A DNA stretch of 64,000 bases. Origin: an uncultured Leptospira sp. (lineage in GTDB: Bacteria > Spirochaetota > UBA4802 > UB4802). The position numbers and the translations under genes were made by a program. Within the stretch, counting starts at the first letter, position 1, and each line of letters begins with the position of its first letter. The notes beneath the pieces were generated by a model that did not search any database, had not been told where the DNA came from, and saw nothing but the letters and a program-made list of their open reading frames with translations. The DNA is taken from NCBI GenBank assembly GCA_964509195.1, contig CAZDWJ010000008.1:61190-125189 (forward strand), in the 5' to 3' direction. Positions 1 to 64,000 of the stretch are shown piece by piece.

Positions 1-322
1 TTTTTAATATGGCCTTGGTGTTAGCATACACACCAATGCGTTCAATGTGTGGATTTTTGGTTTTAATGTAAGTAAATATATCAAGTAAAGTTTGTGTTGG
101 CAATATAAGGACATCGCCATCGGTTAAGAATACACGTTTGAATCGGTAGCGTGAAGCTTCGTCAATGTCACGCTTAATCTGTTTTATGTCTTTGATATAG
201 AATTTCTGTTCCTTGTAGGTGCCGCAGAACGTGCACATGTTGTGTGAGCATCCTACCGTAACTTGAATTATCATGCTGTATGCTTCTGATGGTGGCCGTA
301 TAATATGCCCTACGTAATCCAT
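1..322 (-). CDS. radical SAM domain protein, 5' part only (gene continues past the left edge of the window)
   Basis: Absent from the ORF track because it is open at the window edge. The reverse complement from the ATG at 322..320 reads MDYVGHIIRPPSEAYSMIIQVTVGCSHNMCTFCGTYKEQKFYIKDIKQIKRDIDEA... It has a Cys triad CSHNMCTFC, which is radical-SAM-like, although the spacing as read is CX4CX2C. A GGAG Shine-Dalgarno at 328..331 overlaps the queE stop. Confidence 0.6.
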   Translation of the reverse strand, partial: MDYVGHIIRPPSEAYSMIIQVTVGCSHNMCTFCGTYKEQKFYIKDIKQIKRDIDEASRYRFKRVFLTDGDVLILPTQTLLDIFTYIKTKNPHIERIGVYANTKAILK

Positions 323-330
323 AGTGTCTC

Positions 331-987
331 CTAAAAATGTTTTGGTTCAGTATCCCACAATAGTTTGTGCAGTTGAATGTTGAGCCTCACCATAATTCTG
401 TCCCTCAGAATATATTCTGCCAGAGTGTGTGGATTCATAACATTTGCAACTGGCGAAAAATTTATCACGCAGGGAATATTTTTCAAGTACTTCCCTATAA
501 ATTCCTTAGAATAATTATAGTCATTGTCATCAGCAATCACAAATTTTATTTCATCGTGTGGTTGCAGAAGGGGAATATTGGAAAAATTAAATGAATCTGC
601 ATAGCCGCTTGAAGGTGTTTTAATATCAATAATTTTGTGGACGTGTGGTGGCACCTGTGCAATTGAAATACTCCCGTTTGTTTCAAGCTGCAGGGGGTAG
701 TTTTTTTGGGATAGAATATCCAGTAGCAGAAATGTCTCTTCCTGCAGCAATGGTTCACCACCGGTAATTGTGATGTGATGAAGTGAAGGATAAGTGTGTA
801 TGGTTTTAACGATCTGGGTGATAGTTACCGGAGATCCGTCTCGTGCATAGGGAGTATCGCACCACCTGCAGTTGAGATTGCAGCCAGCAAGCCGTATGAA
901 GAGTGAGGGGAAACCAGTGCGGGTTGTTTCGCCCTGCAGGGAATAAAAGATCTCATTGACGCACAGGGTAGTGTTAAATGTGTTCAT
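331..987 (-). CDS. queE: 7-carboxy-7-deazaguanine synthase (radical SAM, queuosine pathway)
   Basis: 218-aa ORF. It has LQGET...FIRLAGCNLNCRWCDTPYA (a CX3CX2C cluster in the QueE-typical context). The length and C-terminal layout fit QueE. Confidence 0.8.
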   Translation of the reverse strand: MNTFNTTLCVNEIFYSLQGETTRTGFPSLFIRLAGCNLNCRWCDTPYARDGSPVTITQIVKTIHTYPSLHHITITGGEPLLQEETFLLLDILSQKNYPLQLETNGSISIAQVPPHVHKIIDIKTPSSGYADSFNFSNIPLLQPHDEIKFVIADDNDYNYSKEFIGKYLKNIPCVINFSPVANVMNPHTLAEYILRDRIMVRLNIQLHKLLWDTEPKHF

Positions 988-1307
988 ACAATACTATGCT
1001 ATTATGCCTAAGATGTATTATATCACTAACTGTCGCACATAATAAAGTGCGTTTGAAAATATTCAATAATAAAAATAAGGACACTTCTAAAAACTAAATT
1101 TTAAGAATATTCCTATGAGGACACATAAATGACTAAAAATTGCTTTTTATTGTACATTTTTTAGGATAAAGCAGTTTTTAATTGTGCCCATAAGCTATTA
1201 ATTGATTTACAATAAAAAATGGTTGAAATAGAATTGCAAAAATCTGAAAGTAAATGCATATTCTGAAAGTATACAAATGAAATTTATTATCATGAGGTGT
1301 TAAAAAT

Positions 1308-1733
1308 ATGGCAGGTAAAAGTGATAGCATGAACAGTACTATTGGGGAAGGTTCTGTATTTGAAGGCAAGTTTTACATCAGCGGGTCTCTGCGAATTGAT
1401 GGGAAATTTGAAGGTGAGATAAAGACAGATGAGGAGCTGGTAGTTGGCGAAACTGGCAAGGTTAAAACAAATATTCATGCCAAGAATGTTGTTGTTGCTG
1501 GCACGGTGATTGGGAATATTATTGCTGATGAAGAAGTGAAACTTCTGGAAACTGCGAAGGTGTTAGGTGATATAGAAACGCCCATCCTTACAGTGCAGCG
1601 AGGAGTGGTAGCCCATGGCATGGTGACCATTACCGGCGGTCAGAAGAAGGATGTCAAAAAGCTTATAGAAGAATCGTATGCCGGAACACCACAAACACAG
1701 GGGTTGTTTGGCAAAAAAGGGTCGGATAAATGA
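1308..1733 (+). CDS. bactofilin family cytoskeletal protein
   Basis: 141 aa. The repetitive beta-helical pattern (SGSLRIDGKFEGEI..LVVGETGKVKTNIHAKNVVVAGTVIGNIIADEEVKLLETAKVLGDIETP) is typical of DUF583/bactofilin. A GAGGTG SD lies 8 nt upstream of the ATG. Confidence 0.85.
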   Translation: MAGKSDSMNSTIGEGSVFEGKFYISGSLRIDGKFEGEIKTDEELVVGETGKVKTNIHAKNVVVAGTVIGNIIADEEVKLLETAKVLGDIETPILTVQRGVVAHGMVTITGGQKKDVKKLIEESYAGTPQTQGLFGKKGSDK

Positions 1734-1764
1734 TTAATGATCTTGCTATGCCGATAATTACACT

Positions 1765-2772
1765 ATGAAACACTGGCAATTACATACAAATTCTTTTGGT
1801 AATCTCAGTATAACAATTTTATCAGCTGAGATTATTATAATCTACAGAGGTAAAAAAAACACTTTTATTAAAAGTGTACAATTAAAAAAAATTAAACGCG
1901 TAGCTGTAGCATGTGGAGCTATATGCGGGGCAATGGTTTTGCTGGCAGGAATGGTAGGCTTTAATGATGTGTTTAAATCAGAAGCTGCATGGTATGATGA
2001 GATAAAGAAAAAAGCAATCGCAACTAAAGAATTTGAGGAACCTGATAAAAAACCTGTATTAAAGATTGTAACGCATACCGTAAAACCTGGCGAAACTTTG
2101 AGTGAGATTGCGCGAATGTATGGTGTTTCAATGGATACAATCTGTGGATGTAATAAGTTAGAGTCATATGAGCTTGTACACGTGGGGCAGGTGTTAAAAA
2201 TACCAAATAAAGACGGTTTACTTGTGAGAGGACAGCGTGGACAGACACTGCAGATGCTTGCTAAAAAGTATAATGTGGCAATTAATAAAATCATTGAAGA
2301 AAATTCAATTGCTAATCCTGATTTTATTAATATAGGACAGGATATTTTTATTCCTGATGCAAAACCACTGGATATTTTTAAAGGCTTTTTATGGCCTGTG
2401 AAAACAAAAAGTGTAACAAGCGGGTATGGGTGGCGAAAAGATCCTTTCTATGGTGAAAACCAGTTCCACCAAGGTATAGATGTAAGAGCACATTATGAGT
2501 GGGTTCGTGCAAGCAAGTATGGAAGGGTAAGCTATGCAGGGTGGCTTGGTGGGTATGGTAAAGTTGTTGTGGTAACGCATCCTGGGGGGGATAAAACATT
2601 ATATGGCCATCTTTCTAAAATAGTTGTTCGTGAGGGGCAATACGTAAAACAGGGTCAGATTATTGCAAAAAGTGGCAACACTGGTAACTCAACAGGTCCA
2701 CATCTTCACTTTGAGATTATCCGTAAGGGACAGCACATTAACCCTTATGCCGAATTAAAAAAGAAACATTGA
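1765..2772 (+). CDS. LysM domain-containing M23 family metallopeptidase
   Basis: 335 aa. It has an N-terminal hydrophobic anchor and two LysM-like segments (HTVKPGETLSEIARMYGVS; RGQTLQMLAKKYNVAINKI). The C-terminal M23 signature is HQGIDV...GNTGNSTGPHLHFEI. The exact start is uncertain. Confidence 0.85.
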   Translation: MKHWQLHTNSFGNLSITILSAEIIIIYRGKKNTFIKSVQLKKIKRVAVACGAICGAMVLLAGMVGFNDVFKSEAAWYDEIKKKAIATKEFEEPDKKPVLKIVTHTVKPGETLSEIARMYGVSMDTICGCNKLESYELVHVGQVLKIPNKDGLLVRGQRGQTLQMLAKKYNVAINKIIEENSIANPDFINIGQDIFIPDAKPLDIFKGFLWPVKTKSVTSGYGWRKDPFYGENQFHQGIDVRAHYEWVRASKYGRVSYAGWLGGYGKVVVVTHPGGDKTLYGHLSKIVVREGQYVKQGQIIAKSGNTGNSTGPHLHFEIIRKGQHINPYAELKKKH

Positions 2773-2810
2773 GTATATAACAAATAATAATTCATTGACA
2801 GGACGTGAAT

Positions 2811-4883
2811 ATGGCAAAGCTTAATTTTGTATGCGAAATTGGTACCGAAGAAATACCTGCAGGGTACATCCCGCCGGCTATTGAGCAGGTAGAAAAAATT
2901 ATTACTGATAATTTACAATCATATCGTGTTGCATTTAGTGCATGCAATGTATTTGCAACACCACGCCGAATTGCAATTCTAGTATATGATATGGCTGCAA
3001 CTCAATCAGAAGATTATGAAGAACTCAAAGGGCCTTCTGTGAAAGCGGCATACGATGATAAAGGAAATCCCACAAAGGCATTAACAGGTTTTCTTGAGGG
3101 TAATAAAATTAAACTGGAAGATACCTATATACATAATACAAATAAGGGTGATTATATCTATGCTAAGCGTAAGGTAGAAGCAAAGCCAACCACAGAAATC
3201 ATCCCCAAACTTATTGAAAAGATACTACTGGAAGTAAATTTCCCCAAACGGATGCGTTGGAATGTGAAGCGCGTATCCTTCCCACGACCTGTCAATTACC
3301 TTTGTGTGCTTTTCAATGATGCGGTAGTGCCGTATGTAATTGATGGTATTGCATTTGATAATAAGGTGCGTGGGCATTACATACAACACAATACCATGAT
3401 ACCACTTTCACGATGTGAAGACTACATCCCGGTACTGGAAGAAAATGGCGTCATAGTAGATCAAGCTAAACGAAAGGCCATGATACATCAGCAATTGCAA
3501 CAGGCGGCTAAAGCATTGAATGGTATTCTTGTTGAAGATGAAGACCTGCTTGACACTGTAACTTTTTTAACTGAGTATCCATACGTGGTGACCTGCAGCT
3601 TTGATGAATCATTCCTAGCAATACCGGATATAGTACTCATTACTGAGATGAAAGAACATCAGAAATATTTTGCGGTGCGCGATAGCACCGGCGCTCTTTT
3701 GCCAAAATTTTTAGTAGTTTCAAATAATCCTCCCACAGAGCACATCGTTAAAGGGAATCAGCGAGTGATACGGGCACGTTTTACCGATGCGCGCTTTTTC
3801 TTTGAGGAAGACCGGAAAATACCACTGGCGGGCAGAGTGGATATGCTCAAAAGCATACTCTTTCACAAGGAGTTGGGTTCCATCTACGATAAAGTTGAAA
3901 GGATGCAAAAGATAGCAAACGTTATCTGTAATGAACTATCGACCGATACACAAACCACTCAGAAGATACAGCGTGCAGTGATGTTAACTAAAACCGACCT
4001 CACCACTGCACTGGTGTTTGAGTTTACATCACTGCAGGGACAGATTGGCAGGATATATGCGCTGCTTGATGGTGAGTATGCTGAAGTGGCAGATGCAATT
4101 GATTTTCAGTACAGACCCCGTTTCCATGGTGATGTACTCCCGGAACATATAGTGAGTATAGTAGTATCGCTGGCTGAAAAAATTGATAATATATTTGGTT
4201 CATTTTCGGTTGGCAATATCCCAAAGGGTTCAGCCGATCCTTATGCACTGCGCAGACAGGCCGCAGCAATCGTGGATATGCTGGTTGAACGTAAAATCCA
4301 TTTAGATCTTGCAAAGGTGTACAATGCCATTGCTGGTCAGTACAACAATGGAGAAAAGTTAGTAGAGCAGATACTGGATTTCATTAATGGCAGGGCAAAG
4401 ACATTTTTATACCAAATGCAGTTTGCCTTTGACGAGGTCAATGCATGCCTTGCAGTTGGTTGTTATGATTTCTATGAGCTGTATCTCAGGGCACAGAGCA
4501 TTCATGAATTCAGGAAGGATAAACGGTTTGGCGATTTACTTATTGCATTCAAACGCATGAATAATATTGTAAATGCCTTTGTGAAGAAAAATCCAGGTTA
4601 TTTATTTACGTTTAATCCCGAGGCACTGCTGGTTGATGAGGAAAAGAGATTATATCGCTTTTTCCATGAAAAAGAAAAAACAATAAAAGAATATATTGCA
4701 GCAAATAAATATAAAGAGTTGTTCCTTTTACTTATTGAGGGCAAAGAAGTTATCGACACATATTTTGATAAGGTAATGGTTATGGATAGCAATACAGCTG
4801 TTCGTGACAACAGGCTTGGGATGTTGCACTATATTCTGACATTGTTTACAACGCTGATTGATTTTTCTCAGATTCAGGAGTAG
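2811..4883 (+). CDS. glyS: glycine--tRNA ligase beta subunit
   Basis: About 690 aa. The N-terminus is FVCEIGTEEIPAGYIPPA, and the overall length and layout fit the GlyS beta subunit. The first ATG is at 2811. The ORF-track start at 2805 is GTG. Confidence 0.9.
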   Translation: MAKLNFVCEIGTEEIPAGYIPPAIEQVEKIITDNLQSYRVAFSACNVFATPRRIAILVYDMAATQSEDYEELKGPSVKAAYDDKGNPTKALTGFLEGNKIKLEDTYIHNTNKGDYIYAKRKVEAKPTTEIIPKLIEKILLEVNFPKRMRWNVKRVSFPRPVNYLCVLFNDAVVPYVIDGIAFDNKVRGHYIQHNTMIPLSRCEDYIPVLEENGVIVDQAKRKAMIHQQLQQAAKALNGILVEDEDLLDTVTFLTEYPYVVTCSFDESFLAIPDIVLITEMKEHQKYFAVRDSTGALLPKFLVVSNNPPTEHIVKGNQRVIRARFTDARFFFEEDRKIPLAGRVDMLKSILFHKELGSIYDKVERMQKIANVICNELSTDTQTTQKIQRAVMLTKTDLTTALVFEFTSLQGQIGRIYALLDGEYAEVADAIDFQYRPRFHGDVLPEHIVSIVVSLAEKIDNIFGSFSVGNIPKGSADPYALRRQAAAIVDMLVERKIHLDLAKVYNAIAGQYNNGEKLVEQILDFINGRAKTFLYQMQFAFDEVNACLAVGCYDFYELYLRAQSIHEFRKDKRFGDLLIAFKRMNNIVNAFVKKNPGYLFTFNPEALLVDEEKRLYRFFHEKEKTIKEYIAANKYKELFLLLIEGKEVIDTYFDKVMVMDSNTAVRDNRLGMLHYILTLFTTLIDFSQIQE

Positions 4884-4886
4884 GAT

Positions 4887-5552
4887 ATGAAAGTGTGTGA
4901 TGGAGTGTATGCATATATATGGCGTGGTGTATTTGAAAACAACTGCAATACATTTTATTTCAGTGAGCCTTTCAACATGTTCATAGATCCGGGGCTTGCC
5001 AAATATGTAGATATGCGCTTTGCGGATATGAAAAAAGATAGAATAGATACTGATGCTATTAGGCATGTAGTGGCCACACACTCACATCCTGATCATTTTG
5101 AGGGCTGCCATCAGTTTATGGGCAACGGCCCTAAAGTGGCAATGCATAAAGAGGAAATAGCGTTTTTAAATGAAGTTGGCCCACAGTTTTTTGCCATGTT
5201 TGGAATGAAGTTCCCAAAGTTTACTTTTGATATTGAGTTGCAAGAAGGACCATGGAAAATTGGCAATGAAGTGTTGCATGTGTACAAAACTCCAGGGCAT
5301 TCACCAGGTTCTGTATGTTTGTACTGGGAATCAAAAAAGGTGCTTGTGTGTGGCGACCTGATATTTAAGGAAAGTGTAGGCAGAACCGATTTCCCTGGAG
5401 GCAGCAGCAAGCTGCTTAAGGAAAGCATACAGCGCATGAGGGAACTGGATATTGAATACTTGCTGCCGGGGCATATGGATATAGTGGTTGGAAAAAACAA
5501 CATTAAAAAGAATTTTGAGCTAATAGAAAAATATATATTTCCGATGCTGTGA
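4887..5552 (+). CDS. MBL-fold metallo-hydrolase (hydroxyacylglutathione hydrolase-like)
   Basis: 221 aa. It has the HSHPDH (HxHxDH) metal motif and a later TPGHSPGS. An AGGAG SD overlaps the glyS stop. Confidence 0.8.
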   Translation: MKVCDGVYAYIWRGVFENNCNTFYFSEPFNMFIDPGLAKYVDMRFADMKKDRIDTDAIRHVVATHSHPDHFEGCHQFMGNGPKVAMHKEEIAFLNEVGPQFFAMFGMKFPKFTFDIELQEGPWKIGNEVLHVYKTPGHSPGSVCLYWESKKVLVCGDLIFKESVGRTDFPGGSSKLLKESIQRMRELDIEYLLPGHMDIVVGKNNIKKNFELIEKYIFPML

Positions 5553-6884
5553 TTACAAAGTCATCCGTGCTTTTTTGGATTGGCTATTCCAGAAAAGTTT
5601 GAATGTGCGCCTGGTTATAGATGTTGGTGCTGCTTTCAATTCTCTGTCCCAGCGTTCATGAAGTTCTAAAACTTTTTCCACACATTGCTTTGAAAAATCA
5701 AAATATTTTTGATTGCTGGATGATTTCTTTTTGTGTAATTCATTATCTTTTCTAATAAATTCATCTTCCAGTTCAAGTATAGTTGGGGCGATAGCTCTCA
5801 TAAAATAATCCCATTTGAAAATAGCCTGCCGGTGAATTCTTTCGTGCATCCACCAGTAGACATCAGGAGAATAGGTGCTTGTTTCATTAGCAGGTAGATA
5901 ATCTATTTCTTTTCCTATAAGGTAAAATGGCATGAAGACACTTGTACACGTACCTGAAGAGCCTGTTGCCCAGAAGACAGGAGTATCTTTGCGTAAATGA
6001 GCGACAAACGCAGCAACTGACTGGCTTGGCCGCGTTGGAGAAAGTGAGGCATGCATACATACGGTTCCCATATCAGTTTTATCGGGAGAAAGGTATTCAT
6101 GGTCACTTCCATGGTCACGCAAAAGTTGAAACATGGTTTGCGGCGTTATGGTACCAGAATAACGCAGTGCACAGCTTGTAGTTCGCGATTGCCTAACAGA
6201 ACATTTTGAAAAGTATGTGTAAAACCAGTCAGAGAAGCATTCTTTGAAGTTAAAGGGCTTGCCTTTTTTTAAGTATCCCTTTTTACGTGCATAATCTTCA
6301 ATGCCTTTAGATGAATAGTCAAATTCTTCACCTATTGTCAATCCATTGGAAATACTGCGAATGCCATCTACTTTTATAGCAACCCAGTGTTTGTTTGCAG
6401 TTTCAAGAACGTATGCTTCTTTTGTATCAGCAAAAATGAAAGAGTTATGATAATACAATGTATGTGCCATGCCGGCATTCCCACCCTGGCCATAATGCTG
6501 GATAAGTTCAGTAGAAAGCATTAATGCATCGTATGCTGTTTTACAACGCTCTAACGCAAGGCGCATAATATCCATTCCAAGCAATCCAGTTTTTTCATAG
6601 GGTTCTTTTGTGAATACTGCTTCATTGCCAATGGCAAGTCCGTATTCATTTGCTCCCATTTCGCAGCCCCACATCCAGAATGGAGTGGAGATTAATATCT
6701 CATGAGTTGTTTTAACCTGTGGTATGGAGATATAGGTGCACTGTACGGTGGTATCGTTGCCCCAGTTACGTTTAGCAATATATTTTAACAACTGGGCTTC
6801 GTTAGCTTCTCGGTCACTGTTTTTTGCCAGTATTACACTTCCATCAGCGGTTGCTTTACCAGTTGCAACAATGGTATCACACAT
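5553..6884 (-). CDS. C69 family dipeptidase (Ntn-type cysteine peptidase)
   Basis: 443 aa. It begins MCDTIVATGKATADGSVILAKNSDRE, with Cys2 as the nucleophile typical of peptidase C69. Its stop abuts the convergent MBL gene stop with zero spacer. Confidence 0.8.
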   Translation of the reverse strand: MCDTIVATGKATADGSVILAKNSDREANEAQLLKYIAKRNWGNDTTVQCTYISIPQVKTTHEILISTPFWMWGCEMGANEYGLAIGNEAVFTKEPYEKTGLLGMDIMRLALERCKTAYDALMLSTELIQHYGQGGNAGMAHTLYYHNSFIFADTKEAYVLETANKHWVAIKVDGIRSISNGLTIGEEFDYSSKGIEDYARKKGYLKKGKPFNFKECFSDWFYTYFSKCSVRQSRTTSCALRYSGTITPQTMFQLLRDHGSDHEYLSPDKTDMGTVCMHASLSPTRPSQSVAAFVAHLRKDTPVFWATGSSGTCTSVFMPFYLIGKEIDYLPANETSTYSPDVYWWMHERIHRQAIFKWDYFMRAIAPTILELEDEFIRKDNELHKKKSSSNQKYFDFSKQCVEKVLELHERWDRELKAAPTSITRRTFKLFWNSQSKKARMTL

Positions 6885-6981
6885 AGTATTCCCCTTATAG
6901 TAAATATATTTATTATTTTGATTTTATAACACTCTTGAATAAAAGTCAAAAGAATTTTTAGGTTAATGAGTGTATACAGGA

Positions 6982-7014
6982 ATATACCCCACCTTGTTTG
7001 GCAGTGGGGTATAT
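6982..7014 (-). terminator. hairpin downstream of the antiporter gene
   Basis: Perfect 11-bp stem ATATACCCCAC (6982..6992) / GTGGGGTATAT (7004..7014), 12 nt after the stop at 7026. The trailing U-tract on the minus strand is weak. Confidence 0.5.
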
Positions 7015-7025
7015 ACTATAATAAT

Positions 7026-8237
7026 TTAATGATTATTATTAACACCATTCAATCCATCTAATTGTGGAATTTCCTCATCAGCCATAGGTGCTTCAAGCAG
7101 GTGTTCTGGCAAAAAGAATGTGTTTGCGATAAGAGTAGGAACAACAGCACTGGTAATAACAGCTGCTATAAGGAAAGAATACTGTGCTTGATCAATTATA
7201 TTGTGAGTTAGTCCAAATAATGCTGCGATTGAACCAAATGTGAGCCCAGTTGACATAAGCAAGGTGTAGTACCAGCGCTCTTTTGTACTTTCTTTGAAAA
7301 TTCCTATTATTGGATAAAGCCCAAATATTTTTGTGATAACCTTTCCACCAAAAAGAATTATAAATGGTAAAGGTGCCAAAAAAATTGCCGGTAAACTTAC
7401 TAAAAAGCCAGCACGTAAGAAATAAATTGGTGTTAAAAATCCTATAGTCAATGTTCGTAATCGGCGCATGAAAAATTCATCTTTTGCAACACTTGAAGCA
7501 AGGACCATCCCTAATATATAGGCGGGAAGTACAGCCTCACTTCCTGACCATAGTGCTAATGCACCTAATGCAAATAACACAAACAAAATCCACTTGGTTC
7601 TGATAGCTGCGGTTCGGTGGCCATAGATTTTTGTTAGCCGCGCAGTTATTGCCGGCATTGCAAAGAAGGTAACTATCGACACTATTATAAAAATAATTGT
7701 TTTGTAGGTAAATGGAGAAAAGATGATGCCAAGTGCAATCACCGTCCCCAAATCATTGACAAAACAAGCTCCTAAGATCCCTTTACCGTACTTTGTTTTG
7801 TTAAATCCATATTCAATCATTACAGCATACACAACAGCCATTGATGTTGTTGACAGGGCTACACCAGCAAGCAAACTTGATTCAAAATTCCAGCCTAAAA
7901 GATAGTATGCAATTAATGCACTTCCAACAAAAGGTGACAGAAAGCCAATAAAGCCAACGACTGTTACTTCTTTGAATGTATCCCTGATAGTGTGGTAGTC
8001 AAGTTCAGCGCCCGCTAAAAACGTCAGCACCACAGCACCCGTGCTGGCAATAAATTTTATCCAGTCAGAATTTGCCTGCATAAAATCGGGATTAAAATAT
8101 TTTGCAAATAGTAAACCTGCTATCGCACCAACAGTTATTTCCATAAGTGCCATTGAAATTTTTAAACGGTTAGCCAATATAGTAGAAATTACAGCAAGGC
8201 CAAGCCATACTGATGCTACTACAAACATAGTAAGCAT
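7026..8237 (-). CDS. cation:proton antiporter (Na+/H+ exchanger, CPA superfamily)
   Basis: Polytopic hydrophobic ORF of about 400 aa with CPA-type layout. A GGAGGA SD lies 4 nt before the ATG at 8237. The ORF track extends it to 8249. It is preceded by a fluoride riboswitch. Confidence 0.8.
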   Translation of the reverse strand: MLTMFVVASVWLGLAVISTILANRLKISMALMEITVGAIAGLLFAKYFNPDFMQANSDWIKFIASTGAVVLTFLAGAELDYHTIRDTFKEVTVVGFIGFLSPFVGSALIAYYLLGWNFESSLLAGVALSTTSMAVVYAVMIEYGFNKTKYGKGILGACFVNDLGTVIALGIIFSPFTYKTIIFIIVSIVTFFAMPAITARLTKIYGHRTAAIRTKWILFVLFALGALALWSGSEAVLPAYILGMVLASSVAKDEFFMRRLRTLTIGFLTPIYFLRAGFLVSLPAIFLAPLPFIILFGGKVITKIFGLYPIIGIFKESTKERWYYTLLMSTGLTFGSIAALFGLTHNIIDQAQYSFLIAAVITSAVVPTLIANTFFLPEHLLEAPMADEEIPQLDGLNGVNNNH

Positions 8238-8276
8238 AACATCCTCCATACATAATTAGTAAAATTTTGGCGCAGG

Positions 8277-8352
8277 TAAAAATAAGAAACCTACTGCCAT
8301 GCAGTAGGAGCCATCAGCCGGAAGGCATTCAACGGGGGACCCCATCCCCAGT
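8277..8352 (-). promoter_or_regulatory. fluoride riboswitch (crcB RNA motif) with overlapping intrinsic terminator
   Basis: The minus-strand RNA is CUGGGGAUGGGGUCCCCCGUUGAAUGCCUUCCGGCUGAUGGCUCCUACUG. From memory, this aligns with the crcB-motif core, e.g. the Thermotoga aptamer GGGCGAUGAGGCCCGCCCAAACUGCCCUGAAAAGGGCUGAUGGCCUCUACUG. The P1 stem is GGGG/CCCC and the small hairpin is GCC-UUCC-GGC. The loop GGGGUC can pair with GGCUCC as the pseudoknot. The 3' CCUACUG is shared with the terminator stem CCUACUGC-AUG-GCAGUAGG, which is followed by UUUCUUAUUUUU. This is ON-switch logic. Confidence 0.8.
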
Positions 8353-8427
8353 TATAGTAGTGCAGCAACTGTTACAGATGGTAACAGTAAAAAGAATAGC
8401 ACTTTTGTCAATAGAATAAAAAATAAT

Positions 8428-9939
8428 TTATGTAGTGCTAGTTTTTTCTGGTATAAAGAAAAATGCCAGCAATACTACCCCGCAAAATGTCAGATAATAC
8501 CCTGCCCATACTGAAGCCTCCGGAAATACGGAAGTAATAAAAAGATAATCCTGATTAATTGCCCACAGTAGAAATAAAAATAGGAAAATTCCTGTAACAA
8601 GCTGCAGAATCTGGAAGATGGAATATTTTTTTTGAATGAGTTTGAATTCACGAATTTTTAATAGTAGTCCTGTTACTAAACGATAAACCTGTAATAGCAG
8701 TGTTATAAATGCAACATACAGTATAACCCATAATGCATATTCTGCATATATAATTTTACTCATCCCAATGGTATCAAACCCAATCCATTTTGACCAATCA
8801 TTAAGGATATACGCAAAGAATGGCCAGCTTCGTTGACTGTTGGTTACTAGTACAATACCGTCACCAGTTTCAGGTAGTGAATGAAAGTGTGTCATCCACC
8901 CAGTTCCCTGGCCGCCATGTGATACAGCTTTTTTATTGTTTTTTGAAAATTCAATAAAATGCCCAAATCCATACCAGGGAAACGCAAAACCATACAAGCC
9001 TGGTATTTTTATAGTAGGCTGATACATTTTGTGAATAAATTCATTGCTCATTATTTTTAAGCCGATGGTATTGTACTTTGTCGTACCCGCAGTCACAAAC
9101 AGTGCAATATCCTCAACAGTTGAAAATAACCCGCCAGCTCCTTTTTCCGGATATACATACTCGGGGATTGCTGTTCCATTAAGAGTATATCCTTTGGGGA
9201 ATGGGGTATAGTTGTTATTCCATTTATAGCTTGAATGTTTCATGCCTAAATTGTTTAAAACCTCTTTTTGCATAAAATCAGCAAAGGGCTGTTTTGTTAC
9301 TTCTTCTATAAGCAATTCAAGCAGATTAAATCCCGTATTGGAATATGAAAAAATTGAACCCGCTGGTGCTATCATAATTGCATCTTTATAAAGACTTTCT
9401 TTTAGTGTTGGTCGTGCTTCCTCTGGAGAATAACGTACTCCAATAGTACCAAGAGGCAGGCCTGCACTGTGGCTCAATAATTGTCGTATAGTTATTTTTT
9501 CAGGGTGGTATGCTGAAGGTGGAAATTCCCATGTTTTAAAATATTTTGCAACTGGTTCATCTAAATTTATTTTACCGTTATATGCTAATCTCATTACGCC
9601 CCATGTGGTTACTGATTTTGAAATTGATTCAACGCGGCATATTGTTCCTACTTTCATAGGGATTTTTTTTTCTTTGTCAGCATATCCGTATGCGTTTGAC
9701 CATATTATTTTTCCTTGCTTGATGATCGCAATATTCACTCCAGGAATCTTATATTTTCTCATTAGAAATTTCACCCGATGATCAAGGTGGTGAATGAAAT
9801 TTTTTTCAGTTGTATATGATGTTATATGGGGGGAAGTAATCAGATAAAAATTATTTAAAAATATATATACTGCAAGTAGTATTGAAAATGTTATTATCGA
9901 AAACAATGCTAGTGCTCTTTTTTTTATGTGATAGTTCAT
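8428..9939 (-). CDS. serine hydrolase (beta-lactamase/PBP4*-like family) with C-terminal membrane domain
   Basis: 503 aa. It has an N-terminal TM segment, an SxxK motif (VESISKSV), and several C-terminal hydrophobic helices. Confidence 0.75.
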   Translation of the reverse strand: MNYHIKKRALALFSIITFSILLAVYIFLNNFYLITSPHITSYTTEKNFIHHLDHRVKFLMRKYKIPGVNIAIIKQGKIIWSNAYGYADKEKKIPMKVGTICRVESISKSVTTWGVMRLAYNGKINLDEPVAKYFKTWEFPPSAYHPEKITIRQLLSHSAGLPLGTIGVRYSPEEARPTLKESLYKDAIMIAPAGSIFSYSNTGFNLLELLIEEVTKQPFADFMQKEVLNNLGMKHSSYKWNNNYTPFPKGYTLNGTAIPEYVYPEKGAGGLFSTVEDIALFVTAGTTKYNTIGLKIMSNEFIHKMYQPTIKIPGLYGFAFPWYGFGHFIEFSKNNKKAVSHGGQGTGWMTHFHSLPETGDGIVLVTNSQRSWPFFAYILNDWSKWIGFDTIGMSKIIYAEYALWVILYVAFITLLLQVYRLVTGLLLKIREFKLIQKKYSIFQILQLVTGIFLFLFLLWAINQDYLFITSVFPEASVWAGYYLTFCGVVLLAFFFIPEKTSTT

Positions 9940-9977
9940 GATGACACAGTCCCCCTTTCTATTATTTGCTATAGTGT

Positions 9978-12134
9978 TTATAATACTTTTTTTCTTATTG
10001 CGAATTGTTTTTTTTCGTGTGATATCGATTGCAATGTGTCTATCTGAGACATTATTTTTGTTAACGTCTTTGTGAGTGCTTCAGTATTTTCATATACGGA
10101 ATTGGTTATTTCAACAAGTTGATTTATAGTAGATGTTATCTGGCTAAGTGTAATTTTTTCCTCCTGTGTTGCAGTTGTTATCTGTGAAGAACCCTGCAAC
10201 ACGACTACCATATTCTCTTCAATGCTTTTAGTCAATTGCTCCTGAGACATACAAAAATCAAGGATAGTGTCTATTGCGTGATTAACCATATACACAGAAC
10301 GCTCAACATCTTCATTTGAATACACCACTGTGCCCATAAGTATTGTCTGGGTTTCAATATCAGAAACTATCTCAGATAAAATTGCCTGAATACTTTTTGA
10401 TTGTTCTAATGATCTATCAGCTAATTTTCCAATTTCATCAGCAACTACAGCAAAGCCCCGGCCATACTCGCCTGCACGTGCGGCCTCAATCGAAGCATTG
10501 AGTGATAAAAGGTTTGTCTTTTCCGCAATATCATTAATGGTTTCAGTTATCTTAAGTATGGTATCAGAATAATTTTTTATTTTTTCTATACCTCTAAGTG
10601 CTTCTGAAAGATGTTCCTTTGTTACCGCAGTTTGGCCTTGGCTTTTGTAACTGAGCTTAACTGCCGTTTTGGCAGCATCGGTAATATGGTTGATGCCTTT
10701 GATTAATTCCATCAGAAGTTCCTTGTTTTTATTAAGCACTGTATCCTGATGCTGTGAGTTAGATGCAATAATATCTACTGTTGATGAAAATTCCTCCAGT
10801 GCTGCTGATGTCTGCTCTATACTAGATGTTTGGTCATGCATGCTGTGTTGCAGAACCTGTGCTGAACGTTCAACTTCCTTTGCAACCTGCTGTAATTCTG
10901 CAATTGACTGATTAATTTTTTGTAAGATTTGTATCAAATCTGCATTCTTTTTTTCAATGTATAGTTTTGAATCAAGGAGTTCCTCAGCAAGTGTTGCGGA
11001 TCGTTGAGACAGTATGGCACCTATACCTAAAATTAGTGCCGGATAACCTAAATTAAGCCAGAAAAAATTTGCATACAATACACCTGAAACAGCAAGTGAA
11101 TCATGTGCTACACATAGCATCATAAAAAGGTACGGGATTAACAGTGTTTTAGCTTCCTTTTGATTTTTTCGTATGCCTTTTATAATGAGTATTCCCCACA
11201 GTATCTGAACGGTAAGCCCAAAGGTTCCTATGACCTCAAACCTCCAGCCTGTAACAGGATCGTTTTCTGTTGCTGAAAGGCTTAGAATGATCATGCATGC
11301 AGCTGTAACTGTAATCACAATCCTGAGTGTTTTGTTAAAACTGGCTGTCACATTTTCAAAGAAGAAATATACAACGATAGCAATAACTGCAGTCAGGGCG
11401 TAGTATATTTTATCCTGTGTATTGAAATCAATAATCCAAAAATGCGGTAAGTAAAAATGCATTGCACTTACACACCACACTAGCGAAATAATTGCAAAAT
11501 ACAGTGTCAGCTTATCTTTGTTTTTCAAATAAAAATACAAAGCAATAATGCCTAAAATAAATGTGAGAAAACTTGTAGCAAGTGGTATATATTCGGCAAG
11601 TAAGGAACGGTAAAAATTTATTACTTTAGCATTAGACAGTGTGGTAATTAAAGGTACTCCATTATATTCAGCATTCTGGTTACTGAACACTCTTATGGCA
11701 ATAACATTTGGCTGGTTATAATTAATGATATGTGAAGGAATACTATAATACCTGAAACTGTTCCATTCAGAGTGGAAGTTTGGGTATTCGCTGCCAGCAG
11801 AGCCAATTTTGTAGCCATTGAAGAAAGTTTGTTCCACATCCCACACTTTGCCTAGTACAAATGCAATGTCATGCTTTTTAAATGATTCTGGTATTACTAC
11901 TGATTTCCTGAGCCATAGATACTGTTTTGTTTTTTTAGGCGATAGTTTCCCGGGAAGGGTAATTGGTTGCAGTGATGAATCATCAAATCCAGGATTTACA
12001 ATTGAAGAATTGTCGCCAGAATATATCTTCCAGTCAGAGTGAATGTCAATAACTGGAACGCCTGTATCACAGCCAGCAGTAATAAGCAAAAATATGAATA
12101 TGGTTATATACTGAAGTAAGATAGATACCTTCAT
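9978..12134 (-). CDS. methyl-accepting chemotaxis protein with 7TMR-DISM sensor module
   Basis: The C-terminal MCP signalling hairpin is [40 protein letters not shown]. The central region has seven hydrophobic helices, and the N-terminal extracytoplasmic domain is 7TMR-DISMED2-like. The likely start is the ATG at 12134 (MKVSILL..., lipobox-like ITAGC, AGGAA SD). The track extends the ORF to 12227. Confidence 0.8.
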
Positions 12135-12274
12135 TAGTATTCCTAAAAATAAACTGGTGAGATAAATCGCTGTGAATTTTTTATCAAATACAAACGAATA
12201 TGTCAACAATATAAAAAGGAGTGTCAATATAAATTTTATCTTTATCTAACAAAGAAGTCATACTACATAGAAAT

Positions 12275-12291
12275 GGGGTGCACCGCACCCC
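12275..12291 (-). terminator. GC-rich hairpin downstream of the zinc metallopeptidase gene
   Basis: GGGGTGC-ACC-GCACCCC lies 29 nt after the stop at 12320. On the minus strand it is followed by ATTTCTAT. Confidence 0.5.
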
Positions 12292-12319
12292 ATCTGCATT
12301 CTAACTTTGTTTGCTTTAT

Positions 12320-13018
12320 TTACTCATCTCTTCCACCAAGCAGTCCAGCTCTGATAAGGAAATACAACAGTGTCACTATTGCGGAAGCTGCAGCTGCCAC
12401 ATAGGTCATGGCGGCAGCGGAAAGCACTTTACTTACTCCTGCAAGTTCACCAGAGCTTACAATGCCATAGCCCTGAAGTATTTCCTTTGCACGGGATGAC
12501 GCGTTGAATTCAACCGGCAATGTAATAAGCTGGAACACCACCACTAAACTGAAGAGCAATATCCCAAGCTTAACAAGCCCAAGTGATCCCATGATAAACC
12601 CTGCAAAGATGATGATCCATGAAAGGTTTGAACCAATTGATGCAGTTGGTGCAATTGCATTACGTAGCACAAGTGGGCTGTACTGTTTAGCATGCTGTAT
12701 GGCATGACCTGTTTCATGAGCCGCAACGCCAATTGCAGCCAGTGAATTGCTATTATATACCTCAGGCGAAAGCCTTACTACTTTCTTGATTGGGTCATAG
12801 TGATCTGATAAAAATCCAGTGGTTTCTTCAACAGGTATATGGGACAATCCATTTCGCTGTAGAATGATTCGTGCAACATCAGCACCAGAGTACCCCGACC
12901 GTGATGGAATTTGAGAATATTTATTAAACGCACTTTTTACCCTGAACGATGCCCAAAGAGAAATAAGCAATACAGGAGCCATCATCATCCAGTATAAAGG
13001 GTCAATCCCAAAAAGCAT
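12320..13018 (-). CDS. zinc metallopeptidase (membrane, PF04298-like)
   Basis: 232 aa. It has the HExxH motif in AAHETGHAIQH and flanking TM helices. A GGAGG SD precedes it. Confidence 0.8.
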   Translation of the reverse strand: MLFGIDPLYWMMMAPVLLISLWASFRVKSAFNKYSQIPSRSGYSGADVARIILQRNGLSHIPVEETTGFLSDHYDPIKKVVRLSPEVYNSNSLAAIGVAAHETGHAIQHAKQYSPLVLRNAIAPTASIGSNLSWIIIFAGFIMGSLGLVKLGILLFSLVVVFQLITLPVEFNASSRAKEILQGYGIVSSGELAGVSKVLSAAAMTYVAAAASAIVTLLYFLIRAGLLGGRDE

Positions 13019-13212
13019 TTGTTACCTCCTTAAATGTTTTAGTATACTCAAGTATTAATGGTTCTATTAATGGTTCCTTCCAACACATCTTTACTTTACT
13101 ACATGCAATGTATAATATACAAAAATTCTTTACATATGCAAAGTATTTTTGTATCAATCCTTTTGTTTTTGTTACAAAATTATTACCAGTTTTATCTCCT
13201 GCTATTTTATAT

Positions 13213-13240
13213 TTGACAGTTACTGGAAATAGTATATATT
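13213..13240 (+). promoter_or_regulatory. sigma70-type promoter candidate for the TPR gene
   Basis: TTGACA (13213..13218), a 16-nt spacer, then TATATT (13235..13240), about 60 nt upstream of the ATG at 13300. Confidence 0.4.
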
Positions 13241-13299
13241 GTAATATACCTTTAATAACCAGGAATATCGCTTAATAATAGTATAAAGGAATTATTGCC

Positions 13300-15156
13300 A
13301 TGAAAAGATCCCTGCCCTTGTTGCTAAGTATTATACTTTCCTGTACCTCCGTTCAGAATGTTCAAAAGGGTAGTATAACTAAACCTGTTTATAAAGAAAC
13401 ATCATTTGAGTTGTACAGTAGAGCGTTATTGCTAAAAAATGAAAAGAATTACTCAGAGGCTATTTCCCTTTTTGAAGAAGCAAGCAAAGAAGGCAGGGAG
13501 TTAGATGCCATTTATTATCAGATTGCTGAATGTTATTATTATCTGTATGATTATGAAAAGGCGATAGATTATGCAAATAAATCAATAGCTATAAATGAAA
13601 ACTGGGATAAGCCTTACCTGTTGCAGTATTCAGTGTATATGAACCTGAATCAAATTGATGAAGGTACTTTAGTACTTGAAAAACTGTTACAGAAAAGACC
13701 TGAGTTGTACAGAGTTCGATTTAATCTGGCTACCGTCTATTATTCACAACTGAAACAGAATATTAAAGCCCGGTATCATTTTTTAAAAATTATCGAACAG
13801 AGTGAATTTGAATCAATTGAATCCTACTACAAAGAGCAATCATATTACTATTTGGGGCATATATATTACAGCTTTGGTGAATATAAAAAATCATATCACT
13901 TCTTTTCAAAGTCATATAATGAAAACCCCGAAAACCATTCCATGGTATATATACTTGGCCTTTTAAATCTTGAGAAAGGGGATATAACTCAGGCAACCAG
14001 CTTACTATCACAATATCTGGATCGCTATCCTAATGATCTCAAAGCCATATTGCATCTTGGCAGGATATATTATATCTATGAAGATATGAAAGCCTTGCAA
14101 GTGTTACGAAAGGCCATCCATCACAGGAGCTCTGAAGGGTTGCTGGCGCGAATGATGTATCTGGAACTTTTGCACAAAGATGATGAAGCTATGGAAATTG
14201 CTCAGAAATTAAAACGCATGAACAGCTCTCTAGATATGCCATATATTACAATAGCGCGTATTGCAATGAGGAAGCAGGACACTGCTACTGCTGCATCAAA
14301 TTTTTATACTGCCGGAGTATTGTTATATCAGAAAAAAGATAATAATGCAGCCATACCCATGTTTATCAAGGCACTGGGGATGGACCAAAATATACAGGAG
14401 GCAAATCTCTACTTAGGTCAAATATATGAAGATTTAAACCAGCTTAATACAGCCATCTATTATTATACTAAAGCAAAAACATCTAAAAATGAAAAAGACA
14501 TTTTACTGAGAGTAGGATATCTGTATGCACTGTTGAAGGATTATACTAAAGCATTTGAATATATGAATGCAGCGCAGGCAATGGATACAAAATATCCTGA
14601 TGCATATTTTTTCAAAGGTCTGGTATATTTAAAGAAAAATAGTTATAGTGAAGCTGAAGATATGTTGCGCAAAGCGGTTAATTTAAAAAAGGATGAAATG
14701 TATTATTTTTACTTAGCATCAGTTCTTGATAAACAGAAAAGAGTGCAGGATACTATCGCCATACTCCAGGAAGCCTGCGATAATGAGCTAAAAAGTGCCC
14801 GTATATGCAACTACCTTGGCTATTTATATGCAGATAATGGCATAAAATTAGATGAATCATATACGCTTATCAGTAGGGCCCTGGAAAGCGAACCAACCAA
14901 CGGTGCATATCTTGATTCGCTGGGGTGGGTATATTATAAAATGGGGAAATATCATGATGCGCTGCCATTATTACTTGAAGCTGCACAGGAATTGGAATTG
15001 GAAGGATACCCTGATGCAGTAGTGTATGAACATATAGGTGATGCCTACAATGCACTGCAATTACAGGATAAAGCTGTTGAGTACTGGAATAAATCATACA
15101 CTCTTGACCCAAAACCTGAAGTGCAAAGAAAGATACATACTCAGAAAGGGAAGTAA
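13300..15156 (+). CDS. tetratricopeptide repeat lipoprotein
   Basis: 618 aa. It has a signal peptide with lipobox LSIILSCTS and many TPR-like A/Y/L-patterned repeats. Confidence 0.75.
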   Translation: MKRSLPLLLSIILSCTSVQNVQKGSITKPVYKETSFELYSRALLLKNEKNYSEAISLFEEASKEGRELDAIYYQIAECYYYLYDYEKAIDYANKSIAINENWDKPYLLQYSVYMNLNQIDEGTLVLEKLLQKRPELYRVRFNLATVYYSQLKQNIKARYHFLKIIEQSEFESIESYYKEQSYYYLGHIYYSFGEYKKSYHFFSKSYNENPENHSMVYILGLLNLEKGDITQATSLLSQYLDRYPNDLKAILHLGRIYYIYEDMKALQVLRKAIHHRSSEGLLARMMYLELLHKDDEAMEIAQKLKRMNSSLDMPYITIARIAMRKQDTATAASNFYTAGVLLYQKKDNNAAIPMFIKALGMDQNIQEANLYLGQIYEDLNQLNTAIYYYTKAKTSKNEKDILLRVGYLYALLKDYTKAFEYMNAAQAMDTKYPDAYFFKGLVYLKKNSYSEAEDMLRKAVNLKKDEMYYFYLASVLDKQKRVQDTIAILQEACDNELKSARICNYLGYLYADNGIKLDESYTLISRALESEPTNGAYLDSLGWVYYKMGKYHDALPLLLEAAQELELEGYPDAVVYEHIGDAYNALQLQDKAVEYWNKSYTLDPKPEVQRKIHTQKGK

Positions 15157-15163
15157 TGATACC

Positions 15164-15955
15164 ATGATTGCAATATATAAGAACAAATTACTGCCAATAG
15201 CCATATTATATTTAGTTGTCTTTTTGGGATGTACATCCACACCAGTGAAAGAAACTGAAAAAAAAGAAACTAATGCCATAGCACTTTTAGAAAAAATAAT
15301 ACAATTAAATGCCACGTTGCCGCATACAGTGTCTGCGTCGTTCAGGATTGAGAGCATGTCCAAAAATAGTTTCAAGACTTCGGCAAAATTGCAGTATAAC
15401 GTGGATACAAAGAAAGCACGAATGTCAATTGTGGATTCGGTATTTGGCAGCCAGCTCAGTGTGGTAGTACGTGACAATGATACGCTGTACATTTATCAGC
15501 CTATTGATAATAACTTGCTTGTGTTTGATTATTCTAAGTTCCCAGTGCACTCATTCCTGCCGTTTGATATAGATGTTGAACTTATTGATAATCTTTTAAT
15601 AGGGAAAATTCCATTGTTGAAAAATTACTATGCTACTAAAGCTTTAGAATCTGATGGTGAGCAATTTATACTGCTGGAAAATGATACAATGCATCAAACC
15701 ATATCAATGAAAAATGCTATGCTCACAAAGATTTTATTTGTGCAAAAAGGAAGCAATGCCCGATATGAGATATATTTTATTAAGCCAAAGGTAGAAAATA
15801 ATATCTTTACCTGTACTGCAATACGATTTGTTGATGTTACCGGTAAAACAACCTTTGAAGTGACCATGCAGCAGTACACTATTAATGCTAGTGTGCCTGA
15901 TGGGATTGCGGAATTGAAATTGCCCAAAAATACAAAAATAATAGATTACCGATAG
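15164..15955 (+). CDS. lipoprotein, LolB/DUF4292-like
   Basis: The ATG at 15164 lies 8 nt after the TPR gene stop. The product begins MIAIYKNKLLPIAILYLVVFLGCTS (lipobox). The track's longer ORF from 15038 would overlap the TPR gene by 119 nt. Confidence 0.6.
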   Translation: MIAIYKNKLLPIAILYLVVFLGCTSTPVKETEKKETNAIALLEKIIQLNATLPHTVSASFRIESMSKNSFKTSAKLQYNVDTKKARMSIVDSVFGSQLSVVVRDNDTLYIYQPIDNNLLVFDYSKFPVHSFLPFDIDVELIDNLLIGKIPLLKNYYATKALESDGEQFILLENDTMHQTISMKNAMLTKILFVQKGSNARYEIYFIKPKVENNIFTCTAIRFVDVTGKTTFEVTMQQYTINASVPDGIAELKLPKNTKIIDYR

Positions 15956-17181
15956 TACTCAGATATAATATTTTGATATATAGTTGCCATTTGCATAGCG
16001 GCATTGTCCCAGTTGAAAAGTGTTTTTACACGCTGAATACCCTTGTGCGATAGCTCCTGTAGCAATGTTCTGTTGTGTAGTAGCCTGTCGATGGCATTAG
16101 CCAGTGCCACCTCATCACGGGTAGGCACAACAACTCCAGCATCGCCAACCACTTCCCTCAACGCACCACCGTCACTGGCAATAACTGGTGTACCGCATGC
16201 CATAGCCTCGGCAGCAGGAAAGCCAAACCCCTCGTACACAGACGGCACAATGGCTATTGCAGCTTCATTATAGTGATGCACCAGCTCATCAGTTGAGGCG
16301 GCGCCTACAAATTCTACTTTAGTGCGTACACCTAATGTATCAACAAGCTTCTGGGTGATGCGTCGGTGTGGAGCACCACCATCAATCACTGTCAATGTGG
16401 CCTTGCTTTTAATAAGGGTCAGAGCTTTTAAAAGATATACAAATCCTTTTTTGCCATCTTCAACATTTCCAACAAACAAAAGCTTGTCTGGCTTTTTCTT
16501 AACATGTGGAAGTTTTCTAAAAATTGAGGTATCTAACCCATTATATACCACTGACTGTTTGTGAGGAGGAACGCCAAAATCTTTTGTAATTCTGTTTTTT
16601 GAATCTTCCGAAACTGTAATGATATGGTTAAGCCTTTTTGAAACAATTTGCTGCATTAAAATAGGATAAAACATGACGCCTTTTATTCTGTTAGTAAACG
16701 ATGATGCACGCTCAAGCACATTTTCTAGGTCAATAGTTAATGGATGATGGATAGTGGCTATTACAGGAATACCTAAGGCTTTCATAAAAAGAAGGCCATA
16801 GCCAATACACTGATTGTCATGAATGATGTCAAACTGGAGTTTTTGGTGGAGCTTTCGCAGCATAAAAAAAGCACGATAGCTGAAACCGCTTATTTCAGAG
16901 AACGCACCAAACCGTGAGTGGATATATTCGTATGCGTTAATAGGATTAAAAATATCAAATGGCTTATCCTGTGTGATGAATTCAAAACCTTTTTTGATAT
17001 AGTATTGATTATTTTCTATATAGTGAATGGTAACATTTTCCATTTTGTGTGGATAGGGAGGGCCCACAACTGCATGCACCTGATGCCCCTGACGGGCAAG
17101 AGCTTCCGCTACATATTTAAGGTAAATACCCTGTCCTCCGCAAAAAGGGTTTGCCCTGTAACACAAAAGGCATATCCTCAT
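15946..17181 (-). CDS. glycosyltransferase family 4
   Basis: 411 aa. It has a GT-B fold with C-terminal EGFGFPAAEAMACGTPVIASDGGALREVV. Confidence 0.85.
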   Translation of the reverse strand: MRICLLCYRANPFCGGQGIYLKYVAEALARQGHQVHAVVGPPYPHKMENVTIHYIENNQYYIKKGFEFITQDKPFDIFNPINAYEYIHSRFGAFSEISGFSYRAFFMLRKLHQKLQFDIIHDNQCIGYGLLFMKALGIPVIATIHHPLTIDLENVLERASSFTNRIKGVMFYPILMQQIVSKRLNHIITVSEDSKNRITKDFGVPPHKQSVVYNGLDTSIFRKLPHVKKKPDKLLFVGNVEDGKKGFVYLLKALTLIKSKATLTVIDGGAPHRRITQKLVDTLGVRTKVEFVGAASTDELVHHYNEAAIAIVPSVYEGFGFPAAEAMACGTPVIASDGGALREVVGDAGVVVPTRDEVALANAIDRLLHNRTLLQELSHKGIQRVKTLFNWDNAAMQMATIYQNIISEYYR

Positions 17182-17813
17182 ATACGTGGTGCTCCCACCT
17201 TTTGATACAGTGTGCTATGAGTGATAACCTTCTCAGGGTCAATATCTTTTATAATCCGTGCAGGATTACCTGCCACAACAACATTTGGCGGTACATCCTT
17301 TGTTACTACGGCACCTGCGCCAACAACAGAGTTTTCGCCTATATGCACACCTTTGCAAATAATAGCAGAATCACCAATCCAAACACCCTTTTCAAGAATA
17401 ATTGGTGCAGTTTTGCCAATAGGATTGGTGCGGTCATGTATGTCATGCCAGTCGGCATCAGTAAGATAGCAAAAGTTTGCTAGCATACAGTCATCACCAA
17501 TAATAATATGCGATGCACTGCTGATGCGCACACCGTTCATAACAAGCACATTATTGCCAATATCAATACGCCCTTCGTGCCCGGCCAGCCTTACAGTTGT
17601 TAACGCAGTTTTGCTGCCATTTGCAGCCAAAAAGACCACATTTTTTCCAAGGTGTATGTTGGGACCATATATATCGATATTCCATAAGCCCCACACAATG
17701 GGATTACCTGCAATGGAAGCAAATTTCTTTTTATACGATAGCTCCCAGTATAAACGGGTTTTTATGTTAAACACCAATCGTTTGAATGCTGATACTTTGA
17801 GATAGTTTTCCAT
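17178..17813 (-). CDS. hexapeptide-repeat (LbH) acetyltransferase
   Basis: 211 aa. The left-handed beta-helix repeats read IGDSAIICKGVHIGENSVVGAGAVVTKDVPPNVVVAGNPARII. A 4-nt overlap with the downstream GT4 gene implies an operon. Confidence 0.8.
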   Translation of the reverse strand: MENYLKVSAFKRLVFNIKTRLYWELSYKKKFASIAGNPIVWGLWNIDIYGPNIHLGKNVVFLAANGSKTALTTVRLAGHEGRIDIGNNVLVMNGVRISSASHIIIGDDCMLANFCYLTDADWHDIHDRTNPIGKTAPIILEKGVWIGDSAIICKGVHIGENSVVGAGAVVTKDVPPNVVVAGNPARIIKDIDPEKVITHSTLYQKVGAPRI

Positions 17814-17889
17814 AAAAAGTCCTTGTTTTAGTGATTACAGGCACACTATTCAAATTTGATACACCGTCAAGAGAATTTTTATTGTTCAA

Positions 17890-17926
17890 ATAGAAAACCA
17901 ACTGGTAAAATTATATCCCAGTTGGT
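17890..17926 (-). terminator. intrinsic terminator of the OMP gene
   Basis: Stem ACCAACTGG (17897..17905) / CCAGTTGGT (17918..17926). On the minus strand it is followed by TTTTCTATTT. Confidence 0.6.
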
Positions 17927-17971
17927 GTGCATTGTAAAAAATAATTGTTACAGTGATAATGATTTGCGCGT

Positions 17972-18796
17972 TTACAATTTTGTACTTACACCAAAGTCAG
18001 CCCACAGGTGATTTTTTAATTTGCTGGCTTTGCCATTGGCATCACCATCATAGTCAATAAAAAAGTCTCTTGCAATTGTGCGTGCATAATTTACTGCCGA
18101 AAAGAACGTAATGCCTTGATAATCATAAAGTGATGAAAATGTTACTCCGCTGTCACTGAAGCCTTTCCTATCAAAATAGGCATTATTGTAGTATGCTATC
18201 CATATGCCGGCTTTAAATGTAAAATTGTTTGCATTCACCAAATCTTTAAAAAGAGTACCTTTAATATATAGGTCCTGATTGACTGGTGTTTCATCGGCCG
18301 TTTCTTCCACATAGTAATCATAGTATACTTCAAGGGTAGGCACAAAATATGAACTATAACTTGCAATTACATATCCTTCAAAGAAGGATGGATCAACTGT
18401 TGCACCTGCACTATCATAAAATGGATAATGAGTATATTTTACTCCAATAGTGCTACTCAATGAATCTTTACTGTAAGCATATTCAATACCGTAGTCAAAC
18501 TCATGATATGTTTTAGCAAGTTTTCTATCACCTTTTTCAGTTGCCATCAAGTAATCCTGGTTGATACCCACAGTAACATATGCTGTTACTCCACTCAATT
18601 CCAGTCCCACTTTTGGCCATAGAACTCCAGCACCCTTGCCATTTAACTCAATACCACGCCACCAGTAGATACTGTTATAGGTAATGCTGAGCGGAAAATA
18701 TAATTTTTTTTCATCTGAGTAGCTTTTACCTGTAACAATAAAGAGACATGTTACACTAAACAAACATAGAATAAGTGTACTGATACTTTTTTTCAT
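17972..18796 (-). CDS. putative outer-membrane beta-barrel protein
   Basis: 274 aa. It has a signal peptide (MKKSISTLILCLFSVTCLF) and an alternating aromatic/hydrophilic beta-strand pattern rich in Y/G/D. The family is not identified. Confidence 0.5.
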   Translation of the reverse strand: MKKSISTLILCLFSVTCLFIVTGKSYSDEKKLYFPLSITYNSIYWWRGIELNGKGAGVLWPKVGLELSGVTAYVTVGINQDYLMATEKGDRKLAKTYHEFDYGIEYAYSKDSLSSTIGVKYTHYPFYDSAGATVDPSFFEGYVIASYSSYFVPTLEVYYDYYVEETADETPVNQDLYIKGTLFKDLVNANNFTFKAGIWIAYYNNAYFDRKGFSDSGVTFSSLYDYQGITFFSAVNYARTIARDFFIDYDGDANGKASKLKNHLWADFGVSTKL

Positions 18797-18830
18797 AATA
18801 AACTCCTTTTAAAAAATTTTAAATTTTACA

Positions 18831-18856
18831 ACGCACATATATGTGCGTTTTTTTTA
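18831..18856. repeat. perfect 20-bp palindrome followed by a T8 run
   Basis: AACGCACATATATGTGCGTT (18831..18850) runs into TTTTTTTT on the + strand. It lies 35 nt upstream of the minus-strand OMP start and next to a TGnTAAAAT extended -10 on the minus strand. Confidence 0.8.
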
Positions 18857-19069
18857 TAGTTAGAAAATAATAATGTTGTCAACAACTGGCTATTTCCCGG
18901 GAGGTTTTAATAGGGTTATTTAACATAGTAGAAATATATATGTAATCTTACTGTAATAAATGGTTTAAGAATACGGTAGCGTTGTGATGTTTTTTATATT
19001 ACTATCCGGATTTACTATGGGGCTGTCCTACAAGTTGTCGTTGTGTAAATGTCGCAAACATTTTATTGT

Positions 19070-19128
19070 AAAAACGCTCATTTGGATATAATTTTGCCAC
19101 AATGCGTGGCAAAATTACTCAATGAGCG
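19070..19128 (-). terminator. compound hairpin terminator of the alpha/beta hydrolase gene
   Basis: The inner stem is a perfect 10 bp, ATTTTGCCAC (19091..19100) / GTGGCAAAAT (19106..19115). The outer 8-bp stem is CGCTCATT/AATGAGCG. On the minus strand it is followed by TTTTTA. Confidence 0.6.
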
Positions 19129-19212
19129 CTATAAAATTTTTATCCAAACAACTTTCTAAACAGCCCTTTAAAGGGGAGGTTATAGAATAATTCCTAGTTC
19201 AGGAAAAAACAT

Positions 19213-20190
19213 TCACTTCTTAGCTAGATCGCTAAGAAATACAGTAATAGCTTTTTCTGCTTTGCCCCAGTCAGATTTGACATATTTTGATAACAGGACA
19301 TGATCCCCATTTTCAATTGCAACTTTTCTGCTTAAAGAATGGGGATTTCCATTGTTAAATGTATCGTAAGCCTTCAGCATTGCCTCAACCTGGGCAGAAC
19401 CGTCTTTGTGTTTGTCATCTTTATAATAATAGAGTAGGAGTACAGGACATGAAACTTTTTTGTAAATATCATCATTAGCAATTAGATCTCCAAGATCTAG
19501 CAATGAATGAAGTGATGCCCAGTAATTTTTTTGATACCAGTACATAGTCCAATTATCTTTAGGATCATCATACGGATCATGTCGTTCACGGTAGGTAGTA
19601 AATAGTAACACGGTTTTAAAAAAAGGCCTGAAAAACAGGGCATTCCCTACTGGATTTGCAAAGCGGTAGAATGGTGATACCAGTACAATAGCATCAGGTA
19701 TATCTGGATGCTCTGCGGCAATATAGGTTGCGATGCCTCCCCCCATACTTGTGCCAATGATTACCAGCTTATCTCCCAAAAGTTTTGTCATCTGTGCAGC
19801 TTCTATAGCAGTGTCAAGAAGCTGGTAGTATTCTGTGTTTTTATGATCATCCATGGTGGTACCATGGCCGGGCAATCGCAAATAGTAAGTATTATATTTT
19901 AATTTTTTGGCGATAGTATCTATCACAAATTGGCCCTCACCACGGGAAGCACCATAACCGTGAATGTAGAGCATTGCTATTTTTGTTTTGGGAGCAAACT
20001 TTAAAAGTTTTTCCTCATTGTTAGGTCGAACTCCTTTTTCTTTACTTTCTTTGAGTTTTAATGTGTAATATTCATCAAATGTAGCAGGAAGTTTTTTTTG
20101 ATTGTATGTATAGGTTATATGTGATTGATACGCATCAACTGCAATGAGTGCAGCAATTACAATAGCAAGTCCTATTAATATTTTTTTCAT
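19213..20190 (-). CDS. alpha/beta hydrolase (lipase/esterase-like), secreted or membrane-anchored
   Basis: 325 aa. It has an N-terminal hydrophobic segment, the nucleophile elbow GTSMGG (GxSxG), and a C-terminal GDH. Confidence 0.75.
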   Translation of the reverse strand: MKKILIGLAIVIAALIAVDAYQSHITYTYNQKKLPATFDEYYTLKLKESKEKGVRPNNEEKLLKFAPKTKIAMLYIHGYGASRGEGQFVIDTIAKKLKYNTYYLRLPGHGTTMDDHKNTEYYQLLDTAIEAAQMTKLLGDKLVIIGTSMGGGIATYIAAEHPDIPDAIVLVSPFYRFANPVGNALFFRPFFKTVLLFTTYRERHDPYDDPKDNWTMYWYQKNYWASLHSLLDLGDLIANDDIYKKVSCPVLLLYYYKDDKHKDGSAQVEAMLKAYDTFNNGNPHSLSRKVAIENGDHVLLSKYVKSDWGKAEKAITVFLSDLAKK

Positions 20191-20288
20191 ATGGGTCCTC
20201 CTAAGATAATTATTCGATATCGATAAAATAATAAGATATTGAACAGATTAAGTAAAGAAATTTTTAAAAATTTTTTCTTTTTACTATC

Positions 20289-21482
20289 TTAAAACGCCAC
20301 AGCTGTTTTAATGGCTTTATGTAATCCTTTGTTGCTATTTACCTCAATCATTTCTCTGTACAGTTCAATACTGAATGTATGGGTTACCATAGATTCAATA
20401 TCAGGCATTTTTTTCATAAGCTCAATGGCTTTTTCAAAGATATGTTTTTGTTTTCCTGCTTCCTTTACGTAGCCATATCCATATACGCCTTTGACAGTAA
20501 TAAGTTTTAACCACAGCGGTGTTGGATCAAAAGAAAGCTTGGCAGTGATACCAACAAGGCTTACTGTACCCCCGGCACGTGTAATATTTATGGCTTTAGC
20601 AAAAGTTTTTGTTGAGCCAACCGTGTCAAATACTTTATCAAAACCACCTTGCATGATATGTGGACCCATCATGGGTTTATATATTTTTCCTTTTGTAAGT
20701 TCAACTATCTGCGTTTCATTATCTATCACTGTATTTGCCCCGTATTCTAATGCCTTTTCTCTGTGGAATAAAGAAGGCTCCATAATCGCTATGGTAGATC
20801 TAATATTTAATGCTCTCAGTGCTCGAATGAGCATAAGTCCAATAACACCGCAGCCAATGATACATATGCGGTCAGAATTTTGTGGTTTATTATCATAGAT
20901 TGCCTGCAGAGCCACACTTAATGGCTCAGTAAGCACTGCTGCTTTATCGCTGATTGTAGCAGAAACTACAAAAAGCTGTGCGCGGTGTGCAGGCAGATAC
21001 TGCGCAAAGCCGCCGTTGACTTCTTTACAAATTCCAGTAAACATCCCTGGGGCAATACTGCCTTTAGCAAAGTTTTCGCAGTTTGCAGGCCTGCCATTTT
21101 TACACGCCTGGCATAGCGGTTGCTGTCGCACAACACAGGAAAGCATGGGATTTACTACCACACGCTGCCCTTTTTTTAAACCGGTGCCTCCTGGCTCTTC
21201 AATAGTACCACACACCTCATGACCAATCACGCATGGAAATGATGTAAATGGTGAGGCCATGGGCGAGTCATGAAGCTGTATCAGGTTATAATCACTTCCA
21301 CAAAAGCCACAATAGGTGACTTTAACAATGGCCCAGTTTGTATCAAGAGGCTTTGGTGCAGGAATATCTACAAGTTTGAGTGTGCCAAGTTGGCTTTTAT
21401 AGAACACAGATTTTGAAAATGCACCAAGTGTTTTGAGCGCTATCCATTGTGGGACAGTTACATTGAATTGCAGTGCTTTCAT
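20289..21482 (-). CDS. zinc-dependent alcohol dehydrogenase (MDR family)
   Basis: It has CGFCGSDYN and GHEVCG zinc motifs and GCGVIG Rossmann glycines. The first ATG is at 21482, 13 nt after the upstream stop. The track start at 21503 is TTG. Confidence 0.8.
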   Translation of the reverse strand: MKALQFNVTVPQWIALKTLGAFSKSVFYKSQLGTLKLVDIPAPKPLDTNWAIVKVTYCGFCGSDYNLIQLHDSPMASPFTSFPCVIGHEVCGTIEEPGGTGLKKGQRVVVNPMLSCVVRQQPLCQACKNGRPANCENFAKGSIAPGMFTGICKEVNGGFAQYLPAHRAQLFVVSATISDKAAVLTEPLSVALQAIYDNKPQNSDRICIIGCGVIGLMLIRALRALNIRSTIAIMEPSLFHREKALEYGANTVIDNETQIVELTKGKIYKPMMGPHIMQGGFDKVFDTVGSTKTFAKAINITRAGGTVSLVGITAKLSFDPTPLWLKLITVKGVYGYGYVKEAGKQKHIFEKAIELMKKMPDIESMVTHTFSIELYREMIEVNSNKGLHKAIKTAVAF

Positions 21483-21495
21483 ATTTTCACATTCA

Positions 21496-23151
21496 TCAAT
21501 CAAATTTCAGCGACTGATAAAAAAGTGGCGTTGCCGGGCTTGTCACTGTCGGATCTGTTAAGACATTTACACATGCTGGTTTGCCGCTTTCCTTTGCACG
21601 GATGAGCGCTGGTGCTATCGCCTCATCCTTATCAACAAATTCGCCATAACAACCCATTCCTTCTACAACCTTTTCGTAGCGGCGAATGCCAAGCTCAGCA
21701 CAGGTCACGCGCTCTTTGCCAATTGAAAGCTCCTGGCTGTGTTTGATCATGCCCCACGCACAGTCATTGTTCACAATGCAGGTAAATGGGATATTATGGC
21801 GCACCGCTGTGTCAAATTCAAATCCGTTAAATCCAAATGAGCCATCGCCTGATAGTACCACCACCTGCTTATTCGGATGAATTAGCTTTGCAGCAATGCC
21901 AAAGGGCACCCCCGCACCAAGGCATCCAAGAAGTCCTGCCGATTGTGATATAACACCTGCTTTGTGTTTAGATTGAAATCCTACCAGGCCAAAGTATGTG
22001 GTATCACCACCATCTACCACATACAGAGCGTCGGTGCCAAACACTTCCTGAATCTTTGCAACCAGCCTGATTGGATGAATTGGATCAGAGGAATTCTGTC
22101 TAAGTTTTATTTCACTGTCAATAAATGCGTATCCTGCCTGAGTCAGCATATCAAGCCACTGTGTATGATCTTTTTGTTCAACAAGTGGCAGTAATGCTTT
22201 GAGTGCTGCGCCTGCATCGCCGTAAAGTCCCACATCAGCTTTTCGGTTGCGGTTGATCTCAGTTGGTTCAATGTCAATGCGTATAACTTTTGTGGTTGGC
22301 GGAATTATTGCCCCCGACTGAAAGAGCCAGTTGAAGCGGATACCGGTCGCAACAATGACATCAGCCTGTGATAGTGTCATCATGAGTCCTACGTTGCCAA
22401 TATTCCATATTGATTGGGGATGATTATCAGGAAGCACTCCGCGTCCACCATTGAGCAAAATAAACGGTATGCCGGTTTTTTCTACAAAAGCCTGTAGTTC
22501 CAGCGCACAGTTGCTATATCCTATACCTGAGCCACCAATAAAAAGTGGCTTTTTAGCAGTGTTGATAATATCAGCAGCTGTGTAAAGGCCTGCCATATCT
22601 GGCACAGGCTTGCAATTATCATAACTTATCTCAAATTCAAAATCATCAACCGACCTGCCCAACACATCTGGCGGCAGTTCTAAAAATACTGGACCTGGCC
22701 TGCCACATGTTGCGTGTCTAAATGCTAAGTCTAAATATTCTGGAATGCGCTTTGTATCATAACAGGTAGCGCACCATTTCACAATGGGCTTTACCACATC
22801 AACCTGATTCATCTCCTGCAGTGCGCCTTTGTGGTCATCACGCAGTGGATGACGTCCGCACAGCACCACAACTGGTGCATTATCTAAATACGCATTTGCA
22901 ATGCCGGTAATGCCGTTGGTAAAACCTGGACCTGCGGTTAGAAAACATACTCCGGGATTTCCGGTATACACTGCCACAGCATGCGCCATCATCACTGCAG
23001 CTTGTTCATGGCGTACATCAATCGACCTTATACCATACTGCTGCAACCCGTCTAACAGCGCTTCAATATGCCCACCTGATATGCCAAATGCAAATTGCAC
23101 ATCACGCTTTGACAAATACTTCCCTATCAAATGGCCACCATTTATAGCCAT
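21496..23151 (-). CDS. thiamine pyrophosphate-dependent enzyme (oxalyl-CoA decarboxylase / 2-hydroxyacyl-CoA lyase / acetolactate synthase superfamily)
   Basis: 551 aa. The TPP motif is GDGSFGF..(x)..NNDCAWG. The middle region, RFNWLFQSG...IRIDIEPTEINRNR, resembles OXC/HACL-type members from memory. It has a strong GGAGGA SD. No small regulatory subunit is adjacent. Confidence 0.75.
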   Translation of the reverse strand: MAINGGHLIGKYLSKRDVQFAFGISGGHIEALLDGLQQYGIRSIDVRHEQAAVMMAHAVAVYTGNPGVCFLTAGPGFTNGITGIANAYLDNAPVVVLCGRHPLRDDHKGALQEMNQVDVVKPIVKWCATCYDTKRIPEYLDLAFRHATCGRPGPVFLELPPDVLGRSVDDFEFEISYDNCKPVPDMAGLYTAADIINTAKKPLFIGGSGIGYSNCALELQAFVEKTGIPFILLNGGRGVLPDNHPQSIWNIGNVGLMMTLSQADVIVATGIRFNWLFQSGAIIPPTTKVIRIDIEPTEINRNRKADVGLYGDAGAALKALLPLVEQKDHTQWLDMLTQAGYAFIDSEIKLRQNSSDPIHPIRLVAKIQEVFGTDALYVVDGGDTTYFGLVGFQSKHKAGVISQSAGLLGCLGAGVPFGIAAKLIHPNKQVVVLSGDGSFGFNGFEFDTAVRHNIPFTCIVNNDCAWGMIKHSQELSIGKERVTCAELGIRRYEKVVEGMGCYGEFVDKDEAIAPALIRAKESGKPACVNVLTDPTVTSPATPLFYQSLKFD

Positions 23152-23163
23152 AATTCCTCCTGT

Positions 23164-23529
23164 TTATTTTTTGTTTTTATTAAGGGCGATAGTTACTGCA
23201 TCATTAAACCACTGTATAAAAAAAGCCATTCCCTCAACATGAAGGTTGCCTGCTGCTGCCGCATAAAACGATGCTTCTTGAGTTCCATCTTTCAACACAT
23301 TGAATGCGGTTTTTGCATCTGAAAACACCAGCGCAGCATCATAGTGTGCAAGACGCCGCGTTGAAGAGACCACCCCTTTGTTGAAAATGAATGTGCGGCC
23401 TTTGTTGTTTTTTGTTTTTATTGCAATTTTAACATTTACTGTTCCAATGTAGCGCTTAAATGCATTATTGTATTTTGATGCAAATTTTAAGGCCAGTCCC
23501 AGTATGCGAAGTAAGAGAGCGAACCTCAT
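23164..23529 (-). CDS. small SCP2/sterol-carrier-like protein (tentative)
   Basis: 121 aa and first gene of the operon. The pattern KGRTFIFNKGVVSS...ALVFSDAKTAFNVL...NLHVEGMAFFIQWF resembles SCP2-type lipid-binding domains. This is a weak call made by eye. Confidence 0.35.
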   Translation of the reverse strand: MRFALLLRILGLALKFASKYNNAFKRYIGTVNVKIAIKTKNNKGRTFIFNKGVVSSTRRLAHYDAALVFSDAKTAFNVLKDGTQEASFYAAAAGNLHVEGMAFFIQWFNDAVTIALNKNKK

Positions 23530-23711
23530 TGTACTATCCTTTTATATTTTAAAAATGACAAATACACCTGCAAATGTATAATGAGTTTTGCTATTTTGTA
23601 AATTATTTTTTTTACATATGCTGAAAAAATATGCTTGCGATAAATGCATTTATAGTGTATTATATGTAGAATCTGGAAAAAGCATATAACGCACATAAGA
23701 GGTGATTGACC

Positions 23712-24059
23712 ATGCTTACTGTTTCGGTTAACCAGCTAGGAGATGTTGTAGTAATTGATATAGCAGGTGAGTTTGATATTGATGTAATACGGGATGTAGA
23801 GCAAGCATGGAGCCAGGCATTGAGCAAAAATCCAAAAGTAATAGGATTCAATTGCCTGGAATTAAAATTTATTGATTCATCAGCATTAGGCACTCTGGTT
23901 AAATTTATGAATAGTGCAACAAATAGAAAAATAACATTTACTCTTTTTAATATTTCACCACCAATTGCAACAATTTTTAAAACATCAAAACTGGATAAAT
24001 TTTTCTCAATTAATTCAAAAGAGGATTTTGAGAATAAATATCTTTCTATAAGCAAATAA
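23712..24059 (+). CDS. STAS domain anti-sigma-factor antagonist
   Basis: About 115 aa. It reads VVVIDIAGEFD...LKFIDSSALGTLV (conserved phosphorylatable Ser context). A GAGGTG SD lies 7 nt before the ATG at 23712. Confidence 0.8.
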   Translation: MLTVSVNQLGDVVVIDIAGEFDIDVIRDVEQAWSQALSKNPKVIGFNCLELKFIDSSALGTLVKFMNSATNRKITFTLFNISPPIATIFKTSKLDKFFSINSKEDFENKYLSISK

Positions 24060-24313
24060 CGGGAATGCAAATTAAGTAAAAAACTTGCAAAATAAACCTA
24101 CCATTTTAGAAATATCTTTGTATGACACAATTTTCATTTAGCGCTATTACTCCCGCTAAAGAGTCAGTCATTTTATGGATACATCAAAAACTGCTTTCAT
24201 TCTGACTTTTAAAATTAAAGAAAGCAATTTTTGCATTTATATGTGTCCATACGGGAACATTCTTAAAATTATTTTTTAGAAGTTCCATTATAATATAAAA
24301 TGGAGGATAGATA

Positions 24314-25510
24314 ATGGCAGACAATGATGTTGTAGTTGTATCGGCATGCAGAACACCAATTGGGAGTTTTGGACAATCGCTTAAGGATGTAAAAGCGTAT
24401 GAGCTTGCTGCACTGGTAATGAAAGAAGCATTACAGCGTGCAGGTATTGAAGGTAGTGCGCTGTCAGATGTTATCTTTGGTAATTGCTTAATGGGATCTG
24501 ATGAGGCTAATGTGGCACGCACTGCTGCATTAAAAGCTGGTATACCTGTAGAGGTGCCTGCAACATCGGTGCAGCGACAGTGTGCTTCAGGTATGACTGC
24601 AGTGGTATTTGGCTCTCAGCAGCTTATTGCAGGGGATTCTGATATTGTACTGGTTGGAGGCGTTGAGTCAATGTCAAATGCTCCCTATGTGTTATGGAAA
24701 GCACGATGGGGACTTCGGCTTACACATTCTGAACTTACCGATGCTATGTGGGAATTGCTCCATTCCGGAAGCGGGCTTTTAGGTGAGCCCTATATTATGG
24801 GACAGACTGCTGAAAATCTGGCGGAAAAATATACTATATCACGTGAAGAACAGGATCAGGTAGCGTATGAAAGCCATAAAAAGGCAGCTGCAGCTATTGA
24901 TTCAGGAAGATTTAAGGATGAGATAGTTCCTGTCCCCATACCGCAGAAAAAAGGGGAACCTAAACTATTTGAAAACGATGAACATGTACGCCGTGATGTA
25001 ACACTGGAGAGCCTGGCAGCATTAAAACCCGCCTTTAAAAAGAATGGCACGGTGACAGCAGGCAATGCATCAGGAATTAATGATGGCGCTGCTGCACTGG
25101 TACTTACCACAGCCAAACGCGCACAGGAGTTGGGAGTAAAACCGTTAGCGCGTATTGCTGCAAATGCTTTTGCAGGTGTAGAGCCACATCTTATGGGATA
25201 TGGCCCTGTACCGGCAGTGACAAAGCTTCTTAAAAAAACCGGAAAAAAATTAGATGACATAAACCTGATTGAACTCAATGAAGCATTTGCTGCGCAGTAT
25301 CTTGCCTGTGAGAAGGGATTAGGGCTTGACCGCAGCAAAGTGAATGTGAACGGTTCGGGCATTGCGCTGGGGCATCCTGTTGGATGTACCGGTGCACGAA
25401 TAATTGTTTCGCTCATATATGAACTAAAGAAGCGCAATGCTCAATGGGGGATTGCAACTTTGTGTGTTGGCGGAGGAATGGGCGGTGCAGTACTTGTAGA
25501 GAATATATAG
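24314..25510 (+). CDS. acetyl-CoA C-acetyltransferase (thiolase II)
   Basis: 398 aa. It has the active-site Cys in VQRQCASGM, then NVNGSGIALGHPVGCTGARI and CVGGGMGGA. Confidence 0.9.
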   Translation: MADNDVVVVSACRTPIGSFGQSLKDVKAYELAALVMKEALQRAGIEGSALSDVIFGNCLMGSDEANVARTAALKAGIPVEVPATSVQRQCASGMTAVVFGSQQLIAGDSDIVLVGGVESMSNAPYVLWKARWGLRLTHSELTDAMWELLHSGSGLLGEPYIMGQTAENLAEKYTISREEQDQVAYESHKKAAAAIDSGRFKDEIVPVPIPQKKGEPKLFENDEHVRRDVTLESLAALKPAFKKNGTVTAGNASGINDGAAALVLTTAKRAQELGVKPLARIAANAFAGVEPHLMGYGPVPAVTKLLKKTGKKLDDINLIELNEAFAAQYLACEKGLGLDRSKVNVNGSGIALGHPVGCTGARIIVSLIYELKKRNAQWGIATLCVGGGMGGAVLVENI

Positions 25511-25569
25511 TTTGCTCCTTATGCTAGATTTGCTAATAGTACCAAACTCTATTTAGCAAAGAGCAAAAC

Positions 25570-25608
25570 ATTCACAGGGTGGTTATACACCCTGTGAATG
25601 GTATTTTT
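25570..25608 (+). terminator. intrinsic terminator of the thiolase gene
   Basis: Perfect 12-bp stem ATTCACAGGGTG (25570..25581) / CACCCTGTGAAT (25588..25599), followed by GGTATTTTT. Confidence 0.8.
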
Positions 25609-25735
25609 CCGGCAATGATTGAGGGTAACTATCGCCAAAACTGCCATAAAAAACTGAAAATATATAAAAGAATGATACATTTTTTACTATCATAATCCCG
25701 TATAATCAAAACCATTTATGTAAAAGGATACTGTT

Positions 25736-26995
25736 ATGGGCATGACAATTACTGAAAAAATATTAGCTGCACATGCCGGGAAGGAATATGTTGAGCCAGG
25801 CGAACTGATTGAAGCTAAAGTTGATCTTGTATTGGGAAATGATATTACTGCTCCTATAGCAATAAAAGAATTTGAAGAGTTAGGAATTGATAAAGTTTTT
25901 GATAATGAAAAAATAGCACTCATCCCTGACCACTTTACTCCCAATAAAGATATTAAATCTGCTGAGCAGGTTAAAATATTACGGGAATTTGCAAGAAAAT
26001 ACAGTATCATCCATTTTTATGATGTAGGAAGAGTGGGCGTTGAGCATGCACTGCTGCCTGAACTTGGCCTGGTACGGCCAGGTATGTGTATTATTGGTGC
26101 TGATTCGCATACGTGTACCTATGGCGCATTTGGTGCGTTTTCAACCGGTGTTGGCTCAACCGATATGGCTGCTGCAATGGCAACCGGCAAAACCTGGTTT
26201 AAGGTGCCTGAGTCAATCAAATTTGTTGTGTATGGAAAACTGCAACCGTATGTTTCGGCAAAGGATATCATTTTGCATATTATTGGCAGCATTGGCGTTG
26301 ATGGTGCTTTATATAAATCTATGGAATTTACCGGTGAGACAATCCATGAGCTATCAATGGAAGGCAGGATGACCATTGCCAATATGGCGATAGAAGCTGG
26401 TGCTAAAAATGGTATTTTTGCGCCTGATGGTAAGACTATTGAGTATATAAAAAGTCGTACAGGACTGCCGTATACGCTATATTACAGTGATGAAAATGCA
26501 CGATACAGCGATGTAAAAGAATACGATGCATCCACAATAGAACCAACAGTATCATTCCCCCATCTGCCAGAAAATACAAAACCTGCGCGCGAGTCAGGAG
26601 TACCAATTGACCAGGTGGTTATTGGCTCATGTACCAATGGACGTATAGAGGATTTACGGGTGGCAGCTAAGATTCTGAAAGGGCGAAAAGTCCATAAAGA
26701 TGTGCGTTTGCTCATCATCCCTGCTACTCAGGAAGTGTATCGCAAAGCGTTAGAAGAAGGATTGATTGATATCTTTATTGAAGCCGAAGCCGCTGTGTCA
26801 GCTCCTACCTGCGGTCCCTGTCTGGGTGGTCATATGGGAATTTTAGCTGAAGGTGAACGGTGTGTAGCTACAACCAACAGAAACTTTGTTGGCAGAATGG
26901 GTCATCCAAAAAGCGAAGTGTATCTGGCAAGCCCTGCGGTGGCGGCAGCATCTGCGATTTTAGGAAGGATTGCTCATCCAGATGAAGTGAAGTAA
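25736..26995 (+). CDS. leuC: aconitase-family dehydratase large subunit (3-isopropylmalate dehydratase / homoaconitase type)
   Basis: 419 aa. It has the Fe-S ligand contexts [20 protein letters not shown] and [10 protein letters not shown]. The substrate cannot be decided, and no leuA or leuB is nearby. Confidence 0.8.
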
Positions 26996-27032
26996 AAAGA
27001 GCTATCGCCAAAAAATAACGATGAGGTATAGT

Positions 27033-27527
27033 ATGAAGGCATACGGAAAAGTATGGAAATTTGGCAACGATGTAAATACCGATGAGATAATACCTGCACG
27101 ATATCTTAACACATCAGATCCTGATGAGCTTGCACAGCACTGCATGGAAGATGCTGATCCTGAATTTATGAAAAAGGCTAAGGCTGGTGATATTATCGTT
27201 GCTGGGAAAAATTTTGGGTGTGGCTCTTCACGTGAGCATGCTCCCATTGCTATAAAAGCTGCAAAGATATCATGCGTTATTGCCGAGTCGTTTGCGCGCA
27301 TATTTTACCGAAACAGCATCAACATTGGGCTTCCCATCATTGAGTCAGAAGAAGCGGCACGTGACATAGCTGAAGGCGATGAGATTGAAATTGATTTTGA
27401 CTCAGGGGTTATTAAAAATATTACAAAGAACAAAGAATATAAAGCTAAACCATTTCCACCATTTATGCAGGATATTATTGCAAAAGGTGGGCTTATGGCC
27501 AAGGTTAAAGCTGAACTAAAAAAATAG
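27033..27527 (+). CDS. leuD: aconitase-family dehydratase small subunit
   Basis: About 165 aa. It has [21 protein letters not shown] precedes the ATG at 27033. The track start at 27021 is an upstream in-frame ATG. Confidence 0.8.
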
Positions 27528-27528
27528 A

Positions 27529-29616
27529 TTACCGAACCTGCTTTATATTTTTGCCATCAAAGATATCTTTCCCTTGTGCTCTAAACGGGATTATATACCA
27601 TCTGCCTTTTTTATATTTTGCCAATTGAAGCAAAGCAGGGTTTGGTAAATCCTGTATAAAATTAGAACTGAATTCCAGTGATATGGCTACATCACTTTCA
27701 TCATGACGGTTGTACTGGCCATTCAATTTAAGTCGTATCTCAGGTGCATTAAATATAAATGAATTGATGGTGATGGCAGGACCGTTAAGATTAAAATTAC
27801 CATATATTTTTTGAAACTCTAAATTAGCTAGTTTATATTTTAAATCCTGAAGCCATACGCTAAGACCATTCTGTAAGCCAGTGTTAGCTAGTTTACCGTT
27901 TTCTACTGAAACCTCAATCTTTCCGTTTATTCTATCAATAATAGGATCTTTTGGTTCGATAGTTACCTGTAATTGGCCTGATACATTACCAAAAAGGCGA
28001 TTTTCATACTCTTTAAGATACGCACTGATATTCTGCAATCGTAAGTTATTATATTTAGCAACAAGTGTTATTTGCGGATTATCTTGTGAGAGTGTGATAA
28101 CACTTCTACCGGTGACATCTCCTCCAAAAACTCTGGCCGTAAATGATGGTAGCGCAATAATATTTTTTGACATTGTGTAATTGCAGTTAACTTTTTCTAT
28201 CACAAGCTGATCTTTATACAATTTTTGCAAAACCAGTTTGCCCGATAGTTCATAAGGGATGTTTATTTCTTTTTTTGATTTTGCAGGTTGTTCAGGTTTT
28301 TTGGTAAGTATTTTATCCAGGTCAACTTCATCTGCTTCAATGTTTATGGTAAACTTTTTTAGCGAAGAATCTACTGTTGATACTGATATGACACAGGGCA
28401 CAGAATATACTGTTACCTGTATGCCATCTTTCTGGAACTGGTTGTTTTTGACAATAAGGCTTGTTTCCTTTAAAGCTATAATAGCATCTTTTTGGCCTAT
28501 AGAAATATTTGATAGCGTTACATCGGCATCAATTACGTTATTTTTATATTCAAAATTTCCATTTATTTCGCCTGAAATATCGCTTACATCAATATTGCCA
28601 AGTAGTGGAGCTATCTCTCTGATTCTAATTGATGCGTCATTGACTTTGATATTTTTAATATCACCATCAAAGTTAAATAATAACTGGTTTACAACAAAGG
28701 TTGAATTTTCTATTTTTCCTTTTGCGTTGGCGATTGTTACTGTTTCTTTGTTGATATTCACGGTACAGAATAGATTGCTTACAAAAAGCATAGAATTGTT
28801 GCTAAGCTTGCAGCTCCCTGTTACAGTTCCCTGAACACTGTTTTTTGTTATCACCAGATTATGTATTGTTCCTGTGAATATGCGGTAGGGCAGTATGCTT
28901 TCAAGATTATTGCCCCAGCGATATACCCATATAAGGTCACAGTTGTGTAACGATACATTGCCATGAATGCTATAGTCTTTTGAAGTTTTAATTAAGCAAT
29001 CACCAGAGATTTTTCCTCTGTTTTGTGGAAGTATGATCGACAGGTTTTTCAATTCTATATCGTCATCATTCAGCTCTACATTGGTATCTATACTGTATGT
29101 GCCTTCCAGTGGCTCGAGTTCTTTTGGTGGGTTTTGCAGGATGACTGTTGTATTATTAAATAATAGTGATTTGATCTCAGTGGTTATAGTAGATTTTTCA
29201 GCTGATAATAGTTCTTTGATAAGCTTTTCAAGGTTAGATGTTGTAAGTTTGTTTTCAGTATAATAAAGTATATTGATAACAGCATCATTGAGTGAGATAT
29301 AATTGATAATAAATTGTTTTTGCAATAAAGGTGCAAGCTGAAACCTGATTGCGGCATCTTTTGAATGTGCAATAAATGGCTTATTTTCGTCTGTGTCAAA
29401 AATATATAATTCAGTTAATTGGACACCTTTAATACTGTAATCTATTGCTCCTATTTTTACAGGCCTATGTAAAGCATCCTGCAAGGTTTGCACAATTATA
29501 GATTTCAATGTTTCTTTTGGGAAGAAATAGGTAAACGCTGCTGCAAAGGCAACAATCAGTAAGATAACAATAGAAAGAACTATCGCACTGTATTTAACTA
29601 CTCTTGCTGGCTTCAC
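27529..29616 (-). CDS. AsmA family outer-membrane biogenesis protein
   Basis: 695 aa. It has an N-terminal TM anchor and a long beta-rich repetitive body. The position and size fit the AsmA/TamB-like family. Confidence 0.65.
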   Translation of the reverse strand: MKPARVVKYSAIVLSIVILLIVAFAAAFTYFFPKETLKSIIVQTLQDALHRPVKIGAIDYSIKGVQLTELYIFDTDENKPFIAHSKDAAIRFQLAPLLQKQFIINYISLNDAVINILYYTENKLTTSNLEKLIKELLSAEKSTITTEIKSLLFNNTTVILQNPPKELEPLEGTYSIDTNVELNDDDIELKNLSIILPQNRGKISGDCLIKTSKDYSIHGNVSLHNCDLIWVYRWGNNLESILPYRIFTGTIHNLVITKNSVQGTVTGSCKLSNNSMLFVSNLFCTVNINKETVTIANAKGKIENSTFVVNQLLFNFDGDIKNIKVNDASIRIREIAPLLGNIDVSDISGEINGNFEYKNNVIDADVTLSNISIGQKDAIIALKETSLIVKNNQFQKDGIQVTVYSVPCVISVSTVDSSLKKFTINIEADEVDLDKILTKKPEQPAKSKKEINIPYELSGKLVLQKLYKDQLVIEKVNCNYTMSKNIIALPSFTARVFGGDVTGRSVITLSQDNPQITLVAKYNNLRLQNISAYLKEYENRLFGNVSGQLQVTIEPKDPIIDRINGKIEVSVENGKLANTGLQNGLSVWLQDLKYKLANLEFQKIYGNFNLNGPAITINSFIFNAPEIRLKLNGQYNRHDESDVAISLEFSSNFIQDLPNPALLQLAKYKKGRWYIIPFRAQGKDIFDGKNIKQVR

Positions 29617-30811
29617 GTTTGCGTTCTAATGCTGATTTTTTCTTGTAAAAGTTAACAGTCTTTTCAAGCTCTTCTAAATTGGTACAGATGAGCTTGCCTT
29701 CATCCAATGTAATATTTTTGTCCTCAAGAAGTTCCACCACAAGATGATCCCCCTTATCCTGTGGGATTCCAACCATGTTAAGAAGCTCTTTGACTCCAAA
29801 ATCAAAGGTAAAACTTTCCTTGGGTGCAATCTTTACCTTTTGTTTTTCAACCTGAATGAGCAGTGTGTCATACATTCTGCCCAGCGGGTCGCGTATCATT
29901 AAGTTTTCAAGCTGGCGGTATGCTGTCCAAATTCGTTCACTTAAAAGCTGTATAAGCCGTGTTGCAAGCTGTGGTTGCGTCTGAACCATTGTTTCAAAAT
30001 TTTGTCTGTTGATTGCCATAAGTGTGGTATCACCAAACGTGATTGCAGAAGCGCTTCGGGGTCTGTTTTCAAGCAATGCCATTTCGCCAAAGATGTCACC
30101 TGGTTTTAATACCGCAAGCAGCACTTCTTCATCAACAATTTTGGTAATCTTAACCTTACCGCCCTGAATGATGTACAGTTCATCGCCTGGCTCATTTTCA
30201 CAGAATATCATCTGGTTGTCTTTATACACACGTGTGAGACTACTTTTCTGAGGATTTTCCGGGACTTTTAGCGGGGCATTGATTGATTTCAGATGAGCTA
30301 TCGCCTTATCCCTATTTACTCCATTTGGGCAGTGCTGTATATAGCGTTGCAATGCATATGCCGCATGGGGCAGGTTTTTCTTTTTAAGGTAGTATTCGCC
30401 AATTTTAAAAAGGTGTTCGGGATCCTCTTCAACTGCATTGGCAAAGGTAAGGCGGGTGATTGCCTGGTCAAACTCTCTGAGTTTGCGGGAAAAGAATCGA
30501 ATAATCTTCATGGCAACCGCAGGATTTTTCTGAATGAGAATACCAAACTGGTCTCGCTGCACTGAGATAAGCGAAACATCGGTTAATGCGACAGCACTTT
30601 CAATGTGGGCATGGCCACTCATGCAGGGAATAACACCAAAAAAATCACCAGGCCCAAGCAGGGGATTTGTTTCCTGTGCTATTGGATTTTCTTTCACAAG
30701 CTTAACTTTTCCCTGGCGTATGATATAAAAATTATCAGCGTTGCGCTTGCCTTCAACAACAACGAACGAATTTGCTAGATAGTTGACAACTTTAAACTGT
30801 TCCTGTGCCAT
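29594..30811 (-). CDS. tandem cyclic-nucleotide-binding domain protein
   Basis: 405 aa. It has two cNMP-binding cassettes (GPGDFFGV...; KPGDIFGEMALLENRPRSASA). A 23-nt overlap with the AsmA start suggests co-transcription. Confidence 0.8.
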   Translation of the reverse strand: MAQEQFKVVNYLANSFVVVEGKRNADNFYIIRQGKVKLVKENPIAQETNPLLGPGDFFGVIPCMSGHAHIESAVALTDVSLISVQRDQFGILIQKNPAVAMKIIRFFSRKLREFDQAITRLTFANAVEEDPEHLFKIGEYYLKKKNLPHAAYALQRYIQHCPNGVNRDKAIAHLKSINAPLKVPENPQKSSLTRVYKDNQMIFCENEPGDELYIIQGGKVKITKIVDEEVLLAVLKPGDIFGEMALLENRPRSASAITFGDTTLMAINRQNFETMVQTQPQLATRLIQLLSERIWTAYRQLENLMIRDPLGRMYDTLLIQVEKQKVKIAPKESFTFDFGVKELLNMVGIPQDKGDHLVVELLEDKNITLDEGKLICTNLEELEKTVNFYKKKSALERKREASKSS

Positions 30812-31031
30812 GCAGTGCCGTTACCATTTAAAATTACTGTCTTTGCTCAAAGGATAGTGTATTCACAATAAAAGTAAACAAAAAAATGAGTTTTAGCAAT
30901 AATACTATATACTAATTATTCCTAAACGCTTAATTATAACTAAAAAAGAAATTGATGCACACATCCTTATACATTAAAAATCGGTATTATAGACTATAAT
31001 ATCAAGAAAATTTAGATACATAAAAGGGTAT

Positions 31032-31382
31032 CTATGCTTTGAGGTTGGTAAGATTCTGTATTTTCAGGCGTTTGATCTGATTGAAAATATTTGAGTCCGA
31101 TGGCTCATAGTAGGATGCTTTTTGGTATGAAGCGATAGCTGCTTTTGTGTTCTGCAAAGTTTCATACACCTGACCGCGGTGAGAATAAAACTCCTTCTGG
31201 CGTATGCGTACTTTCTGTAACGAGAGATCCGGTTGCTCGCCAATTGGTGGTACTGGAAGCTCTTTTTTAAAGCGCTTCATAGGAGCAAGTATGTCATTTG
31301 TGGCATCTGCATACACAGAATCGCGTTTCTTGAGCTGTAGGATAACAGGTATTGGTGAAACGTTTTTAATTGGTTCAATCAT
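31032..31382 (-). CDS. hypothetical protein (single TPR-like C-terminal motif)
   Basis: 116-aa ORF with a TTGACT-17-ATATAT promoter-like sequence upstream on the minus strand. No recognisable family. Confidence 0.4.
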   Translation of the reverse strand: MIEPIKNVSPIPVILQLKKRDSVYADATNDILAPMKRFKKELPVPPIGEQPDLSLQKVRIRQKEFYSHRGQVYETLQNTKAAIASYQKASYYEPSDSNIFNQIKRLKIQNLTNLKA

Positions 31383-31569
31383 AGTACTATTATTCCTATC
31401 TTACTATAAATATATATGGAATCCTTGTGGGAAGTCAACAAAAAAAAAGCTGGCTAACACTGCGATGTAGTTATTAAAACATCAAAATCCGCTTTCCTGA
31501 TTTTGCGGGAAGGGGATGGAAGTGGGGATACACTATAGTACTTATTTTCAACAGAGAAAAATTAAATAC

Positions 31570-33240
31570 CTAATCCGAAGTAAGATATTTTTCCAGATAC
31601 TCATTCAGGTCGTTGATGTTTTTTCGTATCATGGATTTAAATTCCGGAGGTATGTTCTGCTGCATTACCACTCTATAGTAATTCAGGGCATCACGCACTT
31701 TTCGCTTTTTTATAAGGTCATCTGCTTTCTGTAATAACGGTCTGTATTTATAAAAGGCATATTCCAGGATATTTTTTTCTCTTGAAAGGCTGAATTCATC
31801 CGGGAGTTTTTTAAAGTCATAAGTTACTTTTAATATTGGCAAATCCTTTTTCTTTCGTCTGTCATGCTGCAAAAACTTTTCATAAAATTTGCGGTCTTCT
31901 TCCAGTTTGCGAAGTGTTTCCGGGTCTGAAGTATCATATTCAACTTCTTCAGATTTTCTGTAGTCACCTAATATTTCAATTTCGTCCTGTTTTTTACGTT
32001 TATCCTCTTCAAGTATCTTTTTGAAGATATCTTCATCGCTGACTTCATCCAGCTCACTTTTTTTCTCATCTTTTATGATGTCGCTGATAAGTTCCCAGTC
32101 CTCTTCTTCTTTTTGTTTTTCAGTTTTTTCCACAATTTCTGATGATTGTGTTGTTTCACCCGGCTTGACTTTATCACCATACAGCTTTTTCAGAATATCT
32201 TTTGCAATATCCCCGTGAATTTTGTCTTTGTCTATGGGTTGTGGTTTTGGAGCGGTTATAGTTGGCAGCTTTTCCAGGATTTTTAGTATAGGCTCCGGGT
32301 CAATTTCAATTGGCAATTTGCCCTCATATTTTACTGTGGAAACAGCAGGCTGAGCGCCTGATTCAAGAAGCTTAGAGTGTACTTCCTTTAAACGTTCTAG
32401 TTCATTCCTGGTTTTTTCTTTTTCTTCATATAGTTTAAACATTCTGTCGGTAAGGTCATTTAGCTGATTTTGCAACTTCTGCATTTCGGATGATTCTTCT
32501 TTGCCGGCTAATCCCTTTAACTGGTTTGATAATTCTTTTTTTAATTCCTCTAAGCGTGATGCTAAGCTACTGATTTCATCTTTGTATTTATTGATTGCAG
32601 CTTCTTCCAGATTTTCTAATTTCTGCTTTTCCTGAATACGTCTGGTAATTTCATCAACTATCCTGTCAACATCCACAGGCTGAGGGTTAAATCCAATCTG
32701 TATTTTATCAGGAAGCTTTATGGGGCTGTCCAGTGAAATTTTGATTTCATTTGGCTTGCTTCTAGATTCAGTTTTCATCTGATGTTGTTGAGTTTCTTGT
32801 TTTTGCTTGTATTTTTTAAGGTAATCAATATTAGCATTGATTTTTGCATTGGTTTCCGCATCTAAGATTCTATCATTTACGCCTTCGTATAGTGAAATAG
32901 CTGTGGTAAAATCGCCTTTTTTAGCATACACTTCCGCATTCATTAGTATCCGCATATATATCCTGAATCGTGAATGAGAAGGAATTATCTCTAAAGCAGA
33001 ATAAGGCAATTTAAAATCATCATCAATGAATGTTTCTTCATGAGGTGCATCAGTTGCTCTTCTCTTAGGTTTGCTTGCATCAGGATATTTCTCTTCAATT
33101 TCGAGGTCACTTGCGCGGCGGCGGAAAATTTTTTCTGGAGGCGCACTTTGGGCTGTCTCAGCTTTTGAATCATTACCTGTGATTGCCCACAGTAGTATTA
33201 TAATCACAACAATCAACAATGTAATAAGAATTGGTATCAT
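31570..33240 (-). CDS. membrane-anchored coiled-coil/TPR protein of unknown function
   Basis: 556 aa. It has an N-terminal TM helix (MIPILITLLIVVIIILLWAI), one TPR-like unit, and a long E/K-rich predicted coiled coil. Confidence 0.55.
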   Translation of the reverse strand: MIPILITLLIVVIIILLWAITGNDSKAETAQSAPPEKIFRRRASDLEIEEKYPDASKPKRRATDAPHEETFIDDDFKLPYSALEIIPSHSRFRIYMRILMNAEVYAKKGDFTTAISLYEGVNDRILDAETNAKINANIDYLKKYKQKQETQQHQMKTESRSKPNEIKISLDSPIKLPDKIQIGFNPQPVDVDRIVDEITRRIQEKQKLENLEEAAINKYKDEISSLASRLEELKKELSNQLKGLAGKEESSEMQKLQNQLNDLTDRMFKLYEEKEKTRNELERLKEVHSKLLESGAQPAVSTVKYEGKLPIEIDPEPILKILEKLPTITAPKPQPIDKDKIHGDIAKDILKKLYGDKVKPGETTQSSEIVEKTEKQKEEEDWELISDIIKDEKKSELDEVSDEDIFKKILEEDKRKKQDEIEILGDYRKSEEVEYDTSDPETLRKLEEDRKFYEKFLQHDRRKKKDLPILKVTYDFKKLPDEFSLSREKNILEYAFYKYRPLLQKADDLIKKRKVRDALNYYRVVMQQNIPPEFKSMIRKNINDLNEYLEKYLTSD

Positions 33241-33381
33241 AACAAACGCTAGTAATCAATCTCCGTATCAATTATATTTTATACACCACTGACATTCTAA
33301 AACTAGATAAAGAATTTGCACATGCTGTCATTGTAAACATTATTTAAGATGAGTTGTGCCATAAATGTCCTTTTTACCTTT

Positions 33382-33468
33382 TAACTATCGCTCATAATAA
33401 TTATAATATACAAATAATATATGCAATGCAATAGAATTATGAAAAAAATATTTTTTAAGCGATAGTTA
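33382..33468. repeat. inverted pair of the dispersed GCGATAG motif (11-bp arms, 65-bp AT-rich spacer)
   Basis: TAACTATCGCT (33382..33392) and AGCGATAGTTA (33458..33468) are exact reverse complements. A third variant copy, CTATCGT, at 33493..33499 overlaps the glgX stop. Confidence 0.85.
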
Positions 33469-33498
33469 CTGTTAAAAATACCTTCTATTACACTATCG

Positions 33499-35646
33499 TC
33501 ATACGTGAGCAGAAATCAAAACTACAGATGACATTTTTTTAGTTAAATAGCTTTCCTGGGAAGGGATTGACGTACCTTGTAGTATTATATCATCAGGTGT
33601 ATGCAGTGAGGTATCGACCACACGTAGCCATTGACTACCGTTAAATGGCTTTGGTAGTGAAAATGCGAGGTCATATTCAGATGCGTTGAATATCATATAT
33701 ATATCATTATCGGGAGTACCGTATTGAAGCTTAGCATATGCACCGTTAAGATGCAATGCAATAGAATGGCTGTAATATCCAAGATCAGGGGCATGGCAGT
33801 TAACACCGTGCCACACGCAATCAGGGTGTGTAAACCCTTGCTGGGCAGTGCCTGATAAAAAGTGCTTTTGCCGTAGTACTGGATGCATTTTGCGAAATTG
33901 AATCAAACACCGCACAAATCTATGTATATCATCAAATTGCTGCATCCTGTCCCAGTTTATCCAGGATATTTCGTTATCCTGGCAGTAGGCGTTGTTGTTA
34001 CCATTTTGAGTTCTACCCATCTCATCTCCTGCAAGCATCATGGGTACACCCTGAGACAAAAACAGTGTAGTAAAAAAATTTTTTATCTGCTGTCTTCTGA
34101 TTGTAAGTATTTCAGGCGGAGCATCATGACCTTCAACGCCGTAGTTACAACTCAAGTTATTGTTGTCCCCGTCTTGATTATTTTCACCATTAGCAAGATT
34201 GTGTTTTTCATTAAATGAAACTAAATCCAGCATAGTAAAGCCATCGTGGCAGGTGATAAAATTAATGCTGTGCAGTGGACTTCTGTTGGTTTTTTGGTAA
34301 ATATCAGGGCTGCCAATAATGCGCTGCATAAAGTTGACAACGGTATCATTATCGCCACGCCAGAAATGACGGACATCGTCACGGAATTTGCCATTCCATT
34401 CGGCCCACCGTCCGGGGAAATGGCCTATTAAGTACGCTCCGCCAGCATCCCAGGCTTCGGCAATAATTTTAGTGTTGCGCAAGATGGGGTCTTCGGATAT
34501 TTTTTCGATAAGTGGTGGATTTTGCAAAATATTTCCATCCTGATCCCTTCCAAGTATTGAAGCCAGATCAAATCTAAATCCATCAACATGCATATCAACA
34601 ACCCAGTAGCGCAAGCAGTCTAAGATAAAATCACGTACCAGTGGATTATTGCAGTTAACTGTGTTACCGCAGCCGGAAAAATTTTGATAAAATCGTTTGT
34701 TCTCTTTCAGCATGTAGTATATAGAATTATCAAAACCTTTAAAACTTATTGTGGGACCCAGATGGTCACCCTCAGCGGTATGATTGAATACAACGTCTAA
34801 AAACACCTCAATGCCAGCTTCATGAAAATCACGGATCATTTCCTTGAATTCATTAATCTGCTGACCCATTGTGCCACTTGATGAATATGTTGATTTTGGT
34901 GCAAAGAACGCAATGGTGCTGTAGCCCCAGTAGTTTTTGAGTCGCTCACCGGTAAACGGGTTCACATTAACATTTTCAAATTCATCAAATTCCTGAATGG
35001 GCATAAGTTCAACGGCAGTAATTCCCAATTCTTTCAAATAGGGTATCTTTTCGGTTAAGCCTTTAAAGGTACCTCTGTGCTTGACATTTGATGATGGATG
35101 ATAGGTAAACCCTTTTACATGAAGTTCGTAGATGATGGTATCTTCCATTGGAGTTTGAATGGGACGATCGTACCAATCAAATTCAGTGTCTACAACAATA
35201 CATTTGGGTGATTCTTTATAGTTTTTATCTGTAGAAAACGAAAGGTCCTCATCCGGGTGCCCCTTAATGTATCCACAGGCTTTGCTGAAATCCCATATAT
35301 GATTGCCACTGATAGCTTTAGCATAGGGGTCAAGCAACAGCTTATTTTTATTAAAACGATGCCCCTGATTAGGCTGATATGGTCCGTCAACTTTATAGCC
35401 ATAAAGCTGTCCTTCACGAATACCAGCAATCCAGATATGCCAGACATCACCTGTTTTATTGAGTTTGGGATCTAATTCAATTTCAATATATTCTTCAGTT
35501 TCTGATGAAGAAAATAGCAGGATTGAAACAGCTGTGGCATGACGGCTGAATAGCGCAAACCGTGCACCATGCCTGTCTAAATGAACACCTAATGGCAGGG
35601 GAGTCCCCGGCAACGTAACAAAATGATGTTGTTTAATGGGATGCAT
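33499..35646 (-). CDS. glgX: glycogen debranching enzyme (GH13)
   Basis: 715 aa. It has the GH13 catalytic regions VDGFRFDLAS, IAEAWD and FITCHDGFT, plus an N-terminal CBM48-like region. Confidence 0.9.
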   Translation of the reverse strand: MHPIKQHHFVTLPGTPLPLGVHLDRHGARFALFSRHATAVSILLFSSSETEEYIEIELDPKLNKTGDVWHIWIAGIREGQLYGYKVDGPYQPNQGHRFNKNKLLLDPYAKAISGNHIWDFSKACGYIKGHPDEDLSFSTDKNYKESPKCIVVDTEFDWYDRPIQTPMEDTIIYELHVKGFTYHPSSNVKHRGTFKGLTEKIPYLKELGITAVELMPIQEFDEFENVNVNPFTGERLKNYWGYSTIAFFAPKSTYSSSGTMGQQINEFKEMIRDFHEAGIEVFLDVVFNHTAEGDHLGPTISFKGFDNSIYYMLKENKRFYQNFSGCGNTVNCNNPLVRDFILDCLRYWVVDMHVDGFRFDLASILGRDQDGNILQNPPLIEKISEDPILRNTKIIAEAWDAGGAYLIGHFPGRWAEWNGKFRDDVRHFWRGDNDTVVNFMQRIIGSPDIYQKTNRSPLHSINFITCHDGFTMLDLVSFNEKHNLANGENNQDGDNNNLSCNYGVEGHDAPPEILTIRRQQIKNFFTTLFLSQGVPMMLAGDEMGRTQNGNNNAYCQDNEISWINWDRMQQFDDIHRFVRCLIQFRKMHPVLRQKHFLSGTAQQGFTHPDCVWHGVNCHAPDLGYYSHSIALHLNGAYAKLQYGTPDNDIYMIFNASEYDLAFSLPKPFNGSQWLRVVDTSLHTPDDIILQGTSIPSQESYLTKKMSSVVLISAHV

Positions 35647-36125
35647 GTTTAAATAAATATGATTAGCTTTGTTGTGTAAATAGTTACAGCATACAAATAT
35701 GGATGTATGCGCATAACAGTCAATGCAAATTTTTCTTAAACAGTGGTATGTTTATAGCTTATTGTGAAACAGTCCAATACCTTTGGAAAACAAAGATATA
35801 AAAATGCTATAGTAATGGAAGCTAAAAGTGGGGATAAAATGCGCAATGTAAACCATAGCGGTAAAAAAAAGATCAATGTATTTTAAGTTGGTTTATGCTC
35901 TGCAATATTAAAAAATGATATATGGTGTTTCAGTAAAGTGTTAGTTAATACGTTAGATTTAAGGGAACTTGAGTAAATGCATTTATAAAGAAGTACTCAT
36001 GTCATCCACCAATACACTGTGAAGATATTGCTTTAAAAAAAATTTAAAAAAATTCATTGACAAATCTAGTATATATAATAACATCAGACCATATGATAAT
36101 CTGATTTTTTTTGTGGACAAAAACC

Positions 36126-37121
36126 ATGATTAAAATTGCTGAATTGCTTCCCCCGCGCCCTTCTGCATTGTGGACCATGGTAAAGCAATGTGGAATAGAG
36201 TATGTTGTTGGCGGTATGCAGCATTACGCTGGCTGGGAAAATATGCCAAAGGACTTCTGGCCATGGAGCTATAATTCACTGGTTCATATTAAGACCAATT
36301 ATGAAAACGGAGGATTTACGCTTGGAGTCATTGAATCCCGACCTCCAATGGAAAAAATAAAATTAGGCCTGCCGGGAAGGGATGAAGAAATTGAAAATGT
36401 CATAATGCTTATACAGAACATGGGGAAACTGGGCATTCCCGTATGGTGTTATGAATGGATGCCCGTGTTTGGTTGGACAAGGACTTCAACAACAACGCCC
36501 ATCCGCGGGGGTGCAATGGCTACCTCTTATGATCATGCACTAATGGAAAAGGCTCCAATGACTGAGTACGGAATTGTAACCGAAGAAACATTATGGAAAA
36601 ATCTACAGTATTTTCTAAACGCCGTTATCCCTGAAGCAGAAAAAGCAGGTGTAAAATTAGCCATGCATCCAGATGATCCACCCATTTCTCCTATTCGCGG
36701 TGTTGCGCGTATTATGCGCTCGGTTGAACATTTTCAAAAGTTACTGGATCTTTATCCAAGTGAGTTTAATGGCATTGCATTGTGTCAGGGTAATTTTGCA
36801 TTGATGACGGATGATCTTCCTGCTGTAATCAGAAAATTTGGAAAACAGGGTAAAATCTTTTTTGTCCATTTCAGGAATGTAAAGGGAACCGCACACAAAT
36901 TTACTGAAACATTTCATGACGATGGGATGATTGATATGTACGAATGCATGAAGGCATACTATGAGATTGGCTATGAGGGACTGATGCGTCCTGATCATGT
37001 TCCCACTATGGAAGGCGATAGCAATGATAATCCTGCCTATTCCTCAATTGGTAGGCTTTTTGCCATTGGGTACATAAAGGGCCTGGCGGAAGCAGTTGAA
37101 AAAAATCAATGCGGAAGGTGA
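36126..37121 (+). CDS. uxuA: mannonate dehydratase
   Basis: About 331 aa. It has MHPDDPP, FVHFRNVKG and MRPDHVPTMEGD, characteristic of the short UxuA form. The track start at 36111 is TTG. Confidence 0.85.
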   Translation: MIKIAELLPPRPSALWTMVKQCGIEYVVGGMQHYAGWENMPKDFWPWSYNSLVHIKTNYENGGFTLGVIESRPPMEKIKLGLPGRDEEIENVIMLIQNMGKLGIPVWCYEWMPVFGWTRTSTTTPIRGGAMATSYDHALMEKAPMTEYGIVTEETLWKNLQYFLNAVIPEAEKAGVKLAMHPDDPPISPIRGVARIMRSVEHFQKLLDLYPSEFNGIALCQGNFALMTDDLPAVIRKFGKQGKIFFVHFRNVKGTAHKFTETFHDDGMIDMYECMKAYYEIGYEGLMRPDHVPTMEGDSNDNPAYSSIGRLFAIGYIKGLAEAVEKNQCGR

Positions 37122-37128
37122 ATTAGAT

Positions 37129-37830
37129 ATGGATACCATACAACCAATTAAGCGTAATAAGCTCACTGAATCGATAGTGAATCTGGTATTGACAAATATT
37201 AAAAATGGCACTCTTCCTCCAGGAAGCAAATTGCCTCCCGAGCGGGAATTGATGAAAAAATTGCAGGTGGGGCGTTCCACATTGCGTGAAGCGGTACAGT
37301 CGCTTGCACTTATGGGTATACTGGATGTAAAACCGGGTGAAGGAACTTTTGTAAGAACTATAGCCAAAGAAGAAATTATTGGCCCTCATTTATTTGTTCC
37401 ATTGATTGATAACGAAAGTATGGCAGATTTTTTTGAAGCTCGCCTTTTAATTGAACCACGCATCGCTGCGCTGGCAAGCAAAAGAAGGAATGCAGAGGAT
37501 ATTAAAGCTATTGAAGATACATTGGTAAAGACAAAACAACATATCAATAGTGGGGAAGATGTGGATCGCTTTGCAGGTCAGTTCCACTTGCAGATTGCAA
37601 AGGCATCAAAAAATATTGTGTGTGTCCGCTTTATGGAAGCCATTCTTTCATTCCTGGTTGGGAAAAGAGAAAACGCTGAACGTAATAAAGCCTTTTTACA
37701 ATGGGAGTATGAATCACACGAAAGCATTTTTACAGCAATAAAAAAGGGAGATGAAACAAAAGCATATAAGGCTATGGAGCAACATATTCAGGCAGTTTCA
37801 CAGTGGTATAAAAAATTAGATGTTGTATGA
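37129..37830 (+). CDS. GntR family (FadR/FCD subfamily) transcriptional regulator
   Basis: It has an N-terminal winged helix-turn-helix, GSKLPPERELMKKLQVGRSTLREAVQSLALMGILDVKPGEGTFV, and an all-helical FCD-like C-terminus. The ATG at 37129 follows a GGAAGGTG SD. Confidence 0.85.
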   Translation: MDTIQPIKRNKLTESIVNLVLTNIKNGTLPPGSKLPPERELMKKLQVGRSTLREAVQSLALMGILDVKPGEGTFVRTIAKEEIIGPHLFVPLIDNESMADFFEARLLIEPRIAALASKRRNAEDIKAIEDTLVKTKQHINSGEDVDRFAGQFHLQIAKASKNIVCVRFMEAILSFLVGKRENAERNKAFLQWEYESHESIFTAIKKGDETKAYKAMEQHIQAVSQWYKKLDVV

Positions 37831-37853
37831 TTTTTCACTGATGGAGGTTTGCC

Positions 37854-40700
37854 GTGTATGGGAAACTATCTATTCTATTTTTGATACTTTTTTTTAATGT
37901 TGGGTATGCGATAGCAGCCACGTTCAATGTACTCATCTATCCAACGCCACTAGTATACATACACAATCAATCATATTTTCAGAGAATCATTATACAGGCT
38001 CATCAAGAGTTTGAAGGTGAAATTGTTGCCTGGATGGATGGTGTCAGCACAAAGAAGATAGTTACTACTCCAACAACTAATACAGCTATCGACTGTAAAA
38101 GAAATAGTATCAACTCGCCATCACAATTGAAAATTACTATAAGAAGGAATGATTCTATAGTTGCACAAAAAATCCTGTCAATACCTCCGGTAAAGGAATG
38201 GAAAATCTACTGTGTGCCCTTTGCGCACGTAGACATAGGTTTTACACAATCACAAAAGAATGTCCGCATTCAGAATCTGCGCAATATCGATACACATCTT
38301 TCCTTGTGCCAAAAGACAAAAAACTATCCGCCCGGCTCTCGATTTAAGCTTTTTACGGAAGTGAGCTGGCCTATTATTGAATACCTCAATGACCCGGCAA
38401 CACCTCACAGCAACAAGAATACACTTATTAAAGCATTGAAAAATGGTGATGTTGAGCTGGGTGCTTTTGTCATTTCTCATCAAAATAGGTTTATGAGTAC
38501 TTATGCACTTTTATCATCAGTGCGGCATACACTTACTATCGCACAAAAATACAACGTTGCCGTGAAAACTGCATGTATTCATGATGTCATGGATTTTTCC
38601 AAATTGCCAAAAGTCCTATATGCCAATAATATACCATACTGCCTGATTGGCCCCAATGACTCACGATATATAGTGCCGCCCCTTTTTTATCTAGCATCAC
38701 CTGATGGAAGCGCAAAGGTGCTGGCGTGGCATACCGTTGGGCTTAACGGGTATGGCGAAAATTTTGATTTGAATATGCGTCTTACATTGCCCTTCAAAGA
38801 CGATGATTTTAGCATAATGGAAACCAGCGTTGCACAGCATTTGGCGCAACTTGAAAAAGGATATCCCACAGAAGAAATTTCACGGTATTATGATTATGCA
38901 AACAAACAGTGGAACTATCCCTATGATGCATATCTTTTACCGTATTATCCGTCCCAGGGTGGCGACAATCAGCCTCAGACGATTGTACCTTCAGAAATTG
39001 CAAAGAGATGGAATGCAAAATTTATTAATCCAAAGATAGTCATTGCAACGCCTGCGGATTTCTTTGATTATGTATCAGCTGCGTATGGCGCACAGATTCC
39101 GATTATAAAAGGGGAATTGCCGCCATTCTGGGGTGAACAGATATATTTAGATTTTATTCAGGTTGATCCGCAGCGATTATCAATTAACTACTGGTATGAT
39201 TATGCACACCATTCACGCGGGATACATATGGTACAATCGCTACTTCTTGGTAAGCCTGTTGATATTACATCGTATAGTACACAAAGTCTTGAAGGGTACA
39301 TGGCAATCATACTTAATAATGACCACAATCCCAGACCTGTGCCATTCGGGAAAACGCATTACACAAAGCAGGATGTTCAAGACTGGATGGACACACGCAA
39401 TCAGTGGGTATATGCGCCTTTGAATGTTATGAAGGATGCAAAAGATGTACAGCAAAGCCGTAAGGAAGATGCTTTGTGGACGCTGGTGAACACACAAACA
39501 AATCCTCTAATTCTTGAAAATGCATTCTACCGTATTGCATTTGATAAAACGAAAGGCTGTATTACCAGTATTTTTGATGCACAGCTACAAAAGGAATTGG
39601 TAAACACACAGCACCGCTACGGCTTTAATCAATACGTTATAGGGGTACGGGGTGAAAACACTGGGAAGCGCAATTATTTTGACACCCAGGAAGGATTCAA
39701 ACGCGTCATATCCACGGTATATACAAATCCCAACAACGATTACAAAATAATTGTTAAAGGGTCAGAGCGTTCCTATTACAAGGGTATGGAATTGCTCTCT
39801 GAATTTTTGCATAAAGCATTTGGCATAAAGTTACCACCAACTTTGTTGAAAGTAGCGTATTTTTTCTATCAGCTGTTTACACCATCACTGTCGCTTACAC
39901 AGGAGATTATCATACCTGCTAATGAAAAGCGAATTGATTGTATACAACATTTTGAAGGTACTGCACCTCAAATAGCGGAACATTACTTTGCCTATCCTTT
40001 GGTTTTTGATGAGCTATCGTATGATTCTGGCTTTACGGTTGTAAAATGGAAGAGTCAAGACAATAGCGGTGACCTTATCCCAGCCGCTAAAAATACTGCA
40101 CCATTTAGAAGCATTAACGATACGCTGTATCCATTTCAGTGGATGTACGCAATCCCAACTTCTTTGTATTGTGATGGGTTTGTGTTGCAAAAAGACCGTT
40201 CACACTATGCATTATTTATCACACACAATAGCAAGGCGATAGTTCCAGATAATGATTCAAGTGCATTTTATCACTGTTGCATTGGATGGTCGTTGTGGGG
40301 TACTTTAGGGCTGGGACGCAATTTGCCAGATACTATCGCATTTAAAAGCACTTTTACAAGCTTTACGGCACACACAAAGAATGAAGCGATAGCAACTGCG
40401 TACAAACTTACATTTGATATATCAGGCCACACGAATCAATCGGCTGTAGAGTCACGTAATAGTAATGTGCGTGTTGTATATCTTCAACCTCTTTCAGAAA
40501 AAAGGATTGTTGTTGGTGTTTATGAGCTATCAGGCACGATGCAGTTTACTGAGCTTGTGATAAACACAAAACGTAGGATACTCAAGGCATATCATTCAGA
40601 CATTAATGGAAAAAAAATCAAAGCGCTGCAATTATCAGGAACTTCATTACCATTGAGTCTACATCCACATCAACTATCGTTTATAACATTTGAATTATAA
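37854..40700 (+). CDS. secreted GH38-like glycoside hydrolase (alpha-mannosidase family, tentative)
   Basis: 948 aa. It starts at a GTG after a GGAGG SD and has a signal peptide (LSILFLILFFNVGYAIA). The N-terminal metal-site-like CVPFAHVDIGFT recalls the GH38 H-x-D motif. The family assignment is made by eye only. Confidence 0.45.
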   Translation: MYGKLSILFLILFFNVGYAIAATFNVLIYPTPLVYIHNQSYFQRIIIQAHQEFEGEIVAWMDGVSTKKIVTTPTTNTAIDCKRNSINSPSQLKITIRRNDSIVAQKILSIPPVKEWKIYCVPFAHVDIGFTQSQKNVRIQNLRNIDTHLSLCQKTKNYPPGSRFKLFTEVSWPIIEYLNDPATPHSNKNTLIKALKNGDVELGAFVISHQNRFMSTYALLSSVRHTLTIAQKYNVAVKTACIHDVMDFSKLPKVLYANNIPYCLIGPNDSRYIVPPLFYLASPDGSAKVLAWHTVGLNGYGENFDLNMRLTLPFKDDDFSIMETSVAQHLAQLEKGYPTEEISRYYDYANKQWNYPYDAYLLPYYPSQGGDNQPQTIVPSEIAKRWNAKFINPKIVIATPADFFDYVSAAYGAQIPIIKGELPPFWGEQIYLDFIQVDPQRLSINYWYDYAHHSRGIHMVQSLLLGKPVDITSYSTQSLEGYMAIILNNDHNPRPVPFGKTHYTKQDVQDWMDTRNQWVYAPLNVMKDAKDVQQSRKEDALWTLVNTQTNPLILENAFYRIAFDKTKGCITSIFDAQLQKELVNTQHRYGFNQYVIGVRGENTGKRNYFDTQEGFKRVISTVYTNPNNDYKIIVKGSERSYYKGMELLSEFLHKAFGIKLPPTLLKVAYFFYQLFTPSLSLTQEIIIPANEKRIDCIQHFEGTAPQIAEHYFAYPLVFDELSYDSGFTVVKWKSQDNSGDLIPAAKNTAPFRSINDTLYPFQWMYAIPTSLYCDGFVLQKDRSHYALFITHNSKAIVPDNDSSAFYHCCIGWSLWGTLGLGRNLPDTIAFKSTFTSFTAHTKNEAIATAYKLTFDISGHTNQSAVESRNSNVRVVYLQPLSEKRIVVGVYELSGTMQFTELVINTKRRILKAYHSDINGKKIKALQLSGTSLPLSLHPHQLSFITFEL

Positions 40701-40714
40701 AAGGAGGAAAACGT

Positions 40715-41419
40715 ATGGCACCAGCATATTCGCATGACGAAATTATAAAACTTTGTGAGCGATTGGAGAAAACCTACACGCCAGCAGTGTGTGATACGCT
40801 TGATGAGATGGGCTTTATGCATCAGGCAATGTGTTCTGGATTTATGCCCATTATGCCACGCGCTGCTGTTGCAGGGCCTGCATTTACAATGGAAGAAGCA
40901 AAGACACGCAAAAGCACACGATTAAAAGAGTATGATCCGGAATTTGTTGCCAAGGTGCTTGAGGATCTGTTTGGCACCATGCAAAAGGGGCAGGTGGTAG
41001 CAGTGAATACTAATGAATTTTACGGTGCAGGTGCGTGGGGTGAGCTTATGTCAACGACGTGCAAATTTTTTGGCGGCGTAAAAGGCGCTGTGGTTGATGG
41101 GCCAATTCGGGATATTAATCGCATTCTGGAAATTGAGTTTCCTGTGTGGGCACGCGGTAATATCCCCACCGATTCAATAGGAAGGGTTGATCTTGTTGGC
41201 ATTGGTGGTCCTATATGGTGTGGTGGCGTGCGGGTAAATCCCGGTGACATTATTTTTGCCGACTGTGATGGAGTGGTAGTTATTCCAATGAAGGATGTTG
41301 ATTTAAAAGAAGTGGTTGAAAAAGCAGAAGAGGTGGTGCAGGCAGAACGGCGTTCACGCCAGGAGATACGGCAGGGCAAGTCATTGCTTGATGTGTACCG
41401 CAAATATGGAAAGCTGTAA
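40715..41419 (+). CDS. RraA family protein (class II pyruvate aldolase / oxaloacetate decarboxylase-like)
   Basis: 234 aa. It reads GQVVAVNT...GAGAWGELMSTTCKFFGGVKGAVVDGPIRDINRILEIEFPVWARGNIP, the classic RraA/HMG-CHA aldolase core. It has an AGGAGG SD. Confidence 0.8.
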   Translation: MAPAYSHDEIIKLCERLEKTYTPAVCDTLDEMGFMHQAMCSGFMPIMPRAAVAGPAFTMEEAKTRKSTRLKEYDPEFVAKVLEDLFGTMQKGQVVAVNTNEFYGAGAWGELMSTTCKFFGGVKGAVVDGPIRDINRILEIEFPVWARGNIPTDSIGRVDLVGIGGPIWCGGVRVNPGDIIFADCDGVVVIPMKDVDLKEVVEKAEEVVQAERRSRQEIRQGKSLLDVYRKYGKL

Positions 41420-41433
41420 TGTGAGGAAAGGAT

Positions 41434-42405
41434 ATGAAAACAATAGTTGTAACGGGATGTTCAGGGTATCTGGGGCAGCATGTAGTGCAAACGTTACTAC
41501 AGGAACAATATGCAGTCACCGGCATTGATATAAAAGAATCACCGGCACAGGGTCAGAGCAATTTTACGTTTGTCAAAGGCGATATTGTTGATTCTGAATT
41601 TGTGATGAATGCCTGTAAAAATGCTAATGCCGTAGTCCATTGTGCTGCTGCGCTTGCGCAATTTGTCAAAGATGCACAACGCATGCATGATATAAATGTA
41701 ATTGGTACAAAGAATATCATTGGAGCGTGTAAAAAACATGCCATAAAACAATTAGTATTTATCTCATCGGTTGAAGTGTATGGTATTGATGTGCCCGTTC
41801 CCTGTCCTGAGGATGCACCTTTGCGCCCTGTATGTCCATACGGCGAACACAAGGTTGAAGGGGAGCGGATGTGTGCAGAATTAGCCGGGAAAGGCTGTGG
41901 TGTTGCAATCCTCAGACCACCAACAATTAACGGACCCGGGCAAAACGAGCCTTTCCTTGTTGAACAGATGAAAGCTATAAAACAAGGAAAGCCAGTAATT
42001 CTTCCAGGTGGAGGAAAAACACGATTGCAGATGGTGGATGTCCGCGATGTTGCTCAGGCAGTGCTGCTGTCACTCAAAAAAGTTAGCAAAGGAGTACTCA
42101 TTGCAAATATTGCTAGCGATAATGTGCCTACCATCCGCCAGATGGTAAAAGCTCTGTTTAATCATGCAGGAAAGAAAGAAAAGATACTATCTGTACCTGC
42201 ACCTGTAGCACGTGCTATTGTCAAAACCCTTTCATTGTTTGGCATATCACCGCTGGAACCACAACATCTGGAAATAGCACTGCGCGATTATGTGTTTGAT
42301 AATACACGAGCAAAGAAAGAGTTGGGATGGAAACCAACCAAAAATGACATTGAAAGCGCTATTGATGCATATGAGTGGTTTATCCACCACAATCCTTCGA
42401 CGTAG
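41434..42405 (+). CDS. NAD-dependent epimerase/dehydratase family (extended SDR) oxidoreductase
   Basis: 323 aa. It has a TGCSGYLG Rossmann motif and the catalytic YGEHK (YxxxK). Confidence 0.8.
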   Translation: MKTIVVTGCSGYLGQHVVQTLLQEQYAVTGIDIKESPAQGQSNFTFVKGDIVDSEFVMNACKNANAVVHCAAALAQFVKDAQRMHDINVIGTKNIIGACKKHAIKQLVFISSVEVYGIDVPVPCPEDAPLRPVCPYGEHKVEGERMCAELAGKGCGVAILRPPTINGPGQNEPFLVEQMKAIKQGKPVILPGGGKTRLQMVDVRDVAQAVLLSLKKVSKGVLIANIASDNVPTIRQMVKALFNHAGKKEKILSVPAPVARAIVKTLSLFGISPLEPQHLEIALRDYVFDNTRAKKELGWKPTKNDIESAIDAYEWFIHHNPST

Positions 42406-42539
42406 CATTGAAAATAATGGAATTAGCTATGAAACAGGGGGTTCCACTGCAAAAATTAGTCACTCATAAATTTAGCATTGATGAAGCTGAAGCGGCATTG
42501 CTACGAAGTGATTACATGAAAGCAGTAATTGTGCCATAA
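42405..42539 (+). pseudogene. C-terminal remnant of an MDR-family (zinc ADH / polyol dehydrogenase-like) gene
   Basis: Reads ALKIMELAMKQGVPLQKLVTHKFSIDEAEAALLRSDYMKAVIVP*. This matches only the last roughly 45 residues of MDR dehydrogenases (compare the C-terminus of the intact ADH at 20289..21482). No upstream body is present. Confidence 0.55.
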
Positions 42540-42560
42540 GTATATTGATGAGGATGAGTC

Positions 42561-43262
42561 ATGAACATTTTTTTTATATTAATTGGACAGGCAACCGTTG
42601 TTATTAACGTAAATGGGATAGTCTTTATGACCGATCCCTGGTGGGGCTCTTTTGAATTTTTGCGTGCAGTCCCATTGTCAATAAATCCAGAGGAAATATC
42701 ACCTCTGCATTATATGCTAGTTTCACATAATCACATTGATCATTGGTGTGAGAGTGCCATCAAACTGGCAAAAGAAAAGGATTGCATGGTTATAGGGTCA
42801 ACAAAATCGGTAAAACGTGCCCGTAAAAAGAGTGTTAAACAATGTAAGGCTCTGACCCCGGGCGATAGTGTTGATTGCAATGGTGTTATGGTGTATGCGG
42901 TTCCAGGATTTCATCCATTTGCAAAGGATGCAATAGGCTTTATCATACAAAAAGGTAATATTACACTGTATTTTTCGGGGGATACGCTGTACACTGAAAA
43001 TTTACTCAAGGCTCTGACCCCATACTCAGTAACTATCGCCATGATACAGGTTGCCTGTTCCACCTACCCACTGGTGGGTAAAGACGGGATGGATTTGGAG
43101 GCGGCATCACGCTTTGTTGCAGATGTAAAACCTGGGATTGTAATACCCATACACTATCAGATAAAGGGAAAGTACCTCACTTACGCGCAGTTACAAAACT
43201 GGAACGTTGATGCACAAAAAATTATTTTGCCCCATGGGAAGGAGTTTCATTTGCAAATATAA
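42561..43262 (+). CDS. MBL-fold metallo-hydrolase
   Basis: 233 aa. It has the SHNHIDH (HxHxDH) motif and a later GFHPF/GD. Confidence 0.75.
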   Translation: MNIFFILIGQATVVINVNGIVFMTDPWWGSFEFLRAVPLSINPEEISPLHYMLVSHNHIDHWCESAIKLAKEKDCMVIGSTKSVKRARKKSVKQCKALTPGDSVDCNGVMVYAVPGFHPFAKDAIGFIIQKGNITLYFSGDTLYTENLLKALTPYSVTIAMIQVACSTYPLVGKDGMDLEAASRFVADVKPGIVIPIHYQIKGKYLTYAQLQNWNVDAQKIILPHGKEFHLQI

Positions 43263-43541
43263 GGGAACTTTTAAAAAACCATTTATAAGGTTGTTCCCTT
43301 GTGGGCACAATATATAGGCAAAAACCGCTTTTTTGCTGCTAATTGTAAGGATGAAAGTGGTTTTTAGAGGTGCCCATAATTTCTGGGATTTTAGTGCAAT
43401 TGTTGTAACAAAATGAGAATAGCATGAAAATGTTATATTGATCACTACCAAAAGGAGAAACATCCAGGGTTGTAAAGACTAAATTTTCGATCGCATAATG
43501 ACCTCAAAATGACATTACAAAAAAATATTTTGGAGGAAAGT

Positions 43542-44858
43542 ATGATAGAAAAGCCACCTTCTGGTTTTAACCTCATCAAAGTGTTGGGTCCGGGGCTTGT
43601 GTGGTCGGCAAGTGCAATTGGGGTGTCAGAGCTTGTGTTTGCCACACGTTCTGGCGCGTTATTTGGATATTTGTTGTTATGGGCGCCGATTGTATCTCTT
43701 GTGATGAAGTATGCTATCTTTGAGCTGGTTGGCCGATACACCATTGCAACAGGTCAAAATGTCCTGATTGCATTTGCCCAGGTTGAAATTGATCTAAAAC
43801 TTTTCAAACTAAAAACCGGGTGGGTGATAACACTTTTCTGGATAGTGTTTATTGCAAGTGTTTCAGGAATAGCAGGTATTGCCTTGTCGGTTGGTAGCTG
43901 CATATACGGGCTTGTTCCTGCAATTTCAATGGAGATGGCAACGGTGTGTTCGATAGTAGCTGTTGGAATAATTTTGTATTTAGGAAGTTATGTAACGCTG
44001 GAAAAAATATCACGGGTGCTGGTTTTTGTAATGATACTGTTTTTAGTGTATGCATTAATCGAAACTTCTCCCAATCCAGCTGAGATGGCAGGTGGTCTGC
44101 TACCACGGGCGCCGTTTTACACGTTACGTGAGCTCATTCCGCTTTTAGGGTGGACTGGTGCAGGAGCCATAGGCGTGGTATGGTATTCATTATGGATAGA
44201 AGGCAGTAAACGTGGTAAAGGCGATAACACCATAGATACAGACGAAGACAAGCACAGGATAAAAAAATGGATAACCATTAATCAAATAGATTTAAGCATT
44301 AACACTCTCATCACCGCACTGTTAACAGTATTGTTTTTGATTGCAGGTGCAGTGATATTATACCCCAGAGGTATAGTTCCTAAAGGTGAGCAATTAGGCC
44401 TGCACATATCACAGATTGCAGGGGAGAGCTTTGGCAAAGCAGGCGAGATAATTTTTCTTGTTGGCATCTTTGGCACACTGTTTAGCACATTGCTTGCAAA
44501 TATTGATGGATTATGCCGTGTAGCATCTAACTCTGTGTGGTATAGGCGCAAAAAAGATGGCGATAGCAAGTTGCATTATTATAGACTTTTTGTTTTTGTT
44601 TACGTGATACTCACAGCTCTGTTTGCAGTGGTTTTTCCTGCCCCGGTAATACTATTGCAAATTTCTGCAATCATTGATACAGTTTTTTTGCCACTGGTTA
44701 TTGGTCTTGGTATCTACATCTGCCACACACACCTGCCAGATATCTACCGGCCGGGGAAGACACTTACCATAACTGCAATAGCATCAGCACTTTTTTTTAC
44801 TTTTTTTATTGGACTATTTTTCTGGGCTGTGATAATGAAAGTTAACTTTTCAATGTAA
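43542..44858 (+). CDS. Nramp-related (APC-fold) transporter lacking the canonical metal-binding motif
   Basis: About 438 aa and polytopic. TM1 reads LGPGLVWSASAIGVSELVFATRSGALFGYLLLW. From memory this aligns with MntH [33 protein letters not shown], but DPGN is replaced by GVSE. A GGAGG SD lies 5 nt before the ATG at 43542. Confidence 0.65.
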   Translation: MIEKPPSGFNLIKVLGPGLVWSASAIGVSELVFATRSGALFGYLLLWAPIVSLVMKYAIFELVGRYTIATGQNVLIAFAQVEIDLKLFKLKTGWVITLFWIVFIASVSGIAGIALSVGSCIYGLVPAISMEMATVCSIVAVGIILYLGSYVTLEKISRVLVFVMILFLVYALIETSPNPAEMAGGLLPRAPFYTLRELIPLLGWTGAGAIGVVWYSLWIEGSKRGKGDNTIDTDEDKHRIKKWITINQIDLSINTLITALLTVLFLIAGAVILYPRGIVPKGEQLGLHISQIAGESFGKAGEIIFLVGIFGTLFSTLLANIDGLCRVASNSVWYRRKKDGDSKLHYYRLFVFVYVILTALFAVVFPAPVILLQISAIIDTVFLPLVIGLGIYICHTHLPDIYRPGKTLTITAIASALFFTFFIGLFFWAVIMKVNFSM

Positions 44859-44868
44859 GCACGTAAGT

Positions 44869-45891
44869 ATGAATACTGTTATGTTCGATAGCTCAAAATA
44901 TTTTATCTGCTTTGGGGAAGTGCTCCTACGCATGTCACCACCAGATACTCAGCAGTTGATGCAAACAAATGTGTTTCATTCATATTTTGGTGGTGCTGAA
45001 GCCAATTGTGCAGTGTTGCTATCGCAGCTTGGATTAAAAACAAAATTAATTACTGCAATACCTGATAATGACCTTGGGAAGGCTTTAGTGCGATATTTTA
45101 GATCATTTGGTATTGCTATGGATAATGTCATAGTAGTGCAAGATGCACGAGTGGGAGTTTATTTTTATGAAAAAGGCATAGGTGTGCGTCCTTCACGATT
45201 AATATACGACCGGGGTCACAGTGCGTTTGCATTAATACAAAAAGGTGACATCAACTGGGAAGAGGTTTTGAAAGACTGTGGCTGGTTTCATACTACAGGG
45301 ATAACGCTTTCACTATCGCCGGTAATAGTTGAAGAAACACTGAAAGCATGTGACATTGTGAAGAGTACTCACGGCATTGTATCGTTTGACATTAATTATC
45401 GCTCAACATTATGGAAAGATATACAGTTAGCTAAAAGTATTATTGGCGAATTTGTAAAAAAAGTAGATGTGTTAATTGGGAATGAAGAACATATAAAGAT
45501 GCTTTTATTGTCGGAGAATGTATCACACTATTATGATATTATAGATTATCTTTTTACAAAGTTTCCCAATTTGAACAGTATATTGCTAACACATCGATAT
45601 GGTACAACCGCTTCTGAGGTTGAAATAGGAGCAGTAGCAGCAACACATGATGCTAGTACAGAATTAAAAATTAGAAAACTGCATAATGTTGTTGACCGGG
45701 TGGGTTCAGGAGACGCGATGGCAGCAGCGTTTATGTACGGATTAATGAGTAGCTACACGTTAGAATACTGTGTTGATTTTGCTATAGCAGCTGGTGGTCT
45801 GGCGCATATGATCGATGGTGATAATTTTATTGTGAGTGCTAACGATATCCTTACAGTAATGAAAGATGCAGGCTGGCAATTAATCCGGTAA
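44869..45891 (+). CDS. kdgK: PfkB-family sugar kinase, 2-dehydro-3-deoxygluconokinase-like
   Basis: 340 aa. It has the N-terminal GEVLLRMSPP and C-terminal DRVGSGDAMAAAF motifs typical of KDG kinases. Confidence 0.7.
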   Translation: MNTVMFDSSKYFICFGEVLLRMSPPDTQQLMQTNVFHSYFGGAEANCAVLLSQLGLKTKLITAIPDNDLGKALVRYFRSFGIAMDNVIVVQDARVGVYFYEKGIGVRPSRLIYDRGHSAFALIQKGDINWEEVLKDCGWFHTTGITLSLSPVIVEETLKACDIVKSTHGIVSFDINYRSTLWKDIQLAKSIIGEFVKKVDVLIGNEEHIKMLLLSENVSHYYDIIDYLFTKFPNLNSILLTHRYGTTASEVEIGAVAATHDASTELKIRKLHNVVDRVGSGDAMAAAFMYGLMSSYTLEYCVDFAIAAGGLAHMIDGDNFIVSANDILTVMKDAGWQLIR

Positions 45892-45903
45892 GTGGGGGGG
45901 GTT

Positions 45904-46814
45904 ATGGTATCAAAAAAAAGAAGATACATCATAGCTCTTGTAATCGCAGCATGCATTGTACTGGTGGTAATCTGTAAACCAGTTGATAAAGGAAAACCAT
46001 ATAATGATTACTTTGCTTCACTAAATAAAGAATTAAAAACAAGTGGGATTGCATTACCGTGTATCATAATAGATCTTGACTGAGTAGACCATAATATACA
46101 TCAAATGAACAGTTTACTGAAAGCTCCACTTAATTATCGTATAGTAACAAAATCACTGCCTTCCATAGAGTTGCTGGATTATGTGATGAAAAAAAACCAG
46201 CACTAATAAGCTCATGGAATTTCATCAACCATATCTGTCGCTTATAGTAAAAAAGTATGGTTATAACCTGGATATTCTTTTGGGTAAGCCGTTTCCCATA
46301 CAAAGCGTACAAAAATTTTATAATGATTTTCCAAAGAGTGACTATCAGCAGTTATTTGGTGAATGATATTGCAGCAGGCTCATGTGTGGTTAAACCATCT
46401 ACTTTTGATTTTTTTACTCTTGATACACATATTCCAGCACTATTTATTGCAGCTCCAATTTTGAAAAAAATTAATAGCTATGAGGTGCCATTTCTTGAAC
46501 TGTTTAACTGACTGATAGAGTGATGGGATCCAAACTGCAGGCAAACATATTATACGTATGGTGGTGGGTGGAACGAACTTATAGATTCTCCTGAAGGTGT
46601 TTTTGTAAATGCACTGACTGCAAGCCCTCCCAACGAAAATTTGCTTCCCAATCAGAGTATGCTGAATGGGTCATCGTCAACAAAACTTGAAGTGGGGGAT
46701 TTTGTCTTTTATAGGCCAAAACAGGGGGATGCGTTATTTCATTTCTGAGATATTATCGTTATTAGGAATGGTAAAATCATTGCATCGTGGAAACCATTTC
46801 CTGAAAGATTTTAA
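45904..46814 (+). pseudogene. decayed PLP-dependent alanine-racemase-fold (DSD1/D-threonine-aldolase-like) gene
   Basis: The N-terminal piece reads MVSKKRRYIIALVIAACIVLVV...LPCIIIDLD, then an in-frame TGA at 46081. Homology continues across several frames (VDHNIHQMNSLLKAPLNYRIVTKSLPSIELLDYVMKK; LMEFHQPYLSLIVKKYGYNLDILLGKPFPIQSVQKFYNDF; GDFVFYRPKQGDALFHF; GKIIASWKPFPERF*), with multiple stops and frameshifts. The family call is tentative. The disrupted state is clear. Confidence 0.6.
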
Positions 46815-47005
46815 TTTTACAATATCTTTACAGGGTCTTCATAATTTCTTTATAATTATGAGATTTGTTACAGTTAATAGTTAATTCCTATCAGTTATTG
46901 GAATACATTTTTTCAATTTCATATCTGTTGTAGTGGTATTGCTTTTAGCAGCAGCATTGGAAAGTGTATTAAAGGAATTTATAAAACAAATAATAGTAAA
47001 TTGCT

Positions 47006-47914
47006 ATGTTAAAAGATACTTTAAAATCAGCACTTAATATCCACAACGTAAGCGACAAAATGGTGAAATATATCTTCGCTGTTGTGGGATTTTTATCTGT
47101 TTCGTTTTTGTTTTTGATCATGATATTCCTCTTCAAGGAAGGTCTTCCAATTTTTAAAACGGTCAGTCTAAAGGATTTCATTTTTGGAACAAGTTGGTAT
47201 CCAACGTCAGAACCTCCAAAATTTGGGACGTTGCCATTGATTGTAGCATCATTATCAGTTACATTTGTTGCTGCTATTTTAGCTGTGCCATTCAGTTTAG
47301 GGATAGCAATCTATTTATCAGAATTGGCACCTGCATTTGTCCGTGAAATCGTCAAGCCAACCATTGAACTTATAGCATCTATTCCATCGGTTATCATTGG
47401 TTTTTTTGGAATGGTTGTTATTGCTCCATTTCTACAGTACCATTTTGATATTGATACTGGGTTGAATCTTTTTAATGCTTCAATCATGCTTGCTTTTATG
47501 GCAATACCAACAATCGCAAGCATATCAGAGGATGCTTTATCATCTGTACCGATATCATTGAAAGAGGCATCATACGCGCTTGGTGCAAACCGTTGGCAGA
47601 CAATTGTGCACATCACTATGCCTGCAGCTCTTTCAGGTATATGGACAGCTATTATACTAGGTATAGCACGAGTTCTTGGCGAAACAATGGTGGTGCTTAT
47701 GGTAGCTGGTGGTGCAACAACATTTCCCACATCGCTGTTTGACCCGGTGAGACCATTGACATCAAATATTGCTGCTGAAATGGCAGAGGCATCATATCGC
47801 AGTGACCATTATTTTGCATTGTTTGCAATAGGCATAATATTGTTTCTGCTTACGATGCTTTTTAATATTATAGCTAACTACCTTTCATTACGATATAAAT
47901 TCAAATATCATTAA
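47006..47914 (+). CDS. pstC: phosphate ABC transporter permease PstC
   Basis: 302 aa with six TM helices. The EAA-like loop reads SISEDALSSVPISLKEASYALGANRWQT. Confidence 0.9.
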   Translation: MLKDTLKSALNIHNVSDKMVKYIFAVVGFLSVSFLFLIMIFLFKEGLPIFKTVSLKDFIFGTSWYPTSEPPKFGTLPLIVASLSVTFVAAILAVPFSLGIAIYLSELAPAFVREIVKPTIELIASIPSVIIGFFGMVVIAPFLQYHFDIDTGLNLFNASIMLAFMAIPTIASISEDALSSVPISLKEASYALGANRWQTIVHITMPAALSGIWTAIILGIARVLGETMVVLMVAGGATTFPTSLFDPVRPLTSNIAAEMAEASYRSDHYFALFAIGIILFLLTMLFNIIANYLSLRYKFKYH

Positions 47915-47922
47915 AGGAAACT

Positions 47923-48789
47923 ATGGCATCATTACAGGCAAAAGCGAAAGCAATTGAAAAAACATCATTCATAATAATCAGTTCTCTGTCATATATCATA
48001 ATAGCGTTCCTGTTGTTTGTGCTGGGGTACATATTTTTACAGGGTTATCGAGCATTATCATGGGAATTTTTAACTGCATTCCCAAAAAACGAAATGCGTG
48101 AGGGGGGAATCTACCCGGCAATATTAGGAACATTCTACCTTATGGTAGGCTCTTCAGTTATATCGGTTCCTATTGGTATCATGACAGCAATATATTTGAC
48201 TGAGTATGTGGAAAATATTAAGGTGCTCCAATTCATACGGTTGGGTATCAATAATCTAGCTGGTGTACCATCGGTAGTATTTGGCCTTTTTGGATTAAGT
48301 GTTTTTGTTATATTCCTGGATTTTGGTTCTTCTATTGTTGCTGGATCACTAACATTGGGAATTCTCAACCTTCCGCTCGTCATACGTTCAACCGAGGAAG
48401 CACTGCTAACAGTGCCAATTTCATATCGTGAAGCTTCGTTATCGTTAGGTGCAACCAAATGGCAGACAATTTATAAGATAGTTCTGCCAACAGCTCTACC
48501 GGGTATACTGACGGGCATTATGCTGTCACTGGGAAGAGCAGCAGGGGAGACAGCTCCGATAATGTTTACCTGCGCTACATTTTACACACCGCATATCCCT
48601 GACTCCCTGTTCAGTGAAGTGATGGCGCTGCCCTATCACATTTATGTACTGGCTACAGCAGGAACTCACATTGAAGCAACACGGCATATACAATATGGAA
48701 CAGCGATAGTACTTATTGCACTGGTGTTGGGATTAAATTTTACCGGCATGGTATTGCGGTACAAATACAGAAAGAAATTTAAACAGTAG
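47923..48789 (+). CDS. pstA: phosphate ABC transporter permease PstA
   Basis: 288 aa. It reads RSTEEALLTVPISYREASLSLGATKWQTIYKIVLP and lies immediately downstream of pstC. Confidence 0.9.
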   Translation: MASLQAKAKAIEKTSFIIISSLSYIIIAFLLFVLGYIFLQGYRALSWEFLTAFPKNEMREGGIYPAILGTFYLMVGSSVISVPIGIMTAIYLTEYVENIKVLQFIRLGINNLAGVPSVVFGLFGLSVFVIFLDFGSSIVAGSLTLGILNLPLVIRSTEEALLTVPISYREASLSLGATKWQTIYKIVLPTALPGILTGIMLSLGRAAGETAPIMFTCATFYTPHIPDSLFSEVMALPYHIYVLATAGTHIEATRHIQYGTAIVLIALVLGLNFTGMVLRYKYRKKFKQ

Positions 48790-48943
48790 TGTTTTTATTT
48801 TACTCTAAAAGTTTTAATTAAATTGCACCAGCCTCTTTTGATAAAAAATGTGATTTTCATTCTGTATCTGTGACGATTTTGCACTGCAATGAAATTGTTA
48901 AGATGATATTGTTAACAAGCACACATTGTGATAAACTGTAATA

Positions 48944-49237
48944 ATGAAAATATTTACATAGAATGATGAAAAGAATACACTATTGAAAAGAACCGGAGTA
49001 TTTCTTTTTAAGGTTGTGGTTAATTGTATTCAAGAGGGCAAATTATTGTCAATTGTTGAGCATAAAAATCCAGATAGATATCCTAACCAAAGGATGTACA
49101 TAATTGAGTTTAACAATTATGTATATTTAGTCCCTTTTATTAAAACTGAAAAGTAAATTTTTTTGAAAACAATTATTCCCATAAGAAGAGCAACGAAATT
49201 TTCTCTAGAGGAAAATAAAAAAACAAATTTAGTAAAT
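48944..49237 (+). pseudogene. BrnT-like (DUF497-type) toxin gene with two in-frame stop codons
   Basis: A single frame reads MKIFT*NDEKNTLLKRTGVFLFKVVVNCIQEGKLLSIVEHKNPDRYPNQRMYIIEFNNYVYLVPFIKTEK*IFLKTIIPIRRATKF. The TAG (48959..48961) sits where this family has the conserved Trp (W-D-x-x-K-N). The TAA is at 49154..49156. Confidence 0.5.
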
Positions 49238-49500
49238 ATGAAAAGAGATGTAGTAGAATTTTATAAAAATAATGAGTTAGAAAGAAGTTAAGGGGATAAA
49301 GAATAAAATTAAAAGACATGGAAGCCATGCAAAAGCTGCTTTAAAGAACGATAAACGCGTAAATATACGAATTTCACAAAAGAATCTTGAATCATTACAA
49401 AATAGCGTTGGAAGAAGGTATTCCTTACCAAACTTTGATGTCCAGTGTACTTCGTAAATATGCAAATGGGAAATTAGTTGAAGTTAAGAAATATAAATAA
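49238..49500 (+). pseudogene. BrnA-like (CopG/RHH) antitoxin gene with at least two frameshifts
   Basis: It is spread over three frames: MKRDVVEFYKNNELERS*, then KEVKGIKNKIKRHGSHAKAALKNDKRVNIRISQKNLESLQN, then IALEEGIPYQTLMSSVLRKYANGKLVEVKKYK*. The shifts occur at A-runs near 49280 and 49400. Confidence 0.5.
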
Positions 49501-49508
49501 TGATTTTT

Positions 49509-51242
49509 TTACTTATGTGGTATTATAATTGTAAATGTAGAACCATTTGATGAAGAAGTTACTCCAATTGACCAACCTAATATAAGTGCTGCATGTTTCA
49601 CAATTGAAAGGCCAAGTCCTGTACCGCCAGTTTCGCGTGAACGACTTTTATCCACGCGGTAGAAACGCTCAAAGATCCTATTAATTTCATCATGAGGGAT
49701 TCCTATGCCAGTATCAGTGATATATATTGTGAGCAATTGAGGGTTTGAAGTAGCTGTGATAGTGATTGAACCGTGCTCATTGTTGTAATTAATGGCATTG
49801 TCAATTATATTGAAGAATATCTCTTCAGCTAAAAATGCATTCCCCAAAATATTTTCAGGCAGGGATTCAATGTCCATAACTATCGCCAGGTTCTTTTTAT
49901 GAATTTTTGGCATTAGCAGATCAACACACTGTGAAATGACTTTTTTAAGATTAACAGATTCGCTGGTGATGTAGGACGATGTTTCTAATTGATTGAGTTT
50001 AAGCATATCGTTGATGATAGCATTCTGGCGTTCAACATTGGCCAGGGCACTTTCAATAAAATTCTCAGCTGTTTTCTGGTCGCAAATATTGTCTTTAATT
50101 GTTTCTAAATATCCGCGGATGATACTGATAGGTGTTTTTAATTCATGTGAAAGATTGCCCACAAGATCCGATTTGAGTTGCTGTATGCGCTTTTGTTCCG
50201 TGACATCATGCATCAGTAGCAGGGTGCCCGTAGCAGGTTCAGCAAACGGATAGATAAATATCTGAAAATGATTCCCAGCTATTGTTTCTTCAAACGATAT
50301 CCTCTGCTTCTGAGAAAAGGCAACATGTATTTTTGCGTTCAACTCGCTGTGGCGGATGACCGTGAAATAATATTTGTTGGTAATGCTTTCAGGGTACTCA
50401 AAGCAGTGAGCAAATGCTTTATTGTGAATAGTAATTTTTTTATCTTCATCGATTAGTGCAATGGGGTCATGGATGCTTTCAATAATCATGAAAAGTTTGT
50501 TCTTTTCATTGGTAAGTTCGTTGATGCGCTGCTGTATGTTATCTGCCAGCTGATTCATGGCTTTTTGCAAATATCCCATTTCATCATCTTTGTAATTGAG
50601 AATACGTGCACCAAGATCACCATTGAAAAACCTGTGTATGAACTGCAATGAATCCTTGATTGGTTTTGTGAAAGCAGTGGCAAACAGTGCAGTAACTATA
50701 ACACTTATCACCAATACAACAATACCAACAGCAAGAATATTTTTAGTGATGGATTCAATCAATGCGTTAATAGTATTCAATGATTTAGCTGTGCGGATAT
50801 AGTAATAATTGTAATATGAGGCAACATATAGCATATCGGCATTCATTGTAGTACTGTATCGTACAGACATACCGGTGCCCTTTTTTCGTGCTTCCAGGAT
50901 TTCAGGGCGGTATAAGTGGTTTTCCATTAAATCAGGATTGGCATCTGAATCAAAAATGACGGTACCATCATTCTGTATGATAGTAATGCGCAAAGAACTT
51001 TTCTGAGCAACATTTTTTAACGCAGTTGCTATCTCATTGTTAAAAAACATTTTGCTCACTGGTTTGTGAAATGAAAGGAGGTAGGTGTTTATATATTCAA
51101 TATTTTGCTGCAATTCAACTTTTAAAAATATTCTGAATTCATTCTGTATATGGCGTTGAATGTATAATAAAAGAAGCGAAATAAAAAGGATTAATGCTAT
51201 AGAATAAACAATGATTAATTTTGATTTAAGGCTCTGTATCAT
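49509..51242 (-). CDS. phoR: phosphate regulon sensor histidine kinase
   Basis: 577 aa. It has two TM segments, HAMP and PAS domains, the H-box LSHELKTPISII, and N/G boxes IIDNAINYN, DTGIGIP and GGTGLGLSIVK. It follows phoB. Confidence 0.85.
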   Translation of the reverse strand: MIQSLKSKLIIVYSIALILFISLLLLYIQRHIQNEFRIFLKVELQQNIEYINTYLLSFHKPVSKMFFNNEIATALKNVAQKSSLRITIIQNDGTVIFDSDANPDLMENHLYRPEILEARKKGTGMSVRYSTTMNADMLYVASYYNYYYIRTAKSLNTINALIESITKNILAVGIVVLVISVIVTALFATAFTKPIKDSLQFIHRFFNGDLGARILNYKDDEMGYLQKAMNQLADNIQQRINELTNEKNKLFMIIESIHDPIALIDEDKKITIHNKAFAHCFEYPESITNKYYFTVIRHSELNAKIHVAFSQKQRISFEETIAGNHFQIFIYPFAEPATGTLLLMHDVTEQKRIQQLKSDLVGNLSHELKTPISIIRGYLETIKDNICDQKTAENFIESALANVERQNAIINDMLKLNQLETSSYITSESVNLKKVISQCVDLLMPKIHKKNLAIVMDIESLPENILGNAFLAEEIFFNIIDNAINYNNEHGSITITATSNPQLLTIYITDTGIGIPHDEINRIFERFYRVDKSRSRETGGTGLGLSIVKHAALILGWSIGVTSSSNGSTFTIIIPHK

Positions 51243-51249
51243 TATGCTG

Positions 51250-51930
51250 TTACCCTTTTAACCCGTAGCCAACGCCAGAATACGTCTTGATGGCTTCCTT
51301 ATAATGCCCTAACTTTTTCCTTAAATTCATAATATGCACGTCAACCGTTCTGTCAATTACATATACATTATCTCCGCGAATACTGTCGATGATGTTATCA
51401 CGGGAAAATATTTTGCCAGGGTATTGCATGAAGAGTTTAAGAATAAGAAATTCGGTTTTTGTTAAATCAACGGGTTCTTTGTCGATAGTTACTGAAAATT
51501 TTTCTGGATACAGTGCAATGCCTTTATATGTTAGGACTTCTTTCGGTGTTTCTTCTTTGCCATGGACACGCCGCAAGATTGCTTTCACACGGGCAATGAG
51601 TTCGTGTATGCTAAATGGTTTGGTGATGTAGTCATCAGCTCCCAATTCAAGCCCTAACACTTTATCAAGCTCTGCTGATTTTGCTGACAGGAATAAAATG
51701 GGGATTTCTTTTAAATTGCTGGATGCCCGGATCTGCTTACACAGATCCAATCCATCCATACCGCTCATCATGATGTCAAGAATTAAAAGATCAGGTTTGG
51801 CGATAGCTAACTGTTTTAAAACCTCTTCAGCTGAAGCAAATGTAAAAACATCATACCCATTTTTTTGAAGATTGACTTTCAGGATCTCGCGAATATCCTT
51901 TTCATCATCAACAACATATATTTTTGGCAT
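51250..51930 (-). CDS. phoB: OmpR-family phosphate regulon response regulator
   Basis: 226 aa. It has a receiver domain (DLLILDIMMSGMDG) and a winged-helix domain (LTKTEFLILKLF...GVGYGL). Confidence 0.85.
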   Translation of the reverse strand: MPKIYVVDDEKDIREILKVNLQKNGYDVFTFASAEEVLKQLAIAKPDLLILDIMMSGMDGLDLCKQIRASSNLKEIPILFLSAKSAELDKVLGLELGADDYITKPFSIHELIARVKAILRRVHGKEETPKEVLTYKGIALYPEKFSVTIDKEPVDLTKTEFLILKLFMQYPGKIFSRDNIIDSIRGDNVYVIDRTVDVHIMNLRKKLGHYKEAIKTYSGVGYGLKG

Positions 51931-51933
51931 GCA

Positions 51934-52587
51934 TTACTCCTGATGTCGTATATCTTCGCCTTCAATAAAGTAGATTGCCCTCTCAGCGATGTTGGTTGCG
52001 TGATCGCCAATGCGCTCTAAGGCTTTTGCCACCATGATAAGGCCAAATGCAGGTGATATGGTAGCAGGGTTTTCCACCATAAAGCTGAATAGTTCACGGT
52101 TGATTTGCATATTGAGTTCATCAACTTCTTTATCCATCTCAATGCATTTACGCGCGTAAGTGATATTTTTTTCGGTTATTGACTGAAATGCTAGTTTAAT
52201 CATTTTAATACAGATTTCTGTCATGCGGGGAATATCAATAAGTGGTTTTAGGAGTGATTTGCCTTCCAGACGAATGGTCTCTTTTGCAATGTTTGTTGCC
52301 AGGTCACCAATGCGTTCCAAATCAGTGTTGGATTTTAGAATTGCCAATATTAATCTTAGGTCGGCAGCTGCAGGCTGTTTGGTGACAAGAATTCTACCAC
52401 ACTCTTCATCAATAAACACTTCCAGTTTATCCAGTATGGTGTCTTTCTGTATTACTTTCTCGGCTAGTTTCACATCTATCGTCTTTAATGACTGTACCGA
52501 ATCGCTCACTGCTTCAATGGCGATATCTGCCATCTCCAGTATTTTGCGCAATAAATCATTGAGTTCCTGTTCAAGGTGTGTTGGCAT
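51934..52587 (-). CDS. phoU: phosphate signalling complex protein PhoU
   Basis: 217 aa. It has two PhoU repeats with the ERIGD motif (DLERIGDLATNIA; LERIGDHATNIA). Confidence 0.9.
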   Translation of the reverse strand: MPTHLEQELNDLLRKILEMADIAIEAVSDSVQSLKTIDVKLAEKVIQKDTILDKLEVFIDEECGRILVTKQPAAADLRLILAILKSNTDLERIGDLATNIAKETIRLEGKSLLKPLIDIPRMTEICIKMIKLAFQSITEKNITYARKCIEMDKEVDELNMQINRELFSFMVENPATISPAFGLIMVAKALERIGDHATNIAERAIYFIEGEDIRHQE

Positions 52588-52608
52588 TGTGGTCTCCTTA
52601 AAAAAGTA

Positions 52609-53373
52609 TTATCCAAATTTACCAGTTATGTAATTTTCGGTCATCTGCTTTTCTGGTTTTGTAAACATGATTTCGGTTTTATTTACTTCAATGAGCTTAC
52701 CCATATAAAAAAATGCAGTATAATCGCTCACACGAGCTGCCTGTTGCATATTGTGTGTTACTATTATTATGGTGTATTGCTTTTTTAAATCTTGAATAAG
52801 CTCTTCAATCTTTTGCGTTGAGATGGGATCAAGCGCTGATGCTGGTTCATCCATTAGAATAATCTCAGGCTGCACAGCAATGGTACGCGCTATACAGAGC
52901 CGCTGTTGCTGACCTCCTGAAAGGCTCATAGCTGAATCATTGAGCCTGTCCTTTACCTCATCCCATAGAGCAGTGCGTTTTAATGAATCCTCAACAATAC
53001 GTTCTATAGTGTACCTGTCTTTAATACCATTTATCTTAAGCCCGTATGCAATATTATCAAAGATTGATTTTGGGAATGGATTTGATTTCTGAAACACCAT
53101 TCCAACTCTTCGACGCAGTTGTGTAACATCATACCTGGTATGGTATATGGATTCATTATCTATGACTAATTCCCCTTCAATTCTGGTATACGGAATAATA
53201 TCATTCATCCTGTTGATGCAGCGCAGGAATGTTGATTTCCCACATCCTGAAGGTCCAATCAGTGCCATTACTGTGTTTTTATACACTGTTAAGTCAATAT
53301 TGAAAAGAGCCTGATTATCACCGTAAAAAAAAGATAGATTTTCTGCTTTAACCTTTACTGTGTTTTCAGACAT
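52609..53373 (-). CDS. pstB: phosphate ABC transporter ATP-binding protein
   Basis: 254 aa. It has Walker [10 protein letters not shown], the signature LSGGQQQRL and Walker B ILMDEP. Confidence 0.95.
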
Positions 53374-53641
53374 ATATCACCGTTATTTTATTTCTTTATA
53401 CAACTGACTTTGATTAATAGAATCAAATCACTCAAAGGTTAAGAATTTATAATGATAATATAAAGAAAATGTTAAGTTTCTATAACAAAAAAATGTAATG
53501 CACTTGACTATTCCCATAATACAAATAGAAAATTAATCGTATCTTTATAAAATTTTCATAATAGCGGGATACTTATTACACCAGGTGAAAGTAGTTATTG
53601 TGATTTACACAATAGTTATTAAAATATAACAGGAGGCCATA

Positions 53642-54472
53642 ATGAAGGTCAAGAGTTTTTCAGTTTTTTTAATGATAATGGCGTTAATAAGCTCATTATC
53701 AATTGGTTTTTCACAGACTAAAGGATCAAAAGTAGTTATTAAAGGTTCAACAACAGTATTGCCGATAGCTCAGAAAGCACTGGAAGCATTTTATGAAAAG
53801 ACAAAGATTGTCATAAGTCTTTCGGGCACCGGTTCAGGCGATGGGATTAAATCACTTATTGATGGCAGCTGTGACATCGCAAATTCTTCAAGAGAAATGA
53901 AACCTGAAGAATTAAGTCTGGCAAAATCTAAGGGTGAAAAGATTAAAGAAGTTGCTATCGCGTATGATATGATAGTCCCAGTCGTGCATCCTTCAAATCC
54001 AGTAAAAAATCTTTCCATGGCTCAGCTGAAAGCTATTTATGAAGGCGCTATCACCAACTGGAGCCAGGTAGGTGGCAATAATGAAAGGATAGTAGTAATA
54101 TCTCGCGACTCAAGTTCCGGTACATTTGAAGTATGGGAAACCAAAGTTATGAAGAAAGCGGAGGTCCGTAAGGATGCGTTATTACAGGCATCTAATGGTG
54201 CAATAGTATCAGTTGTTTCAAAGAATAAAAGAGCCATTGGATATATAGGTTTTGGATATCTTGATGACAGGGTAAAAGCATTAACAGTTAATAATGTTGA
54301 ACCAACAATCCCTAATGGCAAATCAGGTGTATATCCTATAGCCCGTAAATTGTATATGTATGTTAATGAAGTGAAAATCAAACCAGAAGCCCAGCAATTT
54401 ATAGATTTTATCCTTTCAAAAGAAGGACAGCAGATTGTGAAAGCAGCAGGTTTTATACCACTCACTGATTAA
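53642..54472 (+). CDS. pstS: phosphate ABC transporter substrate-binding protein (copy 1)
   Basis: 276 aa. It has a signal peptide without a Cys lipobox and reads IKGSTTVLPIAQK...SGTGSGDGIK...SSREM...ISRDSSSGT. AGGAGG SD. Confidence 0.9.
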   Translation: MKVKSFSVFLMIMALISSLSIGFSQTKGSKVVIKGSTTVLPIAQKALEAFYEKTKIVISLSGTGSGDGIKSLIDGSCDIANSSREMKPEELSLAKSKGEKIKEVAIAYDMIVPVVHPSNPVKNLSMAQLKAIYEGAITNWSQVGGNNERIVVISRDSSSGTFEVWETKVMKKAEVRKDALLQASNGAIVSVVSKNKRAIGYIGFGYLDDRVKALTVNNVEPTIPNGKSGVYPIARKLYMYVNEVKIKPEAQQFIDFILSKEGQQIVKAAGFIPLTD

Positions 54473-54497
54473 TGTACATACAAAATATTGATTTATA

Positions 54498-54525
54498 AAA
54501 CGCTACAGCAATGTAGCGTTTTTTG
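54498..54525 (+). terminator. intrinsic terminator after pstS copy 1
   Basis: AAACGCTACA-GCAA-TGTAGCGTT followed by TTTTTT. Confidence 0.75.
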
Positions 54526-54624
54526 TTAAAAAAGTGTTGCAAAAGATTGGAATGACTGATAGATTAAAAAAGGAACGGGGCTAAGGGCTAGGTAAATAAT
54601 TTAATTCTCTATGGAGGGTACAAC

Positions 54625-55452
54625 ATGAAAATAAAAAGTATCATATTTTTTATATTGATATTTGTTATCGCAATAGTACTGAGCATGTCGTGTTCAAAAG
54701 AAGCTAAGGAGAAAATTGTTATAAAAGGGTCAACTACGGTGTTGCCCATTACCCAAAAAGCTGCGGAAGCTTTTTATGAAAAAAATAAAATTGTCATTTC
54801 TCTTTCAGGTACTGGCTCAGGTGACGGGATTAAGTCTTTAATTAATGGTAGCTGTGATATTGCCAATTCTTCACGGGAGATGCATCCAGAAGAATTAGAC
54901 CTGGCAAAACGTAAAGGTGAAGTAATAAAAGAAGTGGCAATTGCGTTTGATATGATAGTTCCTATTGTGCATCCTTCAAACCCTGTTTCAAATCTCACGT
55001 TGCATCAGTTAAAAGCAATATATGAAGGGTCAGTCAAAAACTGGAAGGATGTTGGTGGAAAAGATGAAGCTATCGTTGTCATTTCACGCGATTCAAGTTC
55101 GGGCACATTTGAAGTGTGGGAATCTAAAGTAATGAAACATGGTGAAGTGCGTAAAGACGCACTACTGCAGGCTTCTAACGGAGCTATCGTGCAGACTGTA
55201 TCACAAAACCTTAAAGCAATAGGTTATGTGGGTTACGGATATCTGAATGACAGAGTGAAGCCATTATTTGTAAATAATGTTGAACCAACAATTGACAATG
55301 GAAAAAGTGGCAAATATCCTATAGCTCGCAAACTCTATATGTATGTGAATGAAGTAAAAATAAAGCCAGCCGCACAAGCATTCATAGATTTCATGCTATC
55401 TGATGAAGGTCAGGCGATAGTGAAAGAGGCGGGCTTTATTCCGGTTAAATAG
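54625..55452 (+). CDS. pstS: phosphate ABC transporter substrate-binding lipoprotein (copy 2)
   Basis: 275 aa. It is about four-fifths identical to copy 1 by eye, but has the lipobox LSMSC. Confidence 0.9.
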   Translation: MKIKSIIFFILIFVIAIVLSMSCSKEAKEKIVIKGSTTVLPITQKAAEAFYEKNKIVISLSGTGSGDGIKSLINGSCDIANSSREMHPEELDLAKRKGEVIKEVAIAFDMIVPIVHPSNPVSNLTLHQLKAIYEGSVKNWKDVGGKDEAIVVISRDSSSGTFEVWESKVMKHGEVRKDALLQASNGAIVQTVSQNLKAIGYVGYGYLNDRVKPLFVNNVEPTIDNGKSGKYPIARKLYMYVNEVKIKPAAQAFIDFMLSDEGQAIVKEAGFIPVK

Positions 55453-55814
55453 TATCGTGTCGTTTTTATACGGTATTGTTATAGTTTAAATAATTAAACT
55501 CAGTCCATAATTTTTGGGAAAATTTAAAAAATGATAACTCAATATTTTCTATGATTAAAAAATAATAATATATGGTGTAAAACCACCAGATTAAGGAATG
55601 GTATATGAGCAGTTTATAATAAGAGGTAATTTATGATGAACGATCTATTGCCATATTTGGGGGTTGCGTTATTAAAACAGTATAAGAAAGGAACGTTCTT
55701 CTATTTTCAAAATTTTCAAATAGGACAAATTACATTCAATTATAAAAGAATATTTCTGTTACAGCCAAAGTATTTCTAAATATTCCTACTCTAGCTACTT
55801 TTGATTTTAGCATT

Positions 55815-56360
55815 ATGGAATTTGAAAAATTTATTTTTAGTTTACCAGATACACCTAGTTTTATTCATCTAAAAAATTTTTATGAAAGTTATTATAATAA
55901 TAGTTCTGATAAAACAATTGTTGTTCCCGTTTTAGACCACAATCTAATTGATATAGATAACTGTATAGCTGGCTATCTTTGGGAGGAAGAAGTTGATGGA
56001 AATGGGCTAGTTTTTGTACCATTTAAATCATTTGAATTAGTTAAGAATTATATACCCTCTTTTATTGAAAAAGGAGAACAACCTTTAAACGTAATAGCTT
56101 TTGACTTTTTACTATGTGCTATATCAGAAAATAAAAATATACCAGCAATGCAACCATATTTAAAAGCTATGTTACATATGAATGATATTGAAGAAGATTA
56201 TTATTATGATAGTGGGGTGAGTATAGTTATATATTTTTTAGATGCAATAAAGGTATGGAGATCTAAAAATATTAAACCATTAAGAGATGAACTAAAGATG
56301 AAATTGAAAAGATATGAAAGAGGAATGCAAAAATGGAATGAAACACAAAACGAAAAATGA
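55815..56360 (+). CDS. hypothetical protein (orphan, AT-rich codon usage)
   Basis: 181-aa ORF with no motif I recognise. Both the gene and its 360-bp upstream spacer are visibly more AT-rich than their neighbours. Confidence 0.45.
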   Translation: MEFEKFIFSLPDTPSFIHLKNFYESYYNNSSDKTIVVPVLDHNLIDIDNCIAGYLWEEEVDGNGLVFVPFKSFELVKNYIPSFIEKGEQPLNVIAFDFLLCAISENKNIPAMQPYLKAMLHMNDIEEDYYYDSGVSIVIYFLDAIKVWRSKNIKPLRDELKMKLKRYERGMQKWNETQNEK

Positions 56361-56594
56361 AGCCGCATAATAAGCACGTCCATTAAAGTAGTTTTTAATA
56401 GAACACCATGCTTTATAGATGCTGTTATGACGTATTATACATATTTATGAGATACCAAAGGGGCTAAAGAGGGGTTATTAATAAATGCTCAATTTTGGTA
56501 AAAAATATCCAGAAGAGCAATTAATTGTGGAGTGTATCATTTTTAACAGGCAGTGTTATTTTCTATATTCAAATTGAATTTAGCTGAGGTAAGT

Positions 56595-57656
56595 ATGAAG
56601 TTGTGTACTATCAAAGCCGGGCAAAGAGCCTACAGTATAATTATAGATGAAGGATTACAAAAAGAAAGAATTAAATGTGTACTTGGTGCTGCAGGTGGGC
56701 CAAAGTGGCTTGTGTTGTATGGACTGGACAAGGCTATATATACACAGTTTTTAACAAAACGAAAAAGCCCCGTGCAATTAATTGGTTCTTCTATTGCAAC
56801 ATGGCGCTTTGCTGCACTGGCACAAAAGGATGGTGAAAGGGCAATAGATATTTTTAAAGAGCGGTATATGGCACAAAAATATTCGCTTAATCCTAACAGA
56901 GAAGAGATAACCGCTGAGACAGCGGCAATTCTGGAAACGTATTTACCCGACAGCAAGATACAAGAGATACTTACACATCCGGTACTTAGGCTTTGCATTA
57001 TTACTGCACGCGCAAAACATCTGCTACAGTATGAACACAAATATCCACTAATGGCAGGACTTGCTTTTACCGCACTTACCAATGCAGTGAGCAGAAAATT
57101 ATTGCAGATAGATTTTGACAGATTTATATTCTATGATAAAAGGGAGTTTCCCTCGTTTATCAGGTGGGATGACTTTAATACTCAGTACATTCCGCTTGAT
57201 GGCACAAACATAAAAAAAGCCATTATGGCTTCAGGTGCTATCCCACTTGTGATGAAAGGGGTGCCCTTTACATACAATGGGCATACTACAATGCTGCGTG
57301 ATGGTGGGCTTGTGGATTATCAGATGGATCTGCCGCTAACGCTGAATGGTGGTATTGCGCTGTATCCACATTACCGTGACAGCATTATATCGGGGTGGTT
57401 TGACAAAGCGTTACCGTACCGCAGGAGGCAACACAACCTGGAGGATATCTGTATTATTTCGCCTAATAAAGAAGCTATTTTCTCACTGCCGTATAAAAAG
57501 ATCCCTGACAGAAATGATTTTTATACATTTGCAGGCAATGATAAAGAACGCCTCTCGTTCTGGGAAAAGGCAGTTGAATTGGGTATACACATGGCAGAAG
57601 AATTTATGGAACTGGTGGACAGTGGAAAAATTAAAGACAGGGTTGTGTTATTGTAG
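56595..57656 (+). CDS. patatin-like phospholipase family protein
   Basis: About 353 aa. It has the Gly-rich oxyanion region VLGAAGGPKW, a nucleophile-elbow-like LIGSSIATW (GxSxA variant) and the catalytic Asp context LRDGGLVDY. A GAGGT SD precedes the ATG at 56595. Confidence 0.55.
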   Translation: MKLCTIKAGQRAYSIIIDEGLQKERIKCVLGAAGGPKWLVLYGLDKAIYTQFLTKRKSPVQLIGSSIATWRFAALAQKDGERAIDIFKERYMAQKYSLNPNREEITAETAAILETYLPDSKIQEILTHPVLRLCIITARAKHLLQYEHKYPLMAGLAFTALTNAVSRKLLQIDFDRFIFYDKREFPSFIRWDDFNTQYIPLDGTNIKKAIMASGAIPLVMKGVPFTYNGHTTMLRDGGLVDYQMDLPLTLNGGIALYPHYRDSIISGWFDKALPYRRRQHNLEDICIISPNKEAIFSLPYKKIPDRNDFYTFAGNDKERLSFWEKAVELGIHMAEEFMELVDSGKIKDRVVLL

Positions 57657-57756
57657 GGCGATAGTTACTGCATGAGGGATGCGAAGGGTAAAAAAATCAC
57701 ATTAACAATTAAAAAAATTAGTTGATTAAAAAAATACATAACACTGTAATTTTTTC

Positions 57757-57785
57757 TTTACAAACAGTCAGTAAAATGATATACT
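57757..57785 (+). promoter_or_regulatory. sigma70-type promoter candidate for the acyl-CoA dehydrogenase gene
   Basis: TTTACA (57757..57762), a 17-nt spacer, then TATACT (57780..57785), 35 nt upstream of the ATG at 57821. Confidence 0.5.
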
Positions 57786-57820
57786 CAAATTTGTTACTAT
57801 AATTTGAATAGGGGTGGAGT

Positions 57821-59518
57821 ATGATTCTTTTAAATCCAAAAAAGTACAATGTACAATTTTCTGACAAAGAGTCAGAAGATATTATGAAAAAAACCATTAA
57901 TTTTTTTGAGACCAAAGGCTTAAAAAAGATACTGGATGATGACCACAACTGTGTGTGGTATGATGACTTTTTACAGTTTCAGAAAGACAATCAGATTTTT
58001 GCAAAGCTGTTCACGCCAAAAGGGTATGGTGATGGTGATAGTCGATGGGACACCTACCGCATAGTCAACTTTGCTGAGATTTTGGGTTTTTATGGCCTGT
58101 GCTACTGGTATACATTTCAGGTTTCGCAGCTTGGGCTTGGGCCAATCTGGATTGGTAAAAACGAAGAGGTAAAGCAGAAAGCTGCTAAGCTTTTAAAAGA
58201 AGGTGCTATCTTTGCGTTTGGTTTGTCAGAAAAAGAACATGGTGCTGACATCTACTCAAGTGATATGATGCTGTATCCTAACGGCGATGGTACCTATAGA
58301 GCTAATGGCGATAAATACTACATTGGCAATGGTAACAAAGCTGCTATGGTTTCCACATTTGGTAAGTTTGCTGATACAGGTGATTATGTATTTTTTGTAG
58401 TGGATTCGCAGCATCCAAAGTATGAGTGCATAAAAAATGTTATTCATAACCAGTCATATGTTGCTGAGTATGCATTGCACGATTATCCTATAACTGAAGC
58501 TGATATCCTTGATAAAGGCAGGGATGCGTGGGATGCTTCGCTCAATACCATTAATATATGTAAATTTAATTTAGGATGGGGTTCCATTGGTATTGCAACA
58601 CACTGTTTTTATGAAGCATTGAACCACGCTGCACACCGCAACCTTTATGGCAAATATGTGACTGAATTTCCACACATCAAACAGTTCTTTGTTGATTCGT
58701 ACACACGGCTTGTGGCAATGAAGTTGTTTGCACTGCGCGCTACTGACTATATGCGAAGCGCCAATGAAAATGACAAACGGTATTTGCTGTACAATCCTAT
58801 GGTTAAAATGAAAGTGACCACACAGGGCGAAGAGGTTATTAACCTGCTGTGGGATATCATTGCTGCTAAAGGCTTTGAAAAGGATACCTACTTCCACATG
58901 GCTGCACGTGATATCAGGGCATTGCCAAAACTGGAAGGCACTGTGCACGTTAACATGGCACTCATTATTAAATTTATGTTTAACTACTTCTTTAATCCAA
59001 AAGAATTCCCCGAAGTACCCCAGCGGCTTGATGCAGCTAATGATGATTTTCTTTTTAATCAGGGGCCAACAAAAGGATTGGGCAAGATTCAATTCCACGA
59101 TTATAACATTGCGTATAATAGCGTGAGCCTGCCCAACGTTGAGATTTTCAAAAAGCAGATTAATGCATTCAAGGATTTCATGATGGGTGCAACCCCTGAC
59201 CAGAAACAGGCTGAAGACATTGACTTTTTACTATCAATTGGTGAACTTTTTACACTGGTTGCGTATGGTCAGCTTATCCTTGAGAACAAGAAGATTTACA
59301 ATGTGGAAGATGATTTGATTGATCAGATCTTTGATTTTATGATCAGAGATTTTTCAAAATTTGCTTTACAGATTTATTCCAAGACTAGCAGTACCGCAAA
59401 GCAGCAGGAGCTGTGTTTAAAGATGATACAGAAGCCTGTGGTTGATCATGACAGGTATAACCGTGTGCTTGAAAAGTATGTGTATTCACAGGTTGATGCG
59501 TATCAGATGAATGAGTAG
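57821..59518 (+). CDS. acyl-CoA dehydrogenase family protein (long form)
   Basis: 565 aa. It has an ACAD-like middle beta-domain (AFGLSEKEHGADIYS) and a helical C-terminal domain. GGTGGAG SD. Confidence 0.75.
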   Translation: MILLNPKKYNVQFSDKESEDIMKKTINFFETKGLKKILDDDHNCVWYDDFLQFQKDNQIFAKLFTPKGYGDGDSRWDTYRIVNFAEILGFYGLCYWYTFQVSQLGLGPIWIGKNEEVKQKAAKLLKEGAIFAFGLSEKEHGADIYSSDMMLYPNGDGTYRANGDKYYIGNGNKAAMVSTFGKFADTGDYVFFVVDSQHPKYECIKNVIHNQSYVAEYALHDYPITEADILDKGRDAWDASLNTINICKFNLGWGSIGIATHCFYEALNHAAHRNLYGKYVTEFPHIKQFFVDSYTRLVAMKLFALRATDYMRSANENDKRYLLYNPMVKMKVTTQGEEVINLLWDIIAAKGFEKDTYFHMAARDIRALPKLEGTVHVNMALIIKFMFNYFFNPKEFPEVPQRLDAANDDFLFNQGPTKGLGKIQFHDYNIAYNSVSLPNVEIFKKQINAFKDFMMGATPDQKQAEDIDFLLSIGELFTLVAYGQLILENKKIYNVEDDLIDQIFDFMIRDFSKFALQIYSKTSSTAKQQELCLKMIQKPVVDHDRYNRVLEKYVYSQVDAYQMNE

Positions 59519-59529
59519 TGAAAACATCG

Positions 59530-59573
59530 CGGGGATGTGCGGATAGTTATGTATTATCTGCATCCCCGTTTTT
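59530..59573 (+). terminator. intrinsic terminator of the acyl-CoA dehydrogenase gene (overlaps the 3' end of the convergent NTase gene)
   Basis: Stem CGGGGATG (59530..59537) / CATCCCCG (59561..59568) followed by TTTTT. Confidence 0.6.
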
Positions 59574-60014
59574 GTATCCTATTGCTTCCAGATCAGCTAA
59601 ATCCTGATATCTTCCTAATGCCTTTTTATTTTTAATAAACTGTTCCTTCCCAATAAAGAGAACTTGTACATCTCCATAATTTCCTAATAGTGCATTATTA
59701 TAAACTTCATCCCAGCTGACACCGGTTAGAGAGGTGATTAAATCAATTCTTAAAGGTGGGTAGCCCAATTGTATCACTGTATCAGGCTCCATGATATCTT
59801 TTTTTGTTATATTAAAGGAGGAAAAGCCAAAATCTTGCAACGCTTTGACAATTTTTTCTGCATTGCCTTCATCGCAACCTATAAATATATCAAGATCGCC
59901 TGTATATCTGGGATTTCCATGAAATGCCAGAGCATACGCTCCAACTATAACATACTGTGCATTATGATCGTTTAATAATTGTAACAACTCTTTGTAATCT
60001 TGATGTATTTCCAT
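59547..60014 (-). CDS. minimal nucleotidyltransferase-fold protein (TA/defence-type NTase, family uncertain)
   Basis: About 155 aa from the ATG at 60014. It reads MEIHQDYKELLQLLNDHNAQYVIVGAYALAFHGNPRYTGDLDIFI (a G-x-x-A...R-x-T-x-D-x-D NTase signature). Confidence 0.55.
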   Translation of the reverse strand: MEIHQDYKELLQLLNDHNAQYVIVGAYALAFHGNPRYTGDLDIFIGCDEGNAEKIVKALQDFGFSSFNITKKDIMEPDTVIQLGYPPLRIDLITSLTGVSWDEVYNNALLGNYGDVQVLFIGKEQFIKNKKALGRYQDLADLEAIGYKNGDADNT

Positions 60015-60150
60015 AGATTTGCCTGCGTAATATTTCAACAGCACTTATTCGTTCTTCAGGAGTTTTTGTAATCCACCACTTATAATTGTCAGTGGGGGAA
60101 CAATCTTTTATATTTTTCTTTACAGCATGAGTTTTTTTTAAGTGTTCCAT
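59962..60150 (-). CDS. small protein partner of the NTase (putative antitoxin-like)
   Basis: 62 aa: MEHLKKTHAVKK...TPEERISAVEILRRQIYGNTSRLQRVVTIIKRS. Its last 53 nt overlap the NTase gene out of frame. Confidence 0.4.
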   Translation of the reverse strand: MEHLKKTHAVKKNIKDCSPTDNYKWWITKTPEERISAVEILRRQIYGNTSRLQRVVTIIKRS

Positions 60151-60359
60151 ATTTGCATACTTATAGTATTAAATATTAAGATTAAAAATATACATTAATG
60201 GACTTTAAGTCAATAAGAATTTATATAGTCCATGTAAGGATTTTACCCTATTAACCAGTGACTGTTCACTGATAACGTAATAATGAATTTGCACTTGACA
60301 CGGTAGTATCATTATACCATTTATCATAACCATTACGCAAAAGAAAGAGGAAACAGACT

Positions 60360-62090
60360 ATGAGAATGTCACGCTATCTTATTCCAACGCTCAAAGAAGA
60401 TCCTGCAGATGCAGTGATAACCAGCCACAAGCTTATGATACGTGCAGGGCTTATCCGGAAAGAATCAGCTGGTATGTATATCTATCTGCCATCAGGATTG
60501 CGTGTTTTGCAAAAGATTATTAATATAGTGCGCGAAGAAATGAATAAAGCTGGTGCGTTAGAGTTCTTAATGCCGGAGCTTACCAATGCAGATCTTTGGA
60601 AAGAGTCGGGGCGCTGGCATACCATGGGCCCTGAAATGATACGCATAAAGGACCGCAATGGACTTGAATATGCCCTGGCACCAACGCATGAAGAAGCATT
60701 CACCAATGCAATCCGCATGATTGTAACCTCTTACAGGGATTTACCTGTCAATGCATATCAAATCAACACTAAATTTCGTGATGAGATTCGCCCGCGATTT
60801 GGTGTTATGCGCAGCAAAGAATTCATAATGAAGGATGCGTATTCGTTTGATATAGATGAAGCCGGACTTGAGCGCTCATACCAGATAATGCGGCAGACGT
60901 ACCGAAATATCTTCAAACGGTGCGGATTGGAGACAATTCCGGTAGAAGCTGATACTGGTTCAATGGGGGGAAGCGATTCGGAAGAATTCATGGTGGCATC
61001 TGAGGTTGGGGAAGAGATTTTGCTTTTGTGTGATGCATGTGGCTATAAGTCCAATCAGGAACGGGCCACCTGTCAGTATGAACTATCGCCCAATAAAGAA
61101 AATGCCGAAGCACTTGAAATAGTAGATACCCCTGATGTGCGCACAATTGATGAGCTGGTGCAATTTTTTGGATGCAGTGCACATGCATTTTTAAAAAGCC
61201 TTATTTACGTTGCCGACGGTATGCCGGTGATGGCTGTGGTGCCAGGTGATCGCGAAATAAACGAGGTGAAACTAAAAAATGCGTTGGGTGCAGTTGAATT
61301 AGAGCTTGCTCCTGACACGGTTGTGGAAGAGGTGACAGGAGCGCCTGTTGGTTTTGCGGGGCCAATTTTAGCAAAAGGTAAACAGGTGCGCATCATCTTT
61401 GATACTCAGGTAAAATATATTGGCAACGGCATTACAGGAGCTAATGAAAAAGACAAACATTATAAAGGAGTCAATCCCGGAAGAGATTTTGCCATTACGC
61501 AAGAGGCTGACATTACTCTGGTGGTTGCCGGGGATAAATGTCCACACTGCGGCTATCCTCTCAAAGAAAAAAAGGGGATTGAGGTGGGGCACATTTTTAA
61601 GTTAGGCTATAAGTACACAAAGTCAATGAATGTAACAGTGCTTGACCAGAATGGAAAGGCTATTACCCCCATTATGGGCTGTTATGGGATTGGCGTTAAC
61701 CGCACTATGGCAGCGGTAATTGAGCAGCATCATGATGAGCGAGGGATTATCTGGCCAATGAGCGTTGCACCATTTCACGTGCATCTGGTGAGTCTGGCTA
61801 AAAATGAAGCTGAAGAACAATTAGCTGACCAGGTGTATATGCTGCTTTCAACGCACGGGATAGAGATTCTCTATGATGATCGCAAAGCAAGCCCCGGCTT
61901 TAAGTTTGGCGATGCTGATCTTATTGGCATACCAGTACGCCTCACATTGGGGAAAGCATTTTTTGGCGATAGTTCCTCAATTGAGGTCAAACTGCGCAAC
62001 AAAGATGAAAAACAAATCGTTGCTAAAGACGATATTGTGTCGTATTGCAAAAAGCTAATTGCCGACCAATTATCCACCCTGAATTCATAG
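60360..62090 (+). CDS. proS: proline--tRNA ligase (bacterial type with INS editing domain)
   Basis: 576 aa. It begins MSRYLIPTLKEDPADAVITSHKLMIRAGLIRK and has class II motifs (FRDEIRPRFGVMRSKEF; GCYGIGVNR). Confidence 0.95.
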   Translation: MRMSRYLIPTLKEDPADAVITSHKLMIRAGLIRKESAGMYIYLPSGLRVLQKIINIVREEMNKAGALEFLMPELTNADLWKESGRWHTMGPEMIRIKDRNGLEYALAPTHEEAFTNAIRMIVTSYRDLPVNAYQINTKFRDEIRPRFGVMRSKEFIMKDAYSFDIDEAGLERSYQIMRQTYRNIFKRCGLETIPVEADTGSMGGSDSEEFMVASEVGEEILLLCDACGYKSNQERATCQYELSPNKENAEALEIVDTPDVRTIDELVQFFGCSAHAFLKSLIYVADGMPVMAVVPGDREINEVKLKNALGAVELELAPDTVVEEVTGAPVGFAGPILAKGKQVRIIFDTQVKYIGNGITGANEKDKHYKGVNPGRDFAITQEADITLVVAGDKCPHCGYPLKEKKGIEVGHIFKLGYKYTKSMNVTVLDQNGKAITPIMGCYGIGVNRTMAAVIEQHHDERGIIWPMSVAPFHVHLVSLAKNEAEEQLADQVYMLLSTHGIEILYDDRKASPGFKFGDADLIGIPVRLTLGKAFFGDSSSIEVKLRNKDEKQIVAKDDIVSYCKKLIADQLSTLNS

Positions 62091-62122
62091 ATTTTTCTTG
62101 CTGATGCGATATACTTTTTAGT

Positions 62123-62269
62123 ATGGAAGAAATAGTTACAATAGTTATACTGGTTATCGCATCACTGGTGTATATCATTCACTATGTGAAAGTAACTTTG
62201 CAAAAACCACAGCAATGTGTATGTGAGAAATGTCCTGTAGAGTGCAAAGAAAGAAAAGAGCGCCACTAA
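62123..62269 (+). CDS. small membrane protein with Cys-rich tail (FeoB-associated Cys-rich / p12-like family, tentative)
   Basis: Absent from the track because it is under 60 aa. The product is MEEIVTIVILVIASLVYIIHYVKVTLQKPQQCVCEKCPVECKERKERH*. It has one TM helix and then a C-x-C-x2-C-x3-C tail. Confidence 0.45.
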   Translation: MEEIVTIVILVIASLVYIIHYVKVTLQKPQQCVCEKCPVECKERKERH

Positions 62270-62277
62270 AGGCGCTC
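62245..62277 (-). terminator. intrinsic terminator of ssb
   Basis: GAGCGCC (62258..62264) / GGCGCTC (62271..62277). On the minus strand it is followed by TTTTCTTTCTTT. It overlaps the 3' end of the small + strand ORF. Confidence 0.65.
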
Positions 62278-62303
62278 ATGAGCTATGGAAGAGTTATTGC
62301 TTA

Positions 62304-62657
62304 TCAGGAATTAAGTACTACTTCTTCAGCATTTTTACTGTTTAGTGATTCAATGAATTTTACCTGATTAGATACAAGTTTAATTTTAGAACGAGATTTA
62401 CCTGTATCATCCTGCCATCTGTCCTGCTTTAAGCGTCCTGTTGCCTGAATCATCCGTCCTTTTTTGATATTTTCTGCACACAGATCAGCAAGTTTTTCCC
62501 ATGTTTCAATATCAATATACGAAACATGAGGTTTTGCTTCACCTTTAATTGGATGGTCCATGGCAATGGCAAACACACATACAGATTTGCCAGTTTTTGT
62601 TTTTCGTAAAATAGGATCGTGAGTAACTCTTCCTTCCAGATCGATTGGTTTTGACAT
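62304..62657 (-). CDS. ssb: single-stranded DNA-binding protein (short form without acidic C-terminal tip)
   Basis: 117 aa. The OB-fold pattern reads LEGRVTHDPILRKTKTGKSVCVFAIA...ETWEKLADLCAENIKKGRMIQATGRLKQDRWQDDTGKSRSKIKLV. It ends ...NAEEVVLNS, with no Gly/Pro-rich linker and no D-D-D-I-P-F tail. Confidence 0.75.
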   Translation of the reverse strand: MSKPIDLEGRVTHDPILRKTKTGKSVCVFAIAMDHPIKGEAKPHVSYIDIETWEKLADLCAENIKKGRMIQATGRLKQDRWQDDTGKSRSKIKLVSNQVKFIESLNSKNAEEVVLNS

Positions 62658-62905
62658 AGTATCACCTCATGTAATAAAAATATTTTGATACAACGTTTCA
62701 CTATATAAAACGCTTGATGTTAGAAAAATTAATAGTGAGGTGAAAATTTTTGGATTTTTTTTAAAAAATTTTTAAAAATGAGGTGTAAAACGTACTTCAG
62801 CTAAAAAAATATTTTGCTATAATTACCCTTATACGCAAGTGTGATACATTGTAATATACGCTATGCTAAGTATAGTACCGATTATCACGTAAAAAGGGGA
62901 ATAAT

Positions 62906-64000
62906 ATGGCAGAGGAAAAAAAATCACCCAATCAGGAATTGCAGGAAAAGTTAAGTGTAAAAAAAGAAAGTGCATGGATAAAAATAAAAGACAAAATCGA
63001 AGCAATATACAGCTTTTCTGAAGAGTATAAATCATTTATGGGCAAAAATAAGACCGAACGGCTGTGCATTCGCACCATGATTGAGATGCTTGAAAAGGCA
63101 GGTTTTTCATCAATTACTACACAGCATGAGTTGAAACAGGGCACTGCAGTGTATAAAAATATTAAAGGCAAAAGCCTCATTGTCTGTAAAGTAGGCTCTG
63201 ACCCCATGAAATTGCGCATAATCGGCGCTCATGTAGATTCCCCAAGGCTTGATTTAAAACCTTATCCGCTTTATGAAGATGCAGAGGTAGCGCTGTTAAA
63301 ATCACATTACTATGGCGGGATAAAGAAATATCAGTGGGTAAATATACCGTTAGCTATTCATGGAGTGGCTTTTACAAAAGAAGGGAAGACAGTTGAAATA
63401 CATATTGGCGAAAATTCCGATGAACCGCGGTTTATCATTCCAGATTTATTGCCTCATTTAGCCAAAGACCAGATGAAAAAGACCGGTGAGAATATAATTG
63501 AGGGAGAAGAGCTCAATATTCTTTTTGCCCACATTCCTGTTGATGATAAAGATATAAAAGAAAAGATAAAATTTAATGTATTAAAATATCTCAATTCTAC
63601 GTATGGACTTGTAGAGGAGGATTTCATAGCTGCTGATATTGAACTAGTGCCTGCATACCAGCCGGTAGATATCGGAATTGACCGTGGCCTCATTGCTGCG
63701 TATGGACAGGACGACAGGGCATGTGCGTATACAGCATTCAGAGCATTGCTTGACACTAGTGATTGCAAAGAGACAGTTATATTGTATTTAGCTGACCGAG
63801 AAGAGATTGGCTCTATGGGCGATACAGGTGCTGAAAGTTTTGTATTTGTAAACTTTATGCGTGAGTACATACGTAAAACAGGAATCATAGCAACATGGGA
63901 TGAGCTTTTAGAAAATGCAGTTTCAATTTCTGCTGATGTAACAGGTGCTCTTGATCCCACATTTAAAAGTGTTAATGATCCAAATAATGTGTCGTATCTT
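62906..64000 (+). CDS. M18 family aminopeptidase, 5' part (gene continues past the right edge of the window)
   Basis: Absent from the track because it is open at the window edge. From the ATG at 62906 it reads MAEEKKSPNQELQEKL...IIGAHVDSPRLDLKPYPLYEDAEVALLKSHYYGGIKKYQWVNIPLAIHG...AYGQDDRACAY...ADREEIGSMG. An AGGGGA SD precedes it. Confidence 0.8.
   Translation, partial: MAEEKKSPNQELQEKLSVKKESAWIKIKDKIEAIYSFSEEYKSFMGKNKTERLCIRTMIEMLEKAGFSSITTQHELKQGTAVYKNIKGKSLIVCKVGSDPMKLRIIGAHVDSPRLDLKPYPLYEDAEVALLKSHYYGGIKKYQWVNIPLAIHGVAFTKEGKTVEIHIGENSDEPRFIIPDLLPHLAKDQMKKTGENIIEGEELNILFAHIPVDDKDIKEKIKFNVLKYLNSTYGLVEEDFIAADIELVPAYQPVDIGIDRGLIAAYGQDDRACAYTAFRALLDTSDCKETVILYLADREEIGSMGDTGAESFVFVNFMREYIRKTGIIATWDELLENAVSISADVTGALDPTFKSVNDPNNVSYL

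Follow-up and report, generated by a model that had tools for sequence, protein, structure and literature searches.

The closest described parallels to the DNA word considered here are the uptake sequences USS and DUS, followed by the cyanobacterial word HIP1. In Pasteurellaceae the USS (for Haemophilus influenzae, the core AAGTGCGGT between AT-rich flanks) is built around a short, asymmetric core that is GC-rich in a genome of 38% GC; a weaker consensus extends beyond this core, with a flank rich in T/A. The USS occurs about once per 1-2 kb in both orientations, inside and outside genes. It occupies tolerant frames and variable protein segments, originates by point mutation, is found at orthologous positions common to related species and occasionally forms inverted terminator pairs. 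The minor pilin ComP reads the DUS of Neisseriaceae (GCCGTCTGAA with its dialects), a word that behaves as a genus- or family-level 'dialect', is enriched where genes end, supplies inverted pairs that serve as terminator stems and has no orientation bias. Sequence-selective uptake is not known outside these two proteobacterial families, and natural competence has not been established in Spirochaetota. HIP1 (GCGATCGC) is hyper-abundant beyond codon usage and regularly spaced; its orthologous positions are kept in coding as well as non-coding DNA, and it is not tied to a peptide, RNA or promoter role. These sequence traits recur in GCGATAG, a genus-specific, hyper-abundant word in chromosomal DNA of an uncultured member of Spirochaetota, which we analysed in a window of ~64 kb together with ~100 kb of largely syntenic relatives. 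The word has the first five bases (GCGAT) in common with HIP1, but it is not palindromic and belongs to one genus rather than to a whole phylum; HIP1 itself has 0 copies in the window.

There are 37 copies of the core GCGATAG in the window, on both strands, where 6.2 are expected, and the full set spans positions 3679..61972 (Table 1). Longer forms are still more enriched: GGCGATAG has 23 copies (1.4 expected), the exact 10-mer CGATAGTTAC has eight (0.07 expected), GGCGATAGTT has nine in total, and the four copies of the 13-mer GCGATAGTTACTG compare with 0 across 100 dinucleotide shuffles. Core density is 5.8 per 10 kb, i.e. ~1 per 1.7 kb; as background, unrelated viral contigs totalling 1 Mb have ~1.07 per 10 kb and most other loci 0-2 per 10 kb. 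For the core family the excess is 6- to 17-fold, with a copy every 1.7-2.8 kb inside and outside coding sequence, while the long form occurs ~1 per 8 kb. The consensus across the 37 copies reads (T-rich) G GCGATAG [T/C][T/A][A/C] C T G, the fullest form being T-rich-GGCGATAGTTACTG(C); positions -1..+12 hold all the information, and the sequences on either side are unrelated to one another. The core itself is a sharply defined, asymmetric 7-8-mer, GC-rich within an AT-rich genome, and a larger family is built on it, with the long form at its tip. A second, unrelated word, GGGGTCAGAGCC, is likewise over-represented and conserved.

Table 1. Copies of the word, and features built from it, in the ~64-kb window (L numbers denote loci of relatives)
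Feature	Position	Strand	Context	Orthologous site in relatives
AGGGCGATAGTTACTGCAT, one of two 19-nt identical copies; contains GCGATAGTTACTG at 23186-23198	23183..23201	+	antisense to last codons (...AVTIALNK...) of hypothetical ORF 23164-23529 (-); ~35 nt upstream of start of TPP-enzyme gene 21496-23151 (-)	10-mer identical in L005, L013; 5' flank differs
AGGGCGATAGTTACTGCAT, second 19-nt copy; contains GCGATAGTTACTG at 57658-57670	57655..57673	+	overlaps TAG stop of ORF 56553-57656; 157 nt upstream of acyl-CoA dehydrogenase gene	identical in L084, L085; decayed to TAGTGATATTGTTAATGCA in L083
GCGATAGTTACTG	33459..33471	+	spacer just downstream of isoamylase (glgX-type) gene 33499-35646 (-)	GCGATAGTTAC invariant in L003, L004, L005, L013
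Partial copy CGATAGT	33492..33498	-	directly after TGA stop of isoamylase gene	
GCGATAGTTAA	33381..33391	-	third copy in conserved isoamylase-downstream spacer, inverted relative to 33459-33471, ~74 nt apart; conserved TTGCATTGCA box close by	full GGGCGATAGTTACTG in L005, L013
GCGATAGTTACTG	43027..43039	-	antisense in metallo-beta-lactamase-fold gene 42561-43262 (peptide SVTIAM); second word GGGGTCAGAGCC 5 nt away	identical in L003, L005
GGCGATAGTTAC	25625..25636	-	thiolase-leuC spacer, just after 13-bp hairpin terminator 25569-25600	identical in L004, L005
TCGATAGTTACTG	51482..51494	+	antisense in OmpR-type response-regulator gene 51250-51930 (peptide SVTID)	TCAATAGCACCTG, peptide QVLID, in outgroup L087
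CGATAGTTAC	27957..27966	+	antisense in AsmA-family gene 27529-29616 (peptide QVTIE)	10/10 identical in L003, L004, L005; 9/10 in L013
(T)CGATAGTTAC	7669..7678	-	sense strand of Na+/H+ exchanger-family gene 7026-8249	
GGCGATAGTTAT	49876..49887	-	within histidine-kinase gene 49509-51242	
Palindromic arrangement GATAGTATCTATC	19912			
Terminator hairpin CGGGGATG...CATCCCCG then TTTTT	59530..59573	+	after acyl-CoA dehydrogenase stop; loop and stem bear degenerate copy GCGGATAGTTAT	stem is an inverted word pair (GGGGATGCGATAGTtatggACTATCtGCATCC) in L086, L083
Core GCGATAG, starts	3679, 5788, 11939, 13561, 16047, 19910, 23186, 26387, 31132, 33459, 37015, 37908, 40236, 40386, 42862, 44560, 48703, 51800, 55414, 57658, 61966	+		
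Core as CTATCGC, starts	8120, 14753, 21615, 25629, 27002, 29580, 30298, 33385, 38536, 40333, 43033, 45019, 45313, 49880, 53955, 61083	-		

A sequence-only reading of this DNA had pointed to the four copies of the 13-mer, to near-copies at 25625-25636, 51482-51494 and 27957-27966, and to the 19-nt identity of two copies, the first antisense to the last codons of one ORF and the second starting inside the stop codon of another. All of these are correct as to position and setting; its list missed three copies, those at 7669-7678, 33381-33391 and 49876-49887, all on the minus strand. Its names for the two ORFs fared less well. The 'SCP2-like' ORF 23164-23529 has no Pfam or NCBIfam match even at E<=0.05, and for the 'patatin-like' ORF 56553-57656 the patatin match is weak (E 9e-4, below the Pfam cut-off).

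Inside genes, where 32 of the 37 cores (86%) lie, synonymous-codon shuffles yield 8.3±2.7 copies of GCGATAG, and for GGCGATAG they yield 1.7 against 20 observed. The observed counts were reached in 0 of 1000 trials, and the excess thus goes beyond chance and codon usage. The genic copies (17 sense, 15 antisense) use four reading frames (sense 0, n=12; antisense 1, n=10; sense 1, n=5; antisense 0, n=5). GCGATAG acts as a double-stranded DNA word, independent of strand, transcription direction and reading frame, and the earlier proposal of a candidate recognition word at the DNA level, retained inside genes and between them, is supported. A chance or codon/peptide artefact is rejected by these shuffles and by the absence of the 13-mer from the dinucleotide shuffles, and mobile or repeated elements (MITE, IS end, REP), through their ends or remnants, are, together with such artefacts, a scarcely credible source. 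The two 19-nt copies initially suggest copying, and some copies lie in spacers or at the 3' ends of genes, as REP/BIME and MITEs do. However, no copy pair is similar beyond ~14 nt, there is no consistent hairpin among the copies and no element body, and orthologous sites in outgroups show substitution rather than insertion. The 19-mers owe their extra identity to the extended consensus GGCGATAGTTACTGC(A/G), and relatives show this consensus too. The word is not confined to the copies first listed and is enriched in most loci of the genus as well as in the window.

The relatives at the genus level have 75-86% nucleotide identity to the window, and GCGATAG is enriched in most of their loci (L003, L004, L005, L013 and L084-L086); spirochaetes at 83% or about 60% protein identity show no such enrichment. 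Eleven of 23 core sites are identical across all relatives, compared with 107 of 1104 (10%) same-composition controls (p = 5e-6), and pairwise comparison finds the long-form 10-mer unchanged in 17 of 18 cases, with genic sites equally conserved. Orthologous sites are therefore kept well above the controls. Outgroups carry related non-motif sequence at these positions, and the leuC site at 26387 was born of two synonymous changes (GCA ATT -> GCG ATA). The word arises where point substitutions alter sequence that was already there, rather than through element insertion, and its sites are afterwards held in place by selection or directional drive.

Such genus-level gain and loss also fits mobile methylase genes. 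The word might be the by-product of a genus-specific DNA methyltransferase with biased repair that restores it, accumulating without a function of its own. A sharply defined, asymmetric 7-nt core is typical of Type IIG, Type III or orphan methylase specificities, and L083, with its decayed site, has a different RM insertion. Methylase action plus biased repair has been proposed as the origin of HIP1, which is linked to CGATCG and GATC methylases (Elhai 2015, PMC4390886). For GCGATAG we consider this origin quite improbable: deamination variants are not depleted (GTGATAG, 13 vs 9.2 expected; GCAATAG, 17 vs 14.9 expected), restriction-linked sites are normally avoided rather than enriched, and the window contains no methylase gene. 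Moreover, conservation of individual sites has been argued to indicate selection on function and not neutral replenishment (Xu, Lawrence and Durand 2018, PMC5861425).

As to placement, 15 of the 37 sites lie within 125 nt of a stop codon (7.1 expected, p = 0.002), so the earlier emphasis on gene 3' ends holds as a modest bias. Sites are hosted by variable protein segments (ProRS, response regulator), and less conserved genes have double the site density, although as a trend only. Start codons show no enrichment (8 observed vs 7.6 expected for the 37 sites), which argues against an operator of a global transcription factor, with the long form as the true site and the short forms as chance or weak ones. 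Three of the eight exact 10-mers are in spacers (~1 expected), one conserved spacer has three copies close to the TTGCATTGCA box, and some arrangements are palindromic, as at 19912, all of which would suit an operator. On the other hand, five of the eight 10-mers, like most cores, are genic and equally conserved, the word is asymmetric and mostly solitary, and ~1 per 1.7 kb far exceeds regulon density; such a role is very unlikely.

The strand split of 21:16 is matched by the ~56% predicted, as a rough estimate, from the GC skew of the window, and there is no strand bias beyond GC skew among the 37 core copies. This bears on a Chi-like signal, a single-stranded word read by a RecBCD/AddAB helicase-nuclease that would switch from degradation to RecA loading, and would thereby mark and protect self DNA. 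Chi sites, too, are over-represented 7-8-mers, sharply defined, specific to a lineage and scattered over the core genome, and the GC-rich core of GCGATAG in an AT-rich genome, its density and its excess in coding and non-coding DNA would all suit such a signal; we know of no Chi sequences for Spirochaetota. Under 75% co-orientation, as in E. coli, P(<=21 of 37) is 0.012, and replication-oriented skew beyond GC skew is what GCGATAG lacks. The 14-nt extended consensus, T-rich flank, inverted terminator pairs and site-by-site conservation are not Chi properties either, and word loss between lineages ~17% apart in protein is faster than known Chi turnover. A Chi-like role is hence unlikely.

The sites are spaced more evenly than random (CV 0.68, p = 0.005), with a largest gap of 3.9 kb vs 7.0 kb expected. 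Regularly spaced sites would help to structure or segregate the chromosome, and GCGATAG(TTAC) may be the putative binding site of an abundant, genus-specific nucleoid-associated or chromosome-organising protein, a role also proposed for HIP1; periodicity of HIP1 is reported on a 10-90 kb scale (the window here is 64 kb). Strong conservation of individual sites, independence of orientation and frame, and the clustering of three copies in one conserved spacer agree with such a protein. We hold it to be a possible but rather doubtful explanation, which fails to predict the genus-level gain and loss, the stop-codon bias and the use in terminator stems; nucleoid proteins usually tolerate degenerate sites and need no fixation of each site.

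The overall pattern matches uptake sequences most closely. Accordingly, among the site types that the sequence-only reading had proposed, the uptake type fits best, and a strongly skewed Chi- or KOPS-type recombination signal is disfavoured. With a probability of about one in three, GCGATAG may be a 'self-DNA' tag, read by a candidate sequence-specific DNA-binding component of a DNA-uptake/recombination pathway, which is the way in which the USS of Pasteurellaceae and the DUS of Neisseriaceae operate. Word-bearing fragments would preferentially be taken up and recombined, and the word would therefore spread wherever the protein code or spacer tolerates it, i.e. in variable segments, gene 3' ends and terminator stems. 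It would remain fixed at orthologous positions in every species sharing the receptor and be absent from lineages without it. Recognition would require the 7-nt core, with the TTACTG extension and T-rich 5' flank as auxiliary contacts. USS and DUS were judged neither particularly even in spacing nor particularly biased to the 3' ends of genes, so that neither feature here is a unique pointer to uptake; the same work found no orientation bias in DUS/USS and an origin of USS by point mutation, the same mode as here (Bakkali 2007, PMC1939737). Several points count against a self-DNA tag. Compared with USS, the word has another sequence in another phylum and a core of just 7-8 rather than 9 nt; its fold-excess is lower than that of USS or DUS. 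Its long form is also sparser than DUS (about 1 per kb), and neither ComEA, ComEC, DprA or pilus genes nor a ComP-type pilin or type IV pilus genes occur in the window or its available flanks. A single-receptor model predicts no second over-represented and conserved word such as GGGGTCAGAGCC, and the near-perfect conservation of long-form sites could equally reflect site-by-site cellular function.

Within 45 nt of each other, 13 pairs of copies are inverted and 5 direct. Inverted pairs form terminator-type stems twice, after the isoamylase stop and, in relatives, after the acyl-CoA dehydrogenase stop. The isoamylase pair (33459-33471 with 33492-33498) forms a 7-bp stem, and on the gene strand a T-run comes next; this terminator-like arrangement has a weak fold (-7.4 kcal/mol, z = -0.56) and is kept in L003, L004 and L005.

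The 13-mer GCGATAGTTACTG, proposed in the sequence-only reading as a recognition site, occurs exactly at the coordinates claimed for it and never arose in 100 dinucleotide-preserving shuffles; it is the tip of a larger family built on the core GCGATAG. This family tops the window in an unbiased word census, with expected counts taken from a third-order Markov model (see table). Allowing up to one mismatch, CGATAGTTAC was counted 17 times against 2.0±1.6 expected, and its exact copies number eight, including one (7669-7678, minus strand) overlooked in the earlier list, the entries of which were otherwise correct. Alignment of the 37 core sites gives the consensus (T-rich) G-GCGATAG-[T/C][T/A][A/C]-C-T-G, with information limited to positions -1 to +12 and background beyond. 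The two copies identical over 19 nt (23183-23201 and 57655-57673) are correct, as are the end of ORF 23164-23529 and the stop-codon overlap of ORF 56553-57656, and their identity is explained by the extended consensus GGCGATAGTTACTGC(A/G), which is present in relatives too. As for the two genes, the name 'SCP2-like' found no support in Pfam or NCBIfam, and the patatin assignment has a match, albeit a weak one. One-mismatch variants of the core numbered 141 against 125 expected, a 64-kb sample being too small to discriminate and compatible with a halo of the size seen in H. influenzae.

A mobile element, a coding artefact and chance are effectively excluded as the source of the word. The flanks of all copies were compared and are unrelated, with a common sequence of at most about 14 nt, which together with the confinement of information to -1 to +12 identifies a word rather than an element, as the sequence-only reading had supposed. 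A MITE, an IS end and a REP were each rejected, since no element sequence or hairpin is common to the copies outside the word, and Rfam gave no match at the word sites. A codon or peptide artefact was rejected by synonymous-codon shuffling within each gene (1000 times, with protein sequence and codon usage kept, on simple longest-ORF gene calls), in which the observed genic counts were never reached: 32 against 8.3±2.7 for GCGATAG, 20 against 1.7±1.2 for GGCGATAG and 5 against 0.1 for CGATAGTTAC. The 32 genic copies among the 37 are divided into 17 sense and 15 antisense and use four of the six frames (A-I, x-I-A, G-D-S and L-S); of the remaining two, one would introduce a stop codon, whereas the other (Y-R) is merely unoccupied. 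An RNA-level signal was rejected as well, given the balance of sense and antisense copies and the weak folding of the isoamylase-spacer hairpin (z = -0.56). The motif arms in the alignment fold of this spacer are invariant and therefore show no covariation. The gathering scan of the window with Rfam returned only a fluoride riboswitch, away from the word sites.

The word is genus-specific, exists at the DNA level, is made by point substitutions and is maintained by selection or drive. Conservation was compared with that of control motifs, on the model of the test by Xu et al. 2018 (PMC5861425). In each relative, 50-58% of the core sites were identical at the orthologous position, against 16-23% for control 7-mers of the same composition; across all available relatives together, 11 of 23 were identical, whereas among the controls the figure was 107 of 1104 (Fisher p = 5e-6). 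The alignable long-form sites were identical at 10/10 positions in 17 of 18 pairwise comparisons, and this identity holds in spacers with diverged or indel-bearing flanks, so the word is kept where its surroundings are not, which the sequence-only reading had put forward as a check. Nearly all sites in relatives are common to the window, whereas over that alignment the short-form sites of the window outnumber theirs about twofold, indicating that sites are still being gained or lost. Sites are gained by substitution: at the LeuC site 26387, GCA ATT turned into GCG ATA, a silent change, and at other word positions the outgroups show related non-motif sequence. The sites in ProRS (61083 and 61966) and in a response regulator (51483 and 51800) lie in protein segments that are variable in outgroups, and site density is 0.90 per kb in less conserved genes against 0.42, a trend only (Spearman p = 0.14). 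Neither orientation nor reading frame matters to the word, which is tolerated chiefly at places where proteins and spacers leave room for it.

The host DNA is ordinary chromosome, with housekeeping and metabolic genes (GlyS, ProRS, LeuCD, thiolase, acyl-CoA dehydrogenase, isoamylase and a Pst/PhoU/PhoR-type cluster). The nearest genomes are MAGs that carry the label Spirochaetota or Spirochaetia, or in one case only 'uncultured bacterium', with conserved gene order, 83-91% identity in isoamylase and 75-81% identity in DNA; an origin in engineered or digester-type samples is suggested by several of the contig names. The opposite end of the window is covered by metagenome contigs, and two metagenome contigs of 3.3 kb are identical to the window. 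In the DNA covered (64 kb of this genome, plus relatives' sequence of about 100 kb, most of it syntenic), GCGATAG is enriched in most genus-level loci (3-5.6 per 10 kb, against a background of about 1.07 per 10 kb in 1 Mb of unrelated viral contigs), and CGATAGTTAC reaches 6 copies per locus of about 20 kb. The word is carried by the MAGs CALEUQ01, JBBFLA01, JARYLT01 and DCUV01/UBA2205 and by the JGI contigs Ga0101944_10000626 and Ga0067045_1031238, whereas Ga0116188_1007927 and Ga0272443_10000015 represent the nearest lineages lacking it. No enrichment was found in spirochaetes with proteins at most 83% identical or in unrelated bacteria, and samples of 20-60 kb from more distant spirochaete loci yielded no convincing other word or 'dialect'. 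Among 2.9 million viral contigs, GGCGATAGTTACTG gave single chance matches only, and no word-carrying phage lineage was found. At the orthologue of the 57658 site, a genus-level locus of lower GC (L083, 0.34) has decayed sequence; in the same locus, genes for an N6/N4 DNA methylase and an MjaI-type restriction endonuclease adjoin the patatin-like gene.

The copies are split 21 plus to 16 minus, and the 57% on the G-rich strand (a small sample) is close to the roughly estimated 56% that GC skew alone predicts, the word having two more G than C. With replication direction taken from the GC skew of the window alone, a replication-oriented skew of 75% is disfavoured (P = 0.012 for the observed split). 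KOPS/SRS-type motifs differ in having more than 80% strand polarity towards dif. The recombination signal Chi, which modulates RecBCD/AddAB, is markedly co-oriented with replication, and the lack of skew in the word beyond that of GC weakens a Chi-like function, which we regard as quite unlikely. In tests resting on 13-37 events each, spacing was more even than random (CV 0.68 against 0.98, p = 0.005; largest word-free gap 3.9 kb against 7.0 kb, p = 0.002), a bias towards stop codons was confirmed (15 sites lay no more than 125 nt from one, where 7.1 would be expected; p = 0.002) and pairs within 45 nt were more often inverted (13) than direct (5). A role as a binding site for a nucleoid protein, one of the functions suggested from the sequence, is rather unlikely. 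A global operator is highly improbable, as the copies are mostly genic and, among all 37, show no enrichment near start codons; a transcription-factor operator is concentrated in promoters and usually dyad-symmetric, whereas the word is neither.

In two cases, an inverted pair forms a terminator-type hairpin stem right after a stop codon. The stem of inverted words in the isoamylase-gene terminator is kept in three relatives, and that of the acyl-CoA dehydrogenase gene is found in two (L086 and L083), its version in the window being degenerate. The first 130 nt or so of the post-isoamylase spacer, upstream of a 556-aa protein without family match, are highly conserved in five genomes and contain three word copies, a TTGCATTGCA box that does not vary and a promoter-like sequence rich in A and T. 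After the thiolase gene, a perfect hairpin with a 13-bp stem (CATTCACAGGGTG-loop-CACCCTGTGAATG), T-rich on both sides, is predicted to be a bidirectional terminator; a word copy lies 25 nt beyond it.

The top-ranked, still tentative reading is a self-DNA tag comparable to the uptake signal of Pasteurellaceae (USS) and the uptake sequence of Neisseriaceae (DUS), to which we assign a probability of roughly 0.3. It is ranked first because the combination of features matches that described for these sequences, which build up through point mutations at unconstrained positions, are over-represented in non-coding DNA and towards the ends of genes, form inverted repeats within terminators in a minority of cases, have no preferred orientation and are shared by close relatives (Bakkali 2007, PMC1939737, and general knowledge). 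Like USS and DUS, which occur about once per kb, the word is hyper-abundant and far above composition, although their fold-excess is higher; it has no orientation bias for replication or transcription (17 sense against 15 antisense, a small sample), and it is common to close relatives and absent or different farther off, with stable orthologous sites and an origin by point mutation. On the other hand, a single-receptor model of the tag leaves a second, unrelated word, GGGGTCAGAGCC, without explanation. DNA-uptake genes (ComEA/ComEC, DprA, pilus or secretin, receptor) were absent from the 64-kb window and the relatives' flanks, where the search for competence, restriction-modification or recombination genes gave nothing decisive. 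A by-product of methylation and repair seems very unlikely; the window has no methylase genes. By the kind of evidence, the closest analogue is the cyanobacterial word HIP1, which exceeds what codon usage predicts, is conserved at orthologous sites and is regularly spaced (Xu et al. 2018, PMC5861425); a recent preprint (Kamoku and Nielsen 2024) connects it with the efficiency of transformation. HIP1 is, by contrast, a palindromic octamer, GCGATCGC, found phylum-wide, whereas the word is asymmetric and genus-specific, and the window has no copy of GCGATCGC. Cognate orphan methyltransferases act on HIP1.

Literature searches returned only unrelated primers for the word itself and nothing relevant on uptake or over-represented sequences in spirochaetes. 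To our knowledge, hyper-abundant, selectively maintained DNA words come from very few lineages, namely USS, DUS, HIP1 and Chi, each of them informative on DNA uptake, recombination or chromosome organisation, and the present word is a clean new case from an uncultured spirochaete genus. Its gain is recent enough for close relatives to lack it, which sets up a natural comparison: the protein responsible would be encoded by whichever gene's presence or absence tracks the word. A link to uptake would mean that Spirochaetota include naturally competent members with species-selective gene exchange; neither property is, as far as we know, established in this phylum. A more specific scenario, which we consider rather improbable, is that this digester genus would be naturally competent and prefer DNA with GGCGATAGTTACTG, recognised by a receptor unrelated to ComP, the word having been propagated by molecular drive during the most recent genus-level radiation; it would be the first such self-recognition sequence outside Proteobacteria. 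In practice, the word could improve transformation of these organisms and help to bin their metagenome contigs.

Coordinates and counts of the word family and of other features (window positions unless a relative's locus is named)
Feature	Position	Strand	Observed	Expected	Basis
GCGATAG			37	6.2	third-order Markov
GGCGATAG			23	1.4	third-order Markov
GGCGATAGTT			9	0.13	third-order Markov
GTAACTATCG			8	0.07	third-order Markov
13-mer GCGATAGTTACTG	23186, 33459, 57658	+
13-mer GCGATAGTTACTG	43027-43039	-
Second word GGGTCAGAGC	16416-16425, 39759-39768, 41550-41559	+			word count
Second word GGGTCAGAGC	42848-42859, 43010-43021, 63194-63205	-			word count
MBL-fold gene	42561-43262
CAAAATATTTTG/AAATATTTTG palindrome, examples	5699, 8094, 9538, 43522, 44894, 49845, 51405, 62677, 62806		9-11	0.5-1.2
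TAAATGCATTTA palindrome	23641-23652, 35974-35985
Gene downstream of first TAAATGCATTTA	23660-24070	-
Conserved post-isoamylase spacer	33378-33503	-
Hairpin after thiolase gene	25569-25600
Region upstream of ABC permease genes	45900-47000
Short SSB paralogue	62304-62657	-
YlbF/YmcA-family gene	L085 11042-11377	-
Methylase and endonuclease genes	L083 155-2013
Fluoride riboswitch	8298-8358	-			Rfam RF01734
Na+/H+ exchanger-family gene	7026-8249	-
tRNA-Tyr call	36794-36885	+			ARAGORN
UxuA-type gene	36111-37121
PstS-type genes	53642-54472, 54625-55452

The second over-represented word, GGGTCAGAGC, occurs six times against 0.02 expected, three of the copies being GGGGTCAGAGCC, and genus-level relatives have preserved five of these six sites. 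Two copies in the MBL-fold gene each lie a few bases from a GCGATAG and each encode ALTP. The over-representation and conservation of GGGGTCAGAGCC indicate that GCGATAG may not be the only signal of its kind in this genome.

CAAAATATTTTG (and AAATATTTTG), a palindrome rich in A and T, has several copies close to the 5' ends of genes or within the spacer separating the SSB and M18-peptidase genes; an operator or an element associated with promoters is one possibility. Another palindrome, TAAATGCATTTA, perfect over 12 bp, is present in two spacers, one upstream of a minus-strand gene and the other upstream of a uxuA-type operon, and a local regulator may use it as its operator. The SSB is a 117-aa paralogue without the acidic C-terminal tail, ending in ...AEEVVLNS, and its size, that of the competence-type SsbB proteins of Firmicutes, is no more than suggestive. 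Just past the right end of the window, one relative's locus (L085) has a gene of the YlbF/YmcA family (in Pfam, 'control of competence regulator ComK'), a weak lead rather than evidence of competence. Ahead of two ABC permease genes, a stretch of about 1.1 kb has short ORFs only (84 and 73 aa) and falls within one of the longest word-free gaps; pieces similar to its 46.4-46.8 kb part were found elsewhere in two relatives' loci (L004 and L005), and a solute-binding-protein gene may have decayed or been rearranged here. The fluoride riboswitch (43.8 bits) is directly upstream of the Na+/H+ exchanger-family gene. The 92-nt tRNA-Tyr call lies within the UxuA-type gene and is probably a false positive. 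The tandem duplicated genes for PstS-type phosphate-binding proteins adjoin PstB, PhoU and a PhoR/PhoB-type two-component pair.

Follow-up and report, generated by a model that had tools for sequence, protein, structure and literature searches.

The locus described here raises the question of which sugar feeds the mannonate dehydratase UxuA and the 2-keto-3-deoxygluconate (KDG) kinase KdgK in an operon that has neither UxaC nor UxuB, and which enzyme cleaves the final product where Eda is missing as well. It lies in a 64-kb stretch of DNA (the window) from a MAG assigned to Spirochaetota and was compared with homologous loci, designated by L-numbers. A set of core loci (n = 33) was collected with the RraA-like gene as search anchor, and this gene is hence present in 33/33 by design.

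Gene content and putative control of the operon

All nine predicted co-directional elements were found on the plus strand at the positions given originally (Table 1); of the gaps between them, described as short, that from the MBL-fold to the Nramp-like gene measures 246 nt and cannot be called short. Pfam searches of all ORFs of at least 200 aa confirmed that uxuB, uxaC and eda are missing from the 64 kb; furthermore, probes for Eda, LarA and IlvD gave no tblastn match within the window. The nine-gene order was found again in about 15 Spirochaetota-type loci (the window's order is seen in L001, L003, L006, L016-L021, L059, L096 and L097), so the arrangement is not due to chance, and the comparison of contexts bears out the proposal of a conserved functional unit. 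The core of RraA-like, extended SDR, (MDR), MBL-fold and Nramp-like genes is also present in MAG contigs from Desulfomonilia, Chloroflexota and elsewhere. No published description of such an operon was found.

Table 1. Features of the operon, with positions in the window
Feature	Coordinates	Strand	Size	Basis or remark
Promoter-like site TTGACA-16-TAACAT	36057..36084	+		Consensus scan; upstream of uxuA
Candidate GntR operator CATCAGAccaTATGATA	36082..36098	.		Conserved position overlapping the -10 region
uxuA, short-form D-mannonate dehydratase	36126..37121	+	331 aa	PF03786, E 5e-96
GntR/FCD (FadR-type) regulator	37096..37830	+		PF00392 + PF07729
Exported GH38-like glycosidase (predicted)	37854..40700	+	948 aa	AF2 model, Foldseek, family profile
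RraA-like protein, class II pyruvate-enolate enzyme type	40715..41419	+	234 aa	PF03737, E 1.5e-31
Extended SDR oxidoreductase	41434..42405	+	323 aa	PF01370, E 2e-43
MDR Zn-dependent dehydrogenase remnant	42384..42539	+	C-terminal ~51 codons	Not in frame with the SDR gene
MBL-fold metal hydrolase, candidate lactonase	42561..43262	+	233 aa	PF12706 + PF13483
Nramp-fold transporter	43509..44858	+	449 aa	PF01566, E 4e-18; NF037982, 107 bits
KdgK, 2-keto-3-deoxygluconate kinase, pfkB family	44869..45891	+		PF00294

The originally predicted start of the locus, position 36057, is that of a conserved -35 box: the TTGACA box and a block downstream of it are kept upstream of uxuA in L001, L003-L006, L016, L018-L021 and L059. 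The candidate operator occupies the same position in all Spirochaetota-type loci and, in L004 and L021, its two 7-bp arms match perfectly as an inverted repeat (CATCAGA-cca-TCTGATG). It is present as a single copy within the window, and since one match is within chance expectation, the evidence for this palindrome as the putative GntR operator rests on its conservation across loci. The regulator, with its start probably at ATG 37129, has homologues in 13/33 core loci; its nearest NCBIfam models are NanR (the top match, E 6e-43), LldR and PdhR, all under cut-off. The start of uxuA is ATG 36126, not TTG 36111; its relatives keep the peptide MIKIAELLPP.

The predicted family identities of UxuA and KdgK are firm as judged from sequence. 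UxuA scored 252.7 bits against NCBIfam PRK03906 (cut-off 191), is 84-89% identical to its relatives and has S. suis UxuA (3ban, E 8e-55) as its closest solved relative, with which it aligns at the HPDDPP and RPDH motifs. The top PDB match of KdgK is the KDG kinase of T. maritima (2afb, E 3e-57), and in NF041633, a model of KHG/KDPG aldolase-kinase fusions, the protein matches the kinase half with 293 bits. UxuA would convert D-mannonate to KDG, which KdgK would then phosphorylate to KDPG.

Proposed sugar release, import and oxidation

The 948-aa protein reaches the PF01074 threshold marginally (27.2 bits, cut-off 25) and is only about 10-11% identical to GH38 α-mannosidases, but its AF2 model (pLDDT 88.4, pTM 0.89) has GH38 α-mannosidases as all of its best 40 Foldseek PDB matches (E 1e-30 to 2e-18, TM about 0.5-0.6). 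It shares the whole multi-domain architecture of SpGH38 from S. pyogenes (2wyh), Bl_Man38A-C (7ufr/7ufs/7uft) and Ams1 (6lz1), as well as the H/D/D/H metal and nucleophile residues, which are invariant in its own family (H125, D127, D244, H491); the family profile matches Ams1 at E 2.8e-12 with the nucleophile and His motifs aligned. It differs from these enzymes in an extra N-terminal β-sandwich and in a signal peptide, predicted in every orthologue. In a word-indexed search only 45 cluster representatives were found as homologues, and for 43 of these E was below 1e-60. The prediction of a secreted GH38-like glycosidase is thereby upheld: the protein is modelled as GH38-type and exported, and is probably an active glycosidase, a metal-dependent one that would free a sugar from its presumed substrate outside the cytoplasm. 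In other loci a cytoplasmic protein family, likewise GH38-like (872 aa; PF01074, E 4e-10), takes its place, and its gene often adjoins that of a GPH symporter.

The only transporter of the operon belongs by HMM to the fold family of the Nramp/MntH divalent-metal transporters; however, it lacks their canonical metal-binding motifs and its gene sits within a sugar-acid operon. In alignment with E. coli MntH, DPGN of TM1 corresponds to GVSE, no A-x-x-M-P-H motif (TM6) was found and an Arg in TM1 is conserved in the family; G-x-G-E is common to the more distant relatives. The protein is 79-94% identical among Spirochaetota relatives and present in 26/33 core loci, with only 22 cluster representatives at E<=1e-30. 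This carrier, which has lost the metal site, is the probable importer of the monosaccharide or of the corresponding acid, although in some loci it stands beside GPH or MFS carriers and so may not be the main importer.

Both the GxxGxxG and the YxxxK motif are present in the extended SDR, and an Asp that follows β-2 suggests NAD as its cofactor. Its best PDB matches are a GDP-sugar 4-epimerase (8rdg) and NSDHL, and its closest solved relatives are NDP-sugar epimerases and 3-β-HSD-type enzymes, not Udh or AldT; as none of these nearest relatives is a known aldose 1-dehydrogenase, this counts against the explanation preferred here. The SDR gene is syntenic with the MBL gene in 33 loci. Between the two, L017 has an intact 383-aa MDR, and the dehydrogenase remnant recognised in the window matches residues 340-383 of that protein with 75% identity; distant MDR orthologues match the window by tblastn at 42384-42536. 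With its junction at the microhomology GAGTGGT/CAGTGGT and the gene intact in the nearest relatives (L016 and L017; 10/33 core loci), the remnant is, on sequence comparison, the product of a recent microhomology deletion, because of which the last ~7 residues of the SDR are chimeric.

The MBL-fold hydrolase contains an HNHIDH motif and matches PRK00685 (E 3e-17) and the UlaG lactonase model (E 5e-12) of NCBIfam, both under cut-off; its best PDB match is TM_1162 (E 3e-8). The family-level resemblance to UlaG is the one support for a putative mannonolactonase. A review of oxidative pentose pathways (PMC9795676) places the characterised pentonolactonases in the SMP30 superfamily and not in the MBL fold, which was counted against this assignment. 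Judging from family, synteny and analogy, the NAD-type SDR would oxidise the sugar at C1 in the cytoplasm, formerly with the deleted Zn-dependent MDR enzyme as an accessory, and the MBL-fold hydrolase would open the lactone to D-mannonate.

Variant clusters bear on this order of steps. Among the 33 core loci the dehydratase is UxuA only in 10 and IlvD only in 18, with both in 0. In other phyla a LarA-like 2-hydroxy-acid epimerase and an IlvD-type dehydratase stand in for UxuA, a swap that fits a 2S (manno) aldonate intermediate followed by KDG. D-gluconate/D-mannonate 2-epimerases belong to the LarA superfamily (PMC11770544); in the sister clusters, however, the LarA-like protein gives its top scores with malate and lactate racemase models and only 73 bits with a putative hexonate epimerase model, which was likewise counted against the preferred explanation. 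In L010, L011 and L069/70 the MBL and RraA-like genes stay the same while other dehydrogenases and dehydratases are swapped in beside them, which is what a logic of dehydrogenase, lactonase and dehydratase would lead one to expect.

The RraA-like protein and competing explanations

The RraA-like protein is under the equivalog cut-offs for RraA and for LigK (PRK09262, 94.9 bits, cut-off 179; TIGR02798, 81.9, cut-off 304.5) and forms its own highly conserved subfamily, seen in MAGs only, with identities of 60-95% across phyla. It has the PF03737 fold and the Arg-Asp/acidic metal site in common with LigK-type HMG/CHA aldolase and FlDet; in alignment with the HMG/CHA aldolase 3noj, its R132-D133 and E110 fall on R123-D124 and D102. 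FlDet is the RraA-fold KDGR dehydratase/decarboxylase of Flavobacterium UMI-01 (PMC8563752).

The original prediction had this protein replace Eda as the KDPG (or KDG) aldolase of a self-contained pathway. The conserved Arg-Asp and acidic residues of a class II pyruvate aldolase speak for it, as do its links with acid-sugar dehydratases from four families that are not homologous (UxuA, IlvD/EDD, MR_MLE and GD_AH) and the window-type loci without any other aldolase; the Mo aldehyde oxidoreductase paired with the RraA-like gene in clusters of type C and the semialdehyde dehydrogenase paired with it in L011 would fit steps after aldol cleavage. However, close homologues, 56-78% identical, share their cluster with a true Eda (PF01081; TIGR01182 score 173, cut-off 156) in L022, L024, L046, L047, L031, L064 and L066, and an HpcH/HpaI aldolase adjoins in a second Spirochaetota lineage (L004, L005, L020, L021, L096, L097). 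Moreover, the model that KdgK matches best is one of Eda-kinase fusions, in its kinase half, and FlDet, the only characterised RraA-like sugar-acid enzyme, is a dehydratase/decarboxylase and only 28% identical. A simple replacement of Eda is therefore disfavoured, and the self-contained pathway is unlikely. The RraA-like protein would still act at the level of a 2-keto-3-deoxy acid, as a parallel non-phosphorylative aldolase or in a related C-C or tautomer step, and the cleavage of KDPG would most likely fall to an aldolase whose gene lies elsewhere in the genome.

Two other explanations change the entry into the pathway. If the GH38-like protein freed a mannuronate-type acid, the SDR could be an NADH-dependent reductase yielding D-mannonate, and the MBL-fold protein could open a uronolactone. 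Such a reductive route would likewise lead into the firmly assigned steps of UxuA and KdgK, would presumably be redox-favourable for a fermenter and agrees with the many carbonyl reductases among extended SDRs, the present one having no known aldose dehydrogenase among its close relatives; the conserved TM1 Arg of the transporter would suit an anionic substrate, and sister loci include GPH (hexuronide-type) symporters. It is, however, distinctly improbable: GH38 enzymes are not known to act on uronides, no lyase or unsaturated-uronide hydrolase is linked to the compared loci, and the extra or swapped oxidoreductases adjoining the MBL gene in sister clusters (MDR, classical SDR, FAD enzymes), together with a GH13-like glycosidase also found there, fit the oxidation of a neutral sugar better. 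Alternatively, the RraA-like protein might act at the start, splitting an imported KDN-like 2-keto-3-deoxy acid into pyruvate and mannose, the latter passing through mannonate (SDR, MBL) to KDPG. This would give each aldolase a separate job where RraA-like and Eda genes co-occur, and NanR is the best, though sub-threshold, model of the regulator; but the RraA-like gene is tied to a dehydratase gene even without SDR and MBL genes (type C, L013, L048, L054), no sialidase-type or nonulosonate genes are linked to the compared loci and the linked glycosidases have the GH38 fold, which leaves this order of events very hard to credit.

Comparison with known pathways

A precedent for the preferred oxidative reading is the conversion of mannose to KDG by AldT and ManD of Thermoplasma (PMC6901390). 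The proposed, non-phosphorylative route of T. acidophilum (AldT Ta0754, ManD, KDG aldolase Ta1157; PMC6901390) has in common with the window the logic mannose, mannonolactone, mannonate, KDG and a mannonate dehydratase. Its dehydrogenase is a homologue of bacterial glucose dehydrogenase and its lactone opens spontaneously (PMC6901390), whereas the window would use an extended SDR with accessory MDR and a dedicated MBL-fold hydrolase. As KdgK would phosphorylate KDG, the window's route would be semi-phosphorylative, unlike that of Thermoplasma; its hosts are bacterial anaerobes, and it adds the exported GH38-like glycosidase, the Nramp-fold carrier, the GntR regulator and the RraA-like enzyme. 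With the hexuronate isomerase pathway of E. coli (UxaC-UxuB-UxuA-KdgK-Eda, UxuR/ExuR regulon) the window shares UxuA, KdgK, a GntR/FCD-family regulator and, as intermediates, D-mannonate and KDG, but UxaC, UxuB and Eda are all missing from its 64 kb and its entry families are GH38-like, extended SDR and MBL. The order of reaction types is that of the semi-phosphorylative Entner-Doudoroff pathway of haloarchaea and clostridia (dehydrogenase, lactonase, gluconate dehydratase, KDG kinase, KDPG aldolase), and the sister clusters have an IlvD/EDD-type dehydratase with KdgK and Eda. The differences lie in a manno instead of a gluco intermediate, processed by UxuA or by a LarA-like epimerase with IlvD, in another lactonase fold, another transporter and an additional RraA-like enzyme.

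Oxidising mannose rather than phosphorylating it would be energetically odd for a fermenter, which counts against the preferred explanation, as does the fact that this explanation gives the RraA-like protein no definite step. Of the coherent pathway envisaged originally, UxuA, KdgK, the GH38-type exported protein and the conserved unit stand, and the RraA-like substitute for Eda does not. The oxidative reading as a whole, from mannoside through mannonate and KDG to KDPG, is plausible; the full multi-step reading, a GntR-repressed operon for glycans or glycosides carrying a manno-configured sugar, is one on which we are evenly divided. The locus represents a lineage-specific form of a gene cluster common to several phyla of uncultured anaerobes, an operon for sugar catabolism kept across these bacteria, and its role is most likely to turn mannose-type sugars via mannonate into pyruvate precursors.

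Gene content and conservation of the operon

The operon is a real and conserved gene cluster for catabolism, of a kind (oxidative, ED-type sugar-acid pathways) that is already known as a class; no paper describing this gene cluster was found in the literature. The eight intact genes and one remnant of the original prediction are all present on the forward strand, and the absence of uxuB, uxaC and eda from the 64-kb window was confirmed by Pfam searches of every ORF of 200 aa or more and by tblastn. The hexuronate isomerase pathway operon has UxaC and UxuB (plus Eda), whereas the present operon is devoid of all three.

Features of the window discussed in the text
Feature	Position (nt)	Strand	Remarks
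Na+/H+-exchanger-family gene	7026-8249		downstream of the riboswitch
Fluoride riboswitch (RF01734)	8298-8358	-	43.8 bits
Second Zn-dependent MDR dehydrogenase	20289-23151	-	adjoins a TPP-dependent enzyme; unlinked to the operon
Operon	36.0-45.9 kb	+	eight intact genes plus a remnant, all co-directional
uxuA	start ATG 36126	+	short form without insert
tRNA-Tyr call (ARAGORN, 92 nt)	36794-36885	+	falls within conserved uxuA coding sequence and is almost certainly spurious
gntR		+	after uxuA; GntR+FCD by domain assignment
GH38-like gene		+	948 aa, exported
RraA-like gene		+	234 aa, PF03737
Extended SDR gene		+	PF01370; 5' of MDR remnant
Region matched by distant MDR orthologues	42384-42536	+	MDR remnant
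MBL-fold hydrolase gene		+	HNHIDH motif; 3' of MDR remnant
MBL-to-Nramp spacer	43263-43508		246 nt (22-154 nt in relatives)
Nramp-like gene	43509-44858	+	
kdgK		+	PF00294 (pfkB)
Post-kdgK element	46383-46465 and 46656-46866		in the gap before the next gene
Phosphate-uptake and Pho regulon block	47006-55452	both	directly downstream of, and unrelated to, the operon
Two BPD_transp_1 permeases (PstC/PstA-like)	47006-48789	+	Pho block
HisKA sensor, response regulator, PhoU, ABC ATPase	within 47006-55452	-	Pho block
Two PstS-like binding proteins	within 47006-55452, after the minus-strand genes	+	Pho block

UxuA matches PF03786 (322 bits, E 5e-96) in two HMM stretches and passes the NCBIfam model PRK03906 (252.7, cut-off 191), narrowly missing the equivalog TIGR00695 (185.9 against 199.55), and its HPDDPP and RPDH motifs line up with UxuA of S. 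suis (E 8e-55). The start is placed at ATG 36126 by the peptide MIKIAELLPP, which is conserved in relatives. The closest solved relative of KdgK is the KDG kinase 2afb of T. maritima (E 3e-57), and the model that matches it best is that of KHG/KDPG-aldolase-kinase fusions, through the kinase half; since its scores against every NCBIfam KDG-kinase equivalog fall under the cut-offs, we infer its specificity.

The context is conserved in related Spirochaetota-type loci: L001, L003, L006, L016-L019 and L059 all show the order uxuA-gntR-GH38-like-RraA-like-SDR-(MDR)-MBL-Nramp-kdgK. In a second Spirochaetota lineage (L004, L005, L020, L021, L096, L097), uxuA is located downstream, on the opposite strand, and adjoins a gene for an HpcH/HpaI aldolase. 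The contig of L003 (DYKN01000060.1) is labelled as a Rikenella microfusus MAG, yet carries a Spirochaetota-type operon with genes 55-91% identical to those of the window, and is therefore probably mis-binned. A homologue from a cultured organism, Paenibacillus P0158 (43% identical), stands in an unrelated ABC-transporter context and was uninformative. Divergent from the gntR operon, positions 1-6350 of L096/L097 hold a LacI-regulated block (Oxidored_FMN, a classical SDR, a 680-aa FAD_binding_2 protein, ThuA and a Gfo/Idh/MocA oxidoreductase) that is reminiscent of 3-keto-glycoside pathways.

Upstream of uxuA, both groups of Spirochaetota-type loci share a promoter-like site, TTGACA-16-TAACAT, followed on its 3' side by the palindrome CATCAGAccaT(A/C)TGAT(A/G), of which the copy in the window is CATCAGAccaTCTGATG. 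This palindrome is the obvious candidate operator for the predicted GntR repressor. The lengthened spacer between the MBL and Nramp-like genes holds an inverted repeat (GGGAAC...GTTCCC) together with promoter-like hexamers, and could mark either the scar of an insertion or a second site at which transcription starts. No Rfam match was obtained within the locus or in the 1.1-kb gap after kdgK. That gap contains a conserved element of about 140-190 nt, which also follows kdgK in L001 (17796-17981) and is found between glgX and uxuA in L006, L018 and L019; it encodes a peptide, ..GDFVFYRPKQGDAL..GK..WKPIPERF followed by a stop codon, whose frame is broken in the window, and may be either a small ORF or what is left of the C-terminal part of a lost gene. 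The two permease genes beyond it, which also follow kdgK in L001, L002, L017 and L018, were rejected as operon members because they belong to a Pst/Pho cluster with PhoR, PhoB, PhoU, PstB and two PstS proteins.

The remnant of an MDR dehydrogenase is likewise borne out. One frame of the 155-nt spacer between the SDR and MBL genes reads PPQSFDVALKIMELAMKQGVPLQKLVTHKFSIDEAEAALLRSDYMKAVIVP followed by a stop codon. In L016 and L017, which are the closest relatives, exactly this position is occupied by an intact Zn-dependent MDR dehydrogenase of 383 aa, with whose C-terminus the peptide shares 75% identity. DNA alignment places the deletion junction, at which about 1 kb was lost, at a GAGTGGT/CAGTGGT microhomology, and the final few SDR codons are now read out of frame from MDR DNA. 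The MDR enzyme is an accessory one, because other relatives are cleanly without it and only 10 of the 33 core loci (those with both the extended SDR and the MBL gene) encode it. The second MDR dehydrogenase of the window is 25% identical to the deleted one.

The glycosidase and the proposed oxidative steps

With 27 homologues as input, AlphaFold (AF2) gave a confident model of the GH38-like protein (pLDDT 88.4, pTM 0.89). A Foldseek search of the PDB with it returned only GH38 α-mannosidases among the best 40 matches (E 1e-30 to 2e-18), aligned over the whole chain (about 1000-1170 columns) with a TM-score of about 0.5-0.6 and about 10% identity. The model exhibits the multi-domain GH38 architecture, consisting of an N-terminal (β/α)7 barrel, a helical linker and C-terminal β-sandwich domains. 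Residues His125, Asp127, Asp244 and His491, which we equate with the metal-site and nucleophile residues of dGMII, are invariant in the 27 family members. By sequence, the family profile finds Ams1 (E 2.8e-12), aligning 'ihDvmDfS' with 'lpDtfGyS' of the GH38 nucleophile motif (D-x-F-G-x-S-like) and 'nnDHnP' with 'cqfHDvlpG' of the GH38 histidine motif. The score against PF01074 is 27.2 bits (cut-off 25), yet no single stretch passes; that against PF07748 is 18.5, under 25, and NCBIfam models gave no match. A signal or lipoprotein peptide is present at the start of every orthologue. In view of the modelled fold, the retained H/D/D/H residues and the signal peptides, the designation as a secreted GH38-like glycosidase was right. 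The protein is predicted to represent a divergent GH38-type family. The metal site of GH38 enzymes suits a manno-type cis-2,3-diol, and its retention argues for a substrate sugar with such a diol. All 45 homologues are unnamed MAG proteins, mostly from Spirochaetota. Two loci with more distant GH38-like homologues were set aside: pathway genes are not linked in L008, and in L009 there is only an unrelated SDR.

The SDR is of the NAD type by motif, its closest solved relatives being NDP-sugar epimerases and 3-β-HSD-like enzymes. Similarity of the MBL protein is to UPF0173 hydrolases and, to a lesser degree, to the lactonase UlaG. By family-level assignment and conserved synteny, the SDR would be a putative aldose 1-dehydrogenase and the MBL protein a putative aldonolactonase. 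A supposed MBL-fold pentonolactonase of Haloferax was discarded as a precedent, since a review of oxidative pentose pathways assigns the characterised pentonolactonases to the SMP30 superfamily (PMC9795676). The oxidoreductase and the hydrolase are co-inherited with an acid-sugar dehydratase: UxuA or IlvD is encoded in 28/33 core loci, and L011 carries MR_MLE. A reductive route, leading from a manno-uronic acid, may arrive at the same mannonate as the oxidative one.

Dehydratase exchange, the RraA-like protein and the transporter

For comparison, 80 metagenomic loci were fetched with the RraA-like profile and all their ORFs were clustered. The RraA-like gene occurs in all 33 core loci, a count that carries no weight because this gene anchored the search. 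The Nramp-like gene is present in 26 of the 33, KdgK in 15, the GH38-like family also in 15, and another GH38-like family, which is cytoplasmic (872 aa; PF01074, E 4e-10), in five. UxuA alone is found in 10/33 and an IlvD/EDD-type dehydratase alone in 18/33 (17 of them with a LarA-like Ni-pincer 2-hydroxy-acid epimerase), and no core locus has both (Fisher test, p=3e-5, which is descriptive only because the loci are phylogenetically non-independent). Substrates of IlvD/EDD dehydratases are 2R acids, gluconate among them. D-Gluconate/D-mannonate 2-epimerases are found within the LarA superfamily (PMC11770544). Because of these two precedents it is plausible that LarA plus IlvD would be a non-orthologous replacement of UxuA, the common intermediate being a 2S (manno) aldonate. 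The LarA-like partner could not be identified as a known gluconate 2-epimerase, as it scores highest against malate and lactate racemase models, all under the cut-offs, which leaves superfamily precedent and the mutual exclusion with UxuA as the basis of the epimerase argument. Variant loci keep the MBL and RraA-like genes with other partners, namely IlvD, an FAD oxidoreductase and a classical SDR in L010; an enolase-superfamily dehydratase, an MFS carrier and a semialdehyde dehydrogenase in L011; and a GH13-like glycosidase, MR_MLE, a classical SDR and Eda in L069/70. This is the pattern expected of a pathway family composed of glycosidase, sugar dehydrogenase, lactonase and acid-sugar dehydratase.

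In the RraA-like protein, Arg132-Asp133 and Glu110 are invariant and align with Arg123-Asp124 and Asp102 of the HMG/CHA aldolase 3noj, which are the catalytic pair and the acidic metal-site residue of that enzyme. The protein is longer than RraA, the RNase E regulator (234 against about 160 aa), and scores under the equivalogs of RraA (PRK09372, 35.1 < 136; TIGR02998, 18.4 < 241) as well as under those of LigK/PcmE (PRK09262, 94.9 < 179; TIGR02798, 81.9 < 304.5). It is unusually conserved, with 60-95% identity across Spirochaetota, Desulfomonilia, Chloroflexota, Hydrogenedentota and others, and dehydratases of four mutually unrelated families (UxuA, IlvD/EDD, MR_MLE and GD_AH) are linked to it. 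Since the Arg-Asp and acidic residues are kept and these four families are linked to it, it very probably acts on a 2-keto-3-deoxy acid via pyruvate-enolate chemistry. The more specific proposal that it stands in for Eda is unlikely as a general role, because a genuine Eda (PF01081; TIGR01182, 173 > 156) lies beside close RraA-like homologues in L022, L024, L046, L047, L031, L064 and L066, and the HpcH/HpaI aldolase of the second Spirochaetota lineage is encoded in the same locus as another. An unlinked eda in the lineage of the window is the simpler assumption. Of the pathway originally predicted, the skeleton from glycosidase through mannonate and KDG to KDPG is reasonable, the dehydrogenase and lactonase steps are putative, and the aldolase assignment is probably wrong.

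The only characterised RraA-fold sugar-acid enzyme is FlDet, a 2-keto-3-deoxyglucarate dehydratase/decarboxylase (PMC8563752); orthology was rejected, as the RraA-like protein is just 28% identical to it and no closer than to other RraA-fold proteins. The same RraA-like subfamily is also the centre of a different cluster (type C; L012, L030, L035, L045), made up of a 209-aa membrane protein, the RraA-like protein, a split SAF plus GD_AH dehydratase, a LarA-like protein, a GPH symporter and a Mo-hydroxylase-type (aldehyde oxidoreductase-like) subunit, which looks like a non-phosphorylative acid-sugar route.

The Nramp-like protein is the sole carrier of the operon, but some sister loci encode it together with GPH or MFS carriers. 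It passes the loose model NF037982 (107 > 50) but is far under the MntH model PRK00701 (48.5 against 430). Alignment with an MntH reference sequence gave G-V-S-E in place of D-P-G-N in TM1 and no A-x-x-M-P-H motif in TM6. An exhaustive search of 1.84 billion representatives returned 22 matches at E<=1e-30, with identity falling from 52% to at most 34% after the first. The protein is part of a very small orthologous group tied to the sugar-acid cluster. More distant Nramp relatives have G-x-G-E in common, and that wider clade appears uncharacterised.

Implications of the gene cluster

It is possible, although as yet a tentative proposal, that the cluster encodes a previously unrecognised cross-phyla manno-sugar pathway of uncultured anaerobes, in which a new family of GH38-like glycosidases, an Nramp-fold carrier that has been turned from metals to a sugar or sugar acid, an extended-SDR aldose dehydrogenase and an MBL-fold aldonolactonase feed D-mannonate. 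The mannose route of Thermoplasma is itself only 'indicated' by in vitro work (PMC6901390). The Nramp-like and RraA-like genes described here should not be annotated as metal transporters or RNase regulators. The exchange of UxuA for LarA plus IlvD offers a natural experiment for annotating metagenomic Ni-pincer epimerases and IlvD-type sugar-acid dehydratases. If the proposal is true, bacteria would possess an oxidative entry route by which sugars of the mannose type bypass both hexokinase and phosphomannose isomerase, and which spans Spirochaetota, Desulfomonilia, Chloroflexota and other uncultured anaerobes. Testable functions would also be provided for four little-understood groups of proteins, namely the divergent GH38-like family, the MBL/UPF0173-like hydrolase, the conserved RraA-like subfamily and the Nramp-fold transporter without a metal site.
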